Source: Hymenobacter metallilatus
GTDB lineage: Bacteria > Bacteroidota > Bacteroidia > Cytophagales > Hymenobacteraceae
Length of the DNA stretch: 32,000 nucleotides
NCBI RefSeq assembly: GCF_003944705.1
Contig: NZ_RWIS01000002.1
Coordinates: forward strand, 462,243-494,242
Direction of reading: 5' to 3'
Part shown: positions 1 to 32,000 of the stretch, one piece after another
Position numbering within the stretch: the stretch's first letter is position 1
How the letters are laid out: each line of letters opens with the position of its first letter
Notes under the pieces: generated by a model
Told to the model about the DNA's origin: nothing
The model's database searches: none
What the model saw: only the letters and a program-made list of their open reading frames with translations
Translations under genes and position numbers: made by a program

Positions 1-1079
1 TTTGCCTGGTGCAGCAAATTGGGTTTGATGCGCACCTGAGGCAAAGCAAACAGCACAATGTCCAGAATATCCAAAAACTGCGTCATCGGCTCAAAGAGGA
101 TTTCCTTTAGAATCTGAAAGTCGCGGTGGTAGCCGCTGGGCAGGTTACTCGTAGCCAGCATAAGCGTGTTGGGCAGTGCCTGCAGGGCATTACACCGTGC
201 CCGGATCAGCTCGAACACATCGGGGTTTTTCTTGTGGGGCATAATGCTACTGCCCGTAGTAAAGGCCGCCGGCAACTCCACGAAGGCCATGTCCTGTCCA
301 TTATAAAGCACCAGGTCGTAGGCCATTTTGGCGAGCGTGGCGGCCATGCCAGCTAATGCAAATGCCACAGTTTTTTCCGTTTTACCACGTAGCATCTGGG
401 CTCCTACGCTACTCACAGCCAGGTTACCAAAACCCATTTCCCGGGTAGTCTGTAGCCGGTCGATGGGGAAGGAGCTGCCAAAGCCGGCACCTGAGCCCAG
501 CGGGTTCTGGTCGGCTACGGTATGGGCGGCTTCAAACAGGGCCAGGTCCAGCAGCAGGTGCTCGGCGTAGGCGGAAAACCACAGCCCAAAGGAGCTGGGC
601 ATAGCTGCCTGGAAGTGAGTGTAGCCTGGCATCAGGTCGTGCTGGTGCGCCTCCGCCTTTTGCAACAGTACCTCAACCAGCTCCAGAGTGCGGGCGCCAG
701 CACGCTCGAGGTAGTCCTTCAAAAACAGCTGGATGGCCGTTAGCACCTGGTCGTTGCGGGAGCGAGCCGTGTGAATTTTCTTGCCTGCATCACCGAACTT
801 CTCCGTGAGGTAGTACTCGATTTTGGAGTGTACATCCTCAAAGTCCTCACCGATAATGAACGAGCCCGCCTCCAACTGGGCGGCCAGCTCCTGCAGGCCC
901 TGCTGCAACTGCTGGTTCTCCCCGTCGGATATCAGCCCTGCACCGGCCAGCATGTTGGCCTGGGCCCGGGAGGCCTGCACGTCGAACTGGGCCAGGTACA
1001 GATCCAACTCCCGGTCACGGCCGACGGTGAACTGCTCGATTTTCTTATCAACGGCAATGCCTTTATCCCAGATTTTCAT
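1..1079 (-). CDS. argH: argininosuccinate lyase, N-terminal ~359 codons (C-terminus runs off the left edge)
   Basis: Absent from the ORF track because it has no in-window stop. My translation of the minus strand from the ATG at 1079 gives MKIWDKGIAVDKKIEQFTVGRDRELDLY...HTARSRNDQV...TGSSIMPHKKNPDVFELIR, which carries the fumarate-lyase/ArgH signature. Confidence 0.9.
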   Translation of the reverse strand, partial: MKIWDKGIAVDKKIEQFTVGRDRELDLYLAQFDVQASRAQANMLAGAGLISDGENQQLQQGLQELAAQLEAGSFIIGEDFEDVHSKIEYYLTEKFGDAGKKIHTARSRNDQVLTAIQLFLKDYLERAGARTLELVEVLLQKAEAHQHDLMPGYTHFQAAMPSSFGLWFSAYAEHLLLDLALFEAAHTVADQNPLGSGAGFGSSFPIDRLQTTREMGFGNLAVSSVGAQMLRGKTEKTVAFALAGMAATLAKMAYDLVLYNGQDMAFVELPAAFTTGSSIMPHKKNPDVFELIRARCNALQALPNTLMLATSNLPSGYHRDFQILKEILFEPMTQFLDILDIVLFALPQVRIKPNLLHQA

Positions 1080-1113
1080 GATGTGGTTTCTTAGTAACTC
1101 GGGTGAAGTTTCT

Positions 1114-1155
1114 CGCAGTGTTCCGCAGTGGAAAAGCGCAGTGTTTCGCAGTGTT
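1114..1155. repeat. four phased direct repeats of CGCAGTG (AACACTGCG on the coding minus strand) in the argE-argH spacer
   Basis: cgcagtg occurs at 1114, 1124, 1137 and 1147 (spacing 10, 13, 10 nt). Three copies extend to cgcagtgtt. The array lies 35-75 nt upstream of the argH ATG. Confidence 0.8.
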
Positions 1156-1194
1156 CAGACGACGCTAGCACACGGCCAAACACTTCATGGAACT

Positions 1195-2265
1195 CTATAG
1201 CTCCAGCCCGTCCAGCAGTTCAACGTAGCCCTGCACGCCGGCCCGGATTTCACTGAGTAGGATGTACTCGTCGGGGGTATGGGAGCGGGCTGAGTCGCCG
1301 GGGCCGATTTTGATGGTGGTAAACGGCATCATGCTCTGGTCCGACAGCGTAACGGAACCAAAGGTACGCCGGCCTAAGGCAAGGCCCCGTTGCACCAGCG
1401 GATGGGTGAGGGCAATGCGGGAGGAGTTGAGGTGAGTGGAGCGGGGCGTGACGTTGGAAGAAACGTGACGGCGCACCAGCTCTACTACTTCCAGGTTGGA
1501 GTACAACTCATTGGTGCGCACATCTACCACAAAGATGCACTGGTCGGGCACCACGTTATGCTGGGACCCGGCCTGAATTTGGGTGACAGTCATTTTTACG
1601 GGGCCTAGTAGTTCAGAAACCAACGGAAAGCGAAAGGTTTCGAACCACCGGATGTCGGCTACGGCTTTGTACAGCGCGTTTTCGCCTTCCTCGCGGGCGG
1701 CGTGACCGGTGCGGCCGTGGGCCACGCAATCCAGCACCACCAAGCCCTTCTCGGCCACCGCCAGGTCCATCTGTGTCGGCTCGCCCACAATGCCCAGGTG
1801 GATGGTGGGCAGTAGCGGCAGCAGCCGGCGGATGCCATCTGCGCCCGACACTTCCTCCTCGGCCGTTATAGCGCAGATGAGGTTGAATGGCGGCGCAGTA
1901 GGCTGCTGCTCAAAGTAGAGAAACGTTGCCAGCAGGCACACTGCCGAGGCTCCGGCGTCGTTGCTGCCCAGGCCGGTCAGCCGGTCACCCTCTACCACGG
2001 CCCCGAAGGGGGCGTAGGTCCAGGTGCTGCCGGGCTTCACGGTGTCGTGGTGGGAGTTGAGCAGGATGGTAGGCTTGTTGGGGTCGAAATGCCTCGACAG
2101 GGCCCACACGTTATTGGCGTCGCGCTGAGGCTGCGCGCCATGCCGTTCCAGAAAAGCCACCAACAAGTCGGCCGTACCACTTTCCTCACGCGAGAAAGAG
2201 GGAGTTTGAATAAGTTGCCGCAGCAAGGCAATGGCATCGGTGGTGAGGTGCTCTAGCTCCGGCAT
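1195..2265 (-). CDS. argE: M20-family deacylase (acetyl- or succinyl-ornithine deacylase, ArgE-like)
   Basis: 356-aa ORF with an ATG start. Shows M20 peptidase features (LLNSHHDTVKPG, GLGSNDAGAS, AEEE, GP..SHTPDEY). Lies between argB and argH and overlaps the argB stop by 13 nt. Confidence 0.85.
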   Translation of the reverse strand: MPELEHLTTDAIALLRQLIQTPSFSREESGTADLLVAFLERHGAQPQRDANNVWALSRHFDPNKPTILLNSHHDTVKPGSTWTYAPFGAVVEGDRLTGLGSNDAGASAVCLLATFLYFEQQPTAPPFNLICAITAEEEVSGADGIRRLLPLLPTIHLGIVGEPTQMDLAVAEKGLVVLDCVAHGRTGHAAREEGENALYKAVADIRWFETFRFPLVSELLGPVKMTVTQIQAGSQHNVVPDQCIFVVDVRTNELYSNLEVVELVRRHVSSNVTPRSTHLNSSRIALTHPLVQRGLALGRRTFGSVTLSDQSMMPFTTIKIGPGDSARSHTPDEYILLSEIRAGVQGYVELLDGLEL

Positions 2266-3035
2266 AGCACAGTTTTTACGGGCTCATTGATGCGCAGCGC
2301 GTGCTCGATAACCACCTGCTCCACTCCGGCTTCCAGGGCGGCAAAGGCATTGTCCAATTTGGGTACCATACCCGCCGCAATGCTGCCTGTGGCCTTCAGC
2401 TCCTGGTACTCAGTGGCGGTTAGCTGCGGAATGACGGAGGCCTCGTCGTGCACGTCGCGGAGCACGCCGTCTTTCTCGAAGCAAAAGTGCAGCTCCACCG
2501 CATACCGCTCGGCCAGGGCGCGGGCCAGGGTGCTGGCAATGGTATCGGCATTGGTGTTGAGCAGTTGTCCCTGGCCGTCGTGGGTAATGGCGCAGAACAC
2601 GGGCAGCAAGCCGTTTTTCAGCAGCTGATGCAGTAAATCCGTGTTTACCGCGTTGGCGGGAAGGTCGCCTACAAACCCGTAGTCGATATCCTTTACCGGG
2701 CGCTTCACCGCCCGGATGGCGTTGCCATCGGCCCCGGATAAGCCCAACGCATTTACACCTTCTGCCTGTAACAGGCTTACCATCTGCTTGTTGGTTTTGC
2801 CGGCGTAGAACATCGTGACGATGTCGAGGGTGGCTGCATCGGTGATGCGGCGGCCCTGCACCAGTTGCGGCTCAATACCCAGGTCGCGCAGCATCTGGCT
2901 GGCGCCTTTGCCGCCCCCGTGCACCAATAGCTTGTGGCCCGGTACATGGGTCAGCGCCCGCAGGAACTGTCGCAACTGGGCGTCATCATCAATGATGCCG
3001 CCCCCGATTTTAAAAATTTTCAGGCCTTCACGCAT
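2253..3035 (-). CDS. argB: acetylglutamate kinase
   Basis: 260-aa ORF with amino-acid-kinase features (KIGGGIIDD, LVHGGG, NTNADT). First gene of the minus-strand arg operon. Confidence 0.9.
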   Translation of the reverse strand: MREGLKIFKIGGGIIDDDAQLRQFLRALTHVPGHKLLVHGGGKGASQMLRDLGIEPQLVQGRRITDAATLDIVTMFYAGKTNKQMVSLLQAEGVNALGLSGADGNAIRAVKRPVKDIDYGFVGDLPANAVNTDLLHQLLKNGLLPVFCAITHDGQGQLLNTNADTIASTLARALAERYAVELHFCFEKDGVLRDVHDEASVIPQLTATEYQELKATGSIAAGMVPKLDNAFAALEAGVEQVVIEHALRINEPVKTVLCRS

Positions 3036-3178
3036 AAAGTCAGGGAAAGAAAAAACAGGCGCTGTAGTTCAGCAAGGGCCAAAATGCAGGTTCTGGTTGC
3101 CGGTTGTTCTACGGAAGTCGGCCCGGCAACGAAACTTTTTTTGCACTCAGAGCGACAAAGTTTCCAAAAAAAAACATC

Positions 3179-3186
3179 TAGTTTTG
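3179..3186 (+). promoter_or_regulatory. candidate Bacteroidetes -7 promoter box (tagttttg = TAnnTTTG)
   Basis: Motif match only. It lies 11 nt upstream of the 23-bp palindrome at 3197-3219 and would give a ~460-nt leader before the GNAT gene. Confidence 0.25.
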
Positions 3187-3196
3187 CAACGATTTA

Positions 3197-3219
3197 GCGG
3201 TTTAAACGATTTAAACCGC
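3197..3219. promoter_or_regulatory. AT-rich perfect palindrome gcggtttaaa-cga-tttaaaccgc, a candidate operator in the divergent arg control region
   Basis: 10-bp arms with a 3-nt centre, read directly from the sequence. It sits between the divergent argB and GNAT-argG operons. The direct repeat aacgattta also occurs at 3188 and 3205. Confidence 0.4.
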
Positions 3220-3656
3220 GAAACACCTCACGCCGCTCAGCGGCTGCCGTCAATGACTCACTTCTCTTCAATTGCACTTCTGCGACGACCAGCACTGGTT
3301 GTGCGAACAATGCCAGCGTAGGCTGGCGTGCAATGCTTCGCGTAAGGTTTCAGCAGTACCGAAACCAGCGAAAAGGGGCCACCACCATAAGTGCCCTGTT
3401 GAAGAAAGTTTTTCCTGCATAACTCCTTGACACGAGTGTAGGCCTCCGGCTCCCTTCTCCCGAATCCATGCTGACCTAAGCCGCCAATTGGGCGCACTCA
3501 GCCGGTTTCTATCTTTTTCCAGGCTTTTTCTTCCGGTGCCGATTCTGCTCGGCTGGCCGTGGAGCCTTGGCTGCTTGTTTACACAAGCTTCATCTTCCCG
3601 TATCGTCTTTCCGAGTCTGTTGCCGTATACCAGCGGCCACTAACCGAGCCCCGACC

Positions 3657-4226
3657 ATGATTTTACGTGTAGCTACTGCTGCCGATGCGCAGCACGTGGA
3701 AACCCTCTGTCAATGGTATGCCGAGTCAGCCAAAGCGCGTGGCGTCGGTATTGCCAAGCGCGACCCTAACTATTTGATTAAGAAGATGGATCGGGGCGAC
3801 GCCATCATTGCCTTCATCGACGACCAGCTGGCCGGCTTCTGCTACATCGAGACGTTCGAGGACAACAAGTTCGTTGTCAACTCGGGGCTGATTGTGAACA
3901 CCGAGCTGCGCAAGGAAGGTCTGGGCCGGGCCATCAAGCACTGCGTGTTCGAATTGTCGCGCACGAAGTATCCGGCCGCCAAGATCTTCGGTATTACCAC
4001 TTCGGCGGCCGTAATGAAGATCAACAACGAGTTGGGCTACCGCCCCGTGACCTTCCCTGAGCTGACGCAGTCGGACGACTTCTGGAAGGGCTGCTCCAGC
4101 TGCAAAAACTACGGCATCCTGATGGAAAACCAGCGCAAAATGTGCCTGTGCACCGGTATGGTGTACGATACGCTGGACGACAGCTTCACGCAGCAGTCCA
4201 TTGAAATTCTGGCGCAGAAGCAGTAA
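3657..4226 (+). CDS. GNAT-family N-acyltransferase, first gene of the plus-strand arg operon (candidate glutamate N-acyltransferase)
   Basis: The track ORF starts at a TTG at 3567. The first ATG, at 3657 (MILRVATAAD...), gives 189 aa. A GNAT-like core is present (LAGFCYIE..., LRKEGLGRAI). Position is immediately upstream of argG. Confidence 0.8.
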   Translation: MILRVATAADAQHVETLCQWYAESAKARGVGIAKRDPNYLIKKMDRGDAIIAFIDDQLAGFCYIETFEDNKFVVNSGLIVNTELRKEGLGRAIKHCVFELSRTKYPAAKIFGITTSAAVMKINNELGYRPVTFPELTQSDDFWKGCSSCKNYGILMENQRKMCLCTGMVYDTLDDSFTQQSIEILAQKQ

Positions 4227-4238
4227 TCGGTAATCACC

Positions 4239-4353
4239 AGAACGTCATGCTGAGCTTGCCGAAGCATCTCTACCGCTTCGTGCTCAAGAGTGAGTTAGCA
4301 AGAGTGAGTTAGCCAGAGGTAGAGATGCTTCGGCAAGCTCAGCATGACGTTCT
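4239..4353. repeat. complete V1 nested-palindrome element (36-nt arms, 43-nt spacer)
   Basis: Left arm 4239-4274 is agaacgtcatgctgagcttgccgaagcatctctacc. Right arm 4318-4353 is its exact reverse complement. The spacer holds a tandem 14-mer, aagagtgagttagc x2, at 4286-4313. Confidence 0.9.
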
Positions 4354-4375
4354 TTTTCCCATAACATCAGCACGC

Positions 4376-4407
4376 GAGATGCTTCGGCAAGCTGAGCATG
4401 ACGTTCT
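4376..4407. repeat. solo V1 right arm
   Basis: gagatgcttcggcaagctgagcatgacgttct has one mismatch to the consensus right arm. It lies 19 nt upstream of the argG ATG. Confidence 0.85.
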
Positions 4408-4425
4408 CATAATCTTCAGCACTCC

Positions 4426-5616
4426 ATGAAAAAAAAGGTAGTTCTCGCCTATAGCGGCGGCTTGGATACGTCTTATTGCGTGGTGTACCTAACCCGCGAG
4501 CTGGGTCTGGAAGTCCACACGGTGATTGTCAACTCGGGCGGCTTCTCGCCAGAGGAACTGGCCGGTATCGAAAAGCGTGCCTACGAAATGGGCTCCACGC
4601 GCCACGAGGTGATTGACGTAACCGAGCGGTTCTACCAGCAGTGCCTGCGCTACCTGCTGGCCGGCAACGTGCTCAAAAACGACACTTACCCGTTGAGCGT
4701 GAGTGCCGAGCGGATGTTTCAGAGCCTGGCGCTGGCCGAGTACGCCCGCGAGAACAAGGCCGACTACATTGCCCACGGCAGCACCGGTGCCGGCAACGAC
4801 CAAGTGCGCTTCGACGTGGCCTTCTCGGTGATTTCGCCCGACACCGAAATCATCACGCCCATCCGCGACCTAGGCCTTTCGCGCCAGCAGGAAATTGAGT
4901 ATTTGCAAGCCAACGGCGTGGAGATGAGCTGGGAAAAAGCCAAATACTCTATCAACAAGGGTATCTGGGGCACCAGCGTGGGCGGCGTGGAAACCCTCAC
5001 CTCCCGCCAGGGCCTGCCCGAGTCGGCCTGGCCGACTCAGCTCAGCAAGCACGAGCCCCAGGAAATCAGCATCACCTTTGAGAAAGGCGAGCCGGTGGCT
5101 TTAAACGGCGAAGCAATGAAGCCGGTGGACCTGATTGTGGCTCTCAACGAGCTGGCCGGCCAGTACGCCATCGGCCGCGACACCCACGTGGGCGACACGA
5201 TTCTGGGCATCAAGGGCCGGGTGGGCTTCGAGGCCCCCGCGCCGCTGATTCTCATCAAAGGCCACCACTTGCTGGAAAAGCACACGTCCAGCCGCTGGCA
5301 GCTGCTGCACAAGGACTACATCGCCAACTGGTACGGCACGCTGCTGCACGAGGCCCAGTACCTCGACCCGGTGATGCGCGACATGGAAGCCTTCCTGGAA
5401 TCGTCGCAGGAGCGGGTGTCGGGCACGGTGTACGTGACGTTGAAGCCGTATCAGTTCGAGCTGCTGGGTGTGGAGTCGCCGTTTGATATGATGCAGTCGA
5501 AGGTGGCTACCTACGGCGAGGAAAACAACGCTTGGGACTCGCGCGACGCGAAAGGCTTCATCAAAATCTTCAGCAACCAGCTGCGGATTCACGGCTCGTT
5601 CAACGATGAAAATTAA
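4426..5616 (+). CDS. argG: argininosuccinate synthase
   Basis: 396 aa, beginning MKKKVVLAYSGGLDTS (N-type ATP pyrophosphatase motif), with HGSTGAGNDQVRF. Confidence 0.95.
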   Translation: MKKKVVLAYSGGLDTSYCVVYLTRELGLEVHTVIVNSGGFSPEELAGIEKRAYEMGSTRHEVIDVTERFYQQCLRYLLAGNVLKNDTYPLSVSAERMFQSLALAEYARENKADYIAHGSTGAGNDQVRFDVAFSVISPDTEIITPIRDLGLSRQQEIEYLQANGVEMSWEKAKYSINKGIWGTSVGGVETLTSRQGLPESAWPTQLSKHEPQEISITFEKGEPVALNGEAMKPVDLIVALNELAGQYAIGRDTHVGDTILGIKGRVGFEAPAPLILIKGHHLLEKHTSSRWQLLHKDYIANWYGTLLHEAQYLDPVMRDMEAFLESSQERVSGTVYVTLKPYQFELLGVESPFDMMQSKVATYGEENNAWDSRDAKGFIKIFSNQLRIHGSFNDEN

Positions 5617-6586
5617 GGCTGGCATCGTCGGCGGGGCCGGCTACACGGCGGGGGAGCTGCTGCGGATTCTGCTGCACCACGAGTTTGTGGAGCTGGGCGG
5701 CATCGTGAGTTCCTCCAACGCTGGCAACCCCATCCACCAAGTGCACGACGATCTGGTGGGCGAGACGGAGCTGCGTTTCACGGCTGAGCTGCAGGGCGAC
5801 GAGGACGTGGTGTTTCTGTGCCTGGGCCACGGCAACTCCAAGGCCTGGCTGACCCAGCACCCGATGCCCGAAACTACCCACGTCATCGACCTGAGCAACG
5901 ACTTCCGCCTGGAAGCCGACGCCGAGTTTGCGGGCCGGGAGTTTGTGTACGGGCTGCCGGAGCTGAACAAAAGCCAAATCCAGCAGGCCCAGAGCATTGC
6001 CAACCCCGGCTGCTTCGCCACGGCCATTCAGCTGGCGCTGCTGCCGCTGGCCCAGGCCGGCAAGCTCCAGAACGACGTGCACGTATCGGCCATTACGGGC
6101 AGCACGGGCGCGGGGCAGAGCCTCTCGGAAACGGTGCATTTCTCGTGGCGCACCAACAACGTGTCCATCTACAAGCCCTTCACGCACCAGCATCTGGGCG
6201 AGATAGGGGAGAGCCTGGCGCAGCTGCAGCACGCGCTGGACGTAGATATCCACTTCATCCCGTACCGCGGCAACTTCACCCGGGGCATCTTCGCCAGCGT
6301 CTACACGCCGTCGGATTTGACCCAGGACGAGGCCCGCGCGCTGTACCAGCAGTTCTACCAGGACGCCCCGTTTACCACGGTATCGGACAAGGAAGTACAT
6401 CTGAAGCAGGTTGTTAATACCAACAAGTGCCTGCTGCACGTGCAGAAACTCGGCAAGCAGTTGCTCATCACCTCGGTTATCGATAACCTGGTGAAAGGTG
6501 CTTCCGGCCAAGCCGTGCAGAACATGAACCTCATCTTCGCCCTGCCCGAAACGACGGGGCTAGGGTTGAAGGCCGGGCTGTTTTAG
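5606..6586 (+). CDS. argC: N-acyl-gamma-glutamyl-phosphate reductase
   Basis: 326 aa, with GIVGGAGYTAGELLRIL (NAD-binding) and the active-site segment ANPGCFAT. Overlaps the argG stop by 11 nt. Confidence 0.95.
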   Translation: MKIKAGIVGGAGYTAGELLRILLHHEFVELGGIVSSSNAGNPIHQVHDDLVGETELRFTAELQGDEDVVFLCLGHGNSKAWLTQHPMPETTHVIDLSNDFRLEADAEFAGREFVYGLPELNKSQIQQAQSIANPGCFATAIQLALLPLAQAGKLQNDVHVSAITGSTGAGQSLSETVHFSWRTNNVSIYKPFTHQHLGEIGESLAQLQHALDVDIHFIPYRGNFTRGIFASVYTPSDLTQDEARALYQQFYQDAPFTTVSDKEVHLKQVVNTNKCLLHVQKLGKQLLITSVIDNLVKGASGQAVQNMNLIFALPETTGLGLKAGLF

Positions 6587-6588
6587 GC

Positions 6589-6686
6589 AGAGCGTCATGC
6601 TGAGCTTGCCGAAGCATCTCTACCGCTTCGCAAGACCATTGATTACCCTCGGTAGAGATGCTTCGGCAAGCTCAGCATGACGTTCT
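6589..6686. repeat. complete V1 nested-palindrome element (36-nt arms, 26-nt spacer)
   Basis: Left arm 6589-6624 has one a>g change. Right arm 6651-6686 matches consensus. The element starts 3 nt after the argC stop. Confidence 0.9.
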
Positions 6687-6746
6687 GTTAGGATGTTCTG
6701 TAGGCTTGCTTCTAATTTCTAACCTCTCAGCTCTCACATCTATACC

Positions 6747-7886
6747 ATGGAGCTTTTCAACGTGTATCCGCTCGTCAACATCACGCCCGTGAAGGCGCTG
6801 GGGGCGAAACTCTGGGACGACAAAGGCCAGGAGTACCTGGATTTTTACGGCGGGCACGCCGTTATCAGCATCGGCCACAGCCACCCGCACTACGTGCAGC
6901 GCCTCACCGAGCAACTCGGCAACATCGGCTTCTACTCCAACTCGGTGCAGATTCCGATTCAACGGGAGCTGGCCGAGAAGCTGGGCCGGGTATCGGGCTA
7001 CGAGGATTACACGCTGTTTCTGTGCAACTCCGGGGCCGAGGCCAACGAGAATGCGCTGAAGCTGGCTTCCTTCCACACCGGGAAGAAGCGCGTCATAGCA
7101 TTCCGGGGCGCGTTCCACGGCCGCACCTCGGGCGCGGTAGCCGCCACCGACAACCCCAAAATCGTGGCGCCCTTCAACGCCGACCACCACATCAGCTTCC
7201 TGGAGTACGATCTGGCGGCGGTGGAGCAGGTGCTGCAGGGCGGCGACGTGTGCGGGGTCATCATCGAGCCCATCCAGGGCGTGGGCGGTATCATCATGCC
7301 TTCTGATGAATTCCTGCAAGGCTTGGCTGCGCTGACCAAACAATATGGCGCGCTGCTGCTGGCCGATGAGGTGCAGAGCGGTTACGGCCGCAGCGGCAGG
7401 TTCTTCGCCCACCAGCACGCCGGTATCCGGCCCGACGTTATTTCGGTGGCCAAGGGCATGGGCAACGGCTTCCCCATCGGCGGCATCCTGATTGCGCCCG
7501 AGCTGAAGGCGTCCTACGGGTTGCTGGGTACCACGTTTGGCGGCAACCACTTGGCCTGCGCTGCCGCGCTGGCCGTGCTGGAAGTTATTGAGCAGGAAAA
7601 CCTGGTGCAGCACGCCGCCGAGCTGGGCGACTACCTGCGCACGGAGTTGGAAGCCCACGCCGGGGCCGAGGAAATCCGGGGCCGGGGCCTGATGGTGGGC
7701 ATCAAGTACGATTTCCCCATCAAGGACCTGCGCGACCAGCTGCTCTCGGAGCACCACATCTTCGTGGGCAACGCCTCCGACCCCACGGTGCTGCGCCTGC
7801 TGCCCCCGCTGAATATCACCAAGGCCGAGGTAGACCGGTTTTTGCAGGCGCTGTACGCATTAATTCCGGCCGAAGTGAAAAAGTAA
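6747..7886 (+). CDS. argD: acyl-ornithine aminotransferase (class-III PLP aminotransferase)
   Basis: 379 aa, with NSGAEANE, ADEVQSGYGRSG and SVAKGMGNGFP (PLP lysine region). Confidence 0.9.
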   Translation: MELFNVYPLVNITPVKALGAKLWDDKGQEYLDFYGGHAVISIGHSHPHYVQRLTEQLGNIGFYSNSVQIPIQRELAEKLGRVSGYEDYTLFLCNSGAEANENALKLASFHTGKKRVIAFRGAFHGRTSGAVAATDNPKIVAPFNADHHISFLEYDLAAVEQVLQGGDVCGVIIEPIQGVGGIIMPSDEFLQGLAALTKQYGALLLADEVQSGYGRSGRFFAHQHAGIRPDVISVAKGMGNGFPIGGILIAPELKASYGLLGTTFGGNHLACAAALAVLEVIEQENLVQHAAELGDYLRTELEAHAGAEEIRGRGLMVGIKYDFPIKDLRDQLLSEHHIFVGNASDPTVLRLLPPLNITKAEVDRFLQALYALIPAEVKK

Positions 7887-8211
7887 ACGACCTGTGGCCT
7901 AACTTGCAGCCCCAATGAGTAGCACCCTGAAGCTCCCGAGCCCCGCTCCCCTTCTGACAAGCTGCCCGCTGCCATTGGTGACTCCTGCGCAGCAACCGGC
8001 CAGTTCTTTCCACGAAAGAACAGCCTCCCCCTTTTCCTTCCAGCAGTTGTGCCCGCCCGACTTCCCGATGCCTGACATCTGGAAGTGGCAGGGTGCGGGA
8101 CCGATTGATTTAGTTTCTTTCTCTCCCGTTTGGCTTACCTCCTTGTTCGGCTGGAATAGACCCCCGGTATTCGGTTCTGTTCCAGCCGAAATTGTATCCG
8201 GGCGGTTCCGA

Positions 8212-8313
8212 CCCCCGGCCCCTCCCCTCCGGGAGAGGGGTGCGTGCCAACAAACAACGACCTCGTTACTGCTGTCTGGCTCCCCCTCTCCCGGAGGGGA
8301 GGGGGCCGGGGGG
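8212..8313. repeat. GC-rich nested inverted repeat in the carA upstream gap
   Basis: Left arm 8212-8240 is cccccggcccctcccctccgggagagggg. Right arm 8282-8313 is ccccctctcccggaggggagggggccgggggg. The arms are near-perfect complements. Each contains a 6-bp mini-hairpin, cccctc-N5-gagggg. Confidence 0.8.
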
Positions 8314-8367
8314 TGGGGTCCACGCAGAAAATCAATCATCAGAGTAAACCCTTTTTCGCATAACAGA

Positions 8368-9453
8368 GTGGAAAACGCTAAATCGGTAAAACTCGTCCTC
8401 GAAGACGGTACTGAAATCCAGGGCCAGTCGTTCGGCGCCTTCACCTCCGCCGCGGGCGAGGTGGTATTCAGCACGGCCATGACCGGCTACCCCGAAAACC
8501 TCACCGATCCGTCCTTCGCCGGGCAGATTCTGGTGCTGACTTACCCCATCGTGGGCAACTACGGCGTGCCGGGCGAGGAGCTGTACGAGTCGATTTCCAA
8601 GATTTTCGAGTCGGACAAGATTCACATTGCCGGCCTGGTAGTCAACTACTACTCCGAGGAGCACAGCCACTGGAACGCCGCCAAAAGCCTGGGCGACTGG
8701 CTGGCCGAGTACAACATCCCCGGCATCTGCGGCGTGGACACGCGCATGCTCACCAAGAAGCTGCGCGAGAAGGGCGCCATGCTCGGCAAGATTGTGGCCG
8801 AGCAGGACGTGCCCCTGCACGACCCCAACCTGGAAAACCTGGTGGCCCAGGTGAGCCCCCAGGGCGTGCAGCACTACGGCACGGGCCAGCACAAAATAGT
8901 GCTGGTAGACTGCGGCACCAAAACCAACATCATCCGCTGCTTCCTGGAGCGCGACGTGGAGCTGATCCGGGTGCCCTGGGACTACGACTTCACCCAGCTC
9001 GACTACGACGGCCTGTTCCTGAGCAACGGCCCCGGCGACCCGAAAATGTGCGTGCCCACCATCGAGCACCTGCAAAAGGCGCTGGAGCAGGACAAGCCCA
9101 TCTTCGGCATCTGCCTGGGTTCCCAGCTCATGGGCCTGGCCGCCGGCGGCGACACGTTCAAGCTCAAGTACGGGCACCGCAGCCACAACCAGCCCGTCAA
9201 GCTCACCGGCACCCAGCGCAGCTACATCACCAGCCAGAACCACGGCTTCGCGGTGGACACGGCCACGCTGCCCGCCGAGTGGGACATGCTGTTCGAAAAC
9301 CTCAACGACGGCACCTGCGAAGGCATCAAGCACAAAACCAAGCCCTTCTTCTCCACCCAGTTCCACCCCGAAGCCGCCGGCGGCCCCCAGGACACGGAGT
9401 TTCTGTTTGATGATTTCTTGAAAGCGGTGGTGGAGTATAAAGCCTCGAAGTAA
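8368..9453 (+). CDS. carA: carbamoyl-phosphate synthase small (glutaminase) subunit
   Basis: CarA similarity starts at ...ENAKSVKLVLEDGTEIQGQSFGA. I place the start at the in-frame GTG at 8368 (361 aa). The GATase triad region GICLGSQL is present. The 151 upstream in-frame codots of the track ORF (7915-8367) are Pro/Ser-rich and run through a repeat. Confidence 0.85.
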   Translation: MENAKSVKLVLEDGTEIQGQSFGAFTSAAGEVVFSTAMTGYPENLTDPSFAGQILVLTYPIVGNYGVPGEELYESISKIFESDKIHIAGLVVNYYSEEHSHWNAAKSLGDWLAEYNIPGICGVDTRMLTKKLREKGAMLGKIVAEQDVPLHDPNLENLVAQVSPQGVQHYGTGQHKIVLVDCGTKTNIIRCFLERDVELIRVPWDYDFTQLDYDGLFLSNGPGDPKMCVPTIEHLQKALEQDKPIFGICLGSQLMGLAAGGDTFKLKYGHRSHNQPVKLTGTQRSYITSQNHGFAVDTATLPAEWDMLFENLNDGTCEGIKHKTKPFFSTQFHPEAAGGPQDTEFLFDDFLKAVVEYKASK

Positions 9454-9455
9454 TC

Positions 9456-9821
9456 ATGAGTACTTGCAAGTTTCGCTTACTCATACCTACGCTAGCGCTG
9501 ATATTTTTGAATGCTGGCTGTAGGCAAGAAGCAAAATTTGATAAGGACAAGTGGTGCTCTATGGGTGATATAGGAAGCTTCCCGTATCGTGAGCAAATGG
9601 TCGATGATTTGGTTACGCATCATCAACTTAAGGGTCTCACTTACCATCAGCTTCTTGATTCACTGGGTGAGCCGTCAAACTATGGCGAGTCTGACGGCAC
9701 ACTTCGGTATCTAATCATGGAGGATTTTGAATCAGATATTGACCCGGTACATGGCAAAACGCTTGACCTGACATTGGGGCTTGATTCTGTTGTAACTGCT
9801 TACAAAGTCACCAAGTGGTAA
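9456..9821 (+). CDS. low-GC small lipoprotein-like protein (possibly a BamE/SmpA_OmlA-like fold)
   Basis: 121 aa. The ATG is 2 nt after the carA stop. Signal peptide ends ...LIFLNAGC. A 60-nt sample I hand-counted is about 40% G+C, against about 60% in carB. Confidence 0.6.
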   Translation: MSTCKFRLLIPTLALIFLNAGCRQEAKFDKDKWCSMGDIGSFPYREQMVDDLVTHHQLKGLTYHQLLDSLGEPSNYGESDGTLRYLIMEDFESDIDPVHGKTLDLTLGLDSVVTAYKVTKW

Positions 9822-9828
9822 GCACCCC

Positions 9829-9874
9829 AGAACGTCATGCTAAGTTTGCCGAATCATCTCTACCATTTCGTTGG
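9829..9874. repeat. degenerate V1 left arm (half of a split palindrome)
   Basis: agaacgtcatgctAagTttgccgaaTcatctctaccAtttcgttgg. All four differences from consensus are G/C to A/T. Its partner is at 10291-10335. Confidence 0.85.
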
Positions 9875-9915
9875 CGAATAAGATTGTAATACTCAAACGT
9901 ACTAGTATACATACC

Positions 9916-10305
9916 ATGCAGTTGAATGGAAAATCATTAAAGAAATGGCTTTTGCTTTTAGTGGCAGGTATAGCCTTTTATTTCTCTTTTGATTTCCTAG
10001 ACGACTTCTTAGATAAGCAGATGTTGGGTGACCACCCAGAAGTCATTCTTGCGGCCAAGTATGGTGCCAAGACTTCTCCGAGAATACTTAGCCACACGGG
10101 AGAAATATTTTCTGAGGAATACAAAATGAATACGCTGGATTCCAAGCAAGACTCGCTTGAACTTGATATCAAGTTAGAAGGCAAGAAGGCAACCGCCATT
10201 ATTAATACGCGTGCAGTGAAGCAAGTATCTGGTATATGGAACATCTACCGTAGCGACACCACATTCACTGAACAGGCACCACAGCTTGGCCCAACGAAGC
10301 GGTAG
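9916..10305 (+). CDS. low-GC hypothetical membrane-anchored protein
   Basis: The track ORF starts at a TTG at 9871, inside the repeat. The first ATG, at 9916 (MQLNGKSLKKWLLLLVAGIAFYFSF...), gives 129 aa with one N-terminal TM helix. The TAG stop lies within the V1 right arm (ggTAGag). No family recognised. Confidence 0.5.
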   Translation: MQLNGKSLKKWLLLLVAGIAFYFSFDFLDDFLDKQMLGDHPEVILAAKYGAKTSPRILSHTGEIFSEEYKMNTLDSKQDSLELDIKLEGKKATAIINTRAVKQVSGIWNIYRSDTTFTEQAPQLGPTKR

Positions 10306-10335
10306 AGATGCTTCGGCAAGCTCAGCATGACGTTC
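10291..10335. repeat. V1 right arm (half of a split palindrome)
   Basis: ccaacgaagcggtagagatgcttcggcaagctcagcatgacgttc. Consensus sequence, complementary to 9829-9874 except at the four degenerate positions. Confidence 0.9.
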
Positions 10336-10379
10336 AGATAAATCCTTTGCCTACGTTCTTTTTGAACATAACCCCCAGA

Positions 10380-13300
10380 ATGGAAAAACCACAGAAAGTT
10401 CTCATCCTCGGTTCCGGCGCCCTCAAAATTGGGGAGGCCGGTGAGTTCGACTACTCCGGTTCGCAGGCCCTCAAGGCGCTGAAAGAGGAAGGCATCCGCA
10501 CCATCCTCATCAACCCCAACATTGCCACCGTGCAGACGTCGGACGACATTGCCGACGACGTGTACTTCCTGCCCGTGACGCCCTACTTCGTGGAGGAAGT
10601 CATCAAGAAGGAGCAGCCCGACGGCATCCTGGTGGCCTTCGGCGGGCAGACGGCCCTGAACTGCGCCGTGGCCCTGTACCGCGCCGGCGTGTTCGAGAAG
10701 TACAACGTGCGCGTGCTCGGCACGCCCGTGCAGAGCATCATCGACACCGAGGACCGCGACATCTTCAAGGAAAAGCTCGACCAGATCGGCGTGCTCACGG
10801 CCCGCAGCGAAGCCGTAACCACGATGGAGGACGCGCTGGCGGCCGCCGAGCGGATTGGCTTCCCCATCATCGTGCGCGCCGCCTTTGCGCTGGGCGGCCT
10901 GGGCAGCGGCTTCGCCAACAACATGGACGAGCTGCGTACCCTGGCCCAGAAATCCTTCTCGACCTCCGACCAGATTCTGGTGGAAGAGTCCTTGAAGGGC
11001 TGGAAAGAGGTGGAGTACGAGGTGGTGCGCGACCAGTTCGACAACTGCATCACGGTCTGCAACATGGAGAACTTCGACCCCATCGGTATCCACACCGGGG
11101 AGAGCATCGTGGTGGCCCCGTCGCAGACGCTGAGCAACCGCGAGTACCACAAGCTGCGCAGCATCGGCATCAAGACCATCCGCCACTTGGGCATCGTGGG
11201 CGAGTGCAACATTCAGTACGCCCTCGACCCGCACTCGGAGGAATACCGCGTGATTGAGGTGAATGCCCGTTTGTCGCGCTCCTCGGCCCTGGCTTCCAAG
11301 GCTACGGGCTACCCGCTGGCCTTCGTGGCCGCCAAGCTGAGCCTGGGCTACTCCCTGGCCGAGCTGAAAAACAGCGTGACGCAGACCACCTCGGCCTTCT
11401 TCGAGCCCTCGCTCGACTACCTGGTGGTAAAGCTGCCGCGCTGGGATTTGAGCAAGTTTGCGGGTGTGCAGCGCCAGATCGGCTCGGCCATGAAGAGCGT
11501 GGGCGAGGTGATGGCCATCGGCAAAACCTTCGAGGAAGCCGTGCAGAAGGGCCTGCGCATGCTCGACACCGGCCGGCGCGGCTTCGTAGCCAACAAGCCC
11601 GAGCCCATCGACCTCGCGGACCTCGACCGGCTGCTGAGCGAACCGAACGAGGAGCGCATCTTCGCCATCAACGAGGCATTCCAGGCCGGCTACGACGTGG
11701 AGCGCGTGTACGAGCTGACGCGCATCGACCGGTGGTTTTTGCAGCGCCTCTACGGTATCTACCAGCTGGGCCTGCAGCTCGGCGAGAAGCGCCAGCAGGG
11801 TGGCCTCGATGCCCTCGACACCGACCTGCTGCGCCAGGCCAAGAAAGCGGGCTTCTCGGACCAGCAGCTGGCCGTGCAGCTGCTCGGGCCGGCCGAGGTG
11901 AAGGCCAACGAAATGCTGGTGCGCGCCCGCCGCAAGGCCCTGGGCGTGCTGCCGGTGGTCAAGCAAATCGACACGCTGGCGGCCGAATTCCCGGCCCAGA
12001 CCAACTACCTCTACCTCACCTACCACGGCACCGAAAACGACCTGGAGCCGGAAACCGACAAGTCGGTGGTGGTGCTGGGCTCGGGCGTGTACCGCATCGG
12101 CTCGTCGGTGGAGTTTGACTGGTGCGGCGTAAACGCGGCCCAGACGGTGAACGAGGAGGGCTACAAGTCCATCATCATCAACTACAACCCCGAAACCGTA
12201 AGCACCGACTACGACGTGTCGGACCGCCTGTACTTCGAGGAATTGAGCTACGAGCGGGTGATGGACATCCTGGACTTTGAGGCGCCGCAGGGCGTAATTC
12301 TGAGCACTGGCGGGCAGATTCCGAACAACATTGCCACCCGCCTCGAAGCCGCCGGCGCGCCCATCCTGGGCACCGCCGCCGCCCGCATCGACGAGGCCGA
12401 AAACCGCCACAAGTTCAGCAGCATCATGGACGAGCTGGGCATTGCCCAACCGCGCTGGAGCGAGCTGACTACGATGGAGGCCATCTACGACTTCGTGAAG
12501 CAGGTGGGCTTCCCGGTGCTGATCCGGCCGAGCTACGTGCTGTCGGGCGCGGCCATGAACGTGGTGTCGAACCCGCAGGAGCTGGAAGAGTACCTGAAGC
12601 TGGCCGTGGAGGTCAGCGCCGAGTACCCGGTGGTGGTGTCGGAGTTCATCCAGGAAGCTAAGGAAATCGAGCTGGACGCGGTGGCCGACAAGGGCGAAAT
12701 CGTGTCGTACGCCATATCGGAGCACGTCGAGTTTGCCGGCGTGCACTCCGGCGACGCCACCATGTACTACCCGCCCCAGCGCGTGTACGTGGGCACGGTA
12801 CGCAAGCTCAAGGTCATTGCCGAGAAGATTGCCCGGCGCTTCGAAATCAGCGGGCCGTTCAACATCCAGTTCCTGGAGAAAAACGGCGCCATCCGCGTCA
12901 TCGAGTGCAACCTGCGCGCCTCGCGTAGCTTCCCCTTCGTGAGCAAGGTATCGGGCCACAACCTGATCAAAAAGGCCACGAAGGTGCTGCTGGGCCAGCA
13001 CGTGGAGCGCGACGCGAGCGAGCTGGTGTACGACCTGCCCTTCGTGGGCGTGAAGGCCTCGCAGTTCTCCTTTACCCGCCTGCAGGGCGCCGACCCGGTG
13101 CTGCGCGTGGACATGACCAGCACCGGCGAAGTGGGCTGCCTGGGCGACACGGCCGAGGAAGCGCTGCTGAAGTCCTTGCTGTCGGTGGGTTACCGCATTC
13201 CGGAGAAGACGGTGCTGATGTCCAGCGGCCCGCTGCTCTCCAAGGTGGCCCTGCTCAGCGCCGCCAAGCTGCTGGTGCAGAAGGATTACACCATTTACGC

Positions 13301-13631
13301 CACCCACGGCACGCACAGCTTCCTGGCCGAAAACGGCGTGGCCAGCACCCTGGTCTACTGGCCCGACGAGCTGCAGGAGCCCAACGCCCTGACCTACCTG
13401 CGCGAGCGGAAAATCGACCTGGTCATCAACATCCCCAAGAACCTGACCAAGGGCGAGCTGGACAACGACTACAAAATCCGCCGCACCGCCGTCGACTTCA
13501 ACATCCCGCTCATCACCAACGCCCGCCTGGCCAAAGCCTTCATCAAGGCCTTCACCACGCTGAAGCTGCAGGATCTGAGCATCAAGAGCTGGAAGGAGTT
13601 CAAGGCGGAAGCCGCGCCGGTAGAGGCGTAG
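10380..13631 (+). CDS. carB: carbamoyl-phosphate synthase large subunit
   Basis: 1083 aa from the ATG at 10380 (MEKPQKVLILGSGALKIGEAGEFDYSGSQA...), with duplicated ATP-grasp halves. The 24 extra N-terminal codons in the track ORF are read-through of the V1 arm (MLRQAQHDV...). Confidence 0.95.
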   Translation: MEKPQKVLILGSGALKIGEAGEFDYSGSQALKALKEEGIRTILINPNIATVQTSDDIADDVYFLPVTPYFVEEVIKKEQPDGILVAFGGQTALNCAVALYRAGVFEKYNVRVLGTPVQSIIDTEDRDIFKEKLDQIGVLTARSEAVTTMEDALAAAERIGFPIIVRAAFALGGLGSGFANNMDELRTLAQKSFSTSDQILVEESLKGWKEVEYEVVRDQFDNCITVCNMENFDPIGIHTGESIVVAPSQTLSNREYHKLRSIGIKTIRHLGIVGECNIQYALDPHSEEYRVIEVNARLSRSSALASKATGYPLAFVAAKLSLGYSLAELKNSVTQTTSAFFEPSLDYLVVKLPRWDLSKFAGVQRQIGSAMKSVGEVMAIGKTFEEAVQKGLRMLDTGRRGFVANKPEPIDLADLDRLLSEPNEERIFAINEAFQAGYDVERVYELTRIDRWFLQRLYGIYQLGLQLGEKRQQGGLDALDTDLLRQAKKAGFSDQQLAVQLLGPAEVKANEMLVRARRKALGVLPVVKQIDTLAAEFPAQTNYLYLTYHGTENDLEPETDKSVVVLGSGVYRIGSSVEFDWCGVNAAQTVNEEGYKSIIINYNPETVSTDYDVSDRLYFEELSYERVMDILDFEAPQGVILSTGGQIPNNIATRLEAAGAPILGTAAARIDEAENRHKFSSIMDELGIAQPRWSELTTMEAIYDFVKQVGFPVLIRPSYVLSGAAMNVVSNPQELEEYLKLAVEVSAEYPVVVSEFIQEAKEIELDAVADKGEIVSYAISEHVEFAGVHSGDATMYYPPQRVYVGTVRKLKVIAEKIARRFEISGPFNIQFLEKNGAIRVIECNLRASRSFPFVSKVSGHNLIKKATKVLLGQHVERDASELVYDLPFVGVKASQFSFTRLQGADPVLRVDMTSTGEVGCLGDTAEEALLKSLLSVGYRIPEKTVLMSSGPLLSKVALLSAAKLLVQKDYTIYATHGTHSFLAENGVASTLVYWPDELQEPNALTYLRERKIDLVINIPKNLTKGELDNDYKIRRTAVDFNIPLITNARLAKAFIKAFTTLKLQDLSIKSWKEFKAEAAPVEA

Positions 13632-13646
13632 TCAGCGGAGTTCATA

Positions 13647-13691
13647 AGAACGTCATGCTGAGCTTGTCGAAGCATCTCTACCGCTTCGTTG
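13647..13691. repeat. V1 left arm carrying a private T variant (outer half of a split palindrome)
   Basis: agaacgtcatgctgagcttgTcgaagcatctctaccgcttcgttg. Its exact partner is at 14644-14684. Confidence 0.9.
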
Positions 13692-13720
13692 TTCGGCATC
13701 GGCGCTGATTGGACAAAGCA

Positions 13721-13823
13721 AGAACGTCATGCTGAGCGAAGCTGAAGCATCTCTACTGATAGTAACTCCTCTCGTGAGGACGACCCCGGTAGAGATGCTT
13801 CAACAAGCTCAGCATGACGTTCT
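13721..13823. repeat. complete variant V1 element nested inside the split palindrome
   Basis: The left arm, 13721-13756, has loop variant gagcGAAGCtga, which contains GCGAAGC at 13736-13742. The right arm, 13788-13823, is ggtagagatgcttcaacaagctcagcatgacgttct. The arms pair except at the mini-loop. Confidence 0.85.
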
Positions 13824-13854
13824 GATTTTCGGCTGTTCTGCGTAACGTAGCCGC

Positions 13855-14145
13855 ATGTACGTCTACATCCTGACTAACCCGACCCAAACTGTGCTCTACA
13901 TCGGCGTCACCAACGACTTGGCCCGCCGCCTCTATGAGCACAGCCAGGGCCGCGGTGACGCGGGCAAGTTCACCGGACGGTACCAAGCGGATTTGCTGGT
14001 GTACTTCGAGCAGTGCCCGGATGCTACGCAGGCTATTGCGCGGGAAAAGCAACTGAAAGGCTGGACGCGGCAGAAGAAGGACGCGCTGATTGCGGCGTTT
14101 AATCCGACGTGGCAGGCTATTGATTTGCAGACGTGGGCGGGGTAA
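13855..14145 (+). CDS. small stand-alone GIY-YIG (URI-domain) nuclease family protein
   Basis: 96 aa: MYVYILTNPTQTVLYIGVTNDLARRLYEH...REKQLKGW. The YILTN...LYIGVTN...R..EH...E pattern is typical of short COG2827-type GIY-YIG proteins. G+C is host-like. Confidence 0.85.
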   Translation: MYVYILTNPTQTVLYIGVTNDLARRLYEHSQGRGDAGKFTGRYQADLLVYFEQCPDATQAIAREKQLKGWTRQKKDALIAAFNPTWQAIDLQTWAG

Positions 14146-14156
14146 ACTAAATACTT

Positions 14157-14642
14157 ATGAATAAGCTATCTGAGCTAAATGACCTTTGGAAAAAGGCAAA
14201 GATTAGAACAGTTGACACTGCAACTGAACAGCAGGTTAGTGAGTTTGAAGCAACTCATAATCTGATTATTCCTCATGATTTACGAGGTTATTTCGTAGCT
14301 GTGAACGGTACCGACAGGTTGCCGGATAATGAGTTTTATACTTTCTGTACGCTTGAGCAATTTCAACCAATCACCAAAGTTTTAGATGCTTGGAAAAACG
14401 GTATACCGAGGCATAGCGACGTGCTTGAGAAAATAGGCAGCCCTCAAAATTGCTTTGTATTTGCGGATTATAGCATCTACCTCTTTGCTTACGCTATCAG
14501 GCTGTACCCTACAGAATCTGCTCAAAATGAAGTTTATGCAATCTGCGGTGGAGAATACAGAATTATAGCCAAGTCGTTTTCCGAATTCATCGACCTGTAT
14601 CTGCAGCAGGCGGATGAACTTACCTTTTGTCTCATCGCCTGA
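14157..14642 (+). CDS. SMI1/KNR4 (SUKH-1 superfamily) protein, immunity-protein-like, low GC
   Basis: 161 aa. The N-terminal segment (...QVSEFEATHNLIIPHDLRGYFVAVNG) and the ...FADY...SFSEFIDLYL segments resemble the SUKH pattern. A 60-nt sample I hand-counted is about 35% G+C. Confidence 0.65.
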   Translation: MNKLSELNDLWKKAKIRTVDTATEQQVSEFEATHNLIIPHDLRGYFVAVNGTDRLPDNEFYTFCTLEQFQPITKVLDAWKNGIPRHSDVLEKIGSPQNCFVFADYSIYLFAYAIRLYPTESAQNEVYAICGGEYRIIAKSFSEFIDLYLQQADELTFCLIA

Positions 14643-14643
14643 G

Positions 14644-14684
14644 CAACGAAGCGGTAGAGATGCTTCGACAAGCTCAGCATGACG
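14644..14684. repeat. V1 right arm carrying the matching private A variant (outer half of a split palindrome)
   Basis: caacgaagcggtagagatgcttcgAcaagctcagcatgacg is the exact reverse complement of 13651-13691. The terminal ttct reappears at 14710-14713 after a 25-nt insertion. Confidence 0.9.
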
Positions 14685-14733
14685 GCCTGACGGCCTTTTC
14701 CGTCTGCCGTTCTGAAATACCGTAGAACACCCC

Positions 14734-15678
14734 ATGAAAAAATTCACCTCGTTCGCCGACGTACCCGACTACCGCGCCCTGCTGCAACAGGCGCTGGAGA
14801 TTAAGCAGAACCCCTTCGGCTACCAGCACGTCGGGCGTAATAAAACCGTTGGACTCATCTTCTTCAACCCCAGCCTGCGCACCCGACTTAGCTCGGTGAA
14901 GGCGGCCTACAACCTGGGCGCGCAGGCCTGGGTGCTCAACGCCGGTGCCGACTCCTGGACCCTGGAAATGGCCGATGGCGCGGTGATGAACGGCGGCACC
15001 CAGGAGCACATCAAGGACGCTATTGCGGTGATGAGCCAGTACTGCGACGTGCTGGGCGTGCGTACCTTCCCCACGCTCAAGGACCGGGAGGCCGACTACA
15101 GCGAAGAAGTGTTCCGGAAAATCATGCAGTACGCCACGGTGCCCGTCATCAGCCTGGAAAGCGCCACGCTGCATCCGCTGCAAAGCTTCGCCGACCTGAT
15201 TACGGTGGCCGAAACCAAGCGGAAGGAACGGGTGAAAGTGGTGCTCACCTGGGCTCCGCACGTGCGCGCTTTGCCCCAGTGCGTGCCCAACTCGTTCTGC
15301 GACTGGTTCTCGGAAATCGACTGGGTAGATTTCGTCATTACCCACCCCGAAGGCTACGAGCTGGACCCCAAGTTTACGAAAGGGGCCCGCATCGAGTACG
15401 ACCAGCAGAAGGCCCTGGCAGGCGCCGACTACGTGCAGGCCAAGAACTGGAGCAGCTACCAGCAGTATGGCCAGGTGCTCCAGAACGACCCCGCCTGGAT
15501 GCTCACACCCGAGCACATGGCCCTTACCAACGACGCCAAATTCCTGCACTGCCTGCCCGTACGCCGCAACGTGGAGGTATCGGATGCGGTGCTGGATGCG
15601 CCCGGCTCACTCATCATTCAGGAAGCCGGCAACCGCACCATTTCCATGCAGACGGTGCTGCACGAATTACTGAAGTAA
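14734..15678 (+). CDS. argF': N-acyl-L-ornithine carbamoyltransferase (acetyl- or succinyl-ornithine type)
   Basis: 314 aa. It has FNPSLRTR instead of the canonical STRTR carbamoyl-phosphate motif, plus HCLP. This is the hallmark of the AOTCase/SOTCase clade. Confidence 0.85.
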   Translation: MKKFTSFADVPDYRALLQQALEIKQNPFGYQHVGRNKTVGLIFFNPSLRTRLSSVKAAYNLGAQAWVLNAGADSWTLEMADGAVMNGGTQEHIKDAIAVMSQYCDVLGVRTFPTLKDREADYSEEVFRKIMQYATVPVISLESATLHPLQSFADLITVAETKRKERVKVVLTWAPHVRALPQCVPNSFCDWFSEIDWVDFVITHPEGYELDPKFTKGARIEYDQQKALAGADYVQAKNWSSYQQYGQVLQNDPAWMLTPEHMALTNDAKFLHCLPVRRNVEVSDAVLDAPGSLIIQEAGNRTISMQTVLHELLK

Positions 15679-15836
15679 CCAGTTGGTTGGTAGCTACTTA
15701 AAAGATGTATGTGGTTGATGGTCAGCGGGTTTTTTACGACTGTACACAACTAGTTGACAAAAACTGCGTTAGAGGCCTTACAAAAGACAGCCATGCGGTT
15801 GACTTTAAGTAGTTCCATTCACCCAAATCACCTGCT

Positions 15837-16142
15837 ATGAAAAAGCTACTTGCCATTGCCGCCTTGCTCGTAACTGGTGTTTCGGCCGCCAACGCCCAAA
15901 CGACCAATACGTCAACCACGACTACCACCACCCAGCCTACCCAAACAACGACGACGACACCGGCCACGGTGCCAATGCAGGGCCAGGGCACCATCAACCA
16001 GACTACGACTACACCGGCCACCACAACCACGGTAGAAACCCAGTCGACAACTACGGATACGTACAAGCCCGCCACTACAACGGGGGCTGACGTGAAGGCC
16101 AAAGACAAAAAGAGAAAATCGAAAATGAAGGCTGATAACTAA
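15837..16142 (+). CDS. small secreted Thr-rich low-complexity protein with a Lys-rich tail
   Basis: 101 aa. Signal peptide MKKLLAIAALLVTGVSAANAQ, then T/P/Q repeats, ending KAKDKKRKSKMKADN. A terminator follows the gene. Confidence 0.6.
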   Translation: MKKLLAIAALLVTGVSAANAQTTNTSTTTTTTQPTQTTTTTPATVPMQGQGTINQTTTTPATTTTVETQSTTTDTYKPATTTGADVKAKDKKRKSKMKADN

Positions 16143-16165
16143 GTCAACCTGCTTTTTTGAGTATT

Positions 16166-16201
16166 AAAAGCTCCCGGCACTGCATGTCGGGAGCTTTTTT
16201 T
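16166..16201 (+). terminator. rho-independent terminator between convergent genes
   Basis: Stem agctcccg (16169-16176) pairs with cgggagct (16188-16195), followed by a run of 7 T. A short A-run on the left could serve dinB weakly. Confidence 0.75.
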
Positions 16202-16223
16202 GTCTCGCGCTTAAAGGAGTTGT

Positions 16224-17336
16224 TTACAGGAATAAGGCCAGTTGACGGCCTATCATATCGTCGGGAGTTTCAAGAGAGGATAGGGACACGCCAAGCAGGC
16301 GCACCCCTTTTGTGAGTGGCAGCAGGCCCAGCAGCAACTCGTGGGCTACCTGGGCCAAAGCGTCCGGCCCTGGTAATAGCCCTACCAGCGTCCGGCTGCG
16401 GGTAATTTGCTGGAAGTCGGCGTATTTTACCTTGAGCGTGACGGTACGGCCCCGCAGGCCGGTCCGCTGGCAGTGCGCCCAAACTGCTGCGAGGCAGGGC
16501 TGCAGGCCGGCACGTACATCCTCGGGGGTTTGTAAATCCTGCTCAAAAGTTGTTTCGGAACCAATGGATTTGCGCAGCCTGTCTGGTACTACCGGGCGGT
16601 TATCCTGGGCCCGGGCAATATGATAGTAGTGAGAACCCGCCTTGCCAAAATGCTGACGCAAGAAGGTTTCGGACTGCTGCCGCAAGTCGAGACCAGTGAA
16701 AATACCGAGGCTATTGAGGCGGGCTGCCGTGGCCGGCCCGATGCCGTGAAACTGCCCCACCGCCAGCTCCGCCACAAACTCCAGCCCCTGGCTGGGTTTG
16801 ATAACGAACTGCCCGTTCGGCTTGCGGTAATCGGAAGCCAGCTTTGCCAGAAACTTGTTGTAGCTGATGCCGGCTGAGGCCGTAAGCTGAGTTTTCTGCC
16901 AGATTTCTGCCCGAATCAGCTCGGCAATGCGGGTAGCCGAGGCAATATTCTTCAGGTTGGTGGTTACATCCAGGTAGGCCTCGTCCAACGACAACGGCTC
17001 GATGAGCGGGGTGTATTCGGCGAAAATGCCCCGAATCTGCCGCGACACTTCCTTGTACACCTCAAAGCGCGGCTTCACGAACACCAGGGCAGGGCATTTG
17101 CGTAAGGCAGTGCTGGAAGGCATGGCCGAACGGACCCCAAACTGCCGGGCTTCGTAGGAGGCGGCGGCCACCACGCCCCGGGCCCGGGAACCGCCTACGG
17201 CCACCGGCTTACCGCGCAGTACCGGATTGTCGCGCTGCTCCACGGAGGCGTAAAACGCATCCATGTCAAGGTGAATGATTTTGCGGGTTTCAGGAAAGTC
17301 CACGGGTAGGGGGGAGGCAGCCCCAAAGTTCGGCAA
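16224..17336 (-). CDS. dinB: DNA polymerase IV (Y-family)
   Basis: Contains IIHLDMDAFYASVEQRDNPVLRGKPVAVGG and SLDEAYLDVT. The start is uncertain: the track start is a TTG and there is no ATG upstream of the conserved core. Confidence 0.9.
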   Translation of the reverse strand: MPNFGAASPLPVDFPETRKIIHLDMDAFYASVEQRDNPVLRGKPVAVGGSRARGVVAAASYEARQFGVRSAMPSSTALRKCPALVFVKPRFEVYKEVSRQIRGIFAEYTPLIEPLSLDEAYLDVTTNLKNIASATRIAELIRAEIWQKTQLTASAGISYNKFLAKLASDYRKPNGQFVIKPSQGLEFVAELAVGQFHGIGPATAARLNSLGIFTGLDLRQQSETFLRQHFGKAGSHYYHIARAQDNRPVVPDRLRKSIGSETTFEQDLQTPEDVRAGLQPCLAAVWAHCQRTGLRGRTVTLKVKYADFQQITRSRTLVGLLPGPDALAQVAHELLLGLLPLTKGVRLLGVSLSSLETPDDMIGRQLALFL

Positions 17337-17399
17337 GCCGGACCGAAAACTGCCGCCTACTGAAACGAATCCAGCCCGGGGAGGCCTGCGCCGTGGTGC

Positions 17400-18320
17400 T
17401 CAATCCTGCACGGGCTCCAGCGGCGCTACCGGCCGGGGCTTGCGGCTCACCAGGAACACGCCCCCAAAAATAAGCAGGGCCTGCAGGGCTTTTGTAAGCG
17501 TAAGCGTGTCTTTGCCCAAAGCCACGGCTATGCCCACTGCCAGCGCCGGCTGCAGGTAAATATAGGCCCCCAGCAGGGCCGGAGAGGCATATTTCAGCGC
17601 CCAGTTATTCAGCAGATAGGCCAGAATAGTCAGACAGATAACCATGTAGGCAATAGCTGCCCAGATGCTGCCTGGAAAGCTACTGTACTCGGGTTGCTGC
17701 ACCTGCTGCCAGCCGGCGGGCACGGCCAGAAAGGCCCCCACCAGAAAAATACGAGCCAGCACCGTGAAAGGGTGGTACTTGCGCATCAGGGGCATCACCA
17801 GCACCAGGTAGATACCGAAAGCCGTAGCATTGAGCAGAATGTACACATTGCCCAGCAGCCCATCCTGGCCCCCGGCCGCTACCGGTCCCCGGCTGAGGAT
17901 AATGCTGGCCGCACCTACGGCTGCCAACCCAATACCTGCCAGGCGGGGCAAAGTGAGCCGCTCACCCAGCAGCACCGCCGACGCCAGTACCGTGACCACC
18001 GGCGCAATAGTCTGGATGAGGGAAGCATTGATGGGGGAAGTCAGGTTCAGGCCCGAGAAAAACAGCAGCTGATTCAGCCCGATACCCAGGATGCCGCAAG
18101 CCACCGCCCGCAGCTGATCGGACCGGCCCCGGATATGGTCCTGGGGAGCAATGAGGCGGCTGAGGACACCAAAAAACACCGCCGCCCCTACAATGCGGAG
18201 CAGCACCAGCCCAAACGGCCCCACGTACCGGGGCATTACATCCTTGGAAATACTGTAGTTGGCAGCATAAATCAGGGCTACAACAAATAGGGCCGCGTGG
18301 ACCTTCAGGGAATTTTTCAT
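17400..18320 (-). CDS. EamA/DMT-family transporter
   Basis: 306 aa with about 10 hydrophobic helices and duplicated EamA-like halves. Confidence 0.8.
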   Translation of the reverse strand: MKNSLKVHAALFVVALIYAANYSISKDVMPRYVGPFGLVLLRIVGAAVFFGVLSRLIAPQDHIRGRSDQLRAVACGILGIGLNQLLFFSGLNLTSPINASLIQTIAPVVTVLASAVLLGERLTLPRLAGIGLAAVGAASIILSRGPVAAGGQDGLLGNVYILLNATAFGIYLVLVMPLMRKYHPFTVLARIFLVGAFLAVPAGWQQVQQPEYSSFPGSIWAAIAYMVICLTILAYLLNNWALKYASPALLGAYIYLQPALAVGIAVALGKDTLTLTKALQALLIFGGVFLVSRKPRPVAPLEPVQD

Positions 18321-18327
18321 AGAGTAA

Positions 18328-18454
18328 GAATGTGGCGTAAGCTTTAGCTTGCGCCGTACACCGGCCGTAAAAGGGGCAGCATCACCGCGCTCTGCCGATT
18401 TTTACGCCCGGTTCTCGTTTATGCACGGCGCAAGCTAAAGCTTACGCCACATTC
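18328..18454. repeat. perfect 30-bp inverted repeat filling the EamA/rarA divergent intergenic region
   Basis: gaatgtggcgtaagctttagcttgcgccgt (18328-18357) and acggcgcaagctaaagcttacgccacattc (18425-18454). Each arm lies 7 nt from a start codon and contains an internal palindrome, gcgtaagct-tt-agcttgcgc. Confidence 0.9.
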
Positions 18455-18461
18455 CCCGCGC

Positions 18462-19796
18462 ATGTCCACTGGTTCCTTATTCGATTCCGACCCCGCCTCC
18501 GTGCCCCGCCCAACTTCGCCCGGGCCCGGTGCTCCGCTGGCGGAGCGTATGCGCCCTCAAACCCTGGAGCAGTACGCTGGGCAGCAGCACCTCATCGGGC
18601 CCAAGGGTGTGCTGCGCCGCTACCTGCAGGCGGGCCGCCTGCCCAGTCTGATTTTGTGGGGGCCGCCCGGCGTGGGCAAAACTACCTTAGCTAACCTGCT
18701 GGCCCAGGCGCTGGGTAAGCCCTTCGCCTCCCTTAGCGCCGTGAATGCCGGCGTAAAGGATGTGCGCGAGGTAATTGAGCGGGCCCGCAAGCAGCGCGGC
18801 ACGGTGCTGTTCATTGATGAGATTCACCGCTTCAGCAAAAGCCAGCAGGATGCCTTGCTGGGGGCGGTGGAGCAGGGCGTGGTTACCCTGATTGGGGCTA
18901 CCACCGAAAATCCTTCTTTTGAGGTAATTCCGGCCGTGCTGAGCCGGGCGCAGGTGTACGTGCTGGAGTCGCTGAGCAAGGATATTCTCACTGGCATCGT
19001 GGACAATGCCCTGGCCCACGACGAACTTCTGCGGCAGAAAAACGTGCGGGTGCAGGAGTACGGGGCCCTGCTCACCATTTCGGGCGGCGACGCCCGCAAG
19101 CTGCTCAACCTACTCGAAATTGTGGTGGAAGCCAGCCACCCCGACCCCCAAACTGGCGCAATCATCATCACCGACGAAGGCGTGCAGCAGCTGGCCCAGC
19201 AGCACCTGGCGCGCTACGACAAGGGCGGCGAAATGCACTACGACGTCATTTCAGCCTTCATCAAAAGCATCCGCGGCTCCGACCCCAACGCGGCCCTCTA
19301 CTATCTGGCCGTGATGCTGGAAGGTGGCGAGGATGTGAAATTTATTGCCCGCCGCCTGCTCATTCTGGCCAGTGAGGATGTGGGCCTGGCCAACCCCAAT
19401 GCCCTAATGCTGGCCCAGAGCTGTTTTCAGGCCGTTACGGTGATTGGCCTGCCCGAGTCGGATATTATTCTGGGCCAAACGGTGGTGTATCTGGCAACTT
19501 CACCCAAGAGCAACGCCAGCTATAAGGCCATACGGGAGGCGCGGGCCCTGGTGCGCCAGCAAGGTGTGCAGCCCGTGCCCATTCCGCTGCGCAATGCCCC
19601 CACCAAGCTCATGGCCGAACTCGGCTACGGCCAGCAGTACCAGTACTCCCACGACTACCCCGGCAACTTTGCCTACCAGGAGTTTCTGCCCGAAGCGCTC
19701 AGCGGCACCGTGTTTTACCACCCCGGCCAGAACCCGGCCGAAGCCAAAGCTCAGGAGCGCCTGCGCCAGCTCTGGGGCGAGAAATACGGGTATTGA
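18462..19796 (+). CDS. rarA: replication-associated recombination protein A (MgsA/RarA AAA+ ATPase)
   Basis: 444 aa, with LILWGPPGVGKTTLA, LFIDEIHRF and ATTENPSFEV. Confidence 0.95.
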   Translation: MSTGSLFDSDPASVPRPTSPGPGAPLAERMRPQTLEQYAGQQHLIGPKGVLRRYLQAGRLPSLILWGPPGVGKTTLANLLAQALGKPFASLSAVNAGVKDVREVIERARKQRGTVLFIDEIHRFSKSQQDALLGAVEQGVVTLIGATTENPSFEVIPAVLSRAQVYVLESLSKDILTGIVDNALAHDELLRQKNVRVQEYGALLTISGGDARKLLNLLEIVVEASHPDPQTGAIIITDEGVQQLAQQHLARYDKGGEMHYDVISAFIKSIRGSDPNAALYYLAVMLEGGEDVKFIARRLLILASEDVGLANPNALMLAQSCFQAVTVIGLPESDIILGQTVVYLATSPKSNASYKAIREARALVRQQGVQPVPIPLRNAPTKLMAELGYGQQYQYSHDYPGNFAYQEFLPEALSGTVFYHPGQNPAEAKAQERLRQLWGEKYGY

Positions 19797-19800
19797 TGGT

Positions 19801-20042
19801 AGGGTATGAGGGTGTGGGGGTGTGGGGGTGTGGGGGTAGGAGTTATTAGCCCGTCATTCCGAGCTTGCCGAGGAATCTCGCGTGCTGACGTTGCACTGGT
19901 GACTGTTACGCAGAATGCAGCGGAGCGGAGTGATGCATCTCGCGTGCAGTGCTGATCCACCTCATTGCAACATTAGCCCGTCATTCCTCGGCAAGCTCGG
20001 AATGACGGGCTAATAACTCCTACCCCCGCACCCTCATACCCT
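19801..20042. repeat. composite V2 nested-palindrome element with octamer expansion
   Basis: The left arm, 19801-19876, includes aggagttattagcccgtcattccgagcttgccgaggaat. The right arm, 19983-20042, is its reverse complement and extends to acccccgcaccctcataccct. The left arm has extra gtgtgggg units at 19810-19836. Confidence 0.9.
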
Positions 20043-20112
20043 AAACTCCCGCCTGTTCCACCCCCAAACCGGGCTGTTGGTTGAATACCCAGTTGGAGGC
20101 GCGAAAAGCGGC

Positions 20113-20120
20113 TACTTTTG
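20113..20120 (+). promoter_or_regulatory. candidate Bacteroidetes -7 promoter box (tacttttg = TAnnTTTG) for sppA
   Basis: Motif match 27 nt upstream of the sppA ATG. This is motif evidence only. Confidence 0.35.
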
Positions 20121-20146
20121 CTTCAGATACTTAATCTGCTACTTCC

Positions 20147-21904
20147 ATGAGACAATTTTTCAAGTACGTACTGGCCACCCTCACCGGCCTCGTACTGTTT
20201 GCCGGGGTTGGCCTGCTGCTACTGGTCGTTATTATTGCCGCCGCGGCTTCCTCCGATAAAGAAGTAACCGTAGCCAGCAACTCCGTGCTGGAGCTAAAGC
20301 TGGATAAGCCCATTGGGGAGCGTGAGTTTGACAACCCATTTTCAGGCTTTACGGGTGGGCAGAGCAGCACCATCGGGCTGGATGAGTTGAAGGCGGCCAT
20401 CCGCCGGGCCAAGCAGGACGACGATATCAAGGGCATCTTCCTGAATCTGGAGCTGGTGCAAGGTGGCATGGCTTCCATGGAGGAAATCCGCCAGGAGCTG
20501 CTGGCTTTTAAAAAGGCCGGCAAGTTTATCGTAAGCTACACCGATGCTCAGTCGGAGAAGAGCTACTACCTAGCCTCCGTGGCCGATAAGCTCTACCTGA
20601 ATCCTCAGGGCACCCTGGAATTCAACGGCCTCTCCTCGGAGACGATGTACTACAAAAATCTGTTCGACAAGCTAGGCGTACAGGCGCAGATTTTCCGGGT
20701 AGGCTCGTTTAAAAGCGCCGTGGAGCCGTTCTTTCGCACCAATATGTCGGACTCGGCCCGGCTGCAGACGTCTTCTTTCCTGAACTCGCTCAACAGCTCC
20801 ATGCTGGCCGAAGTGGCCGCCGCCCGTAAGATTGCCCCGGCTCGCCTCCAGGTGATTTCTGACTCCATGCTGGTGCACAACGCCGATGACGCCAAACGGC
20901 TCGGGCTGGTAACCGACCTGGGCTACTACGACCAGGCCACCGACTACATCAAGGGCAAGCTGGGCGTGGAGAAGGACGGGAAACTTAGCCTGATTGAGCT
21001 GTCGGATTACAAGAAATCGGCGGATGAGGAGGGCAGCACCAGCGGCAACCGCATTGCCGTGGTGTACGCGGAAGGCGACATCGTAACGGGAAAAGGCGCC
21101 AACGAAAGCATCGGTAGCACCCGCTTCGCCGAGGCTATCCGCAAGGCCCGCCTCGATAAGAACGTGAAGGCCGTGGTCCTGCGCGTGAACTCGCCCGGTG
21201 GCTCTTCGCTGGCTTCCGACATTATCTACCGTGAAGTGATGCTGACCAAGAAGGTGAAACCCATCATTGCCAGCATGTCGGACGTGGCGGCTTCGGGCGG
21301 TTACTTCATTGCCATGGGCTGCGACACCATTGTGGCCCACCCAACTACCATTACCGGCAGCATTGGGGTGTTTGGGGTACTGCCCAACATTGAGCCTTTC
21401 CTGCGCGACAAAATTGGCATCACCACCGACCGGGTAACCACCGGCAAGTTCTCCGATTTCCCTACCATCACCCGCGCCCTCACGCCGTTTGAGCAGCAGC
21501 AGTTCCAGAGCGAAATCAACCGCATCTACGCCGACTTCACCACCAAAGCCGCTCAGGGCCGCAATATGCCGGTGGAGCGTCTGCGTCGCCTGGCCTCGGG
21601 GCGGGTATGGTCGGGCACCGAAGCCAAAGCCCGCGGCCTGGTGGATGTGCTGGGCTCCATGGACGATGCCCTGCGCATTGCCGCCCGCCGCGCCAAGCTG
21701 AAGGAAGGTGACTACCGCATTCAGAAGCTGCCCCGGCAGAAGTCGTTTGCCGAAAACCTGTTCAGCTCCTTCTCCGAGGAAGCTCGCCTGCGCATGGTGC
21801 GCGAGGAAATGGGCCCGATGTACCCGATGTACCAGCAGTACAAAAAGCTCTCCGAAATGAAAGGCGCCCAGATGCGGATGCCGTTCGAGGTGAACGTACA
21901 GTAA
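20147..21904 (+). CDS. sppA: signal peptide peptidase SppA, 67K type
   Basis: 585 aa with an N-terminal TM helix and two ClpP/crotonase-like halves (SPGGSSLASD, ASGGYFIAMGCD). Confidence 0.9.
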   Translation: MRQFFKYVLATLTGLVLFAGVGLLLLVVIIAAAASSDKEVTVASNSVLELKLDKPIGEREFDNPFSGFTGGQSSTIGLDELKAAIRRAKQDDDIKGIFLNLELVQGGMASMEEIRQELLAFKKAGKFIVSYTDAQSEKSYYLASVADKLYLNPQGTLEFNGLSSETMYYKNLFDKLGVQAQIFRVGSFKSAVEPFFRTNMSDSARLQTSSFLNSLNSSMLAEVAAARKIAPARLQVISDSMLVHNADDAKRLGLVTDLGYYDQATDYIKGKLGVEKDGKLSLIELSDYKKSADEEGSTSGNRIAVVYAEGDIVTGKGANESIGSTRFAEAIRKARLDKNVKAVVLRVNSPGGSSLASDIIYREVMLTKKVKPIIASMSDVAASGGYFIAMGCDTIVAHPTTITGSIGVFGVLPNIEPFLRDKIGITTDRVTTGKFSDFPTITRALTPFEQQQFQSEINRIYADFTTKAAQGRNMPVERLRRLASGRVWSGTEAKARGLVDVLGSMDDALRIAARRAKLKEGDYRIQKLPRQKSFAENLFSSFSEEARLRMVREEMGPMYPMYQQYKKLSEMKGAQMRMPFEVNVQ

Positions 21905-21996
21905 GTGTTTGGTTGTCAGTAGCTGGTTATCAGTAATCAGATACAATAGTTGCTGCCTGCTACGTAGCAGCAAACAATTTTGTAGAACACCTCTTG

Positions 21997-22038
21997 GTCT
22001 GTCATCCGGAGCACTGCTCCGGATGACAGACTTTTTTT
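21997..22038 (+). terminator. strong rho-independent terminator after sppA
   Basis: gtctgtcatccggagc-act-gctccggatgacagac followed by 7 T. Confidence 0.85.
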
Positions 22039-22091
22039 CAACCTTGCGGTTACAGCCCTGACCACCGTCAACCAGCAATTATCAACCAACC

Positions 22092-22910
22092 ATGCAACAC
22101 CTCCGCGAAGCCGCCGACTACCTCCAGCACCGCCTCAACAACTTTCAGCCCGAAGCCGGTGTTATTCTGGGAACCGGCCTGGGGGCTCTGGCCAAGGAGG
22201 TAGAAGTGCAGCACCGCTTTTCCTACGCCGATATTCCGCATTTTCCGGTGTCCACGGTGGAAAGTCACGCCGGCGAGCTGCTGGCGGGGACCTTAGCCGG
22301 TAAGCGGGTGCTGGTGATGCGCGGCCGGTTTCACTACTACGAGGGCTACACCATGGAGCAGGTGGTGTTTCCGGTGCGCGTAATGAAGCTGCTGGGCATT
22401 CGTAACCTGTTCGTGAGCAATGCCAGCGGCGGCCTCAACCCCGATTACGATTACTCCGACCTGATGCTGCTAGAAGACCACATCAACCTGCAGCCCGGCA
22501 ACCCGCTCATTGGCCCCAACCTGGACGAGCTGGGTTTGCGCTTCCCCGATATGATGGAGCCTTACAGCCTGGGCCTGCTACAGCTGGCCGAGGAAGCTGC
22601 CCGGGAGCTGGAGCTCACGCAGTATCTGCGCCGGGGCGTGTATGCCAGCCTGCCCGGCCCCATGCTGGAAACGCCCGCCGAGTACCGCTACCTGCGTACC
22701 ATTGGGGCCGATGCCGTGGGCATGAGCACCGTACCCGAGGTAATTGCCGCCGTGCATATGGGGTTACCGGTGCTGGCCGTATCCGTCATCACGGACCTGT
22801 GTGCGCCTGGCAAGCTCAAAAAAGTAAACATTGCCGACATCCTGCGCACGGCTGCCGTAGCCGAGCCCCGTCTCACGGCGTTGCTGCGCCGGGTACTGGA
22901 AAAGCTATAA
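22092..22910 (+). CDS. purine nucleoside phosphorylase (PNP family, trimeric type)
   Basis: 272 aa, with GRFHYYEGY, SNASGGLNP and VGMSTVPEVI. Confidence 0.9.
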   Translation: MQHLREAADYLQHRLNNFQPEAGVILGTGLGALAKEVEVQHRFSYADIPHFPVSTVESHAGELLAGTLAGKRVLVMRGRFHYYEGYTMEQVVFPVRVMKLLGIRNLFVSNASGGLNPDYDYSDLMLLEDHINLQPGNPLIGPNLDELGLRFPDMMEPYSLGLLQLAEEAARELELTQYLRRGVYASLPGPMLETPAEYRYLRTIGADAVGMSTVPEVIAAVHMGLPVLAVSVITDLCAPGKLKKVNIADILRTAAVAEPRLTALLRRVLEKL

Positions 22911-22932
22911 GTACAGTAACCTGTCAGAGTGC

Positions 22933-22968
22933 AAAAAGGCCCGCTACCAGTTGGTAGCGGGCCTTTTT
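22933..22968. terminator. bidirectional rho-independent terminator between convergent genes
   Basis: aaaaa-ggcccgctacc-agtt-ggtagcgggcc-ttttt. Confidence 0.85.
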
Positions 22969-22982
22969 ACGGAAGTTGTGGC

Positions 22983-23447
22983 CTATTTGCGTGCCGGCCC
23001 GAAACTGTACATTTCCGGCTGGTTGTGTTTGGCGGGGTGCCCGTACACGAGCTTGGCGGTGGTTACACTCTCTACGGTATATTCCTGGGCGGTGCCTTTA
23101 TGGTCGGTGAGGTGCAGGGTGCGGTTGTCGGTGCCCATCAGCATCCAGGTGCCGCGGTAGGTAGTACCATCGGCCAGCAGGGTCTGCACATAAGTGCCGT
23201 CGGGTTTAAACTGCATACTGTACCGGTCCTTGATGGCCTCGGCGCTGGTGAGTTGCCCGCCGCTGCTTACCTCGTTCAGCCACCAGACGGTAACGCTGGT
23301 AAAAGCAGCCGTGGTAACTGGCTCCCGGGGAGGCGGGGTGCAGCCGCAGGTAGATTTTTCGCAGCTGGTTGTGCCTGCCGCACCCAGGGCCAGCAAGGCG
23401 CTGCAAGCCAGCAGGCGGGCAAAGCGAAGAGTAGCAGGTATAGGCAT
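22983..23447 (-). CDS. lipocalin-like-domain lipoprotein, paralog 1
   Basis: 154 aa with a signal peptide, SCEKSTCGC, then W.LNEV...IKDRYSMQFKPDGTYVQTLLADGTTYRGTW. Closely similar to the next ORF. Confidence 0.7.
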   Translation of the reverse strand: MPIPATLRFARLLACSALLALGAAGTTSCEKSTCGCTPPPREPVTTAAFTSVTVWWLNEVSSGGQLTSAEAIKDRYSMQFKPDGTYVQTLLADGTTYRGTWMLMGTDNRTLHLTDHKGTAQEYTVESVTTAKLVYGHPAKHNQPEMYSFGPARK

Positions 23448-23456
23448 GGGAGGTTG

Positions 23457-23894
23457 CTATAATACGCTGGTGAAGCGCCGCTCCTCCGTCTCGCCACTTT
23501 TGTTCACCCAGGCATAGCGGAGCTCCTGGTTCGAAACGCGCCCTACGGTGTAGTCCTGGGCGGCGCCTTTGTGGTCAACCAGGTTCAGCAGCATGTTGCT
23601 TTCCTCCAGCTTCCAGGTGCCATTGTAGGTGGTGCCGTCGGCCAGCAGGGTTTGCACATAGGTGCCATCGGCCCTGAGCTGGATGGTATACCGGTCTTTA
23701 ATGGTGCTGCCGCTGCCGGCCAGCTGGTTATTGAGGTATACCTCATCAAGCCGCCACTTCTGGGCCATTTGAGCCATTACTACCGATGGTACCGGTACCG
23801 GGTCGCAGCCGCAGGATGTATTGTCGCAGCTGCCCACCATGAAGAAGGTGGAGAAAAATACGGCAAAAAGAATAAGCGGGCGTTTTATACGCAT
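23457..23894 (-). CDS. lipocalin-like-domain lipoprotein, paralog 2
   Basis: 145 aa with a signal peptide, GSCDNTSCGC, then W.LDEV...IKDRYTIQLRADGTYVQTLLADGTTYNGTW. Confidence 0.7.
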   Translation of the reverse strand: MRIKRPLILFAVFFSTFFMVGSCDNTSCGCDPVPVPSVVMAQMAQKWRLDEVYLNNQLAGSGSTIKDRYTIQLRADGTYVQTLLADGTTYNGTWKLEESNMLLNLVDHKGAAQDYTVGRVSNQELRYAWVNKSGETEERRFTSVL

Positions 23895-23960
23895 GATTGG
23901 GTGGTAAGGAAGATAAGAAAGAAGTGACGGGTAAATGTATGCCGGAAAGCCGCGCAGCTT

Positions 23961-24404
23961 TCAGAGAATTTTGCGAAAAACCAGGTGACGACAGTCGGTA
24001 GAACTATGAGTGTCGAGGTAGAGCGAATCGCCGACGACAGTCGAGGAGCCGGTACCGGTGGCGTTGCGAATGATGAACTCCTCCCGGCTGCCGGCCGCGT
24101 CGGTCAGAAGCACGTATGGAAAGCCGTTCAGCCGCCACGTTCCCTGCGCCAGCACCGCGCCGCGCCCGTTGTGCAGGCGCTGAAAGGTATGGTCGGGCCG
24201 CAGTACGAGTTGGCTGTACCGTCCGGCGCTGTCGGTGGGGCACGCCTCCGGGCAGAAGCAAGTAGCGCGGGCCTGCCGCCAGGTATAACTCAAGGAAGCC
24301 TCCTCAAAAGCGGGAGCCGGTGCCACCTCAGGGCGGCAGCATAAGGCGGCCATCAGCGGCAGCGTAAGCAAACCGGTAGCAGCTAAGAAGGAGGCACGGC
24401 GCAT
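23961..24404 (-). CDS. divergent lipoprotein, possibly a third lipocalin-like paralog
   Basis: ATG at 24404 (MRRASFLAATGLLTLPLMAALCC...). Contains ...RPDHTFQ...GTWRLNG..., which resembles the paralog pattern only loosely. Confidence 0.5.
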   Translation of the reverse strand: MRRASFLAATGLLTLPLMAALCCRPEVAPAPAFEEASLSYTWRQARATCFCPEACPTDSAGRYSQLVLRPDHTFQRLHNGRGAVLAQGTWRLNGFPYVLLTDAAGSREEFIIRNATGTGSSTVVGDSLYLDTHSSTDCRHLVFRKIL

Positions 24405-24464
24405 AAGCAGTATATGGTAGTTTCCTCTGCAGGAGCCCATCCGGGCCCCGAGGGTTGCACGCCG

Positions 24465-25316
24465 CTATTTCACAATTACCATGCGCCGCTGGTAGCTCAG
24501 AACGGTAAATACGCCCACGCCACCCTCCACGGTGCTCTTAATGGCTGAAGGCTGCCCGAAAGGATTACCGTTGGCATTGCGCGCATCCTGTACCGACTGC
24601 AGAAACCGGAAGTACGGTTGGTCCAGGTGGTAGAGCGTAACGAAAATCGTGTCGTTGGGAGCAAACTCGTAGCTGGTGCCCAGGCTGTATTCGGCACCAT
24701 TGTTAAGGCGGTCCTCTACGGTGTACTCCACTTCCGGGTCGCGGGAAATACTGTCCCGGTGAATCTGCAGGCGGTAGTAGTCGGTAGTAGGAGCCGGGTC
24801 GCGGAAGCGGGTAAGTACGTAGGCCTTGCGAAACTCGCCCTGCTTGTCGTTGAACTTCCACTCCACCGTATCAATGGGCACCAGCGCGGGCATAGTGGCC
24901 TGGCCGGTTACCCGGCGGCCCTGAGTGTCCATCACCTCCAAGCGGAACGTTTGACCAGGGGTTGGCGAAATGCGGCGCTGCCCGATGTGGGTGTACACCT
25001 TGCCGGTTACATTATCAATGCCCGGATCGAAGCGGAGTTCCTGGCGCTGCCCGTTGGGCAGGGTCAGGTAGGCTTTTACATCGGTGGGGACCTGGGGGTT
25101 GGGCGAAGAAAGATAAGGTGCCGATTCCGACACGGCAATGCGCGGAATCTGCCCACTTTCCAGGTAGGCCTCCACCACCAGCTGAGGCGGGTAGTCGGGC
25201 AGCACCACGTCGATATCCTGCTGCAGGCCGCAGCTGCTCAGCAACCAAAGGGCCAGCAAACCAGGCAAGGACCCGAAAACCGCATTCGAAATCCGCGTAA
25301 TCAGAGAAGACTGCAT
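24465..25316 (-). CDS. DUF4249-like lipoprotein, the usual partner of this TonB-receptor type
   Basis: 283 aa with lipobox LLSSCG. Immediately downstream of the TonB-dependent receptor, an arrangement common in Bacteroidota. The family assignment is from memory of this gene pairing, not from alignment. Confidence 0.6.
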   Translation of the reverse strand: MQSSLITRISNAVFGSLPGLLALWLLSSCGLQQDIDVVLPDYPPQLVVEAYLESGQIPRIAVSESAPYLSSPNPQVPTDVKAYLTLPNGQRQELRFDPGIDNVTGKVYTHIGQRRISPTPGQTFRLEVMDTQGRRVTGQATMPALVPIDTVEWKFNDKQGEFRKAYVLTRFRDPAPTTDYYRLQIHRDSISRDPEVEYTVEDRLNNGAEYSLGTSYEFAPNDTIFVTLYHLDQPYFRFLQSVQDARNANGNPFGQPSAIKSTVEGGVGVFTVLSYQRRMVIVK

Positions 25317-25325
25317 ATTCCGCGC

Positions 25326-27686
25326 TTAGAATTTGAAATTATACGTCACCGACGGAATAACCGGAAACAACGACACCTGTCGGGCCCGATAGCTCAGCAC
25401 TTCATCCGTCTGCTTATCCTTTACCTGGTCGAAGTACACGAAGTAGGGGTTGCGGCGGTTGTAGGCGTTGTACACGCTGAACGTCAGGTCCGATTCGGGT
25501 ACCCAGCGGTTGGGCCGCAGTTTCCACACTACCCCAATATCCAGGCGGTGGTAGGGTGCCAGGCGGTAGGTATTGCGCTGCGGATAAATGGGCACCGCCG
25601 CCACGTCGCCGCCGTACACATCCTGAAACACGAAGCGGCCCAGCGGCAGGGTAGTGGCCTGCCCCGAGGTGTACACGAAGGAACCCGTGAGCTGCACCCG
25701 CTCCGATAAGCTATGCAGCACTACTACCGTCAGGTTGTGGCGCCGGTCGTAGGTTGGGTAGAAGGGGTTGCCGTTATTGATGCCCGTAGTGCCGCGCTGG
25801 GCCGGAAACTGCCGCTTCGTCCACGATAGGGTATAGCCCACCCAGCCGGTGGTACGGCCCTGTTTTTTCTCCAGGTATATCTCGTTGCCGTAGGCCCAGC
25901 CCTTACCAAACAAAAACTCGGAGTCCAGGTCAGGATTCACGAACAGTTGGGCTCCATCCTTAAAGTCGATCTGACGCTGCGCCCATTTGTAGTAGGCCTC
26001 GTTGGTAATCAGGTAACGCCCATCGCCCAGCAGCCAGCTAATGCCGGCCGCCACCTGCTGGCTGCGCTGGGGCTTCACCGAGCCCCGTGAGGGGTACCAG
26101 ATATCGGTGGGCAGGGAGGCGCCGGAGTTTGTTACCAGGTGTACGTACTGGTACATCAGCGCGTAGCTGCTCTTCAACGATACGGTGGGCGTGAGGGAGT
26201 AACGCACGGCCGCCCGGGGCTCCAGGCCGCCGTACTGGTCGGCACCCGACCGGAAGCCCGACAGGCGCAGGCCGTATTCCAGCTGCCACTTCTCGGTGGG
26301 CTTGTAGGTATCGGACGCATACAGGGCCGCCTCGGCGCCCGAGTACGTAATATCGGAGCCCAGGGACAGGCGGCCGTCCTGGGAGCCGGCCTGCAACCGT
26401 CCCGTACCAAAGCGGTGGGCCGTGGCCGTTACCCCAAACTTTAGCGCGTGCTGGTCGTTGGGCAGGTAGTCCAGGTCGGAGCGCAGGGTCAGGTCCCGGA
26501 TGTCGGAGGAGAGGTTGAAGGCAAACTGGTCGAGCCGGTTGCTGATGCGGTACTCGTAGCGCGTGAGCGAGGCCGTGGTGTTCAGAAACAGCCGCTTATT
26601 GAAAGTATGGTTCCAGCGCAGCGCCCCCACCGCATTGCCCCAGCTGAAATCAAAGTTGAAGCCATTCTGGGAGTTGAAGCCAAACACATCGTGCCCCAGG
26701 TACCCCGACAGAAACAGCTCATCCTTCTCACCCAGCTTGTAGTTGGCCTTGGCGTTGAGGTCGTAGAAGTAATAGTCGGGAATAGGGTTGTAGTCGTCCT
26801 GGCCCTCGTTTAGCTTGTTGATCTGGCGGGTAAACACATCGAAGTAAGTGCGCCGCCCCGATACCAGAAACGCGCCCTTTCCCTTCTTGATAGGGCCTTC
26901 CACCGTCAGGCGCGACGAAATCAGGCCGATGCCGCCACTGGTGGTAAACTTATCAGGGTTGCCTGGCCGCAGCTTTACATCTACCACCGACGAGAGCCGG
27001 CCGCCGTACTGGGCCGGGAAGCCGCCCTTGTACAAGTCCACCGACTGCACGGCGTCGGGGTTGAACACCGAGAACAGCCCGAACAAGTGGCTGGGGTTGT
27101 ACACCAGGGCGTCGTCCAGCAGTACCAGGTTCTGGTCGGCCGAGCCCCCGCGCACGAACAAGCCGCTGGTACCCTCGCCGCCGTTTTGTACGCCGGGCTT
27201 CAGCTGCAGGGTTTTCAGGATATCTACCTCCCCGAACAGGGCCGGCAGCAGCTTGGCTTCCTTGGCCGTGAGGCGCTCCACACTCATCTGGGTGGTCTGG
27301 AGTTTTTGCTCCAGCGAACCACGGCCCTCCACAACCACTTCCTGCAGCTGGTTGCCGGCACTGACCAGCTGGAAAGACTGCCGCTGATTGCGGGTGAGGT
27401 TAACGGTCAGCGTCTGGGTGTCGTAGCCGATAAAGGATACGACCACTTGGTGGCGGCCTTCCGGCAGCCGCAGTGAGTAGGCTCCCTGCTCATCGGCCGT
27501 GGCACCCAGCCCAAGTTCCGGTACGGCCACGGTGGCACCGGGTAGCGCCTCGGAGGTGCCGCTGGCCCGCACCACTCCACTGAGTACGCGCTGCACCTGA
27601 GCCCAGGCCGTGGTGGGCAGGACCGTCAGCAAAATCAAAAAACCAGCAACCAAAAACCGGAACCCCATACTACCCTGTCTATCCAT
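25326..27686 (-). CDS. TonB-dependent receptor with an N-terminal carboxypeptidase-regulatory-like domain
   Basis: The start is ATG 27686 (MDRQGS...) or ATG 27668 (MGFRFLVAGFLILLTVLPTTAWAQ). Contains GVVRASGTSEALPGATV (CarbopepD_reg-like), a plug region and a C-terminal ...TYNFKF. The longer track ORF overlaps the thioredoxin gene and is rejected. Confidence 0.9.
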   Translation of the reverse strand: MDRQGSMGFRFLVAGFLILLTVLPTTAWAQVQRVLSGVVRASGTSEALPGATVAVPELGLGATADEQGAYSLRLPEGRHQVVVSFIGYDTQTLTVNLTRNQRQSFQLVSAGNQLQEVVVEGRGSLEQKLQTTQMSVERLTAKEAKLLPALFGEVDILKTLQLKPGVQNGGEGTSGLFVRGGSADQNLVLLDDALVYNPSHLFGLFSVFNPDAVQSVDLYKGGFPAQYGGRLSSVVDVKLRPGNPDKFTTSGGIGLISSRLTVEGPIKKGKGAFLVSGRRTYFDVFTRQINKLNEGQDDYNPIPDYYFYDLNAKANYKLGEKDELFLSGYLGHDVFGFNSQNGFNFDFSWGNAVGALRWNHTFNKRLFLNTTASLTRYEYRISNRLDQFAFNLSSDIRDLTLRSDLDYLPNDQHALKFGVTATAHRFGTGRLQAGSQDGRLSLGSDITYSGAEAALYASDTYKPTEKWQLEYGLRLSGFRSGADQYGGLEPRAAVRYSLTPTVSLKSSYALMYQYVHLVTNSGASLPTDIWYPSRGSVKPQRSQQVAAGISWLLGDGRYLITNEAYYKWAQRQIDFKDGAQLFVNPDLDSEFLFGKGWAYGNEIYLEKKQGRTTGWVGYTLSWTKRQFPAQRGTTGINNGNPFYPTYDRRHNLTVVVLHSLSERVQLTGSFVYTSGQATTLPLGRFVFQDVYGGDVAAVPIYPQRNTYRLAPYHRLDIGVVWKLRPNRWVPESDLTFSVYNAYNRRNPYFVYFDQVKDKQTDEVLSYRARQVSLFPVIPSVTYNFKF

Positions 27687-27805
27687 GAGCCCCAAAGTAC
27701 GGACACGCACCGCAAACGACCGAATGAGCCGGCCGCAGGAGTAGAGGTTGCACGCTACCGGCCCACCGGGCGGATTTTTATTTCCGGCCCGCGGTACGGC
27801 GGGTT

Positions 27806-28114
27806 TCAGCGCAGTACGCCCTGCACCACCTGGCTGATGTGGGCGGCGGATACTACGCCGGCCTGCCGCCACACCGGCTGCCCCTGCTGAAACAAAATGA
27901 GGGTGGGAATGCTCTGCACCCGAAACTGCTGGGCCACGGCCTGGTTGCGGTCCACATCTATCTTGATGACTTTGAGCTTGCCCTGGTGCTGGTTGGCTAC
28001 CTGCTCCAGAATGGGCGCCATGGTTTTGCAGGGGCCGCACCAGTCGGCATAAAAATCTACCAGCACGGGCATCCCTGGGCTGTTGATCAACTCGGAAAAG
28101 GACTTTTTGGGCAT
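27806..28114 (-). CDS. trxA: thioredoxin
   Basis: 102 aa with the WCGPCK active site. Confidence 0.9.
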   Translation of the reverse strand: MPKKSFSELINSPGMPVLVDFYADWCGPCKTMAPILEQVANQHQGKLKVIKIDVDRNQAVAQQFRVQSIPTLILFQQGQPVWRQAGVVSAAHISQVVQGVLR

Positions 28115-28213
28115 ACAGCTGCTACCTATATCCGCCGCCCCGTGCGGCCGGAGTACCCGTTATACGGTAGTTAGGTGGGAACGATAAGCGGCCCAAACGG
28201 GCAGTTAGGCCAC

Positions 28214-28242
28214 AAAAAAAGCCCAGTGCTGCAACACTGGGC
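28214..28242 (-). terminator. rho-independent terminator for the 28276-28716 gene
   Basis: On the minus strand, gcccagtg-ttgcag-cactgggc is followed by a run of 7 T (the plus-strand A-run at 28214-28220). Confidence 0.7.
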
Positions 28243-28275
28243 TTCTGGGTGTGGGTGAGTGTGGGTGAAGAGGAG

Positions 28276-28716
28276 TTAATTCTTGCCCACCAAGGTAACA
28301 TCATTTGCGACTTCAGAAAAACCGAAGCGGCCACCAACCACTTTTTTTCCGCCTACCTGGCACTCCCAGGTGTAACGGCCCGGCTGGGCCCGGCCCGCTT
28401 CGCCCCGCTCGGTTTTGAAGTATTCGGCTTCTGTGGCTTCCGAAGGGAAAATCACGTCGATGCCGTTCTGGCCTTTGGGTACCTGCTTTACAAGCACGTA
28501 TTCTTTGCCGGTTTCCTGGTTAATAACTACAAATTTGGCGGTATAGCCGCCGAGTTGGCCAAACTTATCCATTACCCCAATCTTCACGTAGGCATCCGTA
28601 GACACCAGCCAGGTTTGGGCCTTGGCTTGAGTGGGCGAGAAAACTACCAGCGCCAACAAGAAGCCGATGGTTTGCAGGAAGCGGCGGAGGGGGAGAGCAG
28701 GAGTAGAAACGCGCAT
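28276..28716 (-). CDS. hypothetical secreted protein
   Basis: ATG at 28716 (MRVSTPALPLRRFLQTIGFLLALVVFSPTQAKAQ...), 146 aa with a signal peptide. No family recognised. Confidence 0.55.
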   Translation of the reverse strand: MRVSTPALPLRRFLQTIGFLLALVVFSPTQAKAQTWLVSTDAYVKIGVMDKFGQLGGYTAKFVVINQETGKEYVLVKQVPKGQNGIDVIFPSEATEAEYFKTERGEAGRAQPGRYTWECQVGGKKVVGGRFGFSEVANDVTLVGKN

Positions 28717-28935
28717 ACGAGAGACGATAAAGGTGAAACGCCGACTTTTAAACAAAAACAAAAGAAGAGAAGAACACCAGTTGATTGCCCACTTCGCCTG
28801 ATCATACAACTGAGGTGCAATCAAATATAAATGATATCCGACAACTCCAACAAAATTTTGTGCCGCTTTTGGAAAAATTCAGGCCTGATTGTCAAACCAG
28901 TAGCATGAGGCTCCCCGTAAGTAGCTGCTTGCCCG

Positions 28936-29256
28936 ATGCGAAAGAAGCGAATTGAGTGGCCGGCGGCCCCCGCGCCCGGTGCCGGCGGGCCCCATTGCGG
29001 TTTGTGTGAGCGAGCTGTGCAGCAAACTTCCCGCCACCACCTAGTGCCCCGGGAGGAAGGTGGCCGCCATGGCCCCACCGTGGAGCTGTGTCAGCCTTGC
29101 CATAGTACTATTCATCTGCTGCTGAGCAACCGGCAGCTAGCCCGGCAGTACAATACCGTGGAAAGTCTGCGCGAGGCCCAGGAGCTCCAAACCTATCTGC
29201 ACTGGGTGCGCCGTAGCCGGGTGGAGCGCATCAGCAACCGCCGGGCCCGGCGCTGA
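28936..29256 (+). CDS. small HNH-type endonuclease-like protein
   Basis: 106 aa: CGLC...RHHLVPREEGG...LCQPCHSTIH, i.e. two CxxC pairs flanking an HH motif. Confidence 0.65.
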   Translation: MRKKRIEWPAAPAPGAGGPHCGLCERAVQQTSRHHLVPREEGGRHGPTVELCQPCHSTIHLLLSNRQLARQYNTVESLREAQELQTYLHWVRRSRVERISNRRARR

Positions 29257-29316
29257 GGGACTGGTGCAGCCGACCGGGCTGCTACCTTTGGGCGGAGTTA
29301 ACTGATCTGACTTCCG

Positions 29317-30384
29317 GTGAAATACTTCGTGCCTTTCCGGCAGCTACGGCAGCAGCCGACTATTGTAGTGGATAGCACGGGCCTGGGAGCCAGCCTCACG
29401 CTGGCGCACTGGCGCGGGGCCGCCACGCCCGCACCCCTGCGCGACGACACCAGCGTCGGCTCGGTGCTGCGGGCCCTGCATCAGCCCCACACGCCTGGCC
29501 TGGAGGCCGAAGCCGTTACGGCCAACCACTTTGATATTGATGGGTTTGTGGGCATATGGGCACTGCTGAACCCCGAGCTGGCCCTGCACCATGAGCACCT
29601 GCTGCGCCTGGTGGCTACTCTCGGCGACTTCCGGGAAACTGACTGGCAGGACCCGCTGGCCGACCAGGCCCTGCAGCTGGTGTGCTGGCTGAATGCCGAG
29701 GAAAAAGCCCGGTTCTATGAGCCCTTCGGGGCCCCGGCCCGGCGCCGGCGCGAGGATGAGGCCTCGGCGGAAAAGTTCAACTGGTTTCTGCCCCGCTTTG
29801 CCGGGGTGCTGGAAAACCCTGAAAGCGGCCGCGCTGCCTGGGAGCCGGAGTACGCAAGGGTTCGGCAGGGAGTAGCCGCCATGCAGCACCCCGGCACCAC
29901 CGTGCGCCGTTACCCGGAAATCGGGCTGACGGTGGTCCGGACGCCGGAGCCGCTGCCCTATTACGCGCTGTTTGGGGCCACCGTCGGCACCGATATGGTG
30001 CTGAGCCTCTACAAGGGGCAGCGCTACGAGTTCGAGTACAAATACACCACCTGGATTGACCTGGAAAGCCGGCCCACCCTCCCGCGTCTGCCCCTGGATG
30101 CGCTTACGGCCCGCCTGAACGCCCTGGAAACTACCGCCCGGCGCTGGACCTTCGACGGCATCACCGATACTGGCCCTCTGCTGCGCCTGGGCGGCAAAAC
30201 CCTGAGCAAAGTGCAGCGCTACGCCGACCCCGACCAGCGCCCCATTCACGCATCCTCCATTCCACCCGCGCAGGTGGAGGAAGAAGTAGTGAAGTTTTTC
30301 CGGGCAGGCTACGTCGGCGTTGAGCCCCGCCGTTACTGGACCTGGGCCGAAATCCGGGCAGCCGGACAGCCCGAGCAGGCTTGA
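29317..30384 (+). CDS. hypothetical protein (355 aa), family not recognised
   Basis: GTG start 60 nt after the HNH gene. Composition looks coding, but I cannot assign a family. The segment NHFDIDGFVGIWALL is faintly DHH-like, which is very uncertain. Confidence 0.5.
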   Translation: MKYFVPFRQLRQQPTIVVDSTGLGASLTLAHWRGAATPAPLRDDTSVGSVLRALHQPHTPGLEAEAVTANHFDIDGFVGIWALLNPELALHHEHLLRLVATLGDFRETDWQDPLADQALQLVCWLNAEEKARFYEPFGAPARRRREDEASAEKFNWFLPRFAGVLENPESGRAAWEPEYARVRQGVAAMQHPGTTVRRYPEIGLTVVRTPEPLPYYALFGATVGTDMVLSLYKGQRYEFEYKYTTWIDLESRPTLPRLPLDALTARLNALETTARRWTFDGITDTGPLLRLGGKTLSKVQRYADPDQRPIHASSIPPAQVEEEVVKFFRAGYVGVEPRRYWTWAEIRAAGQPEQA

Positions 30385-30394
30385 GCTACCTGCA

Positions 30395-30475
30395 CTGTCA
30401 TTCCGAGCGAAGCGAGGAATCTGGGTTATACATCAGGAGTTAGACCCAGATTCCTCGCTTCGCTCGGAATGACAG
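30395..30475. repeat. V3 nested-palindrome element (perfect 32-bp arms, 17-nt loop) between convergent genes
   Basis: ctgtcattccgagcgaagcgaggaatctgggt (30395-30426) and acccagattcctcgcttcgctcggaatgacag (30444-30475). GCGAAGC lies at 30407-30413. Confidence 0.9.
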
Positions 30476-30493
30476 CTTTCTGTAATCAACCAG

Positions 30494-32000
30494 TTACACT
30501 TCCTCCCCAAACCCCAGCACCCGCAGGGAGCTTACGCCCCCGGCGCCTTTATGCACGCTGATTTGGGTAGTGATGCGCTCCTTCAGGCCCTCGACGTGGG
30601 AAATGATGCCGATGGTTTTGCCGGTGCCCTGGAGCAGTTCCAGGGCCGAGAGGGCCACGTCCAGGGTGTCGGGGTCGAGAGTTCCGAAGCCTTCGTCGAT
30701 GAACAGGGTGTCTATCTGGGTGCGGCGGCCGGCCAGCTCCGAGAGGCCCAGGGCCAGGGCTAGGCTCACCAGAAAACTCTCCCCGCCCGACAACGAATTC
30801 ATGGTGCGCACGGCCCCGGCCTGGTAATCATCCTGAATCAGCAGGTCCAGGTGCTGCTCGGGGTTGCGCAGGATGCGGTACCGGTCGGTGAAGCGGTGCA
30901 GGTGGCGGTTGGCCAGGTCCACGAGGCGGGCCAGGGTGAGGCCCTGGGCAAACTCGCTGAACTTCTTGCCATCAGCTGAGCCAATGACTTCGGCCAGCTG
31001 CCGCCAGCGGGCGGCTTCCTGCTGCTGCTTTTCGAGCTGGGTTGCCAGGGCGGCGTGGCGCTGCTGTCCGGCCTGGTGGGCCTGCAGGCGCTCCTGGCGC
31101 TGGCCCAGCTGCTGGTTTAGCGTGGCTAGCTGTTGGGTAATAGTCGCCAGTTGTTGGTCGATGTATTCCGGCGGCTCCGGGGTAAGGGCGCGCTCCTCCT
31201 CGGTTTGCAGCAGGGCAGCGGTTTCCTGCAGTGCTTCGGCGGCCAGGGCTACTTCCTGCTCGTGGCGGCGCAGCTGGTTGTGCAGGGTCTGGAGTTCCGG
31301 GTCGGGGAGGAGCAGGGCGGGCAGGGCGGCGGGGTTGGGGGTGAGGCCGGCGGCGCTCAGGTCCGCTACCAGGGCCGCGTGCTGCTGCTGCCGGGCCTGC
31401 TCCTGGAGCCCGGCGTCCTGCTCGCGCTGCTGCAGGGTGCCGGCGGCCACCGTGTACGCCGTTTCGTGCTGTTGCTGCTGCTGCTCGGTTTGCTGGCGCT
31501 GCTGCCCGGTGGTGTATACGGCCTGCTCCAGCTGCTGCCGCACCTGAGCTACGTTGGGCTCCGCCAGCAATTCAGTGCGCTGCTGCTGCTGGCGCTGAAT
31601 AGCCGCGTGCTGATCCACCAGCCCCTGCTTGCGGACTTTCAGCCAGGCTTGCAGCTCCTGCTGGTCAGCCTCGGCTTTGGCGGCTTCCACGCTCACGCCG
31701 CCCAGCTCTTGCCGGGCCGTGTTGAGCTGCCGGGTTTTCACCTCGAACTCCGCAATGCGCTGGCGGGCCAGCTCCATCAGGGCCTGCCCGTTTTCGTTGC
31801 CGAACGGCAGGCTGAAGTACTGGGCCTGGCTCTGGATGGTGGCCCGCACGGGCAGTACCTGGTCTTCGGCGTCGGTTAGCTCCTGCTGCAGTTTGGCGGC
31901 TTCTTCGGTGTAGGCCTGGTGGTGGCGCACGGCGGCTTCGTGCCGGGTCTGGGCCTGCTGCAGGTGCTGGTCGGCGGTGGTGAGCTGCTCCCGCAGCTCC
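30494..32000 (-). CDS. sbcC: SbcC/Rad50-family exonuclease ATPase subunit, C-terminal part (N-terminus runs off the right edge)
   Basis: Gln-rich coiled coil followed by LSGGESFLVSLALALGLS (signature motif) and LFIDEGFGTLD (Walker B/D-loop). The reading frame stays open to the window end. Confidence 0.85.
   Translation of the reverse strand, partial: ELREQLTTADQHLQQAQTRHEAAVRHHQAYTEEAAKLQQELTDAEDQVLPVRATIQSQAQYFSLPFGNENGQALMELARQRIAEFEVKTRQLNTARQELGGVSVEAAKAEADQQELQAWLKVRKQGLVDQHAAIQRQQQQRTELLAEPNVAQVRQQLEQAVYTTGQQRQQTEQQQQQHETAYTVAAGTLQQREQDAGLQEQARQQQHAALVADLSAAGLTPNPAALPALLLPDPELQTLHNQLRRHEQEVALAAEALQETAALLQTEEERALTPEPPEYIDQQLATITQQLATLNQQLGQRQERLQAHQAGQQRHAALATQLEKQQQEAARWRQLAEVIGSADGKKFSEFAQGLTLARLVDLANRHLHRFTDRYRILRNPEQHLDLLIQDDYQAGAVRTMNSLSGGESFLVSLALALGLSELAGRRTQIDTLFIDEGFGTLDPDTLDVALSALELLQGTGKTIGIISHVEGLKERITTQISVHKGAGGVSSLRVLGFGEEV

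Follow-up and report, generated by a model that had tools for sequence, protein, structure and literature searches.

A Hymenobacter family of CGTC-tagged palindromic repeats clusters in the arginine operon beside a predicted Ssn-type nuclease gene

Results

Repeat arms and genes in the arginine operon

The window, that is, the whole 32,000-nt stretch of Hymenobacter metallilatus DNA analysed here (contig NZ_RWIS01000002.1, positions 462,243 to 494,242), carries a plus-strand arginine operon whose gaps contain eleven arms of one palindromic element, V1. Pattern searches of the window recovered all 11 places given for these arms in the preliminary description, with offsets of at most 4 nt, and the arm pattern matched 0 times in 100 shuffled sequences (chance expectation, none). 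The features are as follows.

4239..4353, hairpin 1 (plus arm 4239-4280, minus arm 4315/4317-4353), between the GNAT-like ORF and argG
4376-4407, minus, third arm, unpaired, 22 nt past hairpin 1; its inner module differs, CTCGCGTGCTGATG
6589..6687, hairpin 2 (plus arm from 6589, minus arm 6650-6687), in the argC/argD gap, beginning 2 nt past the argC stop
9456..9821, plus, low-GC ORF1, 121 aa, GC 0.44, lipoprotein-like N-terminus, no family match
9829..9870, plus, left arm of a wide pair, with 3 core substitutions, beginning 7 nt past the ORF1 stop
9871..10305, plus, low-GC ORF2, 144 aa, GC 0.42, N-terminal hydrophobic segment, within the arm pair 9829/10336
10291..10336 (pattern match 10295-10336), minus, right arm of the wide pair, immediately 5' of carB
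13647..13691, plus, outer left arm, 3' of carB, with the CGCTTCGTTG extension; its partner is the arm at 14644-14688
13721..13826, nested hairpin (plus arm from 13721, minus arm 13787-13826), immediately 5' of the nuclease gene
13855..14145, plus, ssn-like gene for a 96-aa single-domain GIY-YIG nuclease of the UPF0213/Ssn type, between inverted arms
14157..14642, plus, SMI1/KNR4 (SUKH-1) immunity-type ORF, GC 0.41
14644..14688 (pattern match 14647-14688), minus, outer right arm, beginning 2 nt past the SMI1 stop
19818..20041, V2 relative, CCCGTCATTCCGAGCTTGCCGAGGAAT; its stem changes are compensatory, its outer arms long and G-rich
30395..30475, V3 relative, CTGTCATTCCGAGCGAAGCGAGGAAT, whose 32-nt arms pair perfectly (-68 kcal/mol)

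As first described, arms follow the GNAT-like ORF, argC, low-GC ORF1, low-GC ORF2, carB and SMI1, and none lies outside a gap. They begin 2-15 nt past the upstream stop codon, and the stop codon of the ORF at 9871-10305 falls within an arm. Between the outer right arm and the N-acetylornithine carbamoyltransferase gene lie 46 nt. An arm profile found V2 and V3 as the only V1 relatives in the window, in keeping with the earlier statement that no further V1 copy exists; the V1-free part, however, measures 21.5 kb, not 17 kb. The 14-nt tandem duplication reported earlier is real and occupies 4285-4318 (2.4 copies) inside the loop of hairpin 1. The 512-aa "carA" ORF is over-extended, with carA homology beginning near 8386. 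The preliminary description left the GIY-YIG ORF at 13855-14145, which sits between arms, unconnected to the repeats.

Resemblance of the arms to CGTC-tagged REPs

Four segments make up a V1 arm: AGAA, which is conserved, the CGTC tag, a stem-loop beginning AT and a tail, CTCTACCGC, which is also conserved and may or may not include TTCGTTG. Within the stem-loop, ATGCT and AGCAT enclose a tandem G·A, a G-C pair and the loop CTTGC, giving a REP stem of just 5 Watson-Crick pairs plus G·A mismatches. CGTCAT is present in 11 of the 11 window arms, and stem triplets vary compensatorily across variants and lineages (GCT/AGC, TCC/GGA, TCT/AGA, CCT/AGG, GCC/GGC and TGC/GCA). Head-to-head arms form palindromes or hairpins of about 100-115 nt; folded as RNA, the pairs have stem lengths of 36-41 bp and energies of -66 to -81 kcal/mol (z -10 to -14), from -80.9 kcal/mol for hairpin 1 to -66.2 kcal/mol for the nested hairpin, whose arm at 13721 is the loop variant GCGAAGCTGA.

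The claim that all copies share one polarity relative to transcription turned out to be uninformative: 5 arms are plus and 6 are minus, and a shared polarity says little because a head-to-head pair is identical read from either strand. The sole asymmetry is that the upstream arm carries the CGCTTCGTTG extension, and it was not significant (14 versus 6 in co-directional contexts genus-wide). Nor is it strictly true that U-tracts are absent, since TTTTT at 4353-4358 follows the first hairpin.

The proposed analogy with enterobacterial REP/BIME elements was right in kind, as V1 shows the main features of CGTC-tagged REPs, head-to-head dimers included, set out in the survey by Di Nocera et al. (2013, BMC Genomics 14:522, PMC3733652). 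That class includes dRS3/NIME of Neisseria and RPE-4/6 of Rickettsia; the phylum Bacteroidetes is named among its hosts, and Hymenobacter is not among the genera named outside the Figure 2 list. Like these repeats, V1 has an unpaired CGTC tag (TGTC in V3) and a stem beginning AT, occurs mostly as head-to-head dimers placed 3' of ORFs where neighbouring genes are co-directional or convergent, and has no associated tyrosine transposase. It differs from them in its tail (CTC..., not CCA), in a stem that is not a clean 8-9 bp and in dimer partners that are complementary well past the REP unit. We read V1 as a family of CGTC-tagged REPs, alias Ssn-related motifs (SRMs), specific to Hymenobacter, the representative in this genus of a known class. 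The published degenerate SRM search pattern matched 0 of the 11 V1 arms.

Distribution across the genus

The arm is not specific to the arg operon; it is found across Hymenobacter, mostly as head-to-head pairs (142 pairs versus 45 single arms in the window and 120 loci). Genus-wide, elements lie about 20 nt past stop codons, in co-directional (81), convergent (33) and divergent (11) contexts; these loci were seeded by exact arm matches and their genes called by a crude ORF rule, so that ascertainment bias affects the figures for density and context. The arg operon is genuinely enriched, a point that the preliminary description had left to be checked, with 5-6 elements in 10.4 kb against about 0.06 per kb elsewhere in the arm-seeded loci. 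Among these randomly returned loci, 4 of 120 fell in the arg operon, where about 0.24 were expected. Target-site duplications of 2-8 nt were absent at 114 elements. There was no evidence of recent copying: the inner and loop sequences of same-genome copies nearly all differ, unlike those of typical REPIN or MITE populations.

A predicted cognate nuclease

The 13855-14145 protein matches PF01541 (2e-17), as well as 1zg2 and 1ywl, and shares 44% identity with the Neisseria SsnA homolog (E 2e-22), its Ssn-type placement coming from PF01541 and this homology, not from a direct cd10448 assignment. Tyr4, Tyr15, Arg24/25 and Glu64 are conserved, and across 19 ssn orthologs the median pairwise dN/dS is 0.07.

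In 80 metagenome loci selected solely by homology to the window GIY-YIG protein (46-92% identity), arms were 39 times as dense near the ORF (4.76 per kb at distances up to 150 nt) as far from it (0.121 per kb at more than 400 nt). Orientation was likewise uneven: the 50 nt downstream of the ORF held 39 minus arms and 1 plus arm, and the 50 nt upstream held 24 plus and 9 minus arms. Locus L121, from a close relative, shows the same layout of hairpin, gene and arm as the window. Beyond the genus, the gene is bracketed by its own CGTC repeats in 8 of 8 proteobacterial and cyanobacterial loci fetched from a plasmid collection (Azospirillum, Novosphingobium, Sinorhizobium, Neisseria, Rhizobium, Planktothrix, Sphingobium and Aeromonas). 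Judged from sequence, the 13855-14145 product is the predicted cognate Ssn-type nuclease of the V1 repeat class.

Among the 26 closest homologs, from the Hymenobacter clade, ssn lies at carA/carB or carB/argF' in 16. The arms plausibly cluster in the arg operon because ssn is usually housed there, the link between cluster and gene position being a correlation.

Low-GC genes between arms

Wide arm pairs enclose ORFs with a GC of 0.38-0.47, against a genome GC of 0.55-0.62; families recognised in this cargo are Imm50 (three times, in relatives) and SMI1 (once, in the window). Comparison of L121 with the window places the SMI1 insertion exactly from the ssn stop codon to the inner end of the right arm. 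SMI1 is missing from L121 and from relatives about 95% identical, and relatives without cargo retain ssn. Contigs of the ~95% identical relatives leave 9610-10023 uncovered, including the 3' part of ORF1, while its 5' part (9456-9609) still shows depth in a bin shared with the carA end. Divergent homologs of ORF2 occupy the same position in loci L016 and L040, arms and a low-GC ORF occur in the argC/argD gap of L016 and L063, and in L130 this gap is just 2 nt long. The alternative suggestion that the elements are recombination sites is nearer to the evidence, as orthologous gaps carry different low-GC genes within the same arms.

Discussion

We consider it likely that the V1 arms are CGTC-tagged REPs, or Ssn-related motifs, with an Ssn partner encoded in the window. 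In the NTS/SsnA system of Neisseria meningitidis, an Ssn nuclease acts with Ssn-related motifs (Chenal et al. 2025, Nat Commun 16:2388, PMC11893778). The SsnA homolog binds the motif only as a hairpin in single-stranded DNA, recognises a single strand, cuts a few nucleotides 5' of the tag and limits integration of motif-bearing transforming DNA (PMC11893778). By analogy, the Hymenobacter enzyme may act likewise on the strand reading AGAACGTCAT, its predicted target being single-stranded DNA with AGAACGTCATGCTGAGCTTGCCGAAGCATCTCTACC; if it cuts that strand, each strand of a head-to-head pair would therefore be cut at its outer edge. Arms may have accumulated near the long-term home of ssn in the arg/car operon, producing the cluster, and arm pairs may delimit a slot for strain-specific turnover of genes such as SMI1/SUKH, Imm50 and unknown low-GC ORFs. 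This turnover would probably proceed by recombination for which the 45-nt arms supply portable homology, or by breakage in the middle of the palindrome.

The likeness to NTS/SsnA extends to a single-domain GIY-YIG protein of 94-96 aa with both Tyr and Glu64 conserved, to inverted hairpin repeats with an oriented (C)GTCAT tag that bracket the gene, and to multi-copy intergenic repeats clustered at particular genes in a "motif-gene-motif" layout. It is a likeness at the sequence level, and both activity and a role in transformation are predictions. Unlike the Neisseria motifs, the V1 stem is AT-rich, is interrupted by tandem G·A and escapes the published SRM pattern; its arms are extended (45-50 conserved nt) and nearly always paired into palindromes of ~100 nt. 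The window ssn also lies inside a biosynthetic operon, and the genes enclosed are immunity-type ORFs, not surface antigens.

A role of the hairpins in mRNA stability is possible. The elements sit within one co-directional gene series, 2-15 nt past stops, prefer gene 3' ends genus-wide and form RNA stems of 36-41 bp (-66 to -81 kcal/mol), none of which scored as a terminator; one canonical terminator, at 16166-16198, ends the series. That they serve in the polycistronic mRNA as 3' protection or processing sites, setting differential arg expression as enterobacterial REP/BIME elements do, is nevertheless improbable. The same operon exists without the element, with GNAT and argG overlapping as TAATG in L016 and argC and argD 2 nt apart in L130, and the elements are thus dispensable for operon function. 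Roughly one copy in four has convergent genes on its two sides, and perfect duplexes of ~40 bp would more likely be RNase III substrates than exonuclease blocks. Moreover, what is conserved, namely the one-sided CGTC tag and the bracketing of ssn, characterises a motif of a single-stranded-DNA nuclease. The activity demonstrated for this class is directed at single-stranded DNA, and SsnA shows no RNA binding (PMC11893778). The very stable RNA hairpins are then a side effect, because operon transcription runs through the arms.

The cargo raises a different question, whether arm pairs are integron-like boundaries of promoterless accessory genes, mainly orphan immunity genes, that are captured and exchanged between arms and expressed from the host operon. 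Integron attC cassettes and the recombinase-associated orphan-immunity arrays of Bacteroidales resemble the window in their promoterless accessory or immunity genes, their imperfect palindromes that fold single-stranded and their use of an outside promoter. At least 12 cargo ORFs lie between or beside arms, all co-oriented with the operon, the same gap holds different cargo in different species, and the cargo includes the three Imm50 genes and the exactly inserted SMI1. We regard this reading as doubtful. Of ~190 elements, 142 are empty hairpins dispersed genome-wide without arrays, the window has no integrase or tyrosine recombinase gene, and each cargo gene lies between the halves of one palindrome, not between complete sites. 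Most cargo ORFs lack a family match, arms adjoin 11 of 30 low-GC genes and 227 of 818 other genes of the sampled loci, just a modest enrichment, and ordinary homologous recombination could account for exchange. That the elements are ordinary MITEs, deletion derivatives of DDE-transposase insertion sequences mobilised in trans, is extremely unlikely: terminal inverted repeats, small size, high copy number and intergenic location would suit such an origin, but the 114 elements lack target-site duplications, copies have no common internal sequence, no transposase lies in the window or beside arms, and the gene consistently found between arms encodes a GIY-YIG nuclease.

Our preferred reading, a REP family with an Ssn partner, also invites comparison with REPIN-RAYT systems, in which GTAG REPs are combined with a domesticated IS200/IS605-type tyrosine transposase. 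The Hymenobacter enzyme is GIY-YIG rather than HUH/Y1, the tag is CGTC rather than GTAG, and the V1 copies do not share spacers, so that replication of whole units is not evident. In both systems, two inverted REPs form a hairpin-capable doublet, no target-site duplication is found, and the enzyme gene, flanked by its own repeats, keeps a fixed genomic position and shows conservation and purifying selection.

Repeat arms in the arginine gene series

A 42-nt consensus (at most 3 mismatches) together with a 27-nt core recovered 10 of the 11 V1 arm places reported in the preliminary description and found 0 matches in 100 shuffles; the eleventh place, at 13721, is a loop variant seen by the inverted-repeat scan and by profile search. 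The profile search revealed no further V1 copy in the 32 kb, and the sole relatives there are V2 and V3. The repeats and the plus-strand genes that they accompany are as follows.

4239-14688, eleven V1 arms
19818-20041, V2 pair
30395-30475, V3 pair
plus strand, GNAT-like ORF
plus strand, argG
plus strand, argC
plus strand, class-III aminotransferase (argD)
homology from ~8386, plus strand, carA
9456-9821, plus strand, low-GC ORF1
9871-10305, plus strand, low-GC ORF2
plus strand, carB
13855-14145, plus strand, 96-aa GIY-YIG ORF (ssn)
14157-14642, plus strand, SMI1/SUKH ORF
plus strand, N-acetylornithine carbamoyltransferase (argF')
16166-16198, canonical terminator of the plus-strand arg series

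The confinement of the arms to the gaps of this series was borne out: every arm lies there, 2-15 nt past the upstream stop codon. The 14-nt duplication in the first loop was also confirmed. Folded as RNA, the pairs form stems of 36-41 bp (-66 to -81 kcal/mol). Two side claims did not hold. A shared polarity of the copies says little for a head-to-head pair, and the sole definable asymmetry, that of the inner module relative to transcription, is 14 versus 6 and not significant; a U-tract was said to be missing, but TTTTT directly follows the first hairpin. A terminator scan of the window called 0 V1 hairpins. No Rfam family matched at gathering thresholds, and permissive thresholds returned generic long-hairpin look-alikes, all below gathering.

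Two observations concern the same genes. A minus-strand M20 peptidase (argE-like) and amino-acid kinase (argB-like) at 1195-3035 are divergent from the plus-strand series, and thus the arginine genes form two divergent units; the minus-strand unit holds no V1 arm. The argD-carA gap (7890-8385) contains another repeat, CCCCCGGCCCCTCCCCTCCGGGAGAGGGG and its complement (inverted repeat 8212-8240 / 8283-8311), at a depth of 240-480 in contigs of relatives versus 10-38 for single-copy sequence, and read-through of this stretch accounts for the 512-aa ORF at 7915-9453, an artefact.

An Ssn-type nuclease gene enclosed by arms

The GIY-YIG ORF, which begins 29 nt past an arm, is enclosed by the arm pair 13647/14688; the surrounding arms are 13647+, 13721+/13787- and 14688-. 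Among the matches listed, three GIY-YIG homologs in genus-wide loci likewise abut arms. PF01541 is the sole domain of the 96-aa protein, which matches UPF0213 structures and is 44% identical to a Neisseria homolog (E 2e-22). Residues Y4, Y15 and E64 are conserved across 19 orthologs, among which the median dN/dS is 0.07. The gene is under strong purifying selection, and its catalytic residues are intact.

The link between CGTC repeats and GIY-YIG genes was already published in 2025 by Chenal et al., who named the family Ssn, likened its architecture to an insertion sequence and proposed domestication (PMC11893778). SsnA of N. meningitidis (94 aa) binds its motif solely as single-stranded DNA, cuts a few nucleotides upstream of the tag, is inactive on duplex DNA and RNA, and lowers transformation by motif-carrying DNA (PMC11893778). 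The window protein has equivalents of the residues mutated in SsnA (Y6, Y17 and E64; PMC11893778), and its gene is flanked on both sides by an inverted hairpin motif. Among published Ssn homologs, an Ssn-related motif is close by in 71% and present on each side in 42% (PMC11893778).

To remove ascertainment bias, 80 metagenome loci were picked solely by homology to the GIY-YIG protein (46-92% identity, GC 0.29-0.66) and scanned with a generic arm pattern, GTCAT-NNN...N'N'N'-AT. Up to 150 nt from the ORF the arm density was 4.76 per kb, 39 times the 0.121 per kb seen more than 400 nt away. Orientation was fixed: within 50 nt downstream of the ORF there were 39 minus arms versus 1 plus arm, and within 50 nt upstream 24 plus versus 9 minus. 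In most loci missed by a strict pattern, the ORF is still surrounded by a CGTC-type inverted repeat. Homologs turned up by protein search of the plasmid collection come from Rhizobium, Sphingobium, Shinella, Sinorhizobium, Neisseria, Azospirillum, Novosphingobium, Aeromonas and Planktothrix; all 8 loci fetched are bracketed by their own CGTC repeats, among them dRS3-type repeats in Neisseria.

The Hymenobacter V1 arm lies outside the published Ssn-related motif pattern, HGTCWYN(0-2)YYVSBRHN(0-5)WNVSBRGN(0-2)RNCYNB (PMC11893778). This pattern matched 0 of the 11 V1 arms, and its one match in the window is inside a gene and at chance level, but it does match the proteobacterial loci L201, L204, L205, L207 and L208; the Hymenobacter repeat is therefore a divergent branch that the published motif search would not have found. 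The published pattern overlooks a whole Bacteroidota branch of the Ssn system. With these comparisons, an abundant genus-wide repeat and a "hypothetical" 96-aa ORF can be assigned to a recently characterised nuclease/motif system.

The gene also keeps its place. Of the 26 closest homologs (67-92% identity), 16 are placed either between carA and carB or in the carB-argF' interval, and 2 others are found 1.6 kb downstream of argF'; ssn is thus a long-term resident of the arg/car operon. Its neighbourhood is usually ordered carA, arm(+), variable low-GC ORF, ssn, arm(-), carB, while the window and its close relative L121 have carB, hairpin, ssn, arm(-), argF'. The arm cluster surrounds ssn in the way that REPs surround RAYT genes; as to cause, this is a correlation. 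Unlike REPIN-RAYT systems, the Hymenobacter elements carry the tag CGTC rather than GTAG and flank a GIY-YIG nuclease gene rather than an HUH/Y1 transposase gene, and no Y1 transposase was found in the window.

Arm anatomy and repeat class

The arm reads AGAA-CGTC-ATGCT-GAGCTTGCCGA-AGCAT-CTCTACCGC, with or without TTCGTTG. The tag is CGTCAT in 11/11 V1 arms, CGTC in V2 and TGTC in V3, and the sequence 3' of CGTC can form a small stem-loop beginning with A-T and T-A pairs. Read from sequence, the putative stem would have 8 positions: five Watson-Crick pairs (ATGCT/AGCAT), then a tandem G·A/A·G and, next to the loop CTTGC, a single G-C pair. Folding of isolated arms was no better than that of shuffles. 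V2 and V3 have ATTCC/GGAAT in place of ATGCT/AGCAT, and other lineages have ATTCT/AGAAT, ATCCT/AGGAT, ATGCC/GGCAT or ATTGC/GCAAT; these variants change compensatorily, and the stem therefore appears to be maintained. The tail CTCTACCGC pairs with the partner arm.

Di Nocera et al. (2013; PMC3733652) describe CGTC-tagged REPs as stem-loops with an unpaired CGTC (or TGTC/CCTC) at one end, a stem of 8-9 bp starting with A-T and T-A, a loop of 4-5 nt and a short unpaired tail of consensus CCA. Most of them form head-to-head dimers downstream of ORFs, where the neighbouring genes are co-directional or convergent, and they "apparently lack a dedicated transposase" (PMC3733652). The anatomy of the Hymenobacter arms matches this description, though not perfectly: the CGTC tag, the head-to-head dimers and the after-ORF sites are shared, and the putative stem would likewise begin with AT; the tail, CTCTACCGC, is base-paired to the partner arm instead of being an unpaired CCA, and the stem contains a tandem G·A. 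Literature searches by repeat sequence, or for Hymenobacter with palindromic repeats, returned solely primers and unrelated papers.

Distribution in the genus

A 31-nt core scan of one genome per species gave at least 120 stretches, almost all from Hymenobacter species and one from Solirubrum. In the window plus 913 kb (the stretches among the matches listed), the profile search found 329 arms: 142 pairs are head to head, with spacers of 7-102 nt (mode 24), 45 arms stand singly, and 8 pairs are wide. In the stretches listed, with genes called by a crude longest-ORF rule, the elements lie between 81 co-directional, 33 convergent and 11 divergent gene pairs, at a median of ~20 nt past the stop codon. 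Since the element is spread over Hymenobacter species in many contexts, it is not specific to the arg operon. Its enrichment there, raised in the preliminary description, was nevertheless upheld: the window has 5-6 elements in 10.4 kb versus 0 in the other 21.5 kb, and 4 arg/car operons (L016, L040, L063 and L091) occur among the at least 120 loci listed versus ~0.24 expected. Elements beyond the seeding one amount to ~0.06 per kb in the sampled loci, a density that rests on arm-seeded loci.

No excess of target-site duplications of 2-8 nt was found at 114 elements. Because of this and the lack of a transposase in the window or beside the arms, a DDE-type MITE was rejected.

None of the public sequencing runs contains this genome, the best containing 0.30 of the sampled words. 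Copy numbers read from contig depth were ambiguous, at ~10x, 30x and 84x the single-copy level in three runs. In the annotation of Hymenobacter assemblies, the arms account for spurious ORFs (MLSLPKHLYRF-type peptides), over-extended start codons and contig breaks. V1 arms also occur on contigs from MAGs labelled Janthinobacterium lividum and Rhodanobacter (L063, L065 and L044); L063 carries a Hymenobacter-type arg operon with 70-80% protein identity to the window, and these contigs are probably mis-binned.

Variable genes between the arms

Between the arms of the eight wide pairs in the window and the stretches listed lie 181-477 nt. In the six widest (324-477 nt) these interiors contain ORFs of 93-145 aa; the GC of the ORFs is 0.38-0.47, that of the genomes 0.55-0.62. 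The other two (181 and 232 nt; GC 0.68 and 0.52) hold just short doubtful ORFs starting inside an arm. All cargo ORFs, that is, those enclosed by or adjoining arms, are co-oriented with the host operon. They include Imm50 three times and, in the window, SMI1/SUKH, while Pfam and NCBIfam gave no match for low-GC ORF1, low-GC ORF2 and seven other cargo ORFs. Imm50 and SMI1/SUKH are immunity families of polymorphic-toxin systems. The content of a given gap varies: between argC and argD the window has an empty hairpin, L016 an Imm50 ORF between arms, L063 an unrelated ORF and L130 no element. In the comparison with L121, SMI1 fits exactly into the interval that separates the ssn stop codon from the inner arm sequence GCAACGAAGCGGTAG, and contigs of ~95% identical relatives leave 9610-10023 and 14164-14577 uncovered and cover ssn. 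One operon combines ssn, empty hairpins and hairpins holding immunity-type genes that vary among close relatives, making it a compact natural test case for two questions left by the Neisseria work, namely the role of Ssn systems outside Neisseria and how the repeats spread.

Could the arm pairs act as carriers? It is conceivable, although we consider it improbable, that the Ssn-motif pair of Hymenobacter carries promoterless accessory genes. Portable homology would be supplied by the two 45-50-nt arms, and cleavage of each single strand by the Ssn nuclease would fall at the pair's outer edge. The arm-gene-arm unit so defined would be exchanged among strains and among hairpin sites. Orphan immunity genes (SUKH, Imm50) would thereby be planted in constitutively transcribed operons such as arg/car, the permanent home of ssn. 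If true, this would be an integron-like cassette system run by a single-stranded-DNA nuclease and not by an integrase. Inner arm modules, such as CGCTTCGTTG, CGCAGTAGTAA and CGCGTGCTGACG, recur in varied combinations, often still complementary, which fits recombination between elements. Low-GC genes overall are just modestly enriched beside arms and the window contains no recombinase, so that an integron-like "cassette" reading is possible but unproven; the dispersed elements also differ from an integron with its IntI, attI and ORF-attC array. Comparison of empty (L016, L130) with filled sites gave no clean insertion boundaries, the filled gaps holding extra unrelated sequence. Apparent "joints" across 13689-14644 are other hairpin copies aligned to the arms and not evidence of excision.

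The hairpins might act in the arg-operon mRNA. Stems of such stability will be present in the transcript, where they may undergo processing. Yet equivalent gaps in relatives lack the element, and it is the features of a single-stranded-DNA motif that are conserved; any RNA effect is therefore treated as secondary. Contigs from runs labelled "RNA?" break at arms, as any assembly would, and are thus uninformative on RNA processing.

Low-GC ORF2 (9871-10305) has divergent homologs (33-37% identity) at the same place just upstream of carB in two other species (L016 1176-1544 and L040 3628-4032), where their GC is 0.50-0.58. The ORF may be a long-standing member of the operon whose place between arms here is accidental, and not imported cargo.

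Related repeats outside the series

The V2 pair (19818-19852, 20007-20041) carries additional long outer arms, in which a G-rich tandem motif, GGGTGTGGGGGTGTGGGGGTGTGGGGGTAGGAG, occurs; its interior of 106 nt includes another partial arm. V3, a perfect palindrome at 30395-30475, lies 19 nt from the 3' end of a minus-strand SbcC/Rad50-like gene (30494-31930). SbcCD is the classic hairpin-cleaving nuclease, and this proximity may be a coincidence. At 21997-22031, GTCTGTCATCCGGAGCA / TGCTCCGGATGACAGAC followed by T7 resembles an intrinsic terminator, yet its ends, GTCAT...ATGAC, are those of the repeat class; in locus L074 (1931-2031) a full V1 hairpin occupies the orthologous gap. Downstream of carB in L040, the closest relative, the region 7340-7600 has no V1 arm and carries four copies of another short repeat, GGAAACCATTGTTT, within hairpin-like units; this is where synteny with the window stops.

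Follow-up and report, generated by a model that had tools for sequence, protein, structure and literature searches.

Covarying hairpin repeats around an Ssn-like GIY-YIG nuclease gene in Hymenobacter metallilatus

Repeat arms and genes in the window

The window, a 32,000-nt stretch of Hymenobacter metallilatus DNA, contained 13 matches to GTCATNNNGAGCNNNNCGANNNATC with at most one mismatch, compared with 0.00 expected from 100 dinucleotide shuffles. These 13 arms fit GTCAT-N3-GAGC-N4-CGA-N3-ATC, and all window arms are intergenic, lying within or beside co-directional genes. Core positions are given on the strand reading GTCAT. Dimer E1 consists of a V1 arm on the plus strand at 4238–4281 (core 4244–4268), which reads CAGAA-CGTC-ATGCT-GAGCTTGCCGA-AGCAT-CTCTACCGCTTCGT, and a V1 arm on the minus strand at 4315–4355 (core 4324–4348). 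A solitary minus-strand arm at 4369–4405 (core 4378–4402, one mismatch) combines a V1 stem with a V2-type distal segment, CTCGCGTGCTGA. The 'empty' dimer E2 occupies the gap between argC and argD, with V1 arms at 6588–6631 (plus, core 6594–6618) and 6648–6688 (minus, core 6657–6681). The same site is empty in the related loci L045, L044 and L010, and in L056 it carries an Imm50 cassette.

Just upstream of carB, a cargo cassette (9828–10337) is bounded on the left by a decayed plus-strand V1 arm, GTCATGCTAAGTTTGCCGAATCATC, at 9828–9874 (core 9834–9858), and on the right by a minus-strand V1 arm at 10291–10337 (core 10307–10331). Between them lies a low-GC plus-strand ORF at 9917–10305, encoding a predicted membrane protein of about 129 aa from the ATG at 9917. 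No Pfam family matched this product; a homologue of the ORF adjoins ssn in locus L005. Immediately past the carB stop codon there is a plus-strand V1 arm at 13644–13694 (core 13652–13676), followed by a plus-strand arm at 13720–13755 (core 13726–13751) with a V1 stem and a 12-nt apical part, GAGCGAAGCTGA, containing the GCGAAGC mini-hairpin. A minus-strand V1 arm at 13785–13828 (core 13794–13818) stands about 30 nt upstream of an ssn-like gene (13855–14145, plus strand), which encodes a 96-aa single-domain GIY-YIG nuclease (Pfam PF01541, E 2e-17), presumably the protein that recognises the V1 hairpin. This gene, the source of the hairpin's likely meaning, had been overlooked in the original prediction. 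Between it and the minus-strand V1 arm that closes the ssn cassette (14641–14690, core 14659–14683) lies a plus-strand cargo gene of the SMI1/KNR4 (SUKH) immunity type, assigned by Pfam (14157–14642, GC 0.50), which is missing at the corresponding position in L015 and L028. Such small low-GC cargo genes, often of toxin-immunity families, are enclosed by arm dimers at differing sites.

The V2 and V3 arms lie further downstream. A plus-strand V2 arm, CGTC-ATTCC-GAGCTTGCCGA-GGAAT-CTCGCGTGCTGACG, is found at 19846–19892 (core 19853–19877), and a minus-strand compact V2 palindrome, GCCCGTCATTCC-N11-GGAATGACGGGC, at 19973–20012 (core 19982–20006); the latter has a CGTC head on both strands, and its post-stem base is G, not C. 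The V3 arms are at 30392–30430 (plus, core 30397–30421; TGTC-ATTCC-GAGCGAAGCGA-GGAAT-CTGGGT) and, as the right arm, at 30440–30478 (minus, core 30449–30473). All arm sequences quoted in the original prediction were found in the window; its V2 start and both its V3 ends were one base off (cgtc begins at 19852, and tgtc...ctg spans 30396–30423).

Stem covariation and folding of the arms

The window together with 79 related Hymenobacter loci amounted to 1.42 Mb and yielded 418 arms. These follow the frame (A)GAA-CGTC / AT-xxx / GAG...CGA / x'x'x'-AT / C-T-C, in which the three x/x' pairs vary only with compensation and the GAG...CGA flanks never vary; the termini GTCAT...ATGAC are, as had been noted, common to every variant. 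Between V1 (ATGCT/AGCAT) and V2 or V3 (ATTCC/GGAAT) both sides of the stem changed, G-C to T-A and T-A to C-G, and the apical segment is the same in V1 and V2. Seven Watson–Crick stem types occur among the 418 arms, GCT/AGC being the commonest (236), followed by TCC/GGA (32), GCC/GGC (12), GTC/GAC (10), GTT/AAC (10), CCT/AGG (2) and ACT/AGT (1). Stem pairing is complete in 317 of the 418. The fifth pair of the proposed 5-bp stem is not universal, being A.A (GCA/AGC) in 76 arms. The base following the stem, which the search pattern left free, is C in 402 of 418 arms (96%).

Covariation was significant in an alignment of the 58 distinct cores. Paired cells made up 86.7%, compared with 78.4% after shuffling (a level reached in 0 of 500 shuffles), double-sided changes numbered 31 rather than 6.9, and the covariation score was 0.252 compared with 0.100 for shuffled cores and at most 0.111 for slid controls. 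Independent compensatory events are nevertheless few, at about 6–7 stem types, and arms of one type share ancestry. In 19 of 33 heterodimers both arms are internally paired, though their stems differ, and the apical sequence is common to both arms in only 70 of 165 dimers. Since different stems within one dimer are each self-paired, it is the intra-arm hairpin that is conserved and not the long inter-arm stem, which supports the proposal that selection maintains a local stem-loop in each arm regardless of inter-arm pairing. The stem is retained over loop lengths of 8–31 nt, with spacing classes of 11, 12, 22 and 24 nt.

The 11-nt segment previously described as a loop is itself structured: its GAG...CGA flanks are invariant and its inner pair covaries (G-C to A-T or C-G). 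Read inwards from the stem, a tandem G.A is succeeded by covarying G-C pairs and, at the tip, by a GNA or 5-nt loop. The sequence d(GCGAAGC), or GCGNAGC, forms a DNA mini-hairpin with a sheared G.A pair and a GNA triloop, reportedly the work of Hirao et al. GCGAAGC was found, as predicted, in V3 and in the arm with its core at 13726, and a tip of GCGAAGC, GCGCAGC, GCGTAGC or GCGGAGC in many related arms. Here, however, the mini-hairpin merely caps a longer hairpin, and V1 and V2 arms have GAGCTTGYCGA instead.

Folded as a free single strand, the whole dimer formed a single long hairpin, with energies between −43 and −50 kcal/mol and a z of about −14. The predicted long stem was thereby recovered; the four-way or cloverleaf fold predicted beside it falls far short of the long hairpin energetically. 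With standard DNA parameters, isolated arms were barely stable (only −2.5 to −4.3 kcal/mol, z about 0), and the minimum-energy folds of V1 and V2 were without the ATGCT/AGCAT stem, in a model that gives no credit to sheared G.A pairs or GNA loops. Each arm of the inverted repeats at 8212–8313 and 18328–18454 folds into its own hairpin, again as predicted.

The nuclease gene and related repeat systems

The ssn-like product shares 44% identity (E 1e-22) with the protein of the N. gonorrhoeae ssnA locus, where canonical NTS repeats, CGTCATTCCCGC...GCGGGAATC, form the flanks. Residues Y4, Y15 and E64 of the Hymenobacter protein align with Y6, Y17 and E64, which were mutated in SsnA. When flanking was defined as a right arm within 120 nt after the stop codon and a left arm within 600 nt upstream, 42 of the 57 loci had arms on both sides of the nuclease gene. 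The two bins adjoining the gene held 55 and 48 arms, compared with 0–7 (typically 2–4) per 500-nt bin elsewhere, and the minimal unit is arm, 25 nt, ORF, 10 nt, arm. Nuclease clade and stem type co-cluster (0 of 2000 permutations), each clade having its own stem type, a pattern also expected from plain co-inheritance. A second ssn copy is present in H. latericoloratus and H. glacieicola.

The closest parallel is the Ssn/SRM system (Neisseria NTS, CGTCATTCCCGCGMAVGCGGGAATCYRG; Chenal et al., Nat Commun 2025, PMC11893778). Shared with it are a single-domain GIY-YIG protein of about 95 aa, many intergenic copies, motifs on both sides of the nuclease gene, the CGTC head, the AT...AT stem frame and the C directly after the stem; the V3 tail GGAATCTGG also fits GGAATCYRG. 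The published motif has a 9-bp G+C stem, whereas the Hymenobacter hairpin has five Watson–Crick pairs, a tandem G.A, one or two further pairs and a loop of the GNA type or of 5 nt, and the published degenerate SRM search pattern matched 0 of 418 Hymenobacter arms. The Hymenobacter arms differ further in an extra 14-nt distal segment and REPIN-like dimers, in cargo genes inside the dimers, and in several stem types and paralogues per genus and within single genomes.

The CGTC-tagged REPs, which include Neisseria dRS3 and Rickettsia RPE-4/6, have Bacteroidetes among their listed hosts (Di Nocera et al., BMC Genomics 2013, PMC3733652). Like the arms, they carry an unpaired CGTC or TGTC tag, begin the stem with A-T and T-A pairs, form predominantly head-to-head dimers and may occur as several families in one genome. 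Their stems measure 8–9 bp and their loops 4–5 nt, their tail is CCA, and no dedicated enzyme was found for them (PMC3733652); the Hymenobacter tail is instead CTC, and its stem reaches 8–9 positions only with G.A pairs counted.

Interpretation of the hairpins

The arms are most probably CGTC-headed hairpin repeats of the SRM/NTS kind, with the GIY-YIG gene at 13855–14145 encoding their cognate Ssn-family nuclease. It is unlikely that they act mainly as RNA hairpins, transcribed within an operon and serving in processing, stabilisation or termination, as proposed for classical REPs. Their intergenic position in or beside co-directional genes would suit such a role, and Rfam RF02901 (AaHKsRNA41, Aggregatibacter small RNA 41) aligns to the dimers (E 6e-15), its model positions 1–96 matching almost base for base (GCUGAgCUUGcCGAAGCAUcuaUauuGCuUCG). 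However, at 73 bits the score falls short of the gathering threshold (97), the model's 3' half is unmatched, and the family is annotated as a gammaproteobacterial sRNA gene. G.T intermediates between stem types were found, but there are about as many C.A intermediates, in which pairing is possible only on the opposite strand. An RNA role also leaves the systematic flanking of the nuclease gene and the clade-specific stems unexplained, and the homologous Neisseria protein does not bind RNA (PMC11893778). A secondary RNA role beside the nuclease system is possible.

Self-complementarity as an unselected by-product of copying or repair, for instance where a hairpin templates its own correction or a compact palindrome is duplicated, is very unlikely. 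Compact GTCATxxx-loop-xxxATGAC palindromes do exist (19973–20012), and the known stem types of independent origin are few. Against this, the GAG...CGA flanks, which never vary and are not complementary, and the fixed A.A of 76 arms show that the arm halves are not simply homogenised, head and tail are asymmetrically conserved, and stem mutations lower binding in the homologous SsnA system (PMC11893778).

Mobilisation by a RAYT, as for REP/REPIN elements (Bertels and Rainey 2011, PMC3116915), is hardly credible. The resemblance lies in two inverted short palindromic repeats that give a long hairpin when set head-to-head, in many non-autonomous copies beside one or a few repeat-flanked resident enzyme genes, in mostly vertical, syntenic inheritance, and in GGTAGAG beside the V1 palindrome, which recalls the REP head GTAG. 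That GTAG belongs to the V1 distal segment and is missing from V2 (CTCGCG) and V3 (CTGGGT); the head conserved here is CGTC, on the opposite side of the stem. The gene embedded between the arms encodes a GIY-YIG protein and not an HUH tyrosine transposase, no Y1 transposase domain was found among the window ORFs, and CGTC repeats are reported not to flank RAYT genes (PMC3733652). Equally improbable is the earlier suggestion that the ATGCT/AGCAT half-sites, as inverted repeats, form the operator of a dimeric duplex-binding protein without any hairpin, a reading that the original data alone could not separate from a stem-loop but that is disfavoured by the variable half-site spacing with complementarity retained, by the covarying inner pairs and by the asymmetric conserved flanks (GTC 5', C 3').

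On the Ssn/SRM reading, the arms are a divergent member of the CGTC-REP superfamily (Di Nocera 2013). The SsnA-type Neisseria protein binds its hairpin in single-stranded DNA alone, and there solely on the strand that reads CGTC; it cuts a few nucleotides to the 5' side of this head, and the C after the stem is reported as the most crucial base for binding (PMC11893778). By analogy, the Hymenobacter protein would be restricted in the same way to single-stranded DNA and to the CGTC-reading strand, and would cut at the corresponding place, here inside the conserved AGAA; all three properties are carried over from the 44%-identical homologue. Recognition may use both stem shape and stem sequence, in which case a stem could evolve only through paired substitutions and in step with its nuclease. 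The reader of the V2 and V3 stems would then be a second ssn paralogue encoded beyond the window. A head-to-head dimer would carry a cleavable motif on either strand, each at an outer edge of the element, an insertion-sequence-like geometry that fits the presence/absence states and cargo cassettes between species, with Ssn as the putative mover. The apical motif GAGCYTGYCGA also occurs with covarying stems in metagenome contigs of very different G+C, mostly without the CGTC head and with ssn nearby in only 2 of 120 contigs, so that another reader of the apical part, instead of or besides the nuclease, is possible.

The intra-arm covariation is real, yet it is largely explained by a known repeat-plus-nuclease system. 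What goes beyond the literature found is that stem types track nuclease clades and that cargo genes lie inside the dimers.

Covariation of the stem within each arm

The window comes from a chromosome of Hymenobacter type (Bacteroidota) and carries an arginine-biosynthesis cluster (argG, argC, argD, carA, carB and argF) followed by unrelated genes. Its hairpin repeat units, or arms, occur in three variants. The V1 arm reads (C)AGAA-CGTC-ATGCT-GAGCTTGCCGA-AGCAT-CTCTACCGCTTCGT on one strand, V2 has an ATTCC...GGAAT stem around the same middle (GAGCTTGCCGA), and V3 reads ATTCC-GAGCGAAGCGA-GGAAT. The original prediction gave these sequences, and reasoned from them that the changes in one half-stem are compensated in the other; on the window sequence both are correct, as are most of its coordinates, a few being off by one base. 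The pattern GTCATNNNGAGCNNNNCGANNNATC, with at most one mismatch, matches 13 times in the window versus 0.00 expected from shuffles, and every arm copy is intergenic. A longer inverted repeat (19803-19843 and 20010-20045) encloses the V2 element, with the G-rich tandem GGGGGTGT present three times on its left side and the complement CTACCCCCGCACCCTCATACCC on its right.

Covariation was measured on 79 loci fetched around relatives of ssn, the GIY-YIG gene at 13855-14145 (1.39 Mb, about 60 Hymenobacter species), using a scan pattern that placed no constraint on the three variable positions of either half-stem. Stems were fully paired in 317 of the 418 arms found, and seven Watson-Crick stem types were present (GCT/AGC, TCC/GGA, GCC/GGC, GTC/GAC, GTT/AAC, CCT/AGG and ACT/AGT), with wobble or mismatch intermediates that are single steps between types. 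In one abundant class, GCA/AGC (76 arms), the fifth position remains an A.A. The G.T intermediates are uninformative about which strand folds, since C.A intermediates are about equally common. A formal test was made on 58 distinct 25-nt cores, with 500 shuffles and with slid controls. Standard pairs in the named structure reached 86.7% (78.4% when shuffled), double-sided changes numbered 31 (6.9 when shuffled) and the covariation score was 0.252 (0.100 when shuffled). None of the 500 shuffles reached the observed covariation values, and the slid controls all fell far below them. Copies within one stem type share descent, so that the number of independent events is approximated by the number of types and not of copies. 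The pairs within the arm thus covary significantly in this larger sample, as had been proposed, and the covariation is real evidence for a selected DNA hairpin.

Pairing within an arm can be separated from pairing between arms in the 165 head-to-head dimers of the 79 loci. The stem triplets of the two arms differ in 33 dimers, and in 19 of these both arms are fully self-complementary (for example GTC/GAC beside GCT/AGC, or TCC/GGA beside GCC/GGC). The apical sequence is identical in both arms in only 70 of the 165. The long arm-to-arm duplex is therefore often broken exactly where the arms' own hairpins persist, which supports the idea that a local stem-loop is maintained apart from arm-to-arm pairing. 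The alternative first offered beside it, a site for a dimeric protein, is argued against by the distance between half-stems, which varies from about 8 to 31 nt among the related loci, with classes of 11, 12, 22 and 24 nt, and so does not suit a fixed-geometry site on duplex DNA.

Thermodynamic folding of single arms alone gives no support for the hairpin, the case for which rests on covariation and homology. The folding program assigned single arms only −2.5 to −4.3 kcal/mol, with z about 0, and did not choose the ATGCT/AGCAT stem in the minimum-energy fold of V1 and V2 single arms. The whole dimer, as a free strand, folded into one long hairpin of −43 to −50 kcal/mol. Of the two folds envisaged for the entire element, a long stem or a four-way junction, the first is thus obtained, while the four-way form is not competitive in free single-stranded DNA.

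The 11-nt segment originally taken as a loop is instead structured. It invariably starts with GAG and ends with CGA, although G9-A10 and G18-A19 were fixed by the search pattern in the 58-core alignment. The pair inside GAG...CGA covaries among the cores, with five changes from G-C to A-T and two from G-C to C-G. In the GCGNAGC class the next pair inward is C-G, or T-A/T.G. From these sequences the arm is best described as five Watson-Crick pairs, a putative tandem G.A/A.G, one or two further pairs, and either a GNA triloop (GAA, GCA, GTA or GGA) or a 5-nt loop (CTTGY). Tandem sheared G.A pairs and d(GCGNAGC) are stable, a stability not credited by the folding program.

The apical motif elsewhere and other repeats in the window

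A metagenome scan with the 20-mer TGCTGAGCTTGCCGAAGCAT preceded by a non-A base was aimed at an Aggregatibacter-type variant, and returned at least 120 contigs (L082-L201), a very broad set with the apical 20-mer in common. Among the matches listed, G+C ranged from 0.31 to 0.65 and the flanks were unrelated. These matches held 87 further N5-GAGCYTGYCGA-N5 modules with 50 stem types (for example in L097, L123 and L098), of which 44 were fully paired versus 8.5 expected; the CGTC head was absent from most copies, and an ssn homologue lay nearby in only 2 of the 120 contigs. An apical motif whose stem covaries freely thus occurs far more widely than arms with a CGTC head do. We found no description of a GAGCYTGYCGA motif with a covarying stem in the literature.

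Two unrelated inverted repeats of the window had been said to share the architecture of an arm with an inner hairpin, and both do. In the G+C-rich repeat at 8212-8313 (CCCCTCCCCTCCGGGAGAGGGG...), each arm folds on its own, at −19 and −24 kcal/mol with RNA parameters. This repeat represents a second dispersed hairpin family, present also in six of the related loci (L029, L037, L038, L039, L046 and L056). An ORF at 7915-9453 spans this repeat. Since homology to carA begins no earlier than about 8323-8386, the long ORF is probably an artefact. The repeat at 18328-18454, between divergent EamA and MgsA/RarA genes, has an inner hairpin of 9-10 bp in each arm (GGCGTAAGCT-TT-AGCTTGCGCC), and no other copy of it was found in the window or the 79 loci.

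Two further features were observed in the window. At 21995-22033, after an S49 peptidase gene, a terminator-like hairpin (GTCTGTCATCCGGAGCA-CTGCTCCGGATGACAGAC) is followed by a T run; it starts with TGTCAT, as arms do, which may be coincidence or may mark a derived arm copy. The adjacent minus-strand ORFs 22983-23447 and 23457-23894 share stretches of 74-77% identical DNA (direct repeats D6 and D18) and are probably a tandem gene duplication; one of them has a weak lipocalin-like match.

The ssn protein and known repeat families

The ORF at 13855-14145 encodes 96 aa comprising a bare GIY-YIG domain (Pfam PF01541 over residues 1-74, E 2e-17). The protein is 44% identical over 85 aa (E 1e-22) to a homologue of Neisseria gonorrhoeae at a locus flanked by NTS, the Neisseria repeat, and its conserved Y4, Y15 and E64 align with Y6, Y17 and E64, positions mutated in the Neisseria nuclease SsnA. 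The nearest solved structures are UPF0213 proteins, at E 1e-4 only, and searches of PDB and NCBIfam with the window protein gave no specific Ssn entry or model. A tblastn search of a plasmid collection reached a 2.17-Mb N. gonorrhoeae record, filed as a plasmid but evidently a chromosome, in which the sole match was a short ORF of GIY-YIG type with canonical NTS copies on its flanks. In the gonococcal ssnA-like ORF (L080, NZ_CP119142.1, 1195-1473), the ATG seems to stand one base off the reading frame of the remaining gene.

SsnA, of the Ssn nuclease family (cd10448), is a 94-aa GIY-YIG protein of Neisseria meningitidis described by Chenal et al. 2025 (PMC11893778). It binds the oriented hairpin repeat CGTCATTCCCGCGMAVGCGGGAATCYRG solely as single-stranded DNA, with no binding to duplex DNA, to RNA or to the reverse strand, and its cut falls a few nucleotides upstream (PMC11893778). 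The C after the palindrome is the base most critical for binding, while cleavage depends most on the three bases preceding the palindrome; the loop is dispensable, and activity is lost when the stem sequence is changed with the structure kept (PMC11893778). Thousands of Ssn homologues have flanking Ssn-related motifs, or SRMs (PMC11893778). Judged by its sequence, the window protein is a member of the Ssn family and a predicted nuclease, and the reader of the hairpin is likely encoded by ssn, a few kb away. Its mechanism, oriented cleavage at the hairpin specific for single-stranded DNA, would be that of the 44%-identical homologue.

The arms resemble SRM and NTS in being an oriented motif, with an HGTC head and an AT-started palindrome that forms a hairpin, and in having C directly after the stem in 402 of 418 arms, a base left free in the search. 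They differ in that none of the 418 matches the published SRM pattern, HGTCWYN(0-2)YYVSBRHN(0-5)WNVSBRGN(0-2)RNCYNB, which does match the canonical NTS used as a control. That degenerate pattern was a search device built from 29 genomes (PMC11893778) and not a functional definition. The arms are thus classed as SRM-like motifs of a divergent type outside the published pattern.

A second likeness is to the CGTC-tagged REPs defined by Di Nocera et al. 2013 (PMC3733652), which have an unpaired CGTC or TGTC tag and A-T and T-A as first stem pairs. These are mostly head-to-head dimers, occur in five phyla including Bacteroidetes, include the Neisseria dRS3, and according to the authors "apparently lack a dedicated transposase" (PMC3733652). 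Head-to-head dimers likewise predominate among the arms (165), position −1 of the arm is C in 77% and T in 13%, and A-T and T-A stand at columns 4-5 and 23-24 of the 58-core alignment, columns that the search pattern had fixed. CGTC-tagged REPs have an 8-9 bp stem, a 4-5 nt loop and a CCA tail, whereas the arms have a CTC tail and reach 8-9 stacked stem positions, with a loop of 3-5 nt, only if both G.A pairs are counted. The system is probably of a known type, CGTC-REP/SRM hairpin repeats with an Ssn-family single-strand nuclease, in which the new element is a divergent member.

Two other assignments were considered. A REP/REPIN-RAYT reading, prompted by GGTAGAG beside the stem, was rejected: GTAG is confined to the distal segment of V1 and is not conserved across variants, the gene flanked by arms is a GIY-YIG gene, and no Y1 (HUH) transposase domain was found in the window ORFs. 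The Rfam family RF02901 (AaHKsRNA41) matched at 4237-4405, 6587-6756 and 13645-13871 on both strands (E 6e-15 to 1e-8); its best score, 73.1 bits (E 5.9e-15), is below the gathering threshold of 97 bits. Even so, its alignment to arm dimers is nearly base for base, with a consensus hairpin that is almost the same as the V1 dimer. A gammaproteobacterial repeat of this kind may therefore be what the 'sRNA' family describes.

Nuclease clades, stem types and cargo cassettes

Arms are concentrated around ssn. In the related loci, 55 forward and 48 reverse arms lie in the two 500-nt bins adjoining the gene, compared with 0-7 (typically 2-4) per bin elsewhere, and 42 of 57 complete loci have both a reverse arm within 120 nt after the stop and a forward arm within 600 nt upstream. 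The simplest units (L050, L055 and L064) consist of an arm, 25 nt, the ORF, 10 nt and an arm. The window scan placed arms at 13644, 13720 and 13785 upstream of ssn and at 14641 downstream.

On a tree of 80 nuclease sequences the flanking stem types fall in blocks. One clade has GTC/GAC on every arm, others have GCC/GGC or GCA/AGC, two 103-aa proteins (the type in L066 and L078) have TCC/GGA arms mixed with GCA/AGC arms, and in the large clade to which the window ssn belongs the type is GCT/AGC, one subclade having GTT/AAC in its downstream arms. Protein identity is 82.3% between nucleases with the same downstream stem and 75.2% between those with different ones (0/2000 permutations). This association indicates linkage and not co-adaptation, because co-inheritance alone would produce it. 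Several genomes have two or three paralogues whose arms differ in stem type (H. latericoloratus, L008/L078; H. glacieicola, L058/L066; H. rubidus, L049/L065/L079). The ssn of the window is of V1 type only, and the V2 (19846-20012) and V3 (30392-30478) arms would belong with an ssn paralogue encoded outside the window. A homologue on a Spirosoma plasmid is flanked by another compensated arm, TGTC-ATCCC-GAGGAACGA-GGGAT-C.

The closest ssn relatives are in Hymenobacter species, the best being that of H. piscis (99% protein identity, with about 92% DNA identity across carB). The position of the gene varies: it occupies the carB/argF gap in the window, L001, L015, L028 and others, the carA/carB gap in L005, L012, L044 and others, and both gaps in L016, while a near-identical gene (93-94% protein identity) lies outside the arginine cluster in L004 and L006. 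The argC/argD gap has no element in L045, L044 and L010, an empty dimer in the window (6588-6687), and a dimer enclosing an Imm50-family gene in L056. This Imm50 cassette recurs, at about 80-85% DNA identity, in L001 and L007, each time at a different, unrelated site. Across the three sites, in three species, the homology starts at gaaCGTCATGCTGAG, ends at CTCAGCATGACG and is bounded by arms. Element ends and target-site duplications were not definable from the available empty sites, which are too diverged.

Dimers with spacers of 250-2500 nt number 57, 38 with ssn and 19 without; most of the latter contain a single small ORF. Mean spacer G+C is 0.47, compared with 0.59 for the loci overall. 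Dimers enclosing one small low-GC gene lie at 2423-2950 in L001, 9236-9837 in L007 and 6667-7226 in L056. The window itself has two cassettes, one at 9828-10337 (a decayed arm, a low-GC ORF and an arm) and one at 13644-14690 (arms, ssn, a SUKH gene at 14157-14642 and an arm). Across species, the position just upstream of ssn is taken by more than 12 apparently unrelated small ORFs, the cargo being hypervariable per site, and those ssn-adjacent cargo ORFs with Pfam matches are of toxin-immunity types (SUKH, Imm50, Barstar and DUF7668). Small low-GC cargo upstream or downstream of ssn was also seen in L025, L020 and L006.

This cassette pattern would result either from transposition that the nuclease carries out or from exchange in which the 45-nt arms recombine. 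We consider it possible, although rather unlikely, that the Hymenobacter dimers, besides being nuclease targets, are the ends of a miniature cassette system that takes up and relocates single small genes, with several orthogonal nuclease/hairpin pairs acting in parallel within one genome. Such pairs would be told apart by the compensated stem changes, and the cargo may be mostly orphan polymorphic-toxin immunity genes (SUKH, Imm50, Barstar and DUF7668). If this were true, and if the GIY-YIG nuclease drives relocation, it would be the first bacterial mobile-element family based on a GIY-YIG single-strand nuclease, and would supply the enzyme that the 2013 survey lacked for CGTC repeats (PMC3733652). 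Through such cargo cassettes, immunity genes may come to enter conserved operons.

These results place Hymenobacter (Bacteroidota), which the main text of PMC11893778 does not mention, within the Ssn/SRM system. As the published SRM pattern misses this whole class of motif, the reported fraction of motif-flanked ssn genes is probably an underestimate. The set of compensated stems (ATGCT, ATTCC, ATGCC, ATGTC, ATGTT, ATCCT and ATACT), together with the matching nuclease clades, forms a ready panel for asking by what rules a protein of 96 aa recognises a hairpin, and also for the paired enzyme/sequence toolkits proposed by the Ssn authors (PMC11893778).

Follow-up and report, generated by a model that had tools for sequence, protein, structure and literature searches.

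Palindrome-associated accessory cassettes occupy a hypervariable slot between carA and carB in Hymenobacter and are probably exchanged by homologous recombination

Results

The spacer between carA and carB

The window, i.e., the whole stretch of 32,000 nucleotides of Hymenobacter metallilatus DNA that was analysed, carries genes of the arg operon, and between carA and carB it holds two small ORFs together with a split copy of a palindromic repeat. The features that enter the argument are these:

4238-4353, no strand: intact palindrome between a GNAT gene and argG, with an extra right-arm copy at 4369-4409
6588-6687, no strand: intact palindrome in the argC-argD spacer; the site is "empty" here and gene-bearing in other genomes
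8368-9453, + strand: carA, carbamoyl-phosphate synthase small subunit (Pfam CPSase_sm_chain and GATase on 8380-9453)
9456-9821, + strand: ORF1, 121-aa lipoprotein or periplasmic protein, orphan BtiO homologue (profile match to PDB 9uu1_A)
9829-9874, + strand: left arm of the split palindrome, decayed; left limit of homology among six ORF2a units
9875-9915, + strand: leader of the ORF2a unit, moving with the cassette; alignable in ORF2a units from all three contexts
9916-10305, + strand: ORF2a, 129-aa orphan-family protein with an N-terminal membrane anchor (homologue comparison)
10291-10335, + strand: right arm of the split palindrome, consensus; right limit of the ORF2a unit
10380-13631, + strand: carB, carbamoyl-phosphate synthase large subunit (Pfam)
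13644-14689, + strand: second cargo-bearing palindrome, between carB and argF (arm cluster 13644-13826, right arm 14641-14689)
13855-14145, + strand: GIY-YIG nuclease gene (PF01541, E 2e-17) in the carB-argF palindrome
14157-14642, + strand: SUKH-1/SMI1_KNR4 immunity-type gene in the carB-argF palindrome

The in-frame GTG at 8368 is the likely start of carA, judged from the reading frame and from homologue lengths of 359-365 aa. With the carA stop at 9451-9453 and the carB ATG at 10380, the spacer is 926 nt long, which is the length given in the initial annotation, and the hand-counted G+C content of about 40% reported there becomes 43% when computed for the whole spacer, compared with 62% in the flanking genes. 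Sliding windows of 200 nt reproduce the drop, with G+C of 0.37-0.46 across 9400-10400 and 0.59-0.68 on either side, and GC3 is 0.44 in ORF1 and 0.48 in ORF2a, compared with 0.82-0.91 in argG, argC, argD, carA, carB and argF. Intrinsic terminators and sigma-70 promoters were not found above chance in the block by a scan whose model does not cover Bacteroidota promoters, and Rfam gave zero matches at gathering thresholds in the whole window.

The initial annotation described a single insertion of two ORFs, one lipoprotein-like and starting 2 nt past the carA stop, the other membrane-anchored. Both descriptions stand: ORF1 begins at ATG 9456 and encodes a signal peptide, seen by inspection of the sequence as a hydrophobic segment with the lipobox-like LNAGC at its end, and the second ORF has one N-terminal transmembrane helix. 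The single insertion has to be given up, since ORF1 and ORF2a differ in distribution and history and ORF1 lies outside the arms. The AT-rich DNA of the spacer is two separately acquired accessory modules, ORF1 and the ORF2a unit.

ORF1 is an orphan homologue of BtiO

A profile of 14 ORF1 homologues, searched against PDB, matches 9uu1_A (BtiO) with E 1.7e-11, residues 25-121 aligning with 7-109 of 112. BtiO is a type VI secretion (T6SS) immunity protein of Bacteroides fragilis with a signal peptide, and in the effector BteO the periplasmic domain by itself comprises nine helices (PMC12541434). By this homology ORF1 resembles a toxin-immunity gene, and it is called an orphan because no BteO-like effector and no T6SS genes adjoin it: its neighbours are carA and ORF2a (119-129 aa in its family), no cognate effector lies beside it, and the window has no T6SS genes. 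An effector-immunity pair made up of ORF1 and ORF2 was considered and rejected, since each is found without the other. Pfam, NCBIfam and PADLOC gave nothing meaningful for ORF1, and AlphaFold2 models of the ORF1 and ORF2a families, at pLDDT 44 and 49, were too poor for a fold search.

The window shares ORF1 with L001 and L002, whereas its closer relatives L086 and L006 lack the gene. In both H. qilianensis and H. jejuensis ORF1 has the same position between carA and carB, and so has ORF2b, a paralogue of ORF2 with 33% identity. The dN/dS of ORF1 is 0.11-0.18.

A genus-wide palindromic repeat

The arms that surround ORF2a belong to a repeat, with arms of 45 nt, which is genus-wide in Hymenobacter. 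Its 33-mer core occurs in 8 copies in the window with 0 expected (100 shuffles), and among 187 arms in 558 kb, the two arms are separated by 60 nt or less in 72 of the 79 adjacent left-right pairs. The outer end of the arm has CGTC, and CTAC, which reads GTAG on the opposite strand, lies nearer the centre; a variant of the repeat has compensatory ATTCC/GGAAT changes at 19853 and 30397. The intact palindrome at 6588-6687 folds at -48 kcal/mol (z -13). Single arms fold no better than shuffles (z -0.2 and +0.7), and a stable REP-type hairpin in each arm thus lacks thermodynamic support. About 30 arms were inspected for target-site duplications, and none has direct repeats beside it.

The ORF2a unit is a module with defined ends

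The two arms around ORF2a, at 9830-9874 and 10291-10335, are 45 nt long and 89% complementary, in confirmation of the earlier claim that complementary repeat arms bracket this gene. The right arm is consensus and the TAG within it is the stop codon, both as proposed, and the left arm departs from consensus at five positions (9842, 9845, 9854, 9865 and 9866) instead of the four reported, all of them G/C to A/T as stated. The true start of ORF2a is ATG 9916, as in all homologues, and not TTG 9871 within the arm. The codon at 10273-10275, CAG in the window, is a stop (TAG or TAA) in all homologues, and the gene ends at the right-arm TAG because this ancestral stop has mutated, with a read-through of 10 codons. 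The initial annotation left it open if the left arm had arrived with the AT-rich DNA or had decayed there. The second is favoured: the orthologous left arm of L086, the closest relative, has a single mismatch, and decay at its present site is the most likely history of the left arm in the window.

Left arm, leader, ORF2a and right arm together make up a unit of about 505 bp. The alignment of six such units extends to the outer ends of both arms, and the flanks of the units are unrelated across three contexts, namely between carA and carB, between an ABC ATPase and a permease, and between a VWA gene and transketolase-C. The ORF2a unit is accordingly a module in its own right, whose ends are set by the arms and which occurs in three unrelated Hymenobacter contexts, and the question raised earlier, if homologous ORFs elsewhere are flanked by this repeat, is answered in the affirmative.

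In comparison with L086, dS is 0.21 for ORF2a, 0.22 for carA and 0.15 for carB. The unit was therefore already at this position in the common ancestor with L086, at variance with a recent arrival. The dN/dS of ORF2a is 0.07-0.19. Its family has only 22 representatives among 1.84 billion proteins and no match in Pfam, NCBIfam, PADLOC or, by profile search, PDB; some large proteins match the ORF2a profile weakly, and these matches were dismissed as FG-GAP repeat artefacts. The foreign donor suggested for the two genes was not found, both families being essentially confined to Hymenobacter. Viral contigs contain no arms, no relatives of ORF1 and one marginal, partial match to ORF2a, and there is therefore no evidence of a phage vector.

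The carA-carB spacer is a hypervariable slot

In Bacteroidales and other outgroups the gap between carA and carB is 3-100 bp, and in two Hymenobacter genomes the spacer, at 150-195 bp, is free of cargo genes. Across 17 Hymenobacter carA-carB spacers there are at least ten cargo families, among them Imm50-like proteins and a conserved GIY-YIG nuclease, frequencies that are biased in that most comparison loci were retrieved through cargo, nuclease or arms. The spacer is a hypervariable slot for small accessory cassettes, with other genes in nearly every related species. The comparison of synteny, which had been proposed as a check, shows the spacer DNA to be accessory rather than ancestral, with short gaps in outgroups and different content among close relatives.

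Besides ORF1, cargo genes match Imm50, SUKH-1 and DUF6188. Their dN/dS of 0.05-0.3 shows that cargo is under purifying selection, and they are co-oriented with the flanking genes in all of at least 12 independent site-by-cargo combinations. All cargo is rich in A+T, and its GC3 is 0.3-0.55 in all hosts, with ORF2b (0.5-0.8) as the exception. This low G+C does not indicate a recent arrival: homologues at saturated dS (about 1) keep a GC3 of 0.3-0.55 in every host.

These data bear on the possibility that ORF1 and ORF2 are ancestral genes of the arg operon which have been differentially lost, the arms being unrelated repeats that happen to lie nearby. The common positions of ORF1 and ORF2b in H. 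qilianensis and H. jejuensis, as well as the equality in dS between ORF2a and its flanking genes, speak for such an ancestry. However, two other, unrelated operons contain the ORF2a unit, arms and leader included, and the ancestral reading is thereby largely refuted; moreover, the closest relatives are without ORF1, cargo GC3 remains at half the operon value even though dS is saturated, at least ten gene families share the slot, and outgroups have no spacer. We regard this explanation as hardly credible.

Breakpoints of cargo turnover

To exemplify the turnover, consider the three loci L212, L213 and L214. Their sequences share 91-92% identity on both sides of a variable segment, which begins at the inner end of the left arm, ends at the start codon of the GIY-YIG gene and holds three unrelated genes in the three loci. 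Cargo turnover is thereby seen between genomes of about 92% identity. In the window, the last 45 nt or so of carA (about 9409-9453) are mosaic, being like those of L007, L002, L001 and L008, among them haplotypes that bear ORF1, and unlike those of L086 and L006. The breakpoints coincide with conserved anchors, i.e., the carA tail, the inner arm end and the GIY-YIG start, and this placement favours cassette exchange by homologous recombination.

Classical transposition would give a different account of the same arrangement, with the arms as terminal inverted repeats of an insertion sequence (IS), the intact palindromes as MITEs and the ORF2a unit as a mobile insertion cassette (MIC) that is mobilised in trans by a transposase whose gene lies elsewhere. 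The unit, with its 45-nt terminal inverted repeats, discrete ends and passenger without a transposase, is indeed similar to the qnrS2 and qnrD MICs, where two terminal inverted repeats enclose one non-transposase gene in varied contexts (PMC2600179, PMC3913671), and short derivatives, in the form of intact palindromes, are abundant. But there is no target-site duplication at any unit, and about 560 kb of Hymenobacter sequence contains no arm-flanked transposase; neither a cognate IS nor its transposase was found at the loci examined. The two insertion sequences that were seen (in L007 and L119) occupy the place where the left arm is expected and are not bounded by arms, and the cargo swap in L212, L213 and L214 runs from arm to GIY-YIG start and not from arm to arm. 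Furthermore, the "empty" form in Hymenobacter is a resident palindrome, in contrast to the repeat-free site of the MICs. Transposition is for these reasons improbable.

Empty and filled palindromes at other arg-operon spacers

The palindrome between argC and argD is intact in the window as well as in L086; in L009 the same arms surround an Imm50-like gene, and in L123 an ORF of 118 aa adjoins a right arm. Between carB and argF, the palindrome is intact in L123 and L167, and in the window the GIY-YIG and SUKH genes are located between its arms. Comparison of these orthologous sites (argC-argD and carB-argF) shows that the intact and the gene-split palindrome are alternative states of one and the same site. 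No intact-palindrome state was recovered for the ABC-transporter, transketolase or carA-carB sites. The initial annotation had offered recombination between repeats and insertion at a palindrome centre as two scenarios, and each receives partial support, the former from breakpoints at anchors and the latter from the empty and filled palindromes.

The GIY-YIG gene and the arms

The GIY-YIG gene is found in two alternative spacers of the arg operon, always beside arms. All nine of the GIY-YIG genes examined lie beside arms, and in eight of the nine the right arm is at most about 20 nt from the stop codon, which suggests an active, nuclease-driven process and not passive recombination. In such a process the small GIY-YIG protein would cut the intact palindrome, e.g., at an extruded cruciform or hairpin centre, and repair would draw on whichever copy has cargo between such arms; the nuclease gene would then be autonomous and would take the immunity-type genes along as hitch-hikers, in a GIY-YIG counterpart of REPIN-RAYT. 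The location of cargo in the palindrome centre fits this homing, as does the variable slot that directly abuts the GIY-YIG start codon, and the gene itself is 77-96% identical across many Hymenobacter species, with a host-like GC3 of 0.77. In a metagenome sample there are 72 intact doublets and 2 GIY-YIG genes, a ratio of the same kind as that of REPINs to RAYTs.

Against homing stands the protein, which with its 96 aa is a bare catalytic domain without a DNA-binding module, and no nuclease gene lies near ORF2a in the ABC-transporter and transketolase contexts. Also, all close GIY-YIG homologues that were looked up are in the arg operon, which fits equally well with a vertically inherited resident gene that serves as recombination anchor. 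Homing by the GIY-YIG protein is, on balance, possible but rather doubtful.

Discussion

Proposed mechanism and history

We consider it probable that the carA-carB slot is filled with palindrome-associated cassettes that are moved by homologous recombination, in the form of gene conversion or allelic replacement. The donor DNA would enter by uptake or be other copies in the same genome, and crossover would be anchored in conserved sequence, namely in the arms, in the GIY-YIG gene and at the carA and carB ends, so that a segment of left arm, cargo and right arm could replace the short centre of any resident palindrome. Arms of 45 nt are close to the lower limit for efficient RecA-dependent exchange, and this counts against recombination; in its favour, among the ORFs of at least 100 aa scanned in the window there are no transposase, integrase or HUH/RAYT (Y1_Tnp) domains. 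The cassettes, which have no recognisable promoter of their own in the scan, would presumably be expressed by read-through from the arg operon and presumably protect against interbacterial toxins. At the present locus, the ancestor shared with the L086 organism would already have had the ORF2a unit, ORF1 would have joined later along with a new 3' tail of carA, and the left arm would then have decayed through AT-biased mutation.

Relation to known systems

The repeat is like the REPINs, BIMEs and CGTC/GTAG-tagged REP dimers (Bertels & Rainey 2011, PMC3116915; Di Nocera et al. 2013, PMC3733652) in that it is a short and abundant intergenic palindromic repeat, mostly in head-to-head doublets of about 100 bp that can form a long hairpin. 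As in REP dimers the arm has CGTC and CTAC motifs, and as with RAYTs there is a nuclease gene of low copy number, here GIY-YIG, flanked by the repeats. The enzyme, however, is a GIY-YIG nuclease and not a HUH tyrosine transposase, the single-arm hairpin that defines REPs is not supported by folding here, and, in contrast to REPINs, a minority of the Hymenobacter doublets have protein-coding genes as cargo at the centre. Di Nocera et al. (2013) described DNA inserted between REP dimer partners, as well as CGTC repeats, some in Bacteroidetes, without a dedicated transposase (PMC3733652).

With the minimal mobile elements of Neisseria, where the cassettes are held to be exchanged by homologous recombination within conserved flanking sequence (PMC3082526), the Hymenobacter slot has in common a fixed site between conserved genes and cassettes that vary between strains, and the mosaic carA tail and the breakpoints at anchors fit this pattern. 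It differs in that its cassettes are bounded by a dispersed palindromic repeat, that the same cassette occurs at non-homologous sites and that the site is inside a biosynthetic operon.

Integron cassettes and their attC sites are similar in another respect: they too are small, compositionally deviant, mostly single-gene, co-oriented and apparently promoterless, with imperfect palindromes and with functions that are unknown or related to defence, and L214 and L211 resemble integron arrays in their order of gene plus right arm, gene plus right arm. Integrons differ by an integrase, absent from the window ORFs scanned, and by an attI or Pc platform, and in Hymenobacter the cargo lies between palindrome halves instead of complete attC sites, in slots scattered over operon spacers.

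Concerning the cargo, Ross et al. in 2019 reportedly described orphan immunity genes and acquired interbacterial defence islands in Bacteroidales. Like the Bacteroidales orphan immunity genes (PMC12247911), the BtiO-like, Imm50 and SUKH-1 genes are without adjacent effectors, mobile and subject to fast turnover. The Bacteroidales islands, in contrast, are arrays on integrative or recombinase-associated elements in gut species, and the genes of Hymenobacter, a genus of soil and air, are placed one by one in a housekeeping operon by way of a palindromic repeat.

Implications

If the proposed account is true, palindromic repeats in Hymenobacter are docking sites and not just passive intergenic elements, and single accessory genes, apparently for toxin immunity, travel between operon spacers and between species and are expressed from housekeeping promoters. 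The persistent low G+C of these cassettes would then represent a steady state and would not show that they were acquired recently. REP/REPIN repeats, the turnover of orphan immunity genes and homing-type nucleases, as a rule three fields apart, would be joined, and both the 96-aa GIY-YIG protein and the 100-bp palindrome are substrates that can be tested.

In the literature searched (GIY-YIG with palindromic repeats, Bacteroidetes, Hymenobacter) the arrangement is not described. The position of the gene suggests, tentatively, an undescribed gene-capture system of Hymenobacter, in which GIY-YIG might be the dedicated enzyme of a REPIN-like repeat that opens palindrome centres in operon spacers, where promoterless single-gene cassettes, mostly orphan immunity genes, would be copied in; we think such a system unlikely. 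If capture by GIY-YIG is nevertheless true, it would be an integrase-free functional analogue of the integron, and a candidate answer to the question of REP-type repeats that have no associated transposase.

Composition of the carA-carB spacer

The window is an arginine-biosynthesis cluster, where argB and an M20 peptidase gene on the minus strand are followed on the plus strand by a GNAT gene, argG, argC, argD, carA, carB and argF, in that order. The carA-carB spacer is 926 nt long with a G+C content of 0.43, and the drop in G+C claimed in the initial annotation is reproduced in 200-nt sliding windows, with 0.37-0.46 at 9400-10400 versus 0.59-0.68 on both sides. The GC3 values of its genes ORF1 (9456-9821) and ORF2a (9916-10305) are 0.44 and 0.48, versus 0.82-0.91 in the arg and car genes. 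The products of both ORFs have identical matches among H. metallilatus proteins.

In the argD-carA spacer, about 320 apparently non-coding nucleotides (7887-8207) are kept in the comparison loci L086 (96%), L210 (81%) and L006 (strain CRA2; 76%) and missing from other Hymenobacter arg operons. They have no match in an Rfam search, yield a spurious long ORF (7915-9453) fused to carA, and may represent a leader, a regulatory RNA or a further inserted element. Upstream of carA (8212-8311) lies a second, G+C-rich palindrome family, CCCCCGGCCCCTCCCCTCCGGGAGAGGGG plus complement, with 29-nt arms that are 93% complementary. An unrelated 33-nt inverted repeat (18328-18454; 97% complementary, 61 nt between arms) occupies the interval between an EamA transporter gene and the MgsA/RarA gene. 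A tandem duplication at 23065-23715, with a period of about 470 bp and 74-77% identity, covers two neighbouring ORFs of unknown function (22929-23462 and about 23457-23927) and adjoins a DUF4249 and TonB-dependent receptor pair.

The palindromic repeat

The core of the repeat, with arm consensus AGAACGTCATGCTGAGCTTGCCGAAGCATCTCTACCGCTTCGTTG, occurs in 8 copies in the window and in none of 100 shuffles.

Palindromes of the family in the window
4238-4353: intact, GNAT gene/argG interval
6588-6687: intact, argC/argD interval
9830-9874 and 10291-10335: split, carA-carB spacer; 45-nt arms, 89% complementary
13644-13826: intact, 3' of carB
13651 and 14644: split, enclosing a GIY-YIG nuclease gene (13855-14145, 96 aa) and a SUKH-1/SMI1_KNR4 gene (14157-14642)

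The arms proposed initially around ORF2a are thus present. The palindrome at 6588-6687 is predicted to fold into a 39-bp stem (-48 kcal/mol, z -13), while single arms are predicted to fold no better than shuffled sequence, and no Rfam family matches the repeat. The 80 loci taken from the listed exact matches in metagenome contigs, pooled with the other Hymenobacter loci compared here, contain 187 arms in 558 kb; since the matches listed are part of the whole, more copies exist. In this sample 72 of 79 adjacent left-right pairs are intact doublets (at most 60 nt between cores), and a few per cent of the pairs enclose low-G+C DNA.

Variant arm-related palindromes at 19818-20041 and 30397-30473 have ATTCC...GGAAT in place of ATGCT...AGCAT, a two-sided change that keeps complementarity. 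This may point to a small conserved stem, though the arms taken singly are thermodynamically undistinctive. In L088 (2990-3045) the ORF2a unit is bounded on the left by a collapsed mini-palindrome, GTTATGCTGAGCTT-CGAC-AAGCTCAGCATAAC, built from only the outer 14 nt of each arm, from which it follows that palindrome centres can be deleted as well as filled. In L007 (382-1650; a 251-aa transposase-like ORF) and L119 (580-1675; IS1-like by eye), insertion-sequence ORFs occupy the expected place of a cargo unit's left arm, with cargo gene and right arm retained; by analogy with those that target REPs, insertion sequences may target these palindromes.

Orthologous sites are found both empty, with an intact palindrome, and filled. 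At argC-argD, the palindrome is intact in the window and L086, its 24-26-nt centre being nearly the same in both. In H. cavernae (L009) the same arms surround an Imm50-like ORF, the stop codon of which is the TAG of the arm, as for ORF2; L123 has a 118-aa ORF adjoining a right arm and L088 a DUF6188 gene. At carB-argF, the palindrome is intact in L123 and L167, the window carries the GIY-YIG and SUKH genes, an Imm50 gene is found in H. qilianensis, and in H. jejuensis the interval is 94 bp.

A discrete mobile unit around ORF2a

Close homologues of ORF2a (73-92% identity) occur in three genomic contexts.

Contexts of ORF2a
carA/carB: window, metagenome loci L086 and L088/L089
ABC transporter ATPase/permease genes: strain BRD128 (L003), L087
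VWA gene/transketolase C-terminal gene: strain HSC-4F20 (L004)

These homologues are also flanked by the repeat: six aligned units are similar from the outer end of the left arm, through a leader of about 45 nt and ORF2a, to the outer end of the right arm, and their flanks are unrelated between contexts. ORF2a with its leader and arms makes up a discrete mobile unit. This unit resembles mobile insertion cassettes (PMC2600179, PMC3913671), but neither target-site duplications nor a parent insertion sequence was found for it. Classical transposition is disfavoured, as no target-site duplication is visible at the ORF2a units and no arm-bounded transposase was found in about 560 kb of Hymenobacter sequence; in the scanned window ORFs of at least 100 aa there is no transposase, integrase or HUH domain.

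The start codon of ORF2 is the ATG at 9916. The ORF does end at the TAG inside the right arm, as first annotated, but only through mutation of its original stop codon, 10273-10275, which reads CAG in the window and TAG or TAA in every ORF2 homologue. The family has 22 representatives at E <=1e-3 among 1.84 billion proteins, the weakest of which are FG-GAP repeat artefacts. The dN/dS of ORF2a, 0.07-0.19, implies purifying selection. Directly upstream of carB, H. qilianensis, H. jejuensis, H. cavernae, strain CRA2 and L088 carry ORF2b, a divergent paralogue with about 33% identity.

ORF1 and other immunity-type cargo

ORF1 adjoins carA outside the arms and is a module separate from the ORF2a unit. 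Its family has 14 members, in Hymenobacter and metagenomes only, and the family profile matches the BtiO crystal-structure sequence over the entire mature domain (E 1.7e-11). In Bacteroides fragilis, BtiO acts in the periplasm as the immunity protein against the T6SS effector BteO, which it neutralises (PMC12541434). There is no effector gene adjacent to ORF1, which makes it an orphan immunity-type gene. Other cargo belongs to Imm50 (L001, L006, L007, L009, L123, L214), SUKH-1/SMI1_KNR4 (window) and DUF6188 (L088); Imm50 and SUKH-1/SMI1_KNR4 are recognised immunity-protein families. Judged by homology to BtiO, Imm50 and SUKH, ORF1 and the cargo genes of these two families probably function in immunity.

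A hypervariable spacer

The carA-carB spacer is hypervariable in Hymenobacter, while the gap is 3-100 bp in outgroup genomes.

Contents of 17 Hymenobacter carA-carB spacers
Window: ORF1 and ORF2a
L086: ORF2a alone
L088: ORF2a and ORF2b
L001, L002: ORF1 and ORF2b
L006: 269-aa Imm50-like gene and ORF2b
L123: 269-aa Imm50-like gene alone
L009: 93-aa ORF between arms, and ORF2b
L007, L111, L160, L210, L212, L213, L214: seven different combinations of a small ORF and the GIY-YIG gene between arms
L008, L010: short, no cargo gene

Most of these spacers were retrieved via cargo, nuclease or arms; in the unbiased subset retrieved by carA (L006-L010), three of five have cargo. In at least 12 independent site-by-cargo combinations all cargo ORFs are co-oriented with the flanking genes. 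A scan of the block for sigma-70-type promoters, a model that does not cover Bacteroidota promoters, and for intrinsic terminators gave nothing above chance, and expression by operon read-through is a reasonable inference. In every host, cargo GC3 lies at 0.3-0.55 (ORF2b excepted, at 0.5-0.8), also in comparisons with dS of about 1 or at saturation. From this it follows that low G+C is an equilibrium property of the gene pool and not evidence of recent arrival. The first interpretation stands as regards accessory DNA and the involvement of repeats, but not as regards a single recent insertion. Viral contigs had neither arms nor ORF1 relatives.

History in the H. metallilatus lineage

Judged by nucleotide identity in housekeeping genes, L086 (94-96%) and L006 (84-96%) are the nearest to the window. 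Relative to L086, dS is 0.21 for ORF2a, 0.22 for carA and 0.15 for carB, and this agreement means that the unit was already in place in their common ancestor. The left arm of the window differs from consensus at five positions, one more than first counted, all G/C to A/T, versus one in L086, which indicates that it probably decayed in place in the H. metallilatus lineage. ORF1 is missing in L086 and L006, but L001 and L002, which are more distant, have it. Likewise, the last 45 nt or so of carA in the window have the DDFLKAVVEYKA haplotype, common to L001, L002, L007 and L008, unlike the DQFLDEVEKYKA haplotype of L086 and L006. ORF1 distribution and tail haplotype together point to a recombination tract that would have brought in both. 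The identity between L006 and the window is 84% in argD but 93% in carA and 96.5% in carB, and this jump suggests large between-species recombination tracts across the operon.

Probable mode of cassette exchange

The cleanest breakpoints are those of L212, L213 and L214, with flanks 91-92% identical. The three are homologous along carA as far as the inner end of the left arm; homology is then fully lost over three unrelated cargo genes and returns at the GIY-YIG start codon, so that these two points are exactly the limits of the slot.

Variable slots
L212, 1952-2501: 191-aa gene
L213, 2177-2501: 91-aa gene
L214, 1983-2499: 163-aa Imm50 gene

By eye, the 191-aa product has a GIY-YIG-like motif, YVGRS...LRERI.QH.

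These breakpoints and the mosaic carA tail are most likely explained by cassette replacement through homologous recombination. The anchors of the exchange would be conserved sequences, namely arms, GIY-YIG gene and genes of the operon, and a left arm-cargo-right arm segment could convert any resident palindrome in like manner, which would account for ORF2a units at non-homologous sites.

The main rival is homing driven by the putative GIY-YIG nuclease. Its gene, present in the window, L007, L111, L160 and L210-L214, lies in the arg operon in all cases examined (carA-carB in seven loci, carB-argF in two), adjoins a different small ORF each time, and is always beside arms (9 of 9), the right arm being within about 20 nt of the stop codon in 8 of 9. 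Among many Hymenobacter species the protein keeps 77-96% identity, GC3 is host-like, the start codon abuts the variable slot, five of five close homologues looked up are in the arg operon, and the arm-flanked gene mirrors RAYT genes flanked by their REPs. The protein is, however, a bare 96-aa catalytic domain, the activity of which is predicted. H. psychrotolerans has two close copies, with a longest contig of 128,249 bp for both.

Relation to known systems

In their behaviour the palindromes resemble REPIN/BIME doublets, with which they share CGTC and GTAG-type tags (Di Nocera et al., PMC3733652); CGTC repeats have no dedicated transposase according to the same authors. Membership is not established, because a single-arm hairpin is unsupported and the associated enzyme is not a RAYT. 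As a slot of variable content flanked by conserved genes, the spacer is reminiscent of the minimal mobile elements of Neisseria (PMC3082526). Apparently promoterless, co-oriented and immunity-rich, the cassettes recall integrons and Bacteroidales orphan-immunity islands, but without an integrase. Our literature search returned no account, in Bacteroidota, of immunity-type cassettes bounded by palindromes, nor of a GIY-YIG nuclease associated with a repeat. The finding leads to a genus-wide and apparently undescribed cassette system in Hymenobacter.

Follow-up and report, generated by a model that had tools for sequence, protein, structure and literature searches.

What separates the two halves of a palindrome in the arginine operon of Hymenobacter metallilatus, and how did it come to lie there? 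In the window, that is, the 32,000-nucleotide stretch of contig NZ_RWIS01000002.1 analyzed here, two inverted arms are located between carB (upstream) and argF' (downstream, OTCase family). An initial annotation read them as one palindrome opened at its center by a block of cargo, either captured at the hairpin tip or carried as a TIR-bounded mobile unit, and stated that no such system was known. A counterpart has been published: the SRM-ssn-SRM architecture of the Ssn family (Chenal et al., Nat Commun 2025; PMC11893778). That work defined the family, which is widely distributed across bacterial phyla, and described cleavage restricted to single-stranded DNA, upstream of the NTS, and the layout NTS-ssnA-NTS; Neisseria SsnA reduces the integration of NTS-bearing DNA and does not promote exchange (PMC11893778). 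On balance we favor the view that the window contains the H. metallilatus ssn locus, in which an Ssn GIY-YIG gene is placed among inverted cognate hairpin repeats whose arms, once nicked by Ssn, would be recombination sites at which cargo is exchanged.

Anatomy of the arms and the repeat family

The outer left arm (13647–13691, plus strand) consists of AGAA, the segment CGTCAT-GCT-[GAGCTTGTCGA]-AGC-ATCTC and an extension, CTACCGCTTCGTTG; its SRM-like core (13651–13677, plus strand) matches a relaxed SRM pattern, as does the core of the outer right arm (14644–14684), which reads 5′ to 3′ on the minus strand. The initial annotation described this anatomy accurately: 13651–13691 and 14644–14684 are exact reverse complements over 41 nt (as inverted repeats, 13651–13694 and 14641–14684 span 44 nt at 98%), and the 952 bp between them hold a nested hairpin, the GIY-YIG gene and a SUKH gene, all between carB and argF' of H. 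metallilatus. The outer end of the right arm is interrupted as described (14685–14713, minus strand): 25 nt (14685–14709) separate the CGTC of ...GCATGACG from the terminal AGAA/TTCT, and a perfect tandem of two GACGGCCT copies (14681–14696) overlaps this insertion.

The annotation had paired the arms by a T/A substitution held to be private to them. That argument fails: the same A is present in the right arm of the nested hairpin (13789–13820, ...cttcAAcaag...), and no arm variant occurs more often in Hymenobacter than TTGTC (30 of the 116 arms from arg loci and 91 of the 208 from metagenome loci), so the mark is uninformative on pairing, a frequent variant being what the annotation itself had named as its refutation. 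The idea of one palindrome survives on other grounds. The carB-argF' junction of seven species (L015, L048, L074, L024, L058, L010 and L059; 135–158 bp) carries a single uninterrupted hairpin of ~100 bp, that is, the empty site for which the annotation had proposed to look, and in Solirubrum puertoriconensis (L211), among the closest relatives, the unusual outer-end insertion of one arm has its mirror image on the other. Judged from these alignments, the outer arms appear to behave as partner halves of one palindrome, with the cargo in the loop position.

The same architecture recurs. A 45-nt arm comprises AGAA, an SRM-like unit and a 14-nt extension; the unit is CGTC, AT, a variable 3-bp stem, a GAG...CGA loop, the stem complement, AT and C, that is, a 5-bp stem with a loop of 11–22 nt. 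The 3-bp stem covaries by compensatory changes (GCT/AGC, TCC/GGA, CCC/GGG, TCT/AGA). Two facing arms form a hairpin of ~100 bp, and such hairpins are dispersed through the genome. The family is well above chance in the window: two 12–13-mers have 10 matches each (0.03–0.27 expected), and the relaxed SRM pattern has 10 sites compared with 0 in shuffles. As single arms, the SRM-like stem-loop folds no better than shuffles, and the minimum-energy fold uses the extension. Intact hairpins are located between the GNAT gene and argG (4239–4352, followed by an extra partial right arm at 4375–4408; 4239–4408 in all) and between argC and argD (6592–6686; −45 kcal/mol, z = −13.5). A second split pair, overlooked in the initial annotation, spans 9829–10336; its arms (9829–9874 and 10291–10336) are separated by 416 bp, and the left arm differs from its partner by five GC-to-AT changes. 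Its cargo ORF (9916–10305; 129 aa, 43% G+C) has its stop codon within the right arm and has homologs (31–43%) at the carA-carB junction of ~25 species.

In 80 related loci, 26 further arm pairs span 300–1200 bp of low-GC DNA. The spacing between arms is bimodal, and wherever both arms are full length the cargo begins after ...CTTCGTTG and ends before CAACGAAG...; the middle segments of many arm pairs are mismatched. Gene-sized cargo is found in 26 of the 72 pairs at arg-operon junctions versus 3 of 118 elsewhere (unselected metagenome loci, where 115 of the 118 are short doublets), and many junction cargo ORFs have no detectable arm nearby. A different origin, in which two independent hairpins flanked an older gene and both then lost the arm facing it, was rejected: the same paired deletion would be needed in 26 cases.

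The hairpins are located between co-transcribed genes, often with a T run at the end, and the low-GC cargo ORFs are without exception encoded on the operon strand. These positions, the covariation of the stems between species and a complementarity that is equally high in long (0.865) and short (0.878) arm pairs would fit a function in RNA, with the hairpins serving the arg operon as terminators between cistrons, as stabilizers or as stems processed by RNase III, and with the enclosed genes incidental; the arms would then remain complementary because the transcript must pair. As an explanation of the locus we find this very improbable: the genus conserves the arm sequence itself and not just its pairing, the CGTCAT...ATC core is shared between phyla, the repeats covary with the paralog of a single-strand DNA nuclease (described below), no Rfam family matches anywhere in the window at gathering thresholds, and SsnA is inactive on RNA (PMC11893778). 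A role in RNA can coexist with the exchange of cargo at Ssn-nicked arms that we favor.

The Ssn-family gene and its probable cognate repeats

The ssn gene (13855–14145, plus strand; RSK36311.1) encodes a 96-aa protein in which the GIY-YIG domain (Pfam PF01541, E 2e-17) spans residues 1–74 and no additional domain is present, as in the Ssn family, whose members have ~90–100 aa and lack a DNA-binding extension. Its G+C content (59.1%) is that of the host (59.5%), as the initial annotation had it. Using the N. gonorrhoeae ssnA region as a stand-in for N. meningitidis SsnA, we found an 85-aa alignment with 44% identity (E 2e-22 pairwise, and E 1e-11 by tblastn against a 7.3-Gb database), on the homologous side of the cut-off of Chenal et al. 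(E < 1e-10) by this gonococcal proxy. Residues Y4, Y15 and E64 align with the gonococcal VYIL, LYIGVT and REKQLK; the catalytic Tyr, Tyr and Glu of the meningococcal enzyme are Y6, Y17 and E64, the residues mutated by Chenal et al. (PMC11893778). A search of the PDB returned weak UPF0213 matches alone (1zg2 and 1ywl). By its sequence, the protein probably belongs to the Ssn-family nucleases (putatively cd10448); nuclease activity and a cut site like those of SsnA are predicted by analogy.

The genomic setting resembles that of the published system in several respects. The gene is placed between hairpin-forming CGTCAT...ATC repeats that are also dispersed in intergenic regions; homologs from Rhizobium, Aeromonas, Neisseria, Novosphingobium, Spirosoma and Planktothrix are each located between inverted CGTCAT/TGTCAT hairpins; and the paralog and the repeat variant covary, an ssn paralog that is 71–75% identical being flanked by a different arm family, GTCATGCAGAGCGCAGCGAAGCATCTCGC. 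On both sides of the window gene the arms have the CGTC tag, a stem that starts with AT and a C after the stem. The repeats differ from those published, however: no arm matches the pattern HGTCWYN(0-2)YYVSBRHN(0-5)WNVSBRGN(0-2)RNCYNB, which has a single, unrelated match in the window (22263), and the short stem with its GAG...CGA loop forms part of a 45-nt arm, two of which pair into a ~100-bp doublet. The locus also differs in its position within the arginine operon and in a slot in which small low-GC ORFs are swapped. Besides the Ssn paper, the literature that we searched for GIY-YIG proteins linked to Bacteroidetes repeats, REPIN/RAYT, MITEs or YhbQ offered nothing relevant.

A mosaic interior with a variable slot

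The initial annotation treated the 952 bp as one captured block. Comparison with relatives indicates that the interior is instead a mosaic of parts. The 29-nt spacer (13692–13720) that separates the nested hairpin from the outer left arm is collinear with L053, L211 and L214 and is absent in species with the layout '+ - ssn -'. The nested hairpin (13721–13823), annotated correctly as complete, folds as single-stranded DNA at −37 kcal/mol (z = −10.9); its 30-nt loop contains a mini-hairpin, and its middle segments are mismatched (left GAAGCT, right of TTGTT type, compared with GAAGCC in the right arm of L053). It is collinear with the hairpin 5′ of ssn in L033, L017, L026, L027, L031, L035 and L076, and hairpin and ssn together are collinear (73–77%) with ~ten species without the outer left arm. 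That arm is observed, always at the same position, only in the window, L053, L211 and L214, the last three of which have diverged orthologous outer-end insertions in the right arm; the orthologous right arm is found immediately upstream of argF' in many species. The states of the junction are scattered over the tree.

The slot runs from the ssn stop codon as far as the right arm's inner end. On either side of it, as far as the ssn stop and resuming at that inner end, the window and L053, L211 and L214 align collinearly (86–88%); between these fixed breakpoints the four carry three unrelated cargos. The slot is hypervariable: here it contains an immunity-like SUKH gene, in the closest relatives unrelated small ORFs. 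The passenger gene (14157–14642, plus strand; SMI1/KNR4, SUKH-1, 161 aa) ends its stop codon 1 nt short of the right arm; PF09346 matches at E 1.5e-8 with 35.7 bits (gathering cut-off, 25.4), and its G+C content is 41.4% and not the ~35% annotated. Its protein family has 21 members only. L033 shares the gene, another relative of it is located after carB, and a 41% relative of the protein belongs to an array that also includes Barstar and a pair of SMI1 genes; because no toxin is adjacent, an immunity function is only presumptive. Domains identified in cargo ORFs (Pfam and NCBIfam) are SUKH, a weak Imm50, an NlpE-like domain and DUF3997, and the remainder are orphans; PADLOC, run on ten cargo proteins, returned nothing beyond two weak GIY-YIG matches.

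Could a single event nevertheless explain the interior, with a loop-targeting mechanism placing a 952-bp block in the tip of an intact ~90-bp palindrome between carB and argF'? The intact hairpin at the same junction in seven species, the bimodal spacing with its constant inner breakpoints in full-length pairs and the nesting of hairpins within hairpin loops (in the window, L053 and L071) all suit such an event, and at a second locus, between gcpE and a HAD gene, the left arm's inner end is precisely where homology among three species stops. Comparable targeting exists: IS1397 and ISKpn1 insert into the loop of REP palindromic units, and IS1111-family elements into REP or attC, so that a dispersed palindrome is split at or near its center by inserted DNA. 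Their inserts encode their own transposase, however, and the cargo here encodes none; no known loop-cutting enzyme was detected among the ~35 window ORFs scanned. The interior parts also differ in age (hairpin and ssn in ~ten species, SUKH in L033 only, a slot that varies), the outer left arm is confined to the window and three relatives, which already point to stepwise assembly, and the T/A marker carries no weight. We therefore judge a single central insertion to be unlikely.

Routes of cargo turnover

Arm-bounded ssn modules, with proteins 93–94% identical, are present at three or four different genomic sites (arg carA-carB, arg carB-argF', adjacent to mgtE, and between gcpE and the HAD gene), which gives some support to the TIR-bounded mobile unit of the initial annotation. 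On such a reading, the arms, ssn and passengers would transpose whole as an autonomous IS-like element, with Ssn a single-strand transposase like TnpA of IS200/IS605 and the short hairpins gene-less derivatives, as in REPINs. The organization is that of an insertion sequence, a point that Chenal et al. made too (PMC11893778); conservation starts at AGAA, immediately 5′ of CGTC, the reported position of Ssn cleavage; the flanks of 35 complete elements have no direct repeat, and target duplications are absent in IS200/IS605 as well; and '+ ORF ssn -' units with 98–100% matched long-variant arms are found in L055, L074, L041 and L034. Several observations make such an element improbable, however. 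There are just one or two ssn copies per 20-kb locus, the exact window protein corresponds to the H. metallilatus record and is found on one contig, and both ssn genes in 120 unselected metagenome loci adjoin carA. On either strand, just one arm of an inverted pair is oriented for cleavage, and excision through a pair of same-strand cuts is therefore not implied; the arms of the best-conserved module, '- ssn -', are direct rather than inverted; and the internal cargo varies by site. An armless empty gcpE-HAD site, which would tell transposition as a unit apart from insertion into a loop, was sought in two species: H. gummosus retains the left arm with other cargo, and the neighborhood in H. 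sedentarius differs.

Exchange at nicked arms, which we prefer, would proceed as follows. DNA would become single-stranded during replication, transcription or transformation; Ssn would bind the small CGTCAT stem-loop and nick a few nucleotides 5′ of it, a position that would coincide with the outer boundary of the repeat. Such nicks, with 40–45 nt of near-identical sequence on each side, could make the arms portable recombination sites, and the DNA enclosed by two arms, or by ssn and one arm, could be exchanged, converted or moved, within the genome or from incoming DNA. Recombination is the presumed route of turnover; the mismatched middle segments, including the nested right arm that differs in type from that of L053, speak for recombination among arms, and the scattered junction states for turnover. 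Against this explanation stand the published pattern that the arms do not match, the poor folding of single arms, the opposite effect of SsnA in Neisseria and the cargo ORFs with no detectable arm nearby; the sharp breakpoints may also be just the ends of conserved sequence. Known Ssn chemistry also leaves the junction at the tip unexplained, because the cargo abuts the inner ends of the arms, ~45 nt from the cut expected by analogy.

Related systems share parts of this arrangement. In REPIN-RAYT (Bertels and Rainey, 2011; Nunvar, 2010), inverted REP doublets likewise form intergenic hairpins without target duplications, and the cognate nuclease gene is of low copy number, repeat-flanked and largely vertically inherited; the metagenome doublets described above resemble them, with no end duplications. 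The enzyme here is, however, GIY-YIG and not an HUH Y1 transposase, a domain absent from the ~35 window ORFs scanned. The REPIN abstracts surveyed make no mention of gene-sized cargo between REPIN arms, and to our knowledge none has been reported. The CGTC-tagged REPs of Di Nocera et al. (2013; PMC3733652) share the CGTC/TGTC tag, AT first stem pairs, a short tail and a mostly dimeric arrangement, and reportedly lack a dedicated transposase; they differ in having stems of 8–9 bp and loops of 4–5 nt, and Hymenobacter lies outside the coverage of that study. Their connection to Ssn was made later. In the intergenic mosaic and minimal mobile elements of Neisseria (dRS3/NTS-flanked), variable genes are also located between conserved flanks and repeat arms, and homologous recombination after transformation has been proposed as the route of exchange (discussed in PMC11893778). 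The geometry of those repeats is unlike that of the Hymenobacter arms. Hymenobacter is so far not known to be naturally transformable. For a DDE-type MITE or TIR transposon, inverted repeats with a target-site duplication are expected; the 35 elements lack the duplication.

Integron cassettes and the Bacteroidales rAID are arrays of small, promoterless, co-oriented ORFs of foreign composition, some immunity-like, between imperfect palindromes. The Hymenobacter junctions hold similar arrays of small, co-oriented, compositionally foreign ORFs, but the separators are half-palindromes or absent and the insertion points differ. An integron would have IntI, attI and cassettes that each end in a complete attC; here the cargo is bounded by half-palindromes or nothing, and no integrase or tyrosine recombinase is present among the ~35 scanned window ORFs. 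We offer as a bolder and unlikely proposal that the SRM arms and Ssn form a gene-capture platform built on a single-strand nuclease and not a recombinase, in which small ORFs of foreign origin that lack promoters, several being immunity-like, would be installed at the inner end of an arm inside operons that guarantee transcription and would be swappable between arms, loci and species. If true, it would be an integron-like function derived from REP-like repeats and a role for Ssn beyond the restriction of transformation.

The locus is probably a Hymenobacter version of the published Ssn system in which a slot for small passenger genes changes rapidly. Chenal et al. left open the role of Ssn outside Neisseria and whether NTS-ssnA-NTS is a domesticated mobile element (PMC11893778); with several ssn sites, arm-bracketed cargo and three slot genes in four close relatives, Hymenobacter is a natural dataset for both questions. 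If the arms and the nuclease drive the turnover, REP-like repeats would be sites of gene exchange, and orphan immunity-like genes would gain a delivery route into core operons; otherwise, an essential biosynthetic operon still contains, at this locus, a well-defined hot spot of recombination.

Split palindromes in the arginine operon

The window lies in a 497,653-bp H. metallilatus contig, and its GIY-YIG, SUKH, argF' and carA-carB cargo proteins match RSK36309-RSK36313 and P0121 exactly. The gene order in its arginine operon is GNAT, argG, argC, argD, carA, a 121-aa ORF, a 129-aa ORF, carB, GIY-YIG, SUKH and argF' (OTCase-family). As the initial annotation stated, the left arm at 13651-13691 and the right arm at 14644-14684 are exact reverse complements (44 nt at 98% when extended); intact hairpins built from the same repeat are located at 4239-4352 and 6592-6686. 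Between the outer arms are a 29-nt spacer, a complete nested hairpin (13721-13823; single-stranded DNA fold of −37 kcal/mol, z = −10.9), a 96-aa GIY-YIG ORF (ssn, 13855-14145; 59.1% G+C) and a 161-aa SMI1/KNR4 ORF (SUKH, 14157-14642; 41.4% G+C). In the right arm, 25 nt (14685-14709) are inserted at the outer end, ahead of TTCT; GACGGCCT is perfectly duplicated in tandem at 14681-14696, where the arm meets this insertion, and the insertion contains a small GACGG...CCGTC hairpin.

The outer arms had been paired on the basis of a T/A substitution thought to be private to them. The A is also present in the right arm of the nested hairpin, and the TTGTC form ranks first among the arm variants of 80 related loci (30 of 116 arms) and occurs in 91 of 208 arms in 120 metagenome loci (in a scan that fixed the spacer at 5 nt), so sharing it is not diagnostic. 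Much better evidence that the outer arms are partners is provided by Solirubrum puertoriconensis (L211), in which the odd outer-end insertion is mirrored on both arms.

A second split arm pair, overlooked in the initial annotation, is located in the carA-carB junction (9829-9874 and 10291-10336). Its left arm differs from its partner by five GC-to-AT changes, and its 129-aa cargo ORF (43% G+C) has its TAG stop inside the right arm; homologs of this ORF (31-43% identity) are found upstream of carB in ~25 species, mostly without arms and with ~50% G+C. The longest carB ORF starts with an ATG at 10308, inside the right arm, and the first carB domain begins only at residue 29; the start was probably extended into the repeat by gene callers. 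Likewise, the annotated start of the HAD gene in a further locus (L215), MLRQAQHDV, is arm sequence. The 121-aa ORF directly 3' of carA (9456-9821; 44% G+C), with homologs in only 3 of 80 species (that in L007 has a lipoprotein-like signal peptide), is probably a further passenger gene.

The GIY-YIG nuclease and its repeat

Three observations first tied the nuclease to its repeat. Four species (L048, 13222-13781; L051, 12282-12880; L074, 14986-15585; L079, 12402-12995) encode a paralog with 71-75% identity a few kb 3' of argF', and complete hairpins of a different arm family, GTCATGCAGAGCGCAGCGAAGCATCTCGCG, flank it on either side, which suggests matched nuclease-repeat pairs within one genus. 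Homologs on Spirosoma and Planktothrix plasmids have TGTCAT...ATCT hairpins alongside, and those in Rhizobium, Aeromonas, Neisseria and Novosphingobium have inverted CGTCAT hairpins alongside.

The locus class is already known as the Ssn/SRM system. N. meningitidis SsnA, a 94-aa single-domain GIY-YIG protein, binds the NTS hairpin solely as single-stranded DNA and cuts strand-specifically a few nucleotides upstream; NTS copies border the ssnA gene, and the thousands of homologs in cd10448 have related motifs at their sides (Chenal et al., 2025, PMC11893778). The window protein and the gonococcal sequence share 44% identity, and the three residues mutated in that study align. Like the published SRM, the Hymenobacter arm has GTC ahead of the stem, a stem that starts with AT and a C directly after the stem, the features weighted most important in that study (PMC11893778); however, its stem is just 5 bp, and the published SRM search pattern does not match it. 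Three variable stem positions show compensatory changes between arm families. Further SRM-like families, whose stem is ATTCC/GGAAT (CGTCATTCCGAGCTTGCCGAGGAATCT and TGTCATTCCGAGCGAAGCGAGGAATCT), are located at 19840-20020 (a large nested palindrome between GTGGGG repeats) and 30396-30474 (a simple doublet).

Cargo between arms in related genomes

We collected argF' together with 10 kb of flanking DNA in each direction from 80 Hymenobacter species. At the carB-argF' junction, the two genes may overlap or be as much as 8.5 kb apart. In seven species, a single intact ~100-bp hairpin occupies a junction of 135-158 bp. Both arms of the intact junction hairpin have the T/A form in L015 and L048, with a near variant in L074. 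About ten species have a hairpin, GIY-YIG and a lone right arm; the remainder have other small ORFs. These states are scattered over the carB/argF' tree, with sister species unlike each other. Four MAGs labelled Janthinobacterium lividum (L041, L046, L052 and L071) contain Hymenobacter-type arg loci with these arms (argF' 89-91% identical) and are probably mislabelled or contaminated.

When each left arm in the 80 loci and the window is paired with the right arm that follows it, the spacings are bimodal, with loops of ≤110 nt in 46 pairs and intervals of 300-1200 bp, mostly of 39-48% G+C, in 26. Arm complementarity is nearly equal for short-loop and long-interval pairs (0.878 and 0.865). With both arms full length, the cargo lies between ...CTTCGTTG and CAACGAAG...; no target duplications are present at the element ends. 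The first element after the upstream gene is nearly always a left arm (cargo precedes it just once). The cargo forms 82 sequence clusters, and all low-GC cargo clusters are oriented with the operon. Several clusters are common to the carA-carB and carB-argF' junctions. Family matches are few: SUKH, Imm50 (weak), NlpE-like and DUF3997. In 120 metagenome loci for which the presence of an arm was the sole selection criterion, short pairs account for 115 of 118, and carA is on the same contig for two of the three long pairs; thus, the arg operon is enriched in cargo-bearing pairs (Fisher p = 5e-10).

H. piscis (L053), S. puertoriconensis and a metagenome contig (L214) align collinearly with the window, with 86-88% identity from carB to the GIY-YIG stop and again from the right-arm inner end into argF'. 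The slot between contains SUKH in the window (495 bp), an extra right arm and an unrelated ORF in L053 (462 bp), and a 92-aa ORF in L211 and L214 (~320 bp). Locus L033 shares the hairpin, GIY-YIG, SUKH and right arm with the window (73% identity) and lacks the outer left arm, so the 952 bp were assembled in steps. Most of the initial observation was correct, and so was half of its interpretation: the arms are two halves that belong together, with cargo in the center, but one argument does not hold, and the interior, with slot contents that differ among relatives, was not captured as one block. A 41% relative of the window SUKH protein is encoded in a same-strand array of small genes (L207, 1-3474; DUF6572, Barstar and two SMI1/KNR4) that looks like a typical orphan-immunity island; no arms were detected around it.

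Relocation of the ssn module

In its best-conserved form, the module starts with a right arm (or just the last ~10 nt of one), followed after 15-40 nt by ssn and, 6-20 nt further on, by another right arm. Ssn proteins 93-94% identical to that in the window are encoded in the carA-carB junction of H. aerilatus, adjoining mgtE in Hymenobacter sp. B81 and, for H. edaphi and a related genome, in the interval that separates gcpE from a HAD gene; each of these modules is bounded by arms. Homology in the gcpE-HAD interval stops exactly at the left-arm inner end, and H. gummosus retains the left arm there, ahead of four different ORFs, one of them a YoeB toxin gene. This interval is a second hypervariable slot starting at the left-arm inner end (L215, 1330-2139; L216, 1116-2138; L217, 1031-2500), with DUF7668 and ssn in H. 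edaphi and other ORFs and ssn in the related genome. In the window, a lone partial right arm 22 nt after an intact hairpin (4353-4408) has the layout of hairpin, ssn and right arm minus the interior, so it may be the remnant of a lost ssn module.

These comparisons establish that junctions fall repeatedly at arm ends and that the ssn module relocates. Cargo may enter by homologous exchange between arms, by loop insertion or by IS-like transposition. By the known Ssn chemistry (PMC11893778), the arm would be cut at its outer rather than its inner end; the 25-nt right-arm insertion is at the outer position, where an Ssn cut is expected, a location suggestive of a relation to Ssn cutting. For this known class, the new features in Hymenobacter are long paired arms, a location within the arg operon, a slot next to ssn that is prone to swapping, and a module found at several sites in the genome.

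Follow-up and report, generated by a model that had tools for sequence, protein, structure and literature searches.

The closest described counterpart of the locus analysed here is the Ssn system of Neisseria. SsnA of N. meningitidis is a single-domain GIY-YIG protein of 94 aa belonging to the CDD family cd10448 (Chenal et al., Nat Commun 2025, PMC11893778). Its binding of the NTS hairpin repeat (CGTCATTCCCGCGMAVGCGGGAATCYRG) is restricted to ssDNA, cleavage takes place a few nucleotides upstream of the repeat, and the mutant proteins Y6A, Y17A and E64A are inactive (PMC11893778). The most critical position for binding is the C just past the NTS palindrome, and cutting critically depends on the three bases that precede the palindrome (PMC11893778). 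Homologues of SsnA are found across phyla and carry 'Ssn-related motifs' (SRM) of their own on either side, according to the layout NTS-ssnA-NTS; the activity of four homologues was confirmed biochemically, the characterised ones leave duplex DNA uncut, and an SRM was reported in the vicinity of 71% of the Ssn homologues (PMC11893778). In Neisseria, the Ssn system lowers transformation by NTS-bearing DNA (PMC11893778). A literature search revealed no follow-up papers on SsnA. A related class of repeats is represented by the CGTC-tagged REPs, which include the Neisseria dRS3 and Bacteroidetes elements and were concluded to lack a dedicated enzyme (Di Nocera et al., BMC Genomics 2013, PMC3733652). 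The place of this dedicated enzyme is now filled by Ssn.

The gene under study is located at positions 13855 to 14145 of the forward strand of a 32,000-nt stretch of the Hymenobacter metallilatus genome, hereafter referred to as the window, and encodes a protein of 96 aa. Its left neighbour is carB (10308/10380-13631), and on its 3' side it is followed by a low-GC ORF of the SMI1/KNR4 type (14157-14642) and by an ornithine-carbamoyltransferase-like (OTC) gene (14734-15678). A Pfam search assigned residues 1 to 74 of the deduced protein to the GIY-YIG domain (PF01541, E=2e-17), leaving only 22 residues on the C-terminal side, and detected no second convincing domain; an overlapping borderline match (E=2.9e-4) concerned T5orf172, a related GIY-YIG-type family. 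The AlphaFold (AF2) model, for which an alignment of 57 diverse homologues served as input, consists of one compact alpha/beta domain with the order beta-beta-alpha-alpha-beta-alpha-alpha (pLDDT 90, pTM 0.82). Both the domain search and the model bear out the preliminary description of the locus, according to which the ORF comprises a catalytic domain only, without a DNA-binding extension. All Foldseek matches of the model were GIY-YIG domains, the nearest solved structures being those of the UPF0213 protein BH0048, the N-terminal domain of UvrC, Slx1 and I-TevI, and the UPF0213 fold is shared by the 96-aa protein with a TM of 0.55. The PDB matches included distant UPF0213 proteins only and no Ssn structure, and NCBIfam provided no model specific to this protein.

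The alignments predicted residues Y4, Y15, R25, H29 and E64 to be catalytic. Y15, R25, H29 and E64 are invariant in the 57 diverse homologues, at least 90% of which also keep Y4, and all five residues are invariant in a 12-sequence alignment that includes SsnA. In total, 3245 homologues were detectable, and the family comprises 2239 clusters at 50% identity when E<=1e-10 is applied. The best 120 of the 3245 homologues are 77-96% identical to the window protein and have a length of 91-112 aa, most of them of exactly 96 aa; the named sources are nearly always Hymenobacter. The dN/dS values determined against the window copy range from 0.01 to 0.1 with a median of 0.068, indicating a real gene under strong purifying selection.

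A tblastn search of a 7.3-Gb plasmid collection with the window protein yielded a match (E=1e-11) in the N. gonorrhoeae chromosome, which is filed as a plasmid in this collection. The matching ORF of 94 codons carries the residues Y6, Y17 and E64, lies among 11 canonical NTS copies within 3.2 kb and is the gonococcal ssnA gene. A BLASTP comparison of the window protein with this SsnA orthologue showed 44% identity (E=2e-22, 70 bits), and the SsnA residues Y6, Y17 and E64 aligned with Y4, Y15 and E64 of the window protein. As a criterion of homology for Ssn proteins, Chenal et al. used E<1e-10 against SsnA (PMC11893778), and the tblastn match of the window protein lies below this value. The comparison with UPF0213 proteins, on the other hand, resulted in 25 bits for BH0048 (E=1.3e-4) and 21 bits for EF2693, so that the closest sequence relatives are other than UPF0213/YhbQ/Slx1-like proteins (cd10456). 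The 96-aa protein scored 17 bits with TIGR01453, for which the cut-off is 56 bits, and its chromosomal arg/carB operon context as well as the missing C-terminal DNA-binding module place it outside the homing nucleases of the I-TevI type. The product of the ORF 13855-14145 is thus very probably a member of the Ssn family, with the predicted properties of a cd10448-type, Mg2+-dependent, site-specific endonuclease that acts on ssDNA only, and the gene is referred to as ssn in the following. The Ssn family acts exclusively on single-stranded hairpin DNA and not on duplex DNA, and the cruciform substrate and the Slx1- or I-TevI-like manner of action that had been considered in the preliminary description do not apply to this family.

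The surroundings of ssn contain several copies of an SRM-type hairpin repeat, each copy forming one arm of a palindrome. The outer left arm (13645..13691, + strand, nhmmer E=8.5e-17) reads AGAA-CGTC-ATGCT-GAGCTTGTCGA-AGCAT-C-TCTACCGCTTCGTTG, the general form of the arm being AGAA-CGTC-ATGCT-GAGCTTGCCGA-AGCAT-C-TCTACC(GCTTCGTTG), and the outer right arm (14644..14690, - strand, nhmmer E=5.4e-15, also detected as inverted repeat) closes the split palindrome. The segments 13651-13694 and 14641-14684 are 98% complementary at a distance of 946 nt and enclose an inner complete hairpin, the ssn gene and the SMI1/KNR4 (SUKH) ORF, the last of which is not mentioned in the preliminary description. The left arm of the inner hairpin (13720..13760, + strand, nhmmer E=1.6e-7) carries the loop variant GAGCGAAGCTGA, and its right arm (13783..13826, - strand, nhmmer E=1.6e-14) lies 31 nt short of the ATG of ssn at position 13855. 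Accordingly, the sequence agrees with the earlier statements that the ORF starts at this distance from a complete hairpin (13720-13824) and is situated inside a split palindrome.

Additional members of the repeat family are distributed over the window. A second split palindrome (9828..10338; + arm 9828-9873, - arm 10292-10338) is located just 5' of carB and holds a low-GC ORF at approximately 9916-10305, a site that is occupied by ssn in many other species. A bare hairpin was found at 6588..6688 (+ arm 6588-6631, - arm 6646-6688), and the corresponding site in other species is either empty, hairpin-only or filled with cargo. A cluster of three arms is present at 4237..4409 (+ 4237-4281, - 4311-4354 and - 4365-4409), and variant arms with the stem ATTCC/GGAAT and an extended length of 59 nt were detected at 19846..20010 by inverted-repeat analysis and nhmmer; an Ssn paralogue that is presumed to be cognate to these variant arms is missing from the window. 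Finally, inverted-repeat analysis identified a perfect 32-nt palindrome at 30395..30475 with the variant TGTCATTCCGAGCGAAGCGAGGAATCTGG, which shares 20 of 28 positions with the NTS consensus of Neisseria; the main change is that tandem G.A pairs take the place of two C-G pairs and surround a GCGAAGC mini-hairpin. With up to three mismatches allowed, the 28-nt core of the repeat occurs in 10 copies in the window and in none of 100 shuffles. No match to Rfam was obtained in the window at the gathering thresholds. A further palindrome of the window, located at 18328-18454, is unrelated to this family and has no copies in 83 loci.

The inner hairpin 13720-13824 folds with -37.6 kcal/mol (z = -9.6). 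For a single arm, the DNA folding of ViennaRNA gave -6 kcal/mol and a z-score of -1.4, which is not significant, compared with -12 kcal/mol and z = -4.1 for the NTS. The weak folding of the single arm probably results from the fact that G.A pairs and mini-hairpins of the GCGAAGC type are not rewarded by the nearest-neighbour parameters. The pairing of one arm with the other is far stronger than the fold of a single arm, and the CGTC tag would consequently be buried in the paired form.

A profile of 318 arms provided a view of the repeat design. The sequence CGTCAT is conserved to 97-100%, the C after the stem to 99%, and GAGC and CGAAGCAT to at least 93%, whereas three positions of the loop reach just 55-61%. 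Judged by this profile, the repeat has the NTS/SRM design of an HGTC tag, a palindrome and a conserved C directly on the 3' side, and its conservation matches the mutational map of SsnA (PMC11893778). Apart from this common design, in which a [C/T]GTC tag is followed by a stem that begins with AT and then by a C, the Hymenobacter system shares with Ssn/SsnA the single-domain GIY-YIG protein of similar length (96 and 94 aa) with the catalytic Tyr/Tyr/Glu residues, the enclosure of the gene by inverted copies of a hairpin repeat with a dispersed distribution and the assignment of an own repeat variant to each paralogue. The two systems differ in the stem, which consists of five Watson-Crick pairs plus tandem G.A pairs in Hymenobacter and of eight G/C-rich pairs in the NTS; in the arms, which are about 45 nt long in Hymenobacter and almost always form long palindromic dimers; in the orientation of the arm after the ssn stop codon, which is inverted relative to N. 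gonorrhoeae; in the extra low-GC genes that are often enclosed by the Hymenobacter palindromes; and in the host, which is here a soil or environmental species of the Bacteroidota. The CGTC-tagged REPs likewise display a terminal CGTC/TGTC tag, an AT-starting stem, a short unpaired tail and mostly head-to-head dimers, but the tail of the Hymenobacter repeats is CTC/CTG instead of CCA, and G.A pairs break up their stem.

The published degenerate SRM motif, HGTCWYN(0-2)YYVSBRHN(0-5)WNVSBRGN(0-2)RNCYNB, is matched by the canonical NTS but by none of three Hymenobacter arm variants. This string is a search heuristic and not a definition of the SRM, but with it such loci would be scored as SRM-less, and the figure for Ssn homologues with a nearby SRM is probably an underestimate. 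The present data extend the Ssn/SRM system to Hymenobacter, a genus of the Bacteroidota, with a repeat variant that is missed by the published search motif.

A scan of one genome per species resulted in 79 ssn loci of Hymenobacter, and arms were sought in these loci with a profile of the window's arms. The arm density amounts to 13 per kb within 50 nt of ssn, decreases to 3.4 per kb at 50-100 nt and is 0.13 per kb beyond 2 kb. A + arm upstream combined with a - arm downstream of ssn was observed at 63 of the 79 loci, and an arm located at most 50 nt after the ssn stop codon at 60 loci, with the reverse orientation in nearly all cases. In approximately half of the loci ssn is situated at carB, either just 5' of this gene or on its other side, ahead of the OTC gene, and part of the adjacency signal is therefore inherited. 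Clustering of the flanks nevertheless distinguished 21 genomic contexts, and one to three ssn paralogues are present per genome. The approximately 100-fold enrichment of arms at ssn and their fixed inverted orientation constitute overwhelming evidence against a chance arrangement. An association of the repeats with short GIY-YIG genes, on which the preliminary description had made its interpretation depend, was hence confirmed across Hymenobacter, with an arm within 100 nt at 75 of the 79 loci and an adjacent arm in 20 of the 21 contexts.

The stem of the arms occurs in the variants ATGCT/AGCAT, ATGCC/GGCAT, ATGTC/GACAT and ATTCC/GGAAT, all of which maintain complementarity. Arms with the ATGCT stem flank ssn genes whose identity to the window copy is 77% or more, and the other stems flank paralogues with 71-76% identity. 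The stem sequence of the adjacent arms hence varies together with the clade of the Ssn paralogue. Moreover, a homologue on a Spirosoma plasmid, which is 54% identical, is preceded by its own dimer TGTCATCCCGAGGAACGAGGGATC just upstream of the gene. The adjacency in nearly all genomic contexts, the covariation of clade and stem and the homology to SsnA support the view, put forward as a candidate role in the preliminary description, that the GIY-YIG protein of the window serves the hairpin repeats around its gene as cognate nuclease. Weighing against an Ssn-like mode of action are the failure of the published SRM motif to match the arms, the weak fold of the single arm and the orientation of the arm downstream of ssn, which is opposite to that in N. 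gonorrhoeae. The idea of a cognate hairpin nuclease as such was published in 2025 with the description of the Ssn family (Chenal et al., PMC11893778). The naturally covarying pairs of enzymes and hairpins with the stems ATGCT, ATGCC, ATGTC and ATTCC could be used to dissect or re-engineer the specificity for ssDNA.

By analogy with the characterised homologues, the Hymenobacter Ssn protein would recognise its local arm when the DNA is single-stranded. The features recognised would be the CGTC tag, the ATGCT/AGCAT stem closed by G.A and G-C pairs and the C that directly follows the stem on its 3' side, and the enzyme would place its nick on the 5' side of CGTC, at a distance of a few nucleotides, in the single strand that carries the forward arm. 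Extrapolated from about 0.13 arms per kb in the flanking regions of the sampled loci, a genome would contain several hundred such sites. Cuts at these dispersed arms may shape the recombination of incoming or replicating ssDNA, in that exposed or incoming ssDNA would be fragmented at the arms and recombination thereby modulated. To our knowledge, natural transformation has not been established for Hymenobacter. Recombination between arms might additionally explain the gain and loss of ssn and of other small genes in the hairpin loops.

DNA hydrolysis by GIY-YIG nucleases does not proceed through a covalent intermediate. This property bears on a possible, though rather doubtful, alternative in which Ssn represents a domesticated mobiliser comparable to RAYT, copying the hairpins throughout the genome in the manner of REPINs, the hairpins being non-autonomous derivatives. 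The architectural part of the RAYT analogy drawn in the preliminary description holds true, as ssn is flanked by its own inverted repeats, and the correspondence of this repeat-gene-repeat layout to REP-RAYT-REP was also noted in the discussion of PMC11893778. REPIN-RAYT systems furthermore resemble the Ssn loci in their dispersed intergenic hairpin doublets, their ssDNA hairpin substrate and a conserved, mostly vertically inherited gene; the conservation of ssn and its largely syntenic position around carB are as expected for a domesticated gene. Intergenic sites that are orthologous between species may contain a hairpin or lack it. The outer arms of the window element correspond to a bare hairpin that occupies this site in five other species, and in L019, L031, L035 and L044 the right arm of the bare hairpin is the counterpart of the outer right arm. 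The enzymes, however, are unrelated in fold: RAYT is an HUH Y1 protein derived from IS200/IS605 that forms a covalent tyrosine intermediate, whereas Pfam and Foldseek detected GIY-YIG only, and neither an HUH motif nor a Y1_Tnp fold, in the hydrolytic Ssn protein. The lack of a covalent intermediate means that strand transfer would require other factors, and transposition has been reported for none of the Ssn proteins (PMC11893778). A target-site signature could not be derived, and no target-site duplication was readable in the comparison of empty and filled junctions. In addition, unrelated palindromes also colonise orthologous hairpin sites, and the presence or absence of a hairpin alone consequently does not implicate Ssn.

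An assignment of ssn to the selfish genes of the homing type appears improbable. In this case, Ssn would cut hairpins devoid of ssn and the gene would enter their loops through recombinational repair, the repeats being targets and not products of the enzyme. One and the same site can indeed exist as empty hairpin or as hairpin with ssn, the gene alternates between the two carB-flanking hairpin sites in different species, and it has reached 21 genomic contexts with up to three paralogues in a genome. A homing gene is nevertheless difficult to reconcile with the very strong purifying selection and the long retention near carB, with the absence of duplex DNA cleavage by the characterised homologues (PMC11893778), with the lack of the DNA-binding extension that is typical of GIY-YIG homing enzymes and with the observation that most arms detected in the flanking regions of the sampled loci have no ssn beside them.

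Within the split palindrome, ssn is followed by the cargo ORF 14157..14642 (+ strand), which lies ahead of the outer right arm, encodes a protein of 161 aa of the SMI1/KNR4 (SUKH-1) immunity type (Pfam PF09346, E=1.5e-8) and has a GC content of about 41%. This SUKH protein shows 100% identity to a protein of H. metallilatus, in agreement with the origin of the window. Pairs of arms in the order '+ -' that lack ssn and have interiors of 289-518 nt show an interior GC content of 0.38-0.48 in 22 of 22 cases, whereas all nine inter-element stretches of the order '- +' (632-1446 nt) have a GC content of 0.56-0.64, the genome average being 0.59. A cargo ORF is located between the forward arm and ssn at 27 loci and between ssn and the reverse arm at 10 loci, including the SUKH ORF of the window. 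Altogether, 54 cargo ORFs were grouped into 29 families, with SMI1/KNR4, Imm50, Barstar and DUF7668 as recognisable ones, and three cargo families occur at more than one hairpin site. All but one of the 54 ORFs are co-directional with ssn, which may simply reflect the polarity of the operon.

Depending on the species, the operon sites 6586-6747, 9453-10380 and 13631-14734 are represented by abutting genes, bare hairpins or cargo-filled palindromes. In H. piscis, the nearest relative in the set, whose ssn product is 99% identical in amino acids at a dS of 0.41, the site of the window's ssn gene contains ssn, an arm, an ORF of 122 aa unrelated to SUKH and an arm. This series of empty, hairpin-only and cargo-filled states at orthologous sites provides a test bed for the question, left open by the discoverers of the system, whether Ssn drives the spread of repeats and the turnover of gene cassettes.

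Integron cassettes and the recombinase-associated orphan-immunity arrays (rAID) of Bacteroidales resemble the contents of the Hymenobacter palindromes, which are small, promoter-less, co-directional ORFs of foreign composition, several of them of the immunity type, each bounded by a hairpin-forming repeat with a presumed recognition as ssDNA. The Hymenobacter palindromes differ from these arrays by containing one or two genes only, by the lack of an integrase or tyrosine recombinase and by the fact that similar cargo also occurs without arms. The arrays read '+arm, (gene, -arm)n', and the predicted bottom-strand cuts of Ssn would therefore release ssDNA units of the type 'gene + arm'. It is conceivable, albeit unlikely, that the Ssn palindromes of Hymenobacter are points of capture and exchange for small, low-GC, co-directional cassettes, many of them of the immunity type; if this were true, they would constitute an integron-like ssDNA cassette system run by a GIY-YIG nuclease and host recombination. 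The idea is regarded as a low-probability lead because cargo is also found free of arms and because these sites are likewise settled by palindromes of other families. The assumption that low-GC cargo strictly depends on arms was rejected, as SUKH homologues fill the same gap without arms at L017 and L037, and more distant SUKH relatives reside in arm-free immunity islands of low-GC organisms.

GIY-YIG (URI) domains also occur as toxin modules, and ORFs of the SUKH, Imm50 and Barstar types adjoin ssn, which could suggest a toxin-immunity pair with the nuclease as toxin and the adjacent SUKH protein as immunity factor. This interpretation is very unlikely: at least 29 unrelated cargo families are found beside an almost invariant ssn, many ssn loci lack cargo, the same cargo families are present in hairpins without ssn or entirely without arms, and Pfam detected no secretion or delivery domain in Ssn. 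As the cargo is both heterogeneous and optional, the pairing of ssn with SUKH was rejected. Scarcely any credence can be given to a generic structure-specific repair nuclease of the UPF0213/YhbQ or Slx1 type lying incidentally among ordinary terminator-like or REP-like hairpins, for although the closest solved structures belong to such proteins and to UvrC, and the hairpins occupy intergenic positions within operons that would suit terminators or RNA-stability elements, this explanation is contradicted by the local enrichment of arms in fixed orientation across the genomic contexts, by the covariation of Ssn clades with arm stems and by the much higher score obtained with SsnA than with UPF0213 proteins.

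The intergenic region between carB and the ornithine-carbamoyltransferase-like (OTC-like) gene differs between species. In the loci L019, L031, L035 and L044, which belong to other species, the orthologous gap comprises just 98-140 nt and includes one bare hairpin, whereas in the window (positions 13631-14734) the same two arms, which are approximately 45-nt copies of the dispersed repeat, are separated by 946 nt, and the resulting loop contains a hairpin, the ssn gene encoding the GIY-YIG nuclease of the Ssn family and a SUKH (SMI1/KNR4 immunity-type) ORF. The gap of the window and those of the four loci represent a pair of filled and empty sites.

The small ORFs located within or adjoining the repeat palindromes of the window have a GC content of 0.40-0.47, compared with about 60% in the genome. 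This group consists of the SUKH/SMI1_KNR4 protein gene (14157-14642) and two further ORFs (9916-10305 and 9456-9821), one for a small membrane protein and one whose product is lipoprotein-like. Within the 79 Hymenobacter ssn loci, 54 cargo ORFs of this type were assigned to 29 families, among them Imm50, Barstar and DUF7668. A lower-GC stretch past the OTC-like gene harbors an ORF (15837-16142) specifying a signal peptide and an extremely threonine-rich sequence (TTNTSTTTTTTQPTQTTTTT...).

Arm variants with an ATTCC/GGAAT stem were detected at positions 19818-20041 and 30395-30475, and the arms of one of these elements are extended to 59 nt and G-rich (GGGTGTGGGGGTGTGGGGG...). A matching Ssn paralog was not found within the window. 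Where this stem borders Ssn paralogs in other genomes, these are 71-73% identical to the window copy. Another abundant variant, CGTCATGCAGAGCGCAGCGAAGCATCTC, is present in 55 copies in L010, L028, L035, L044, L049, L070, L074 and other loci, and its fifth stem pair is an A.A mismatch.

An unrelated inverted repeat of 33 nt (97% complementary, 61-nt spacer) lies between two divergent genes at 18328-18454, and no copies of it occurred in the 83 fetched loci. At the intergenic site orthologous to 6586-6747 of the window, the palindromic elements in the loci L039 (2718-2859), L005 (6729-6864) and L016 (6926-7036), all from other species, belong to different families (CCCCACCCCCAGCCCC...GGGGCTGGAGGTGGGG and CCCAGGGCTGAAGCCCTGGG...). 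Accordingly, several hairpin families colonize the junctions of this operon.

The arms generally produce spurious ORF extensions, such as MLSLSKHLYRF, which may be the reason why many family members are annotated with lengths of 110-200 aa. Likewise, the mechanically called carB ORF begins at 10308 within the reverse arm and its N-terminus reads MLRQAQHDV..., the true start probably being the codon of MEKPQKVLILG at about 10380. The ssnA frame of N. gonorrhoeae L080 (NZ_CP119142.1) displays ATT/ATA at the expected first codon, without ATG, GTG or TTG; this locus also exemplifies 2.17-Mb gonococcal chromosomes that were entered as plasmids in PLSDB.
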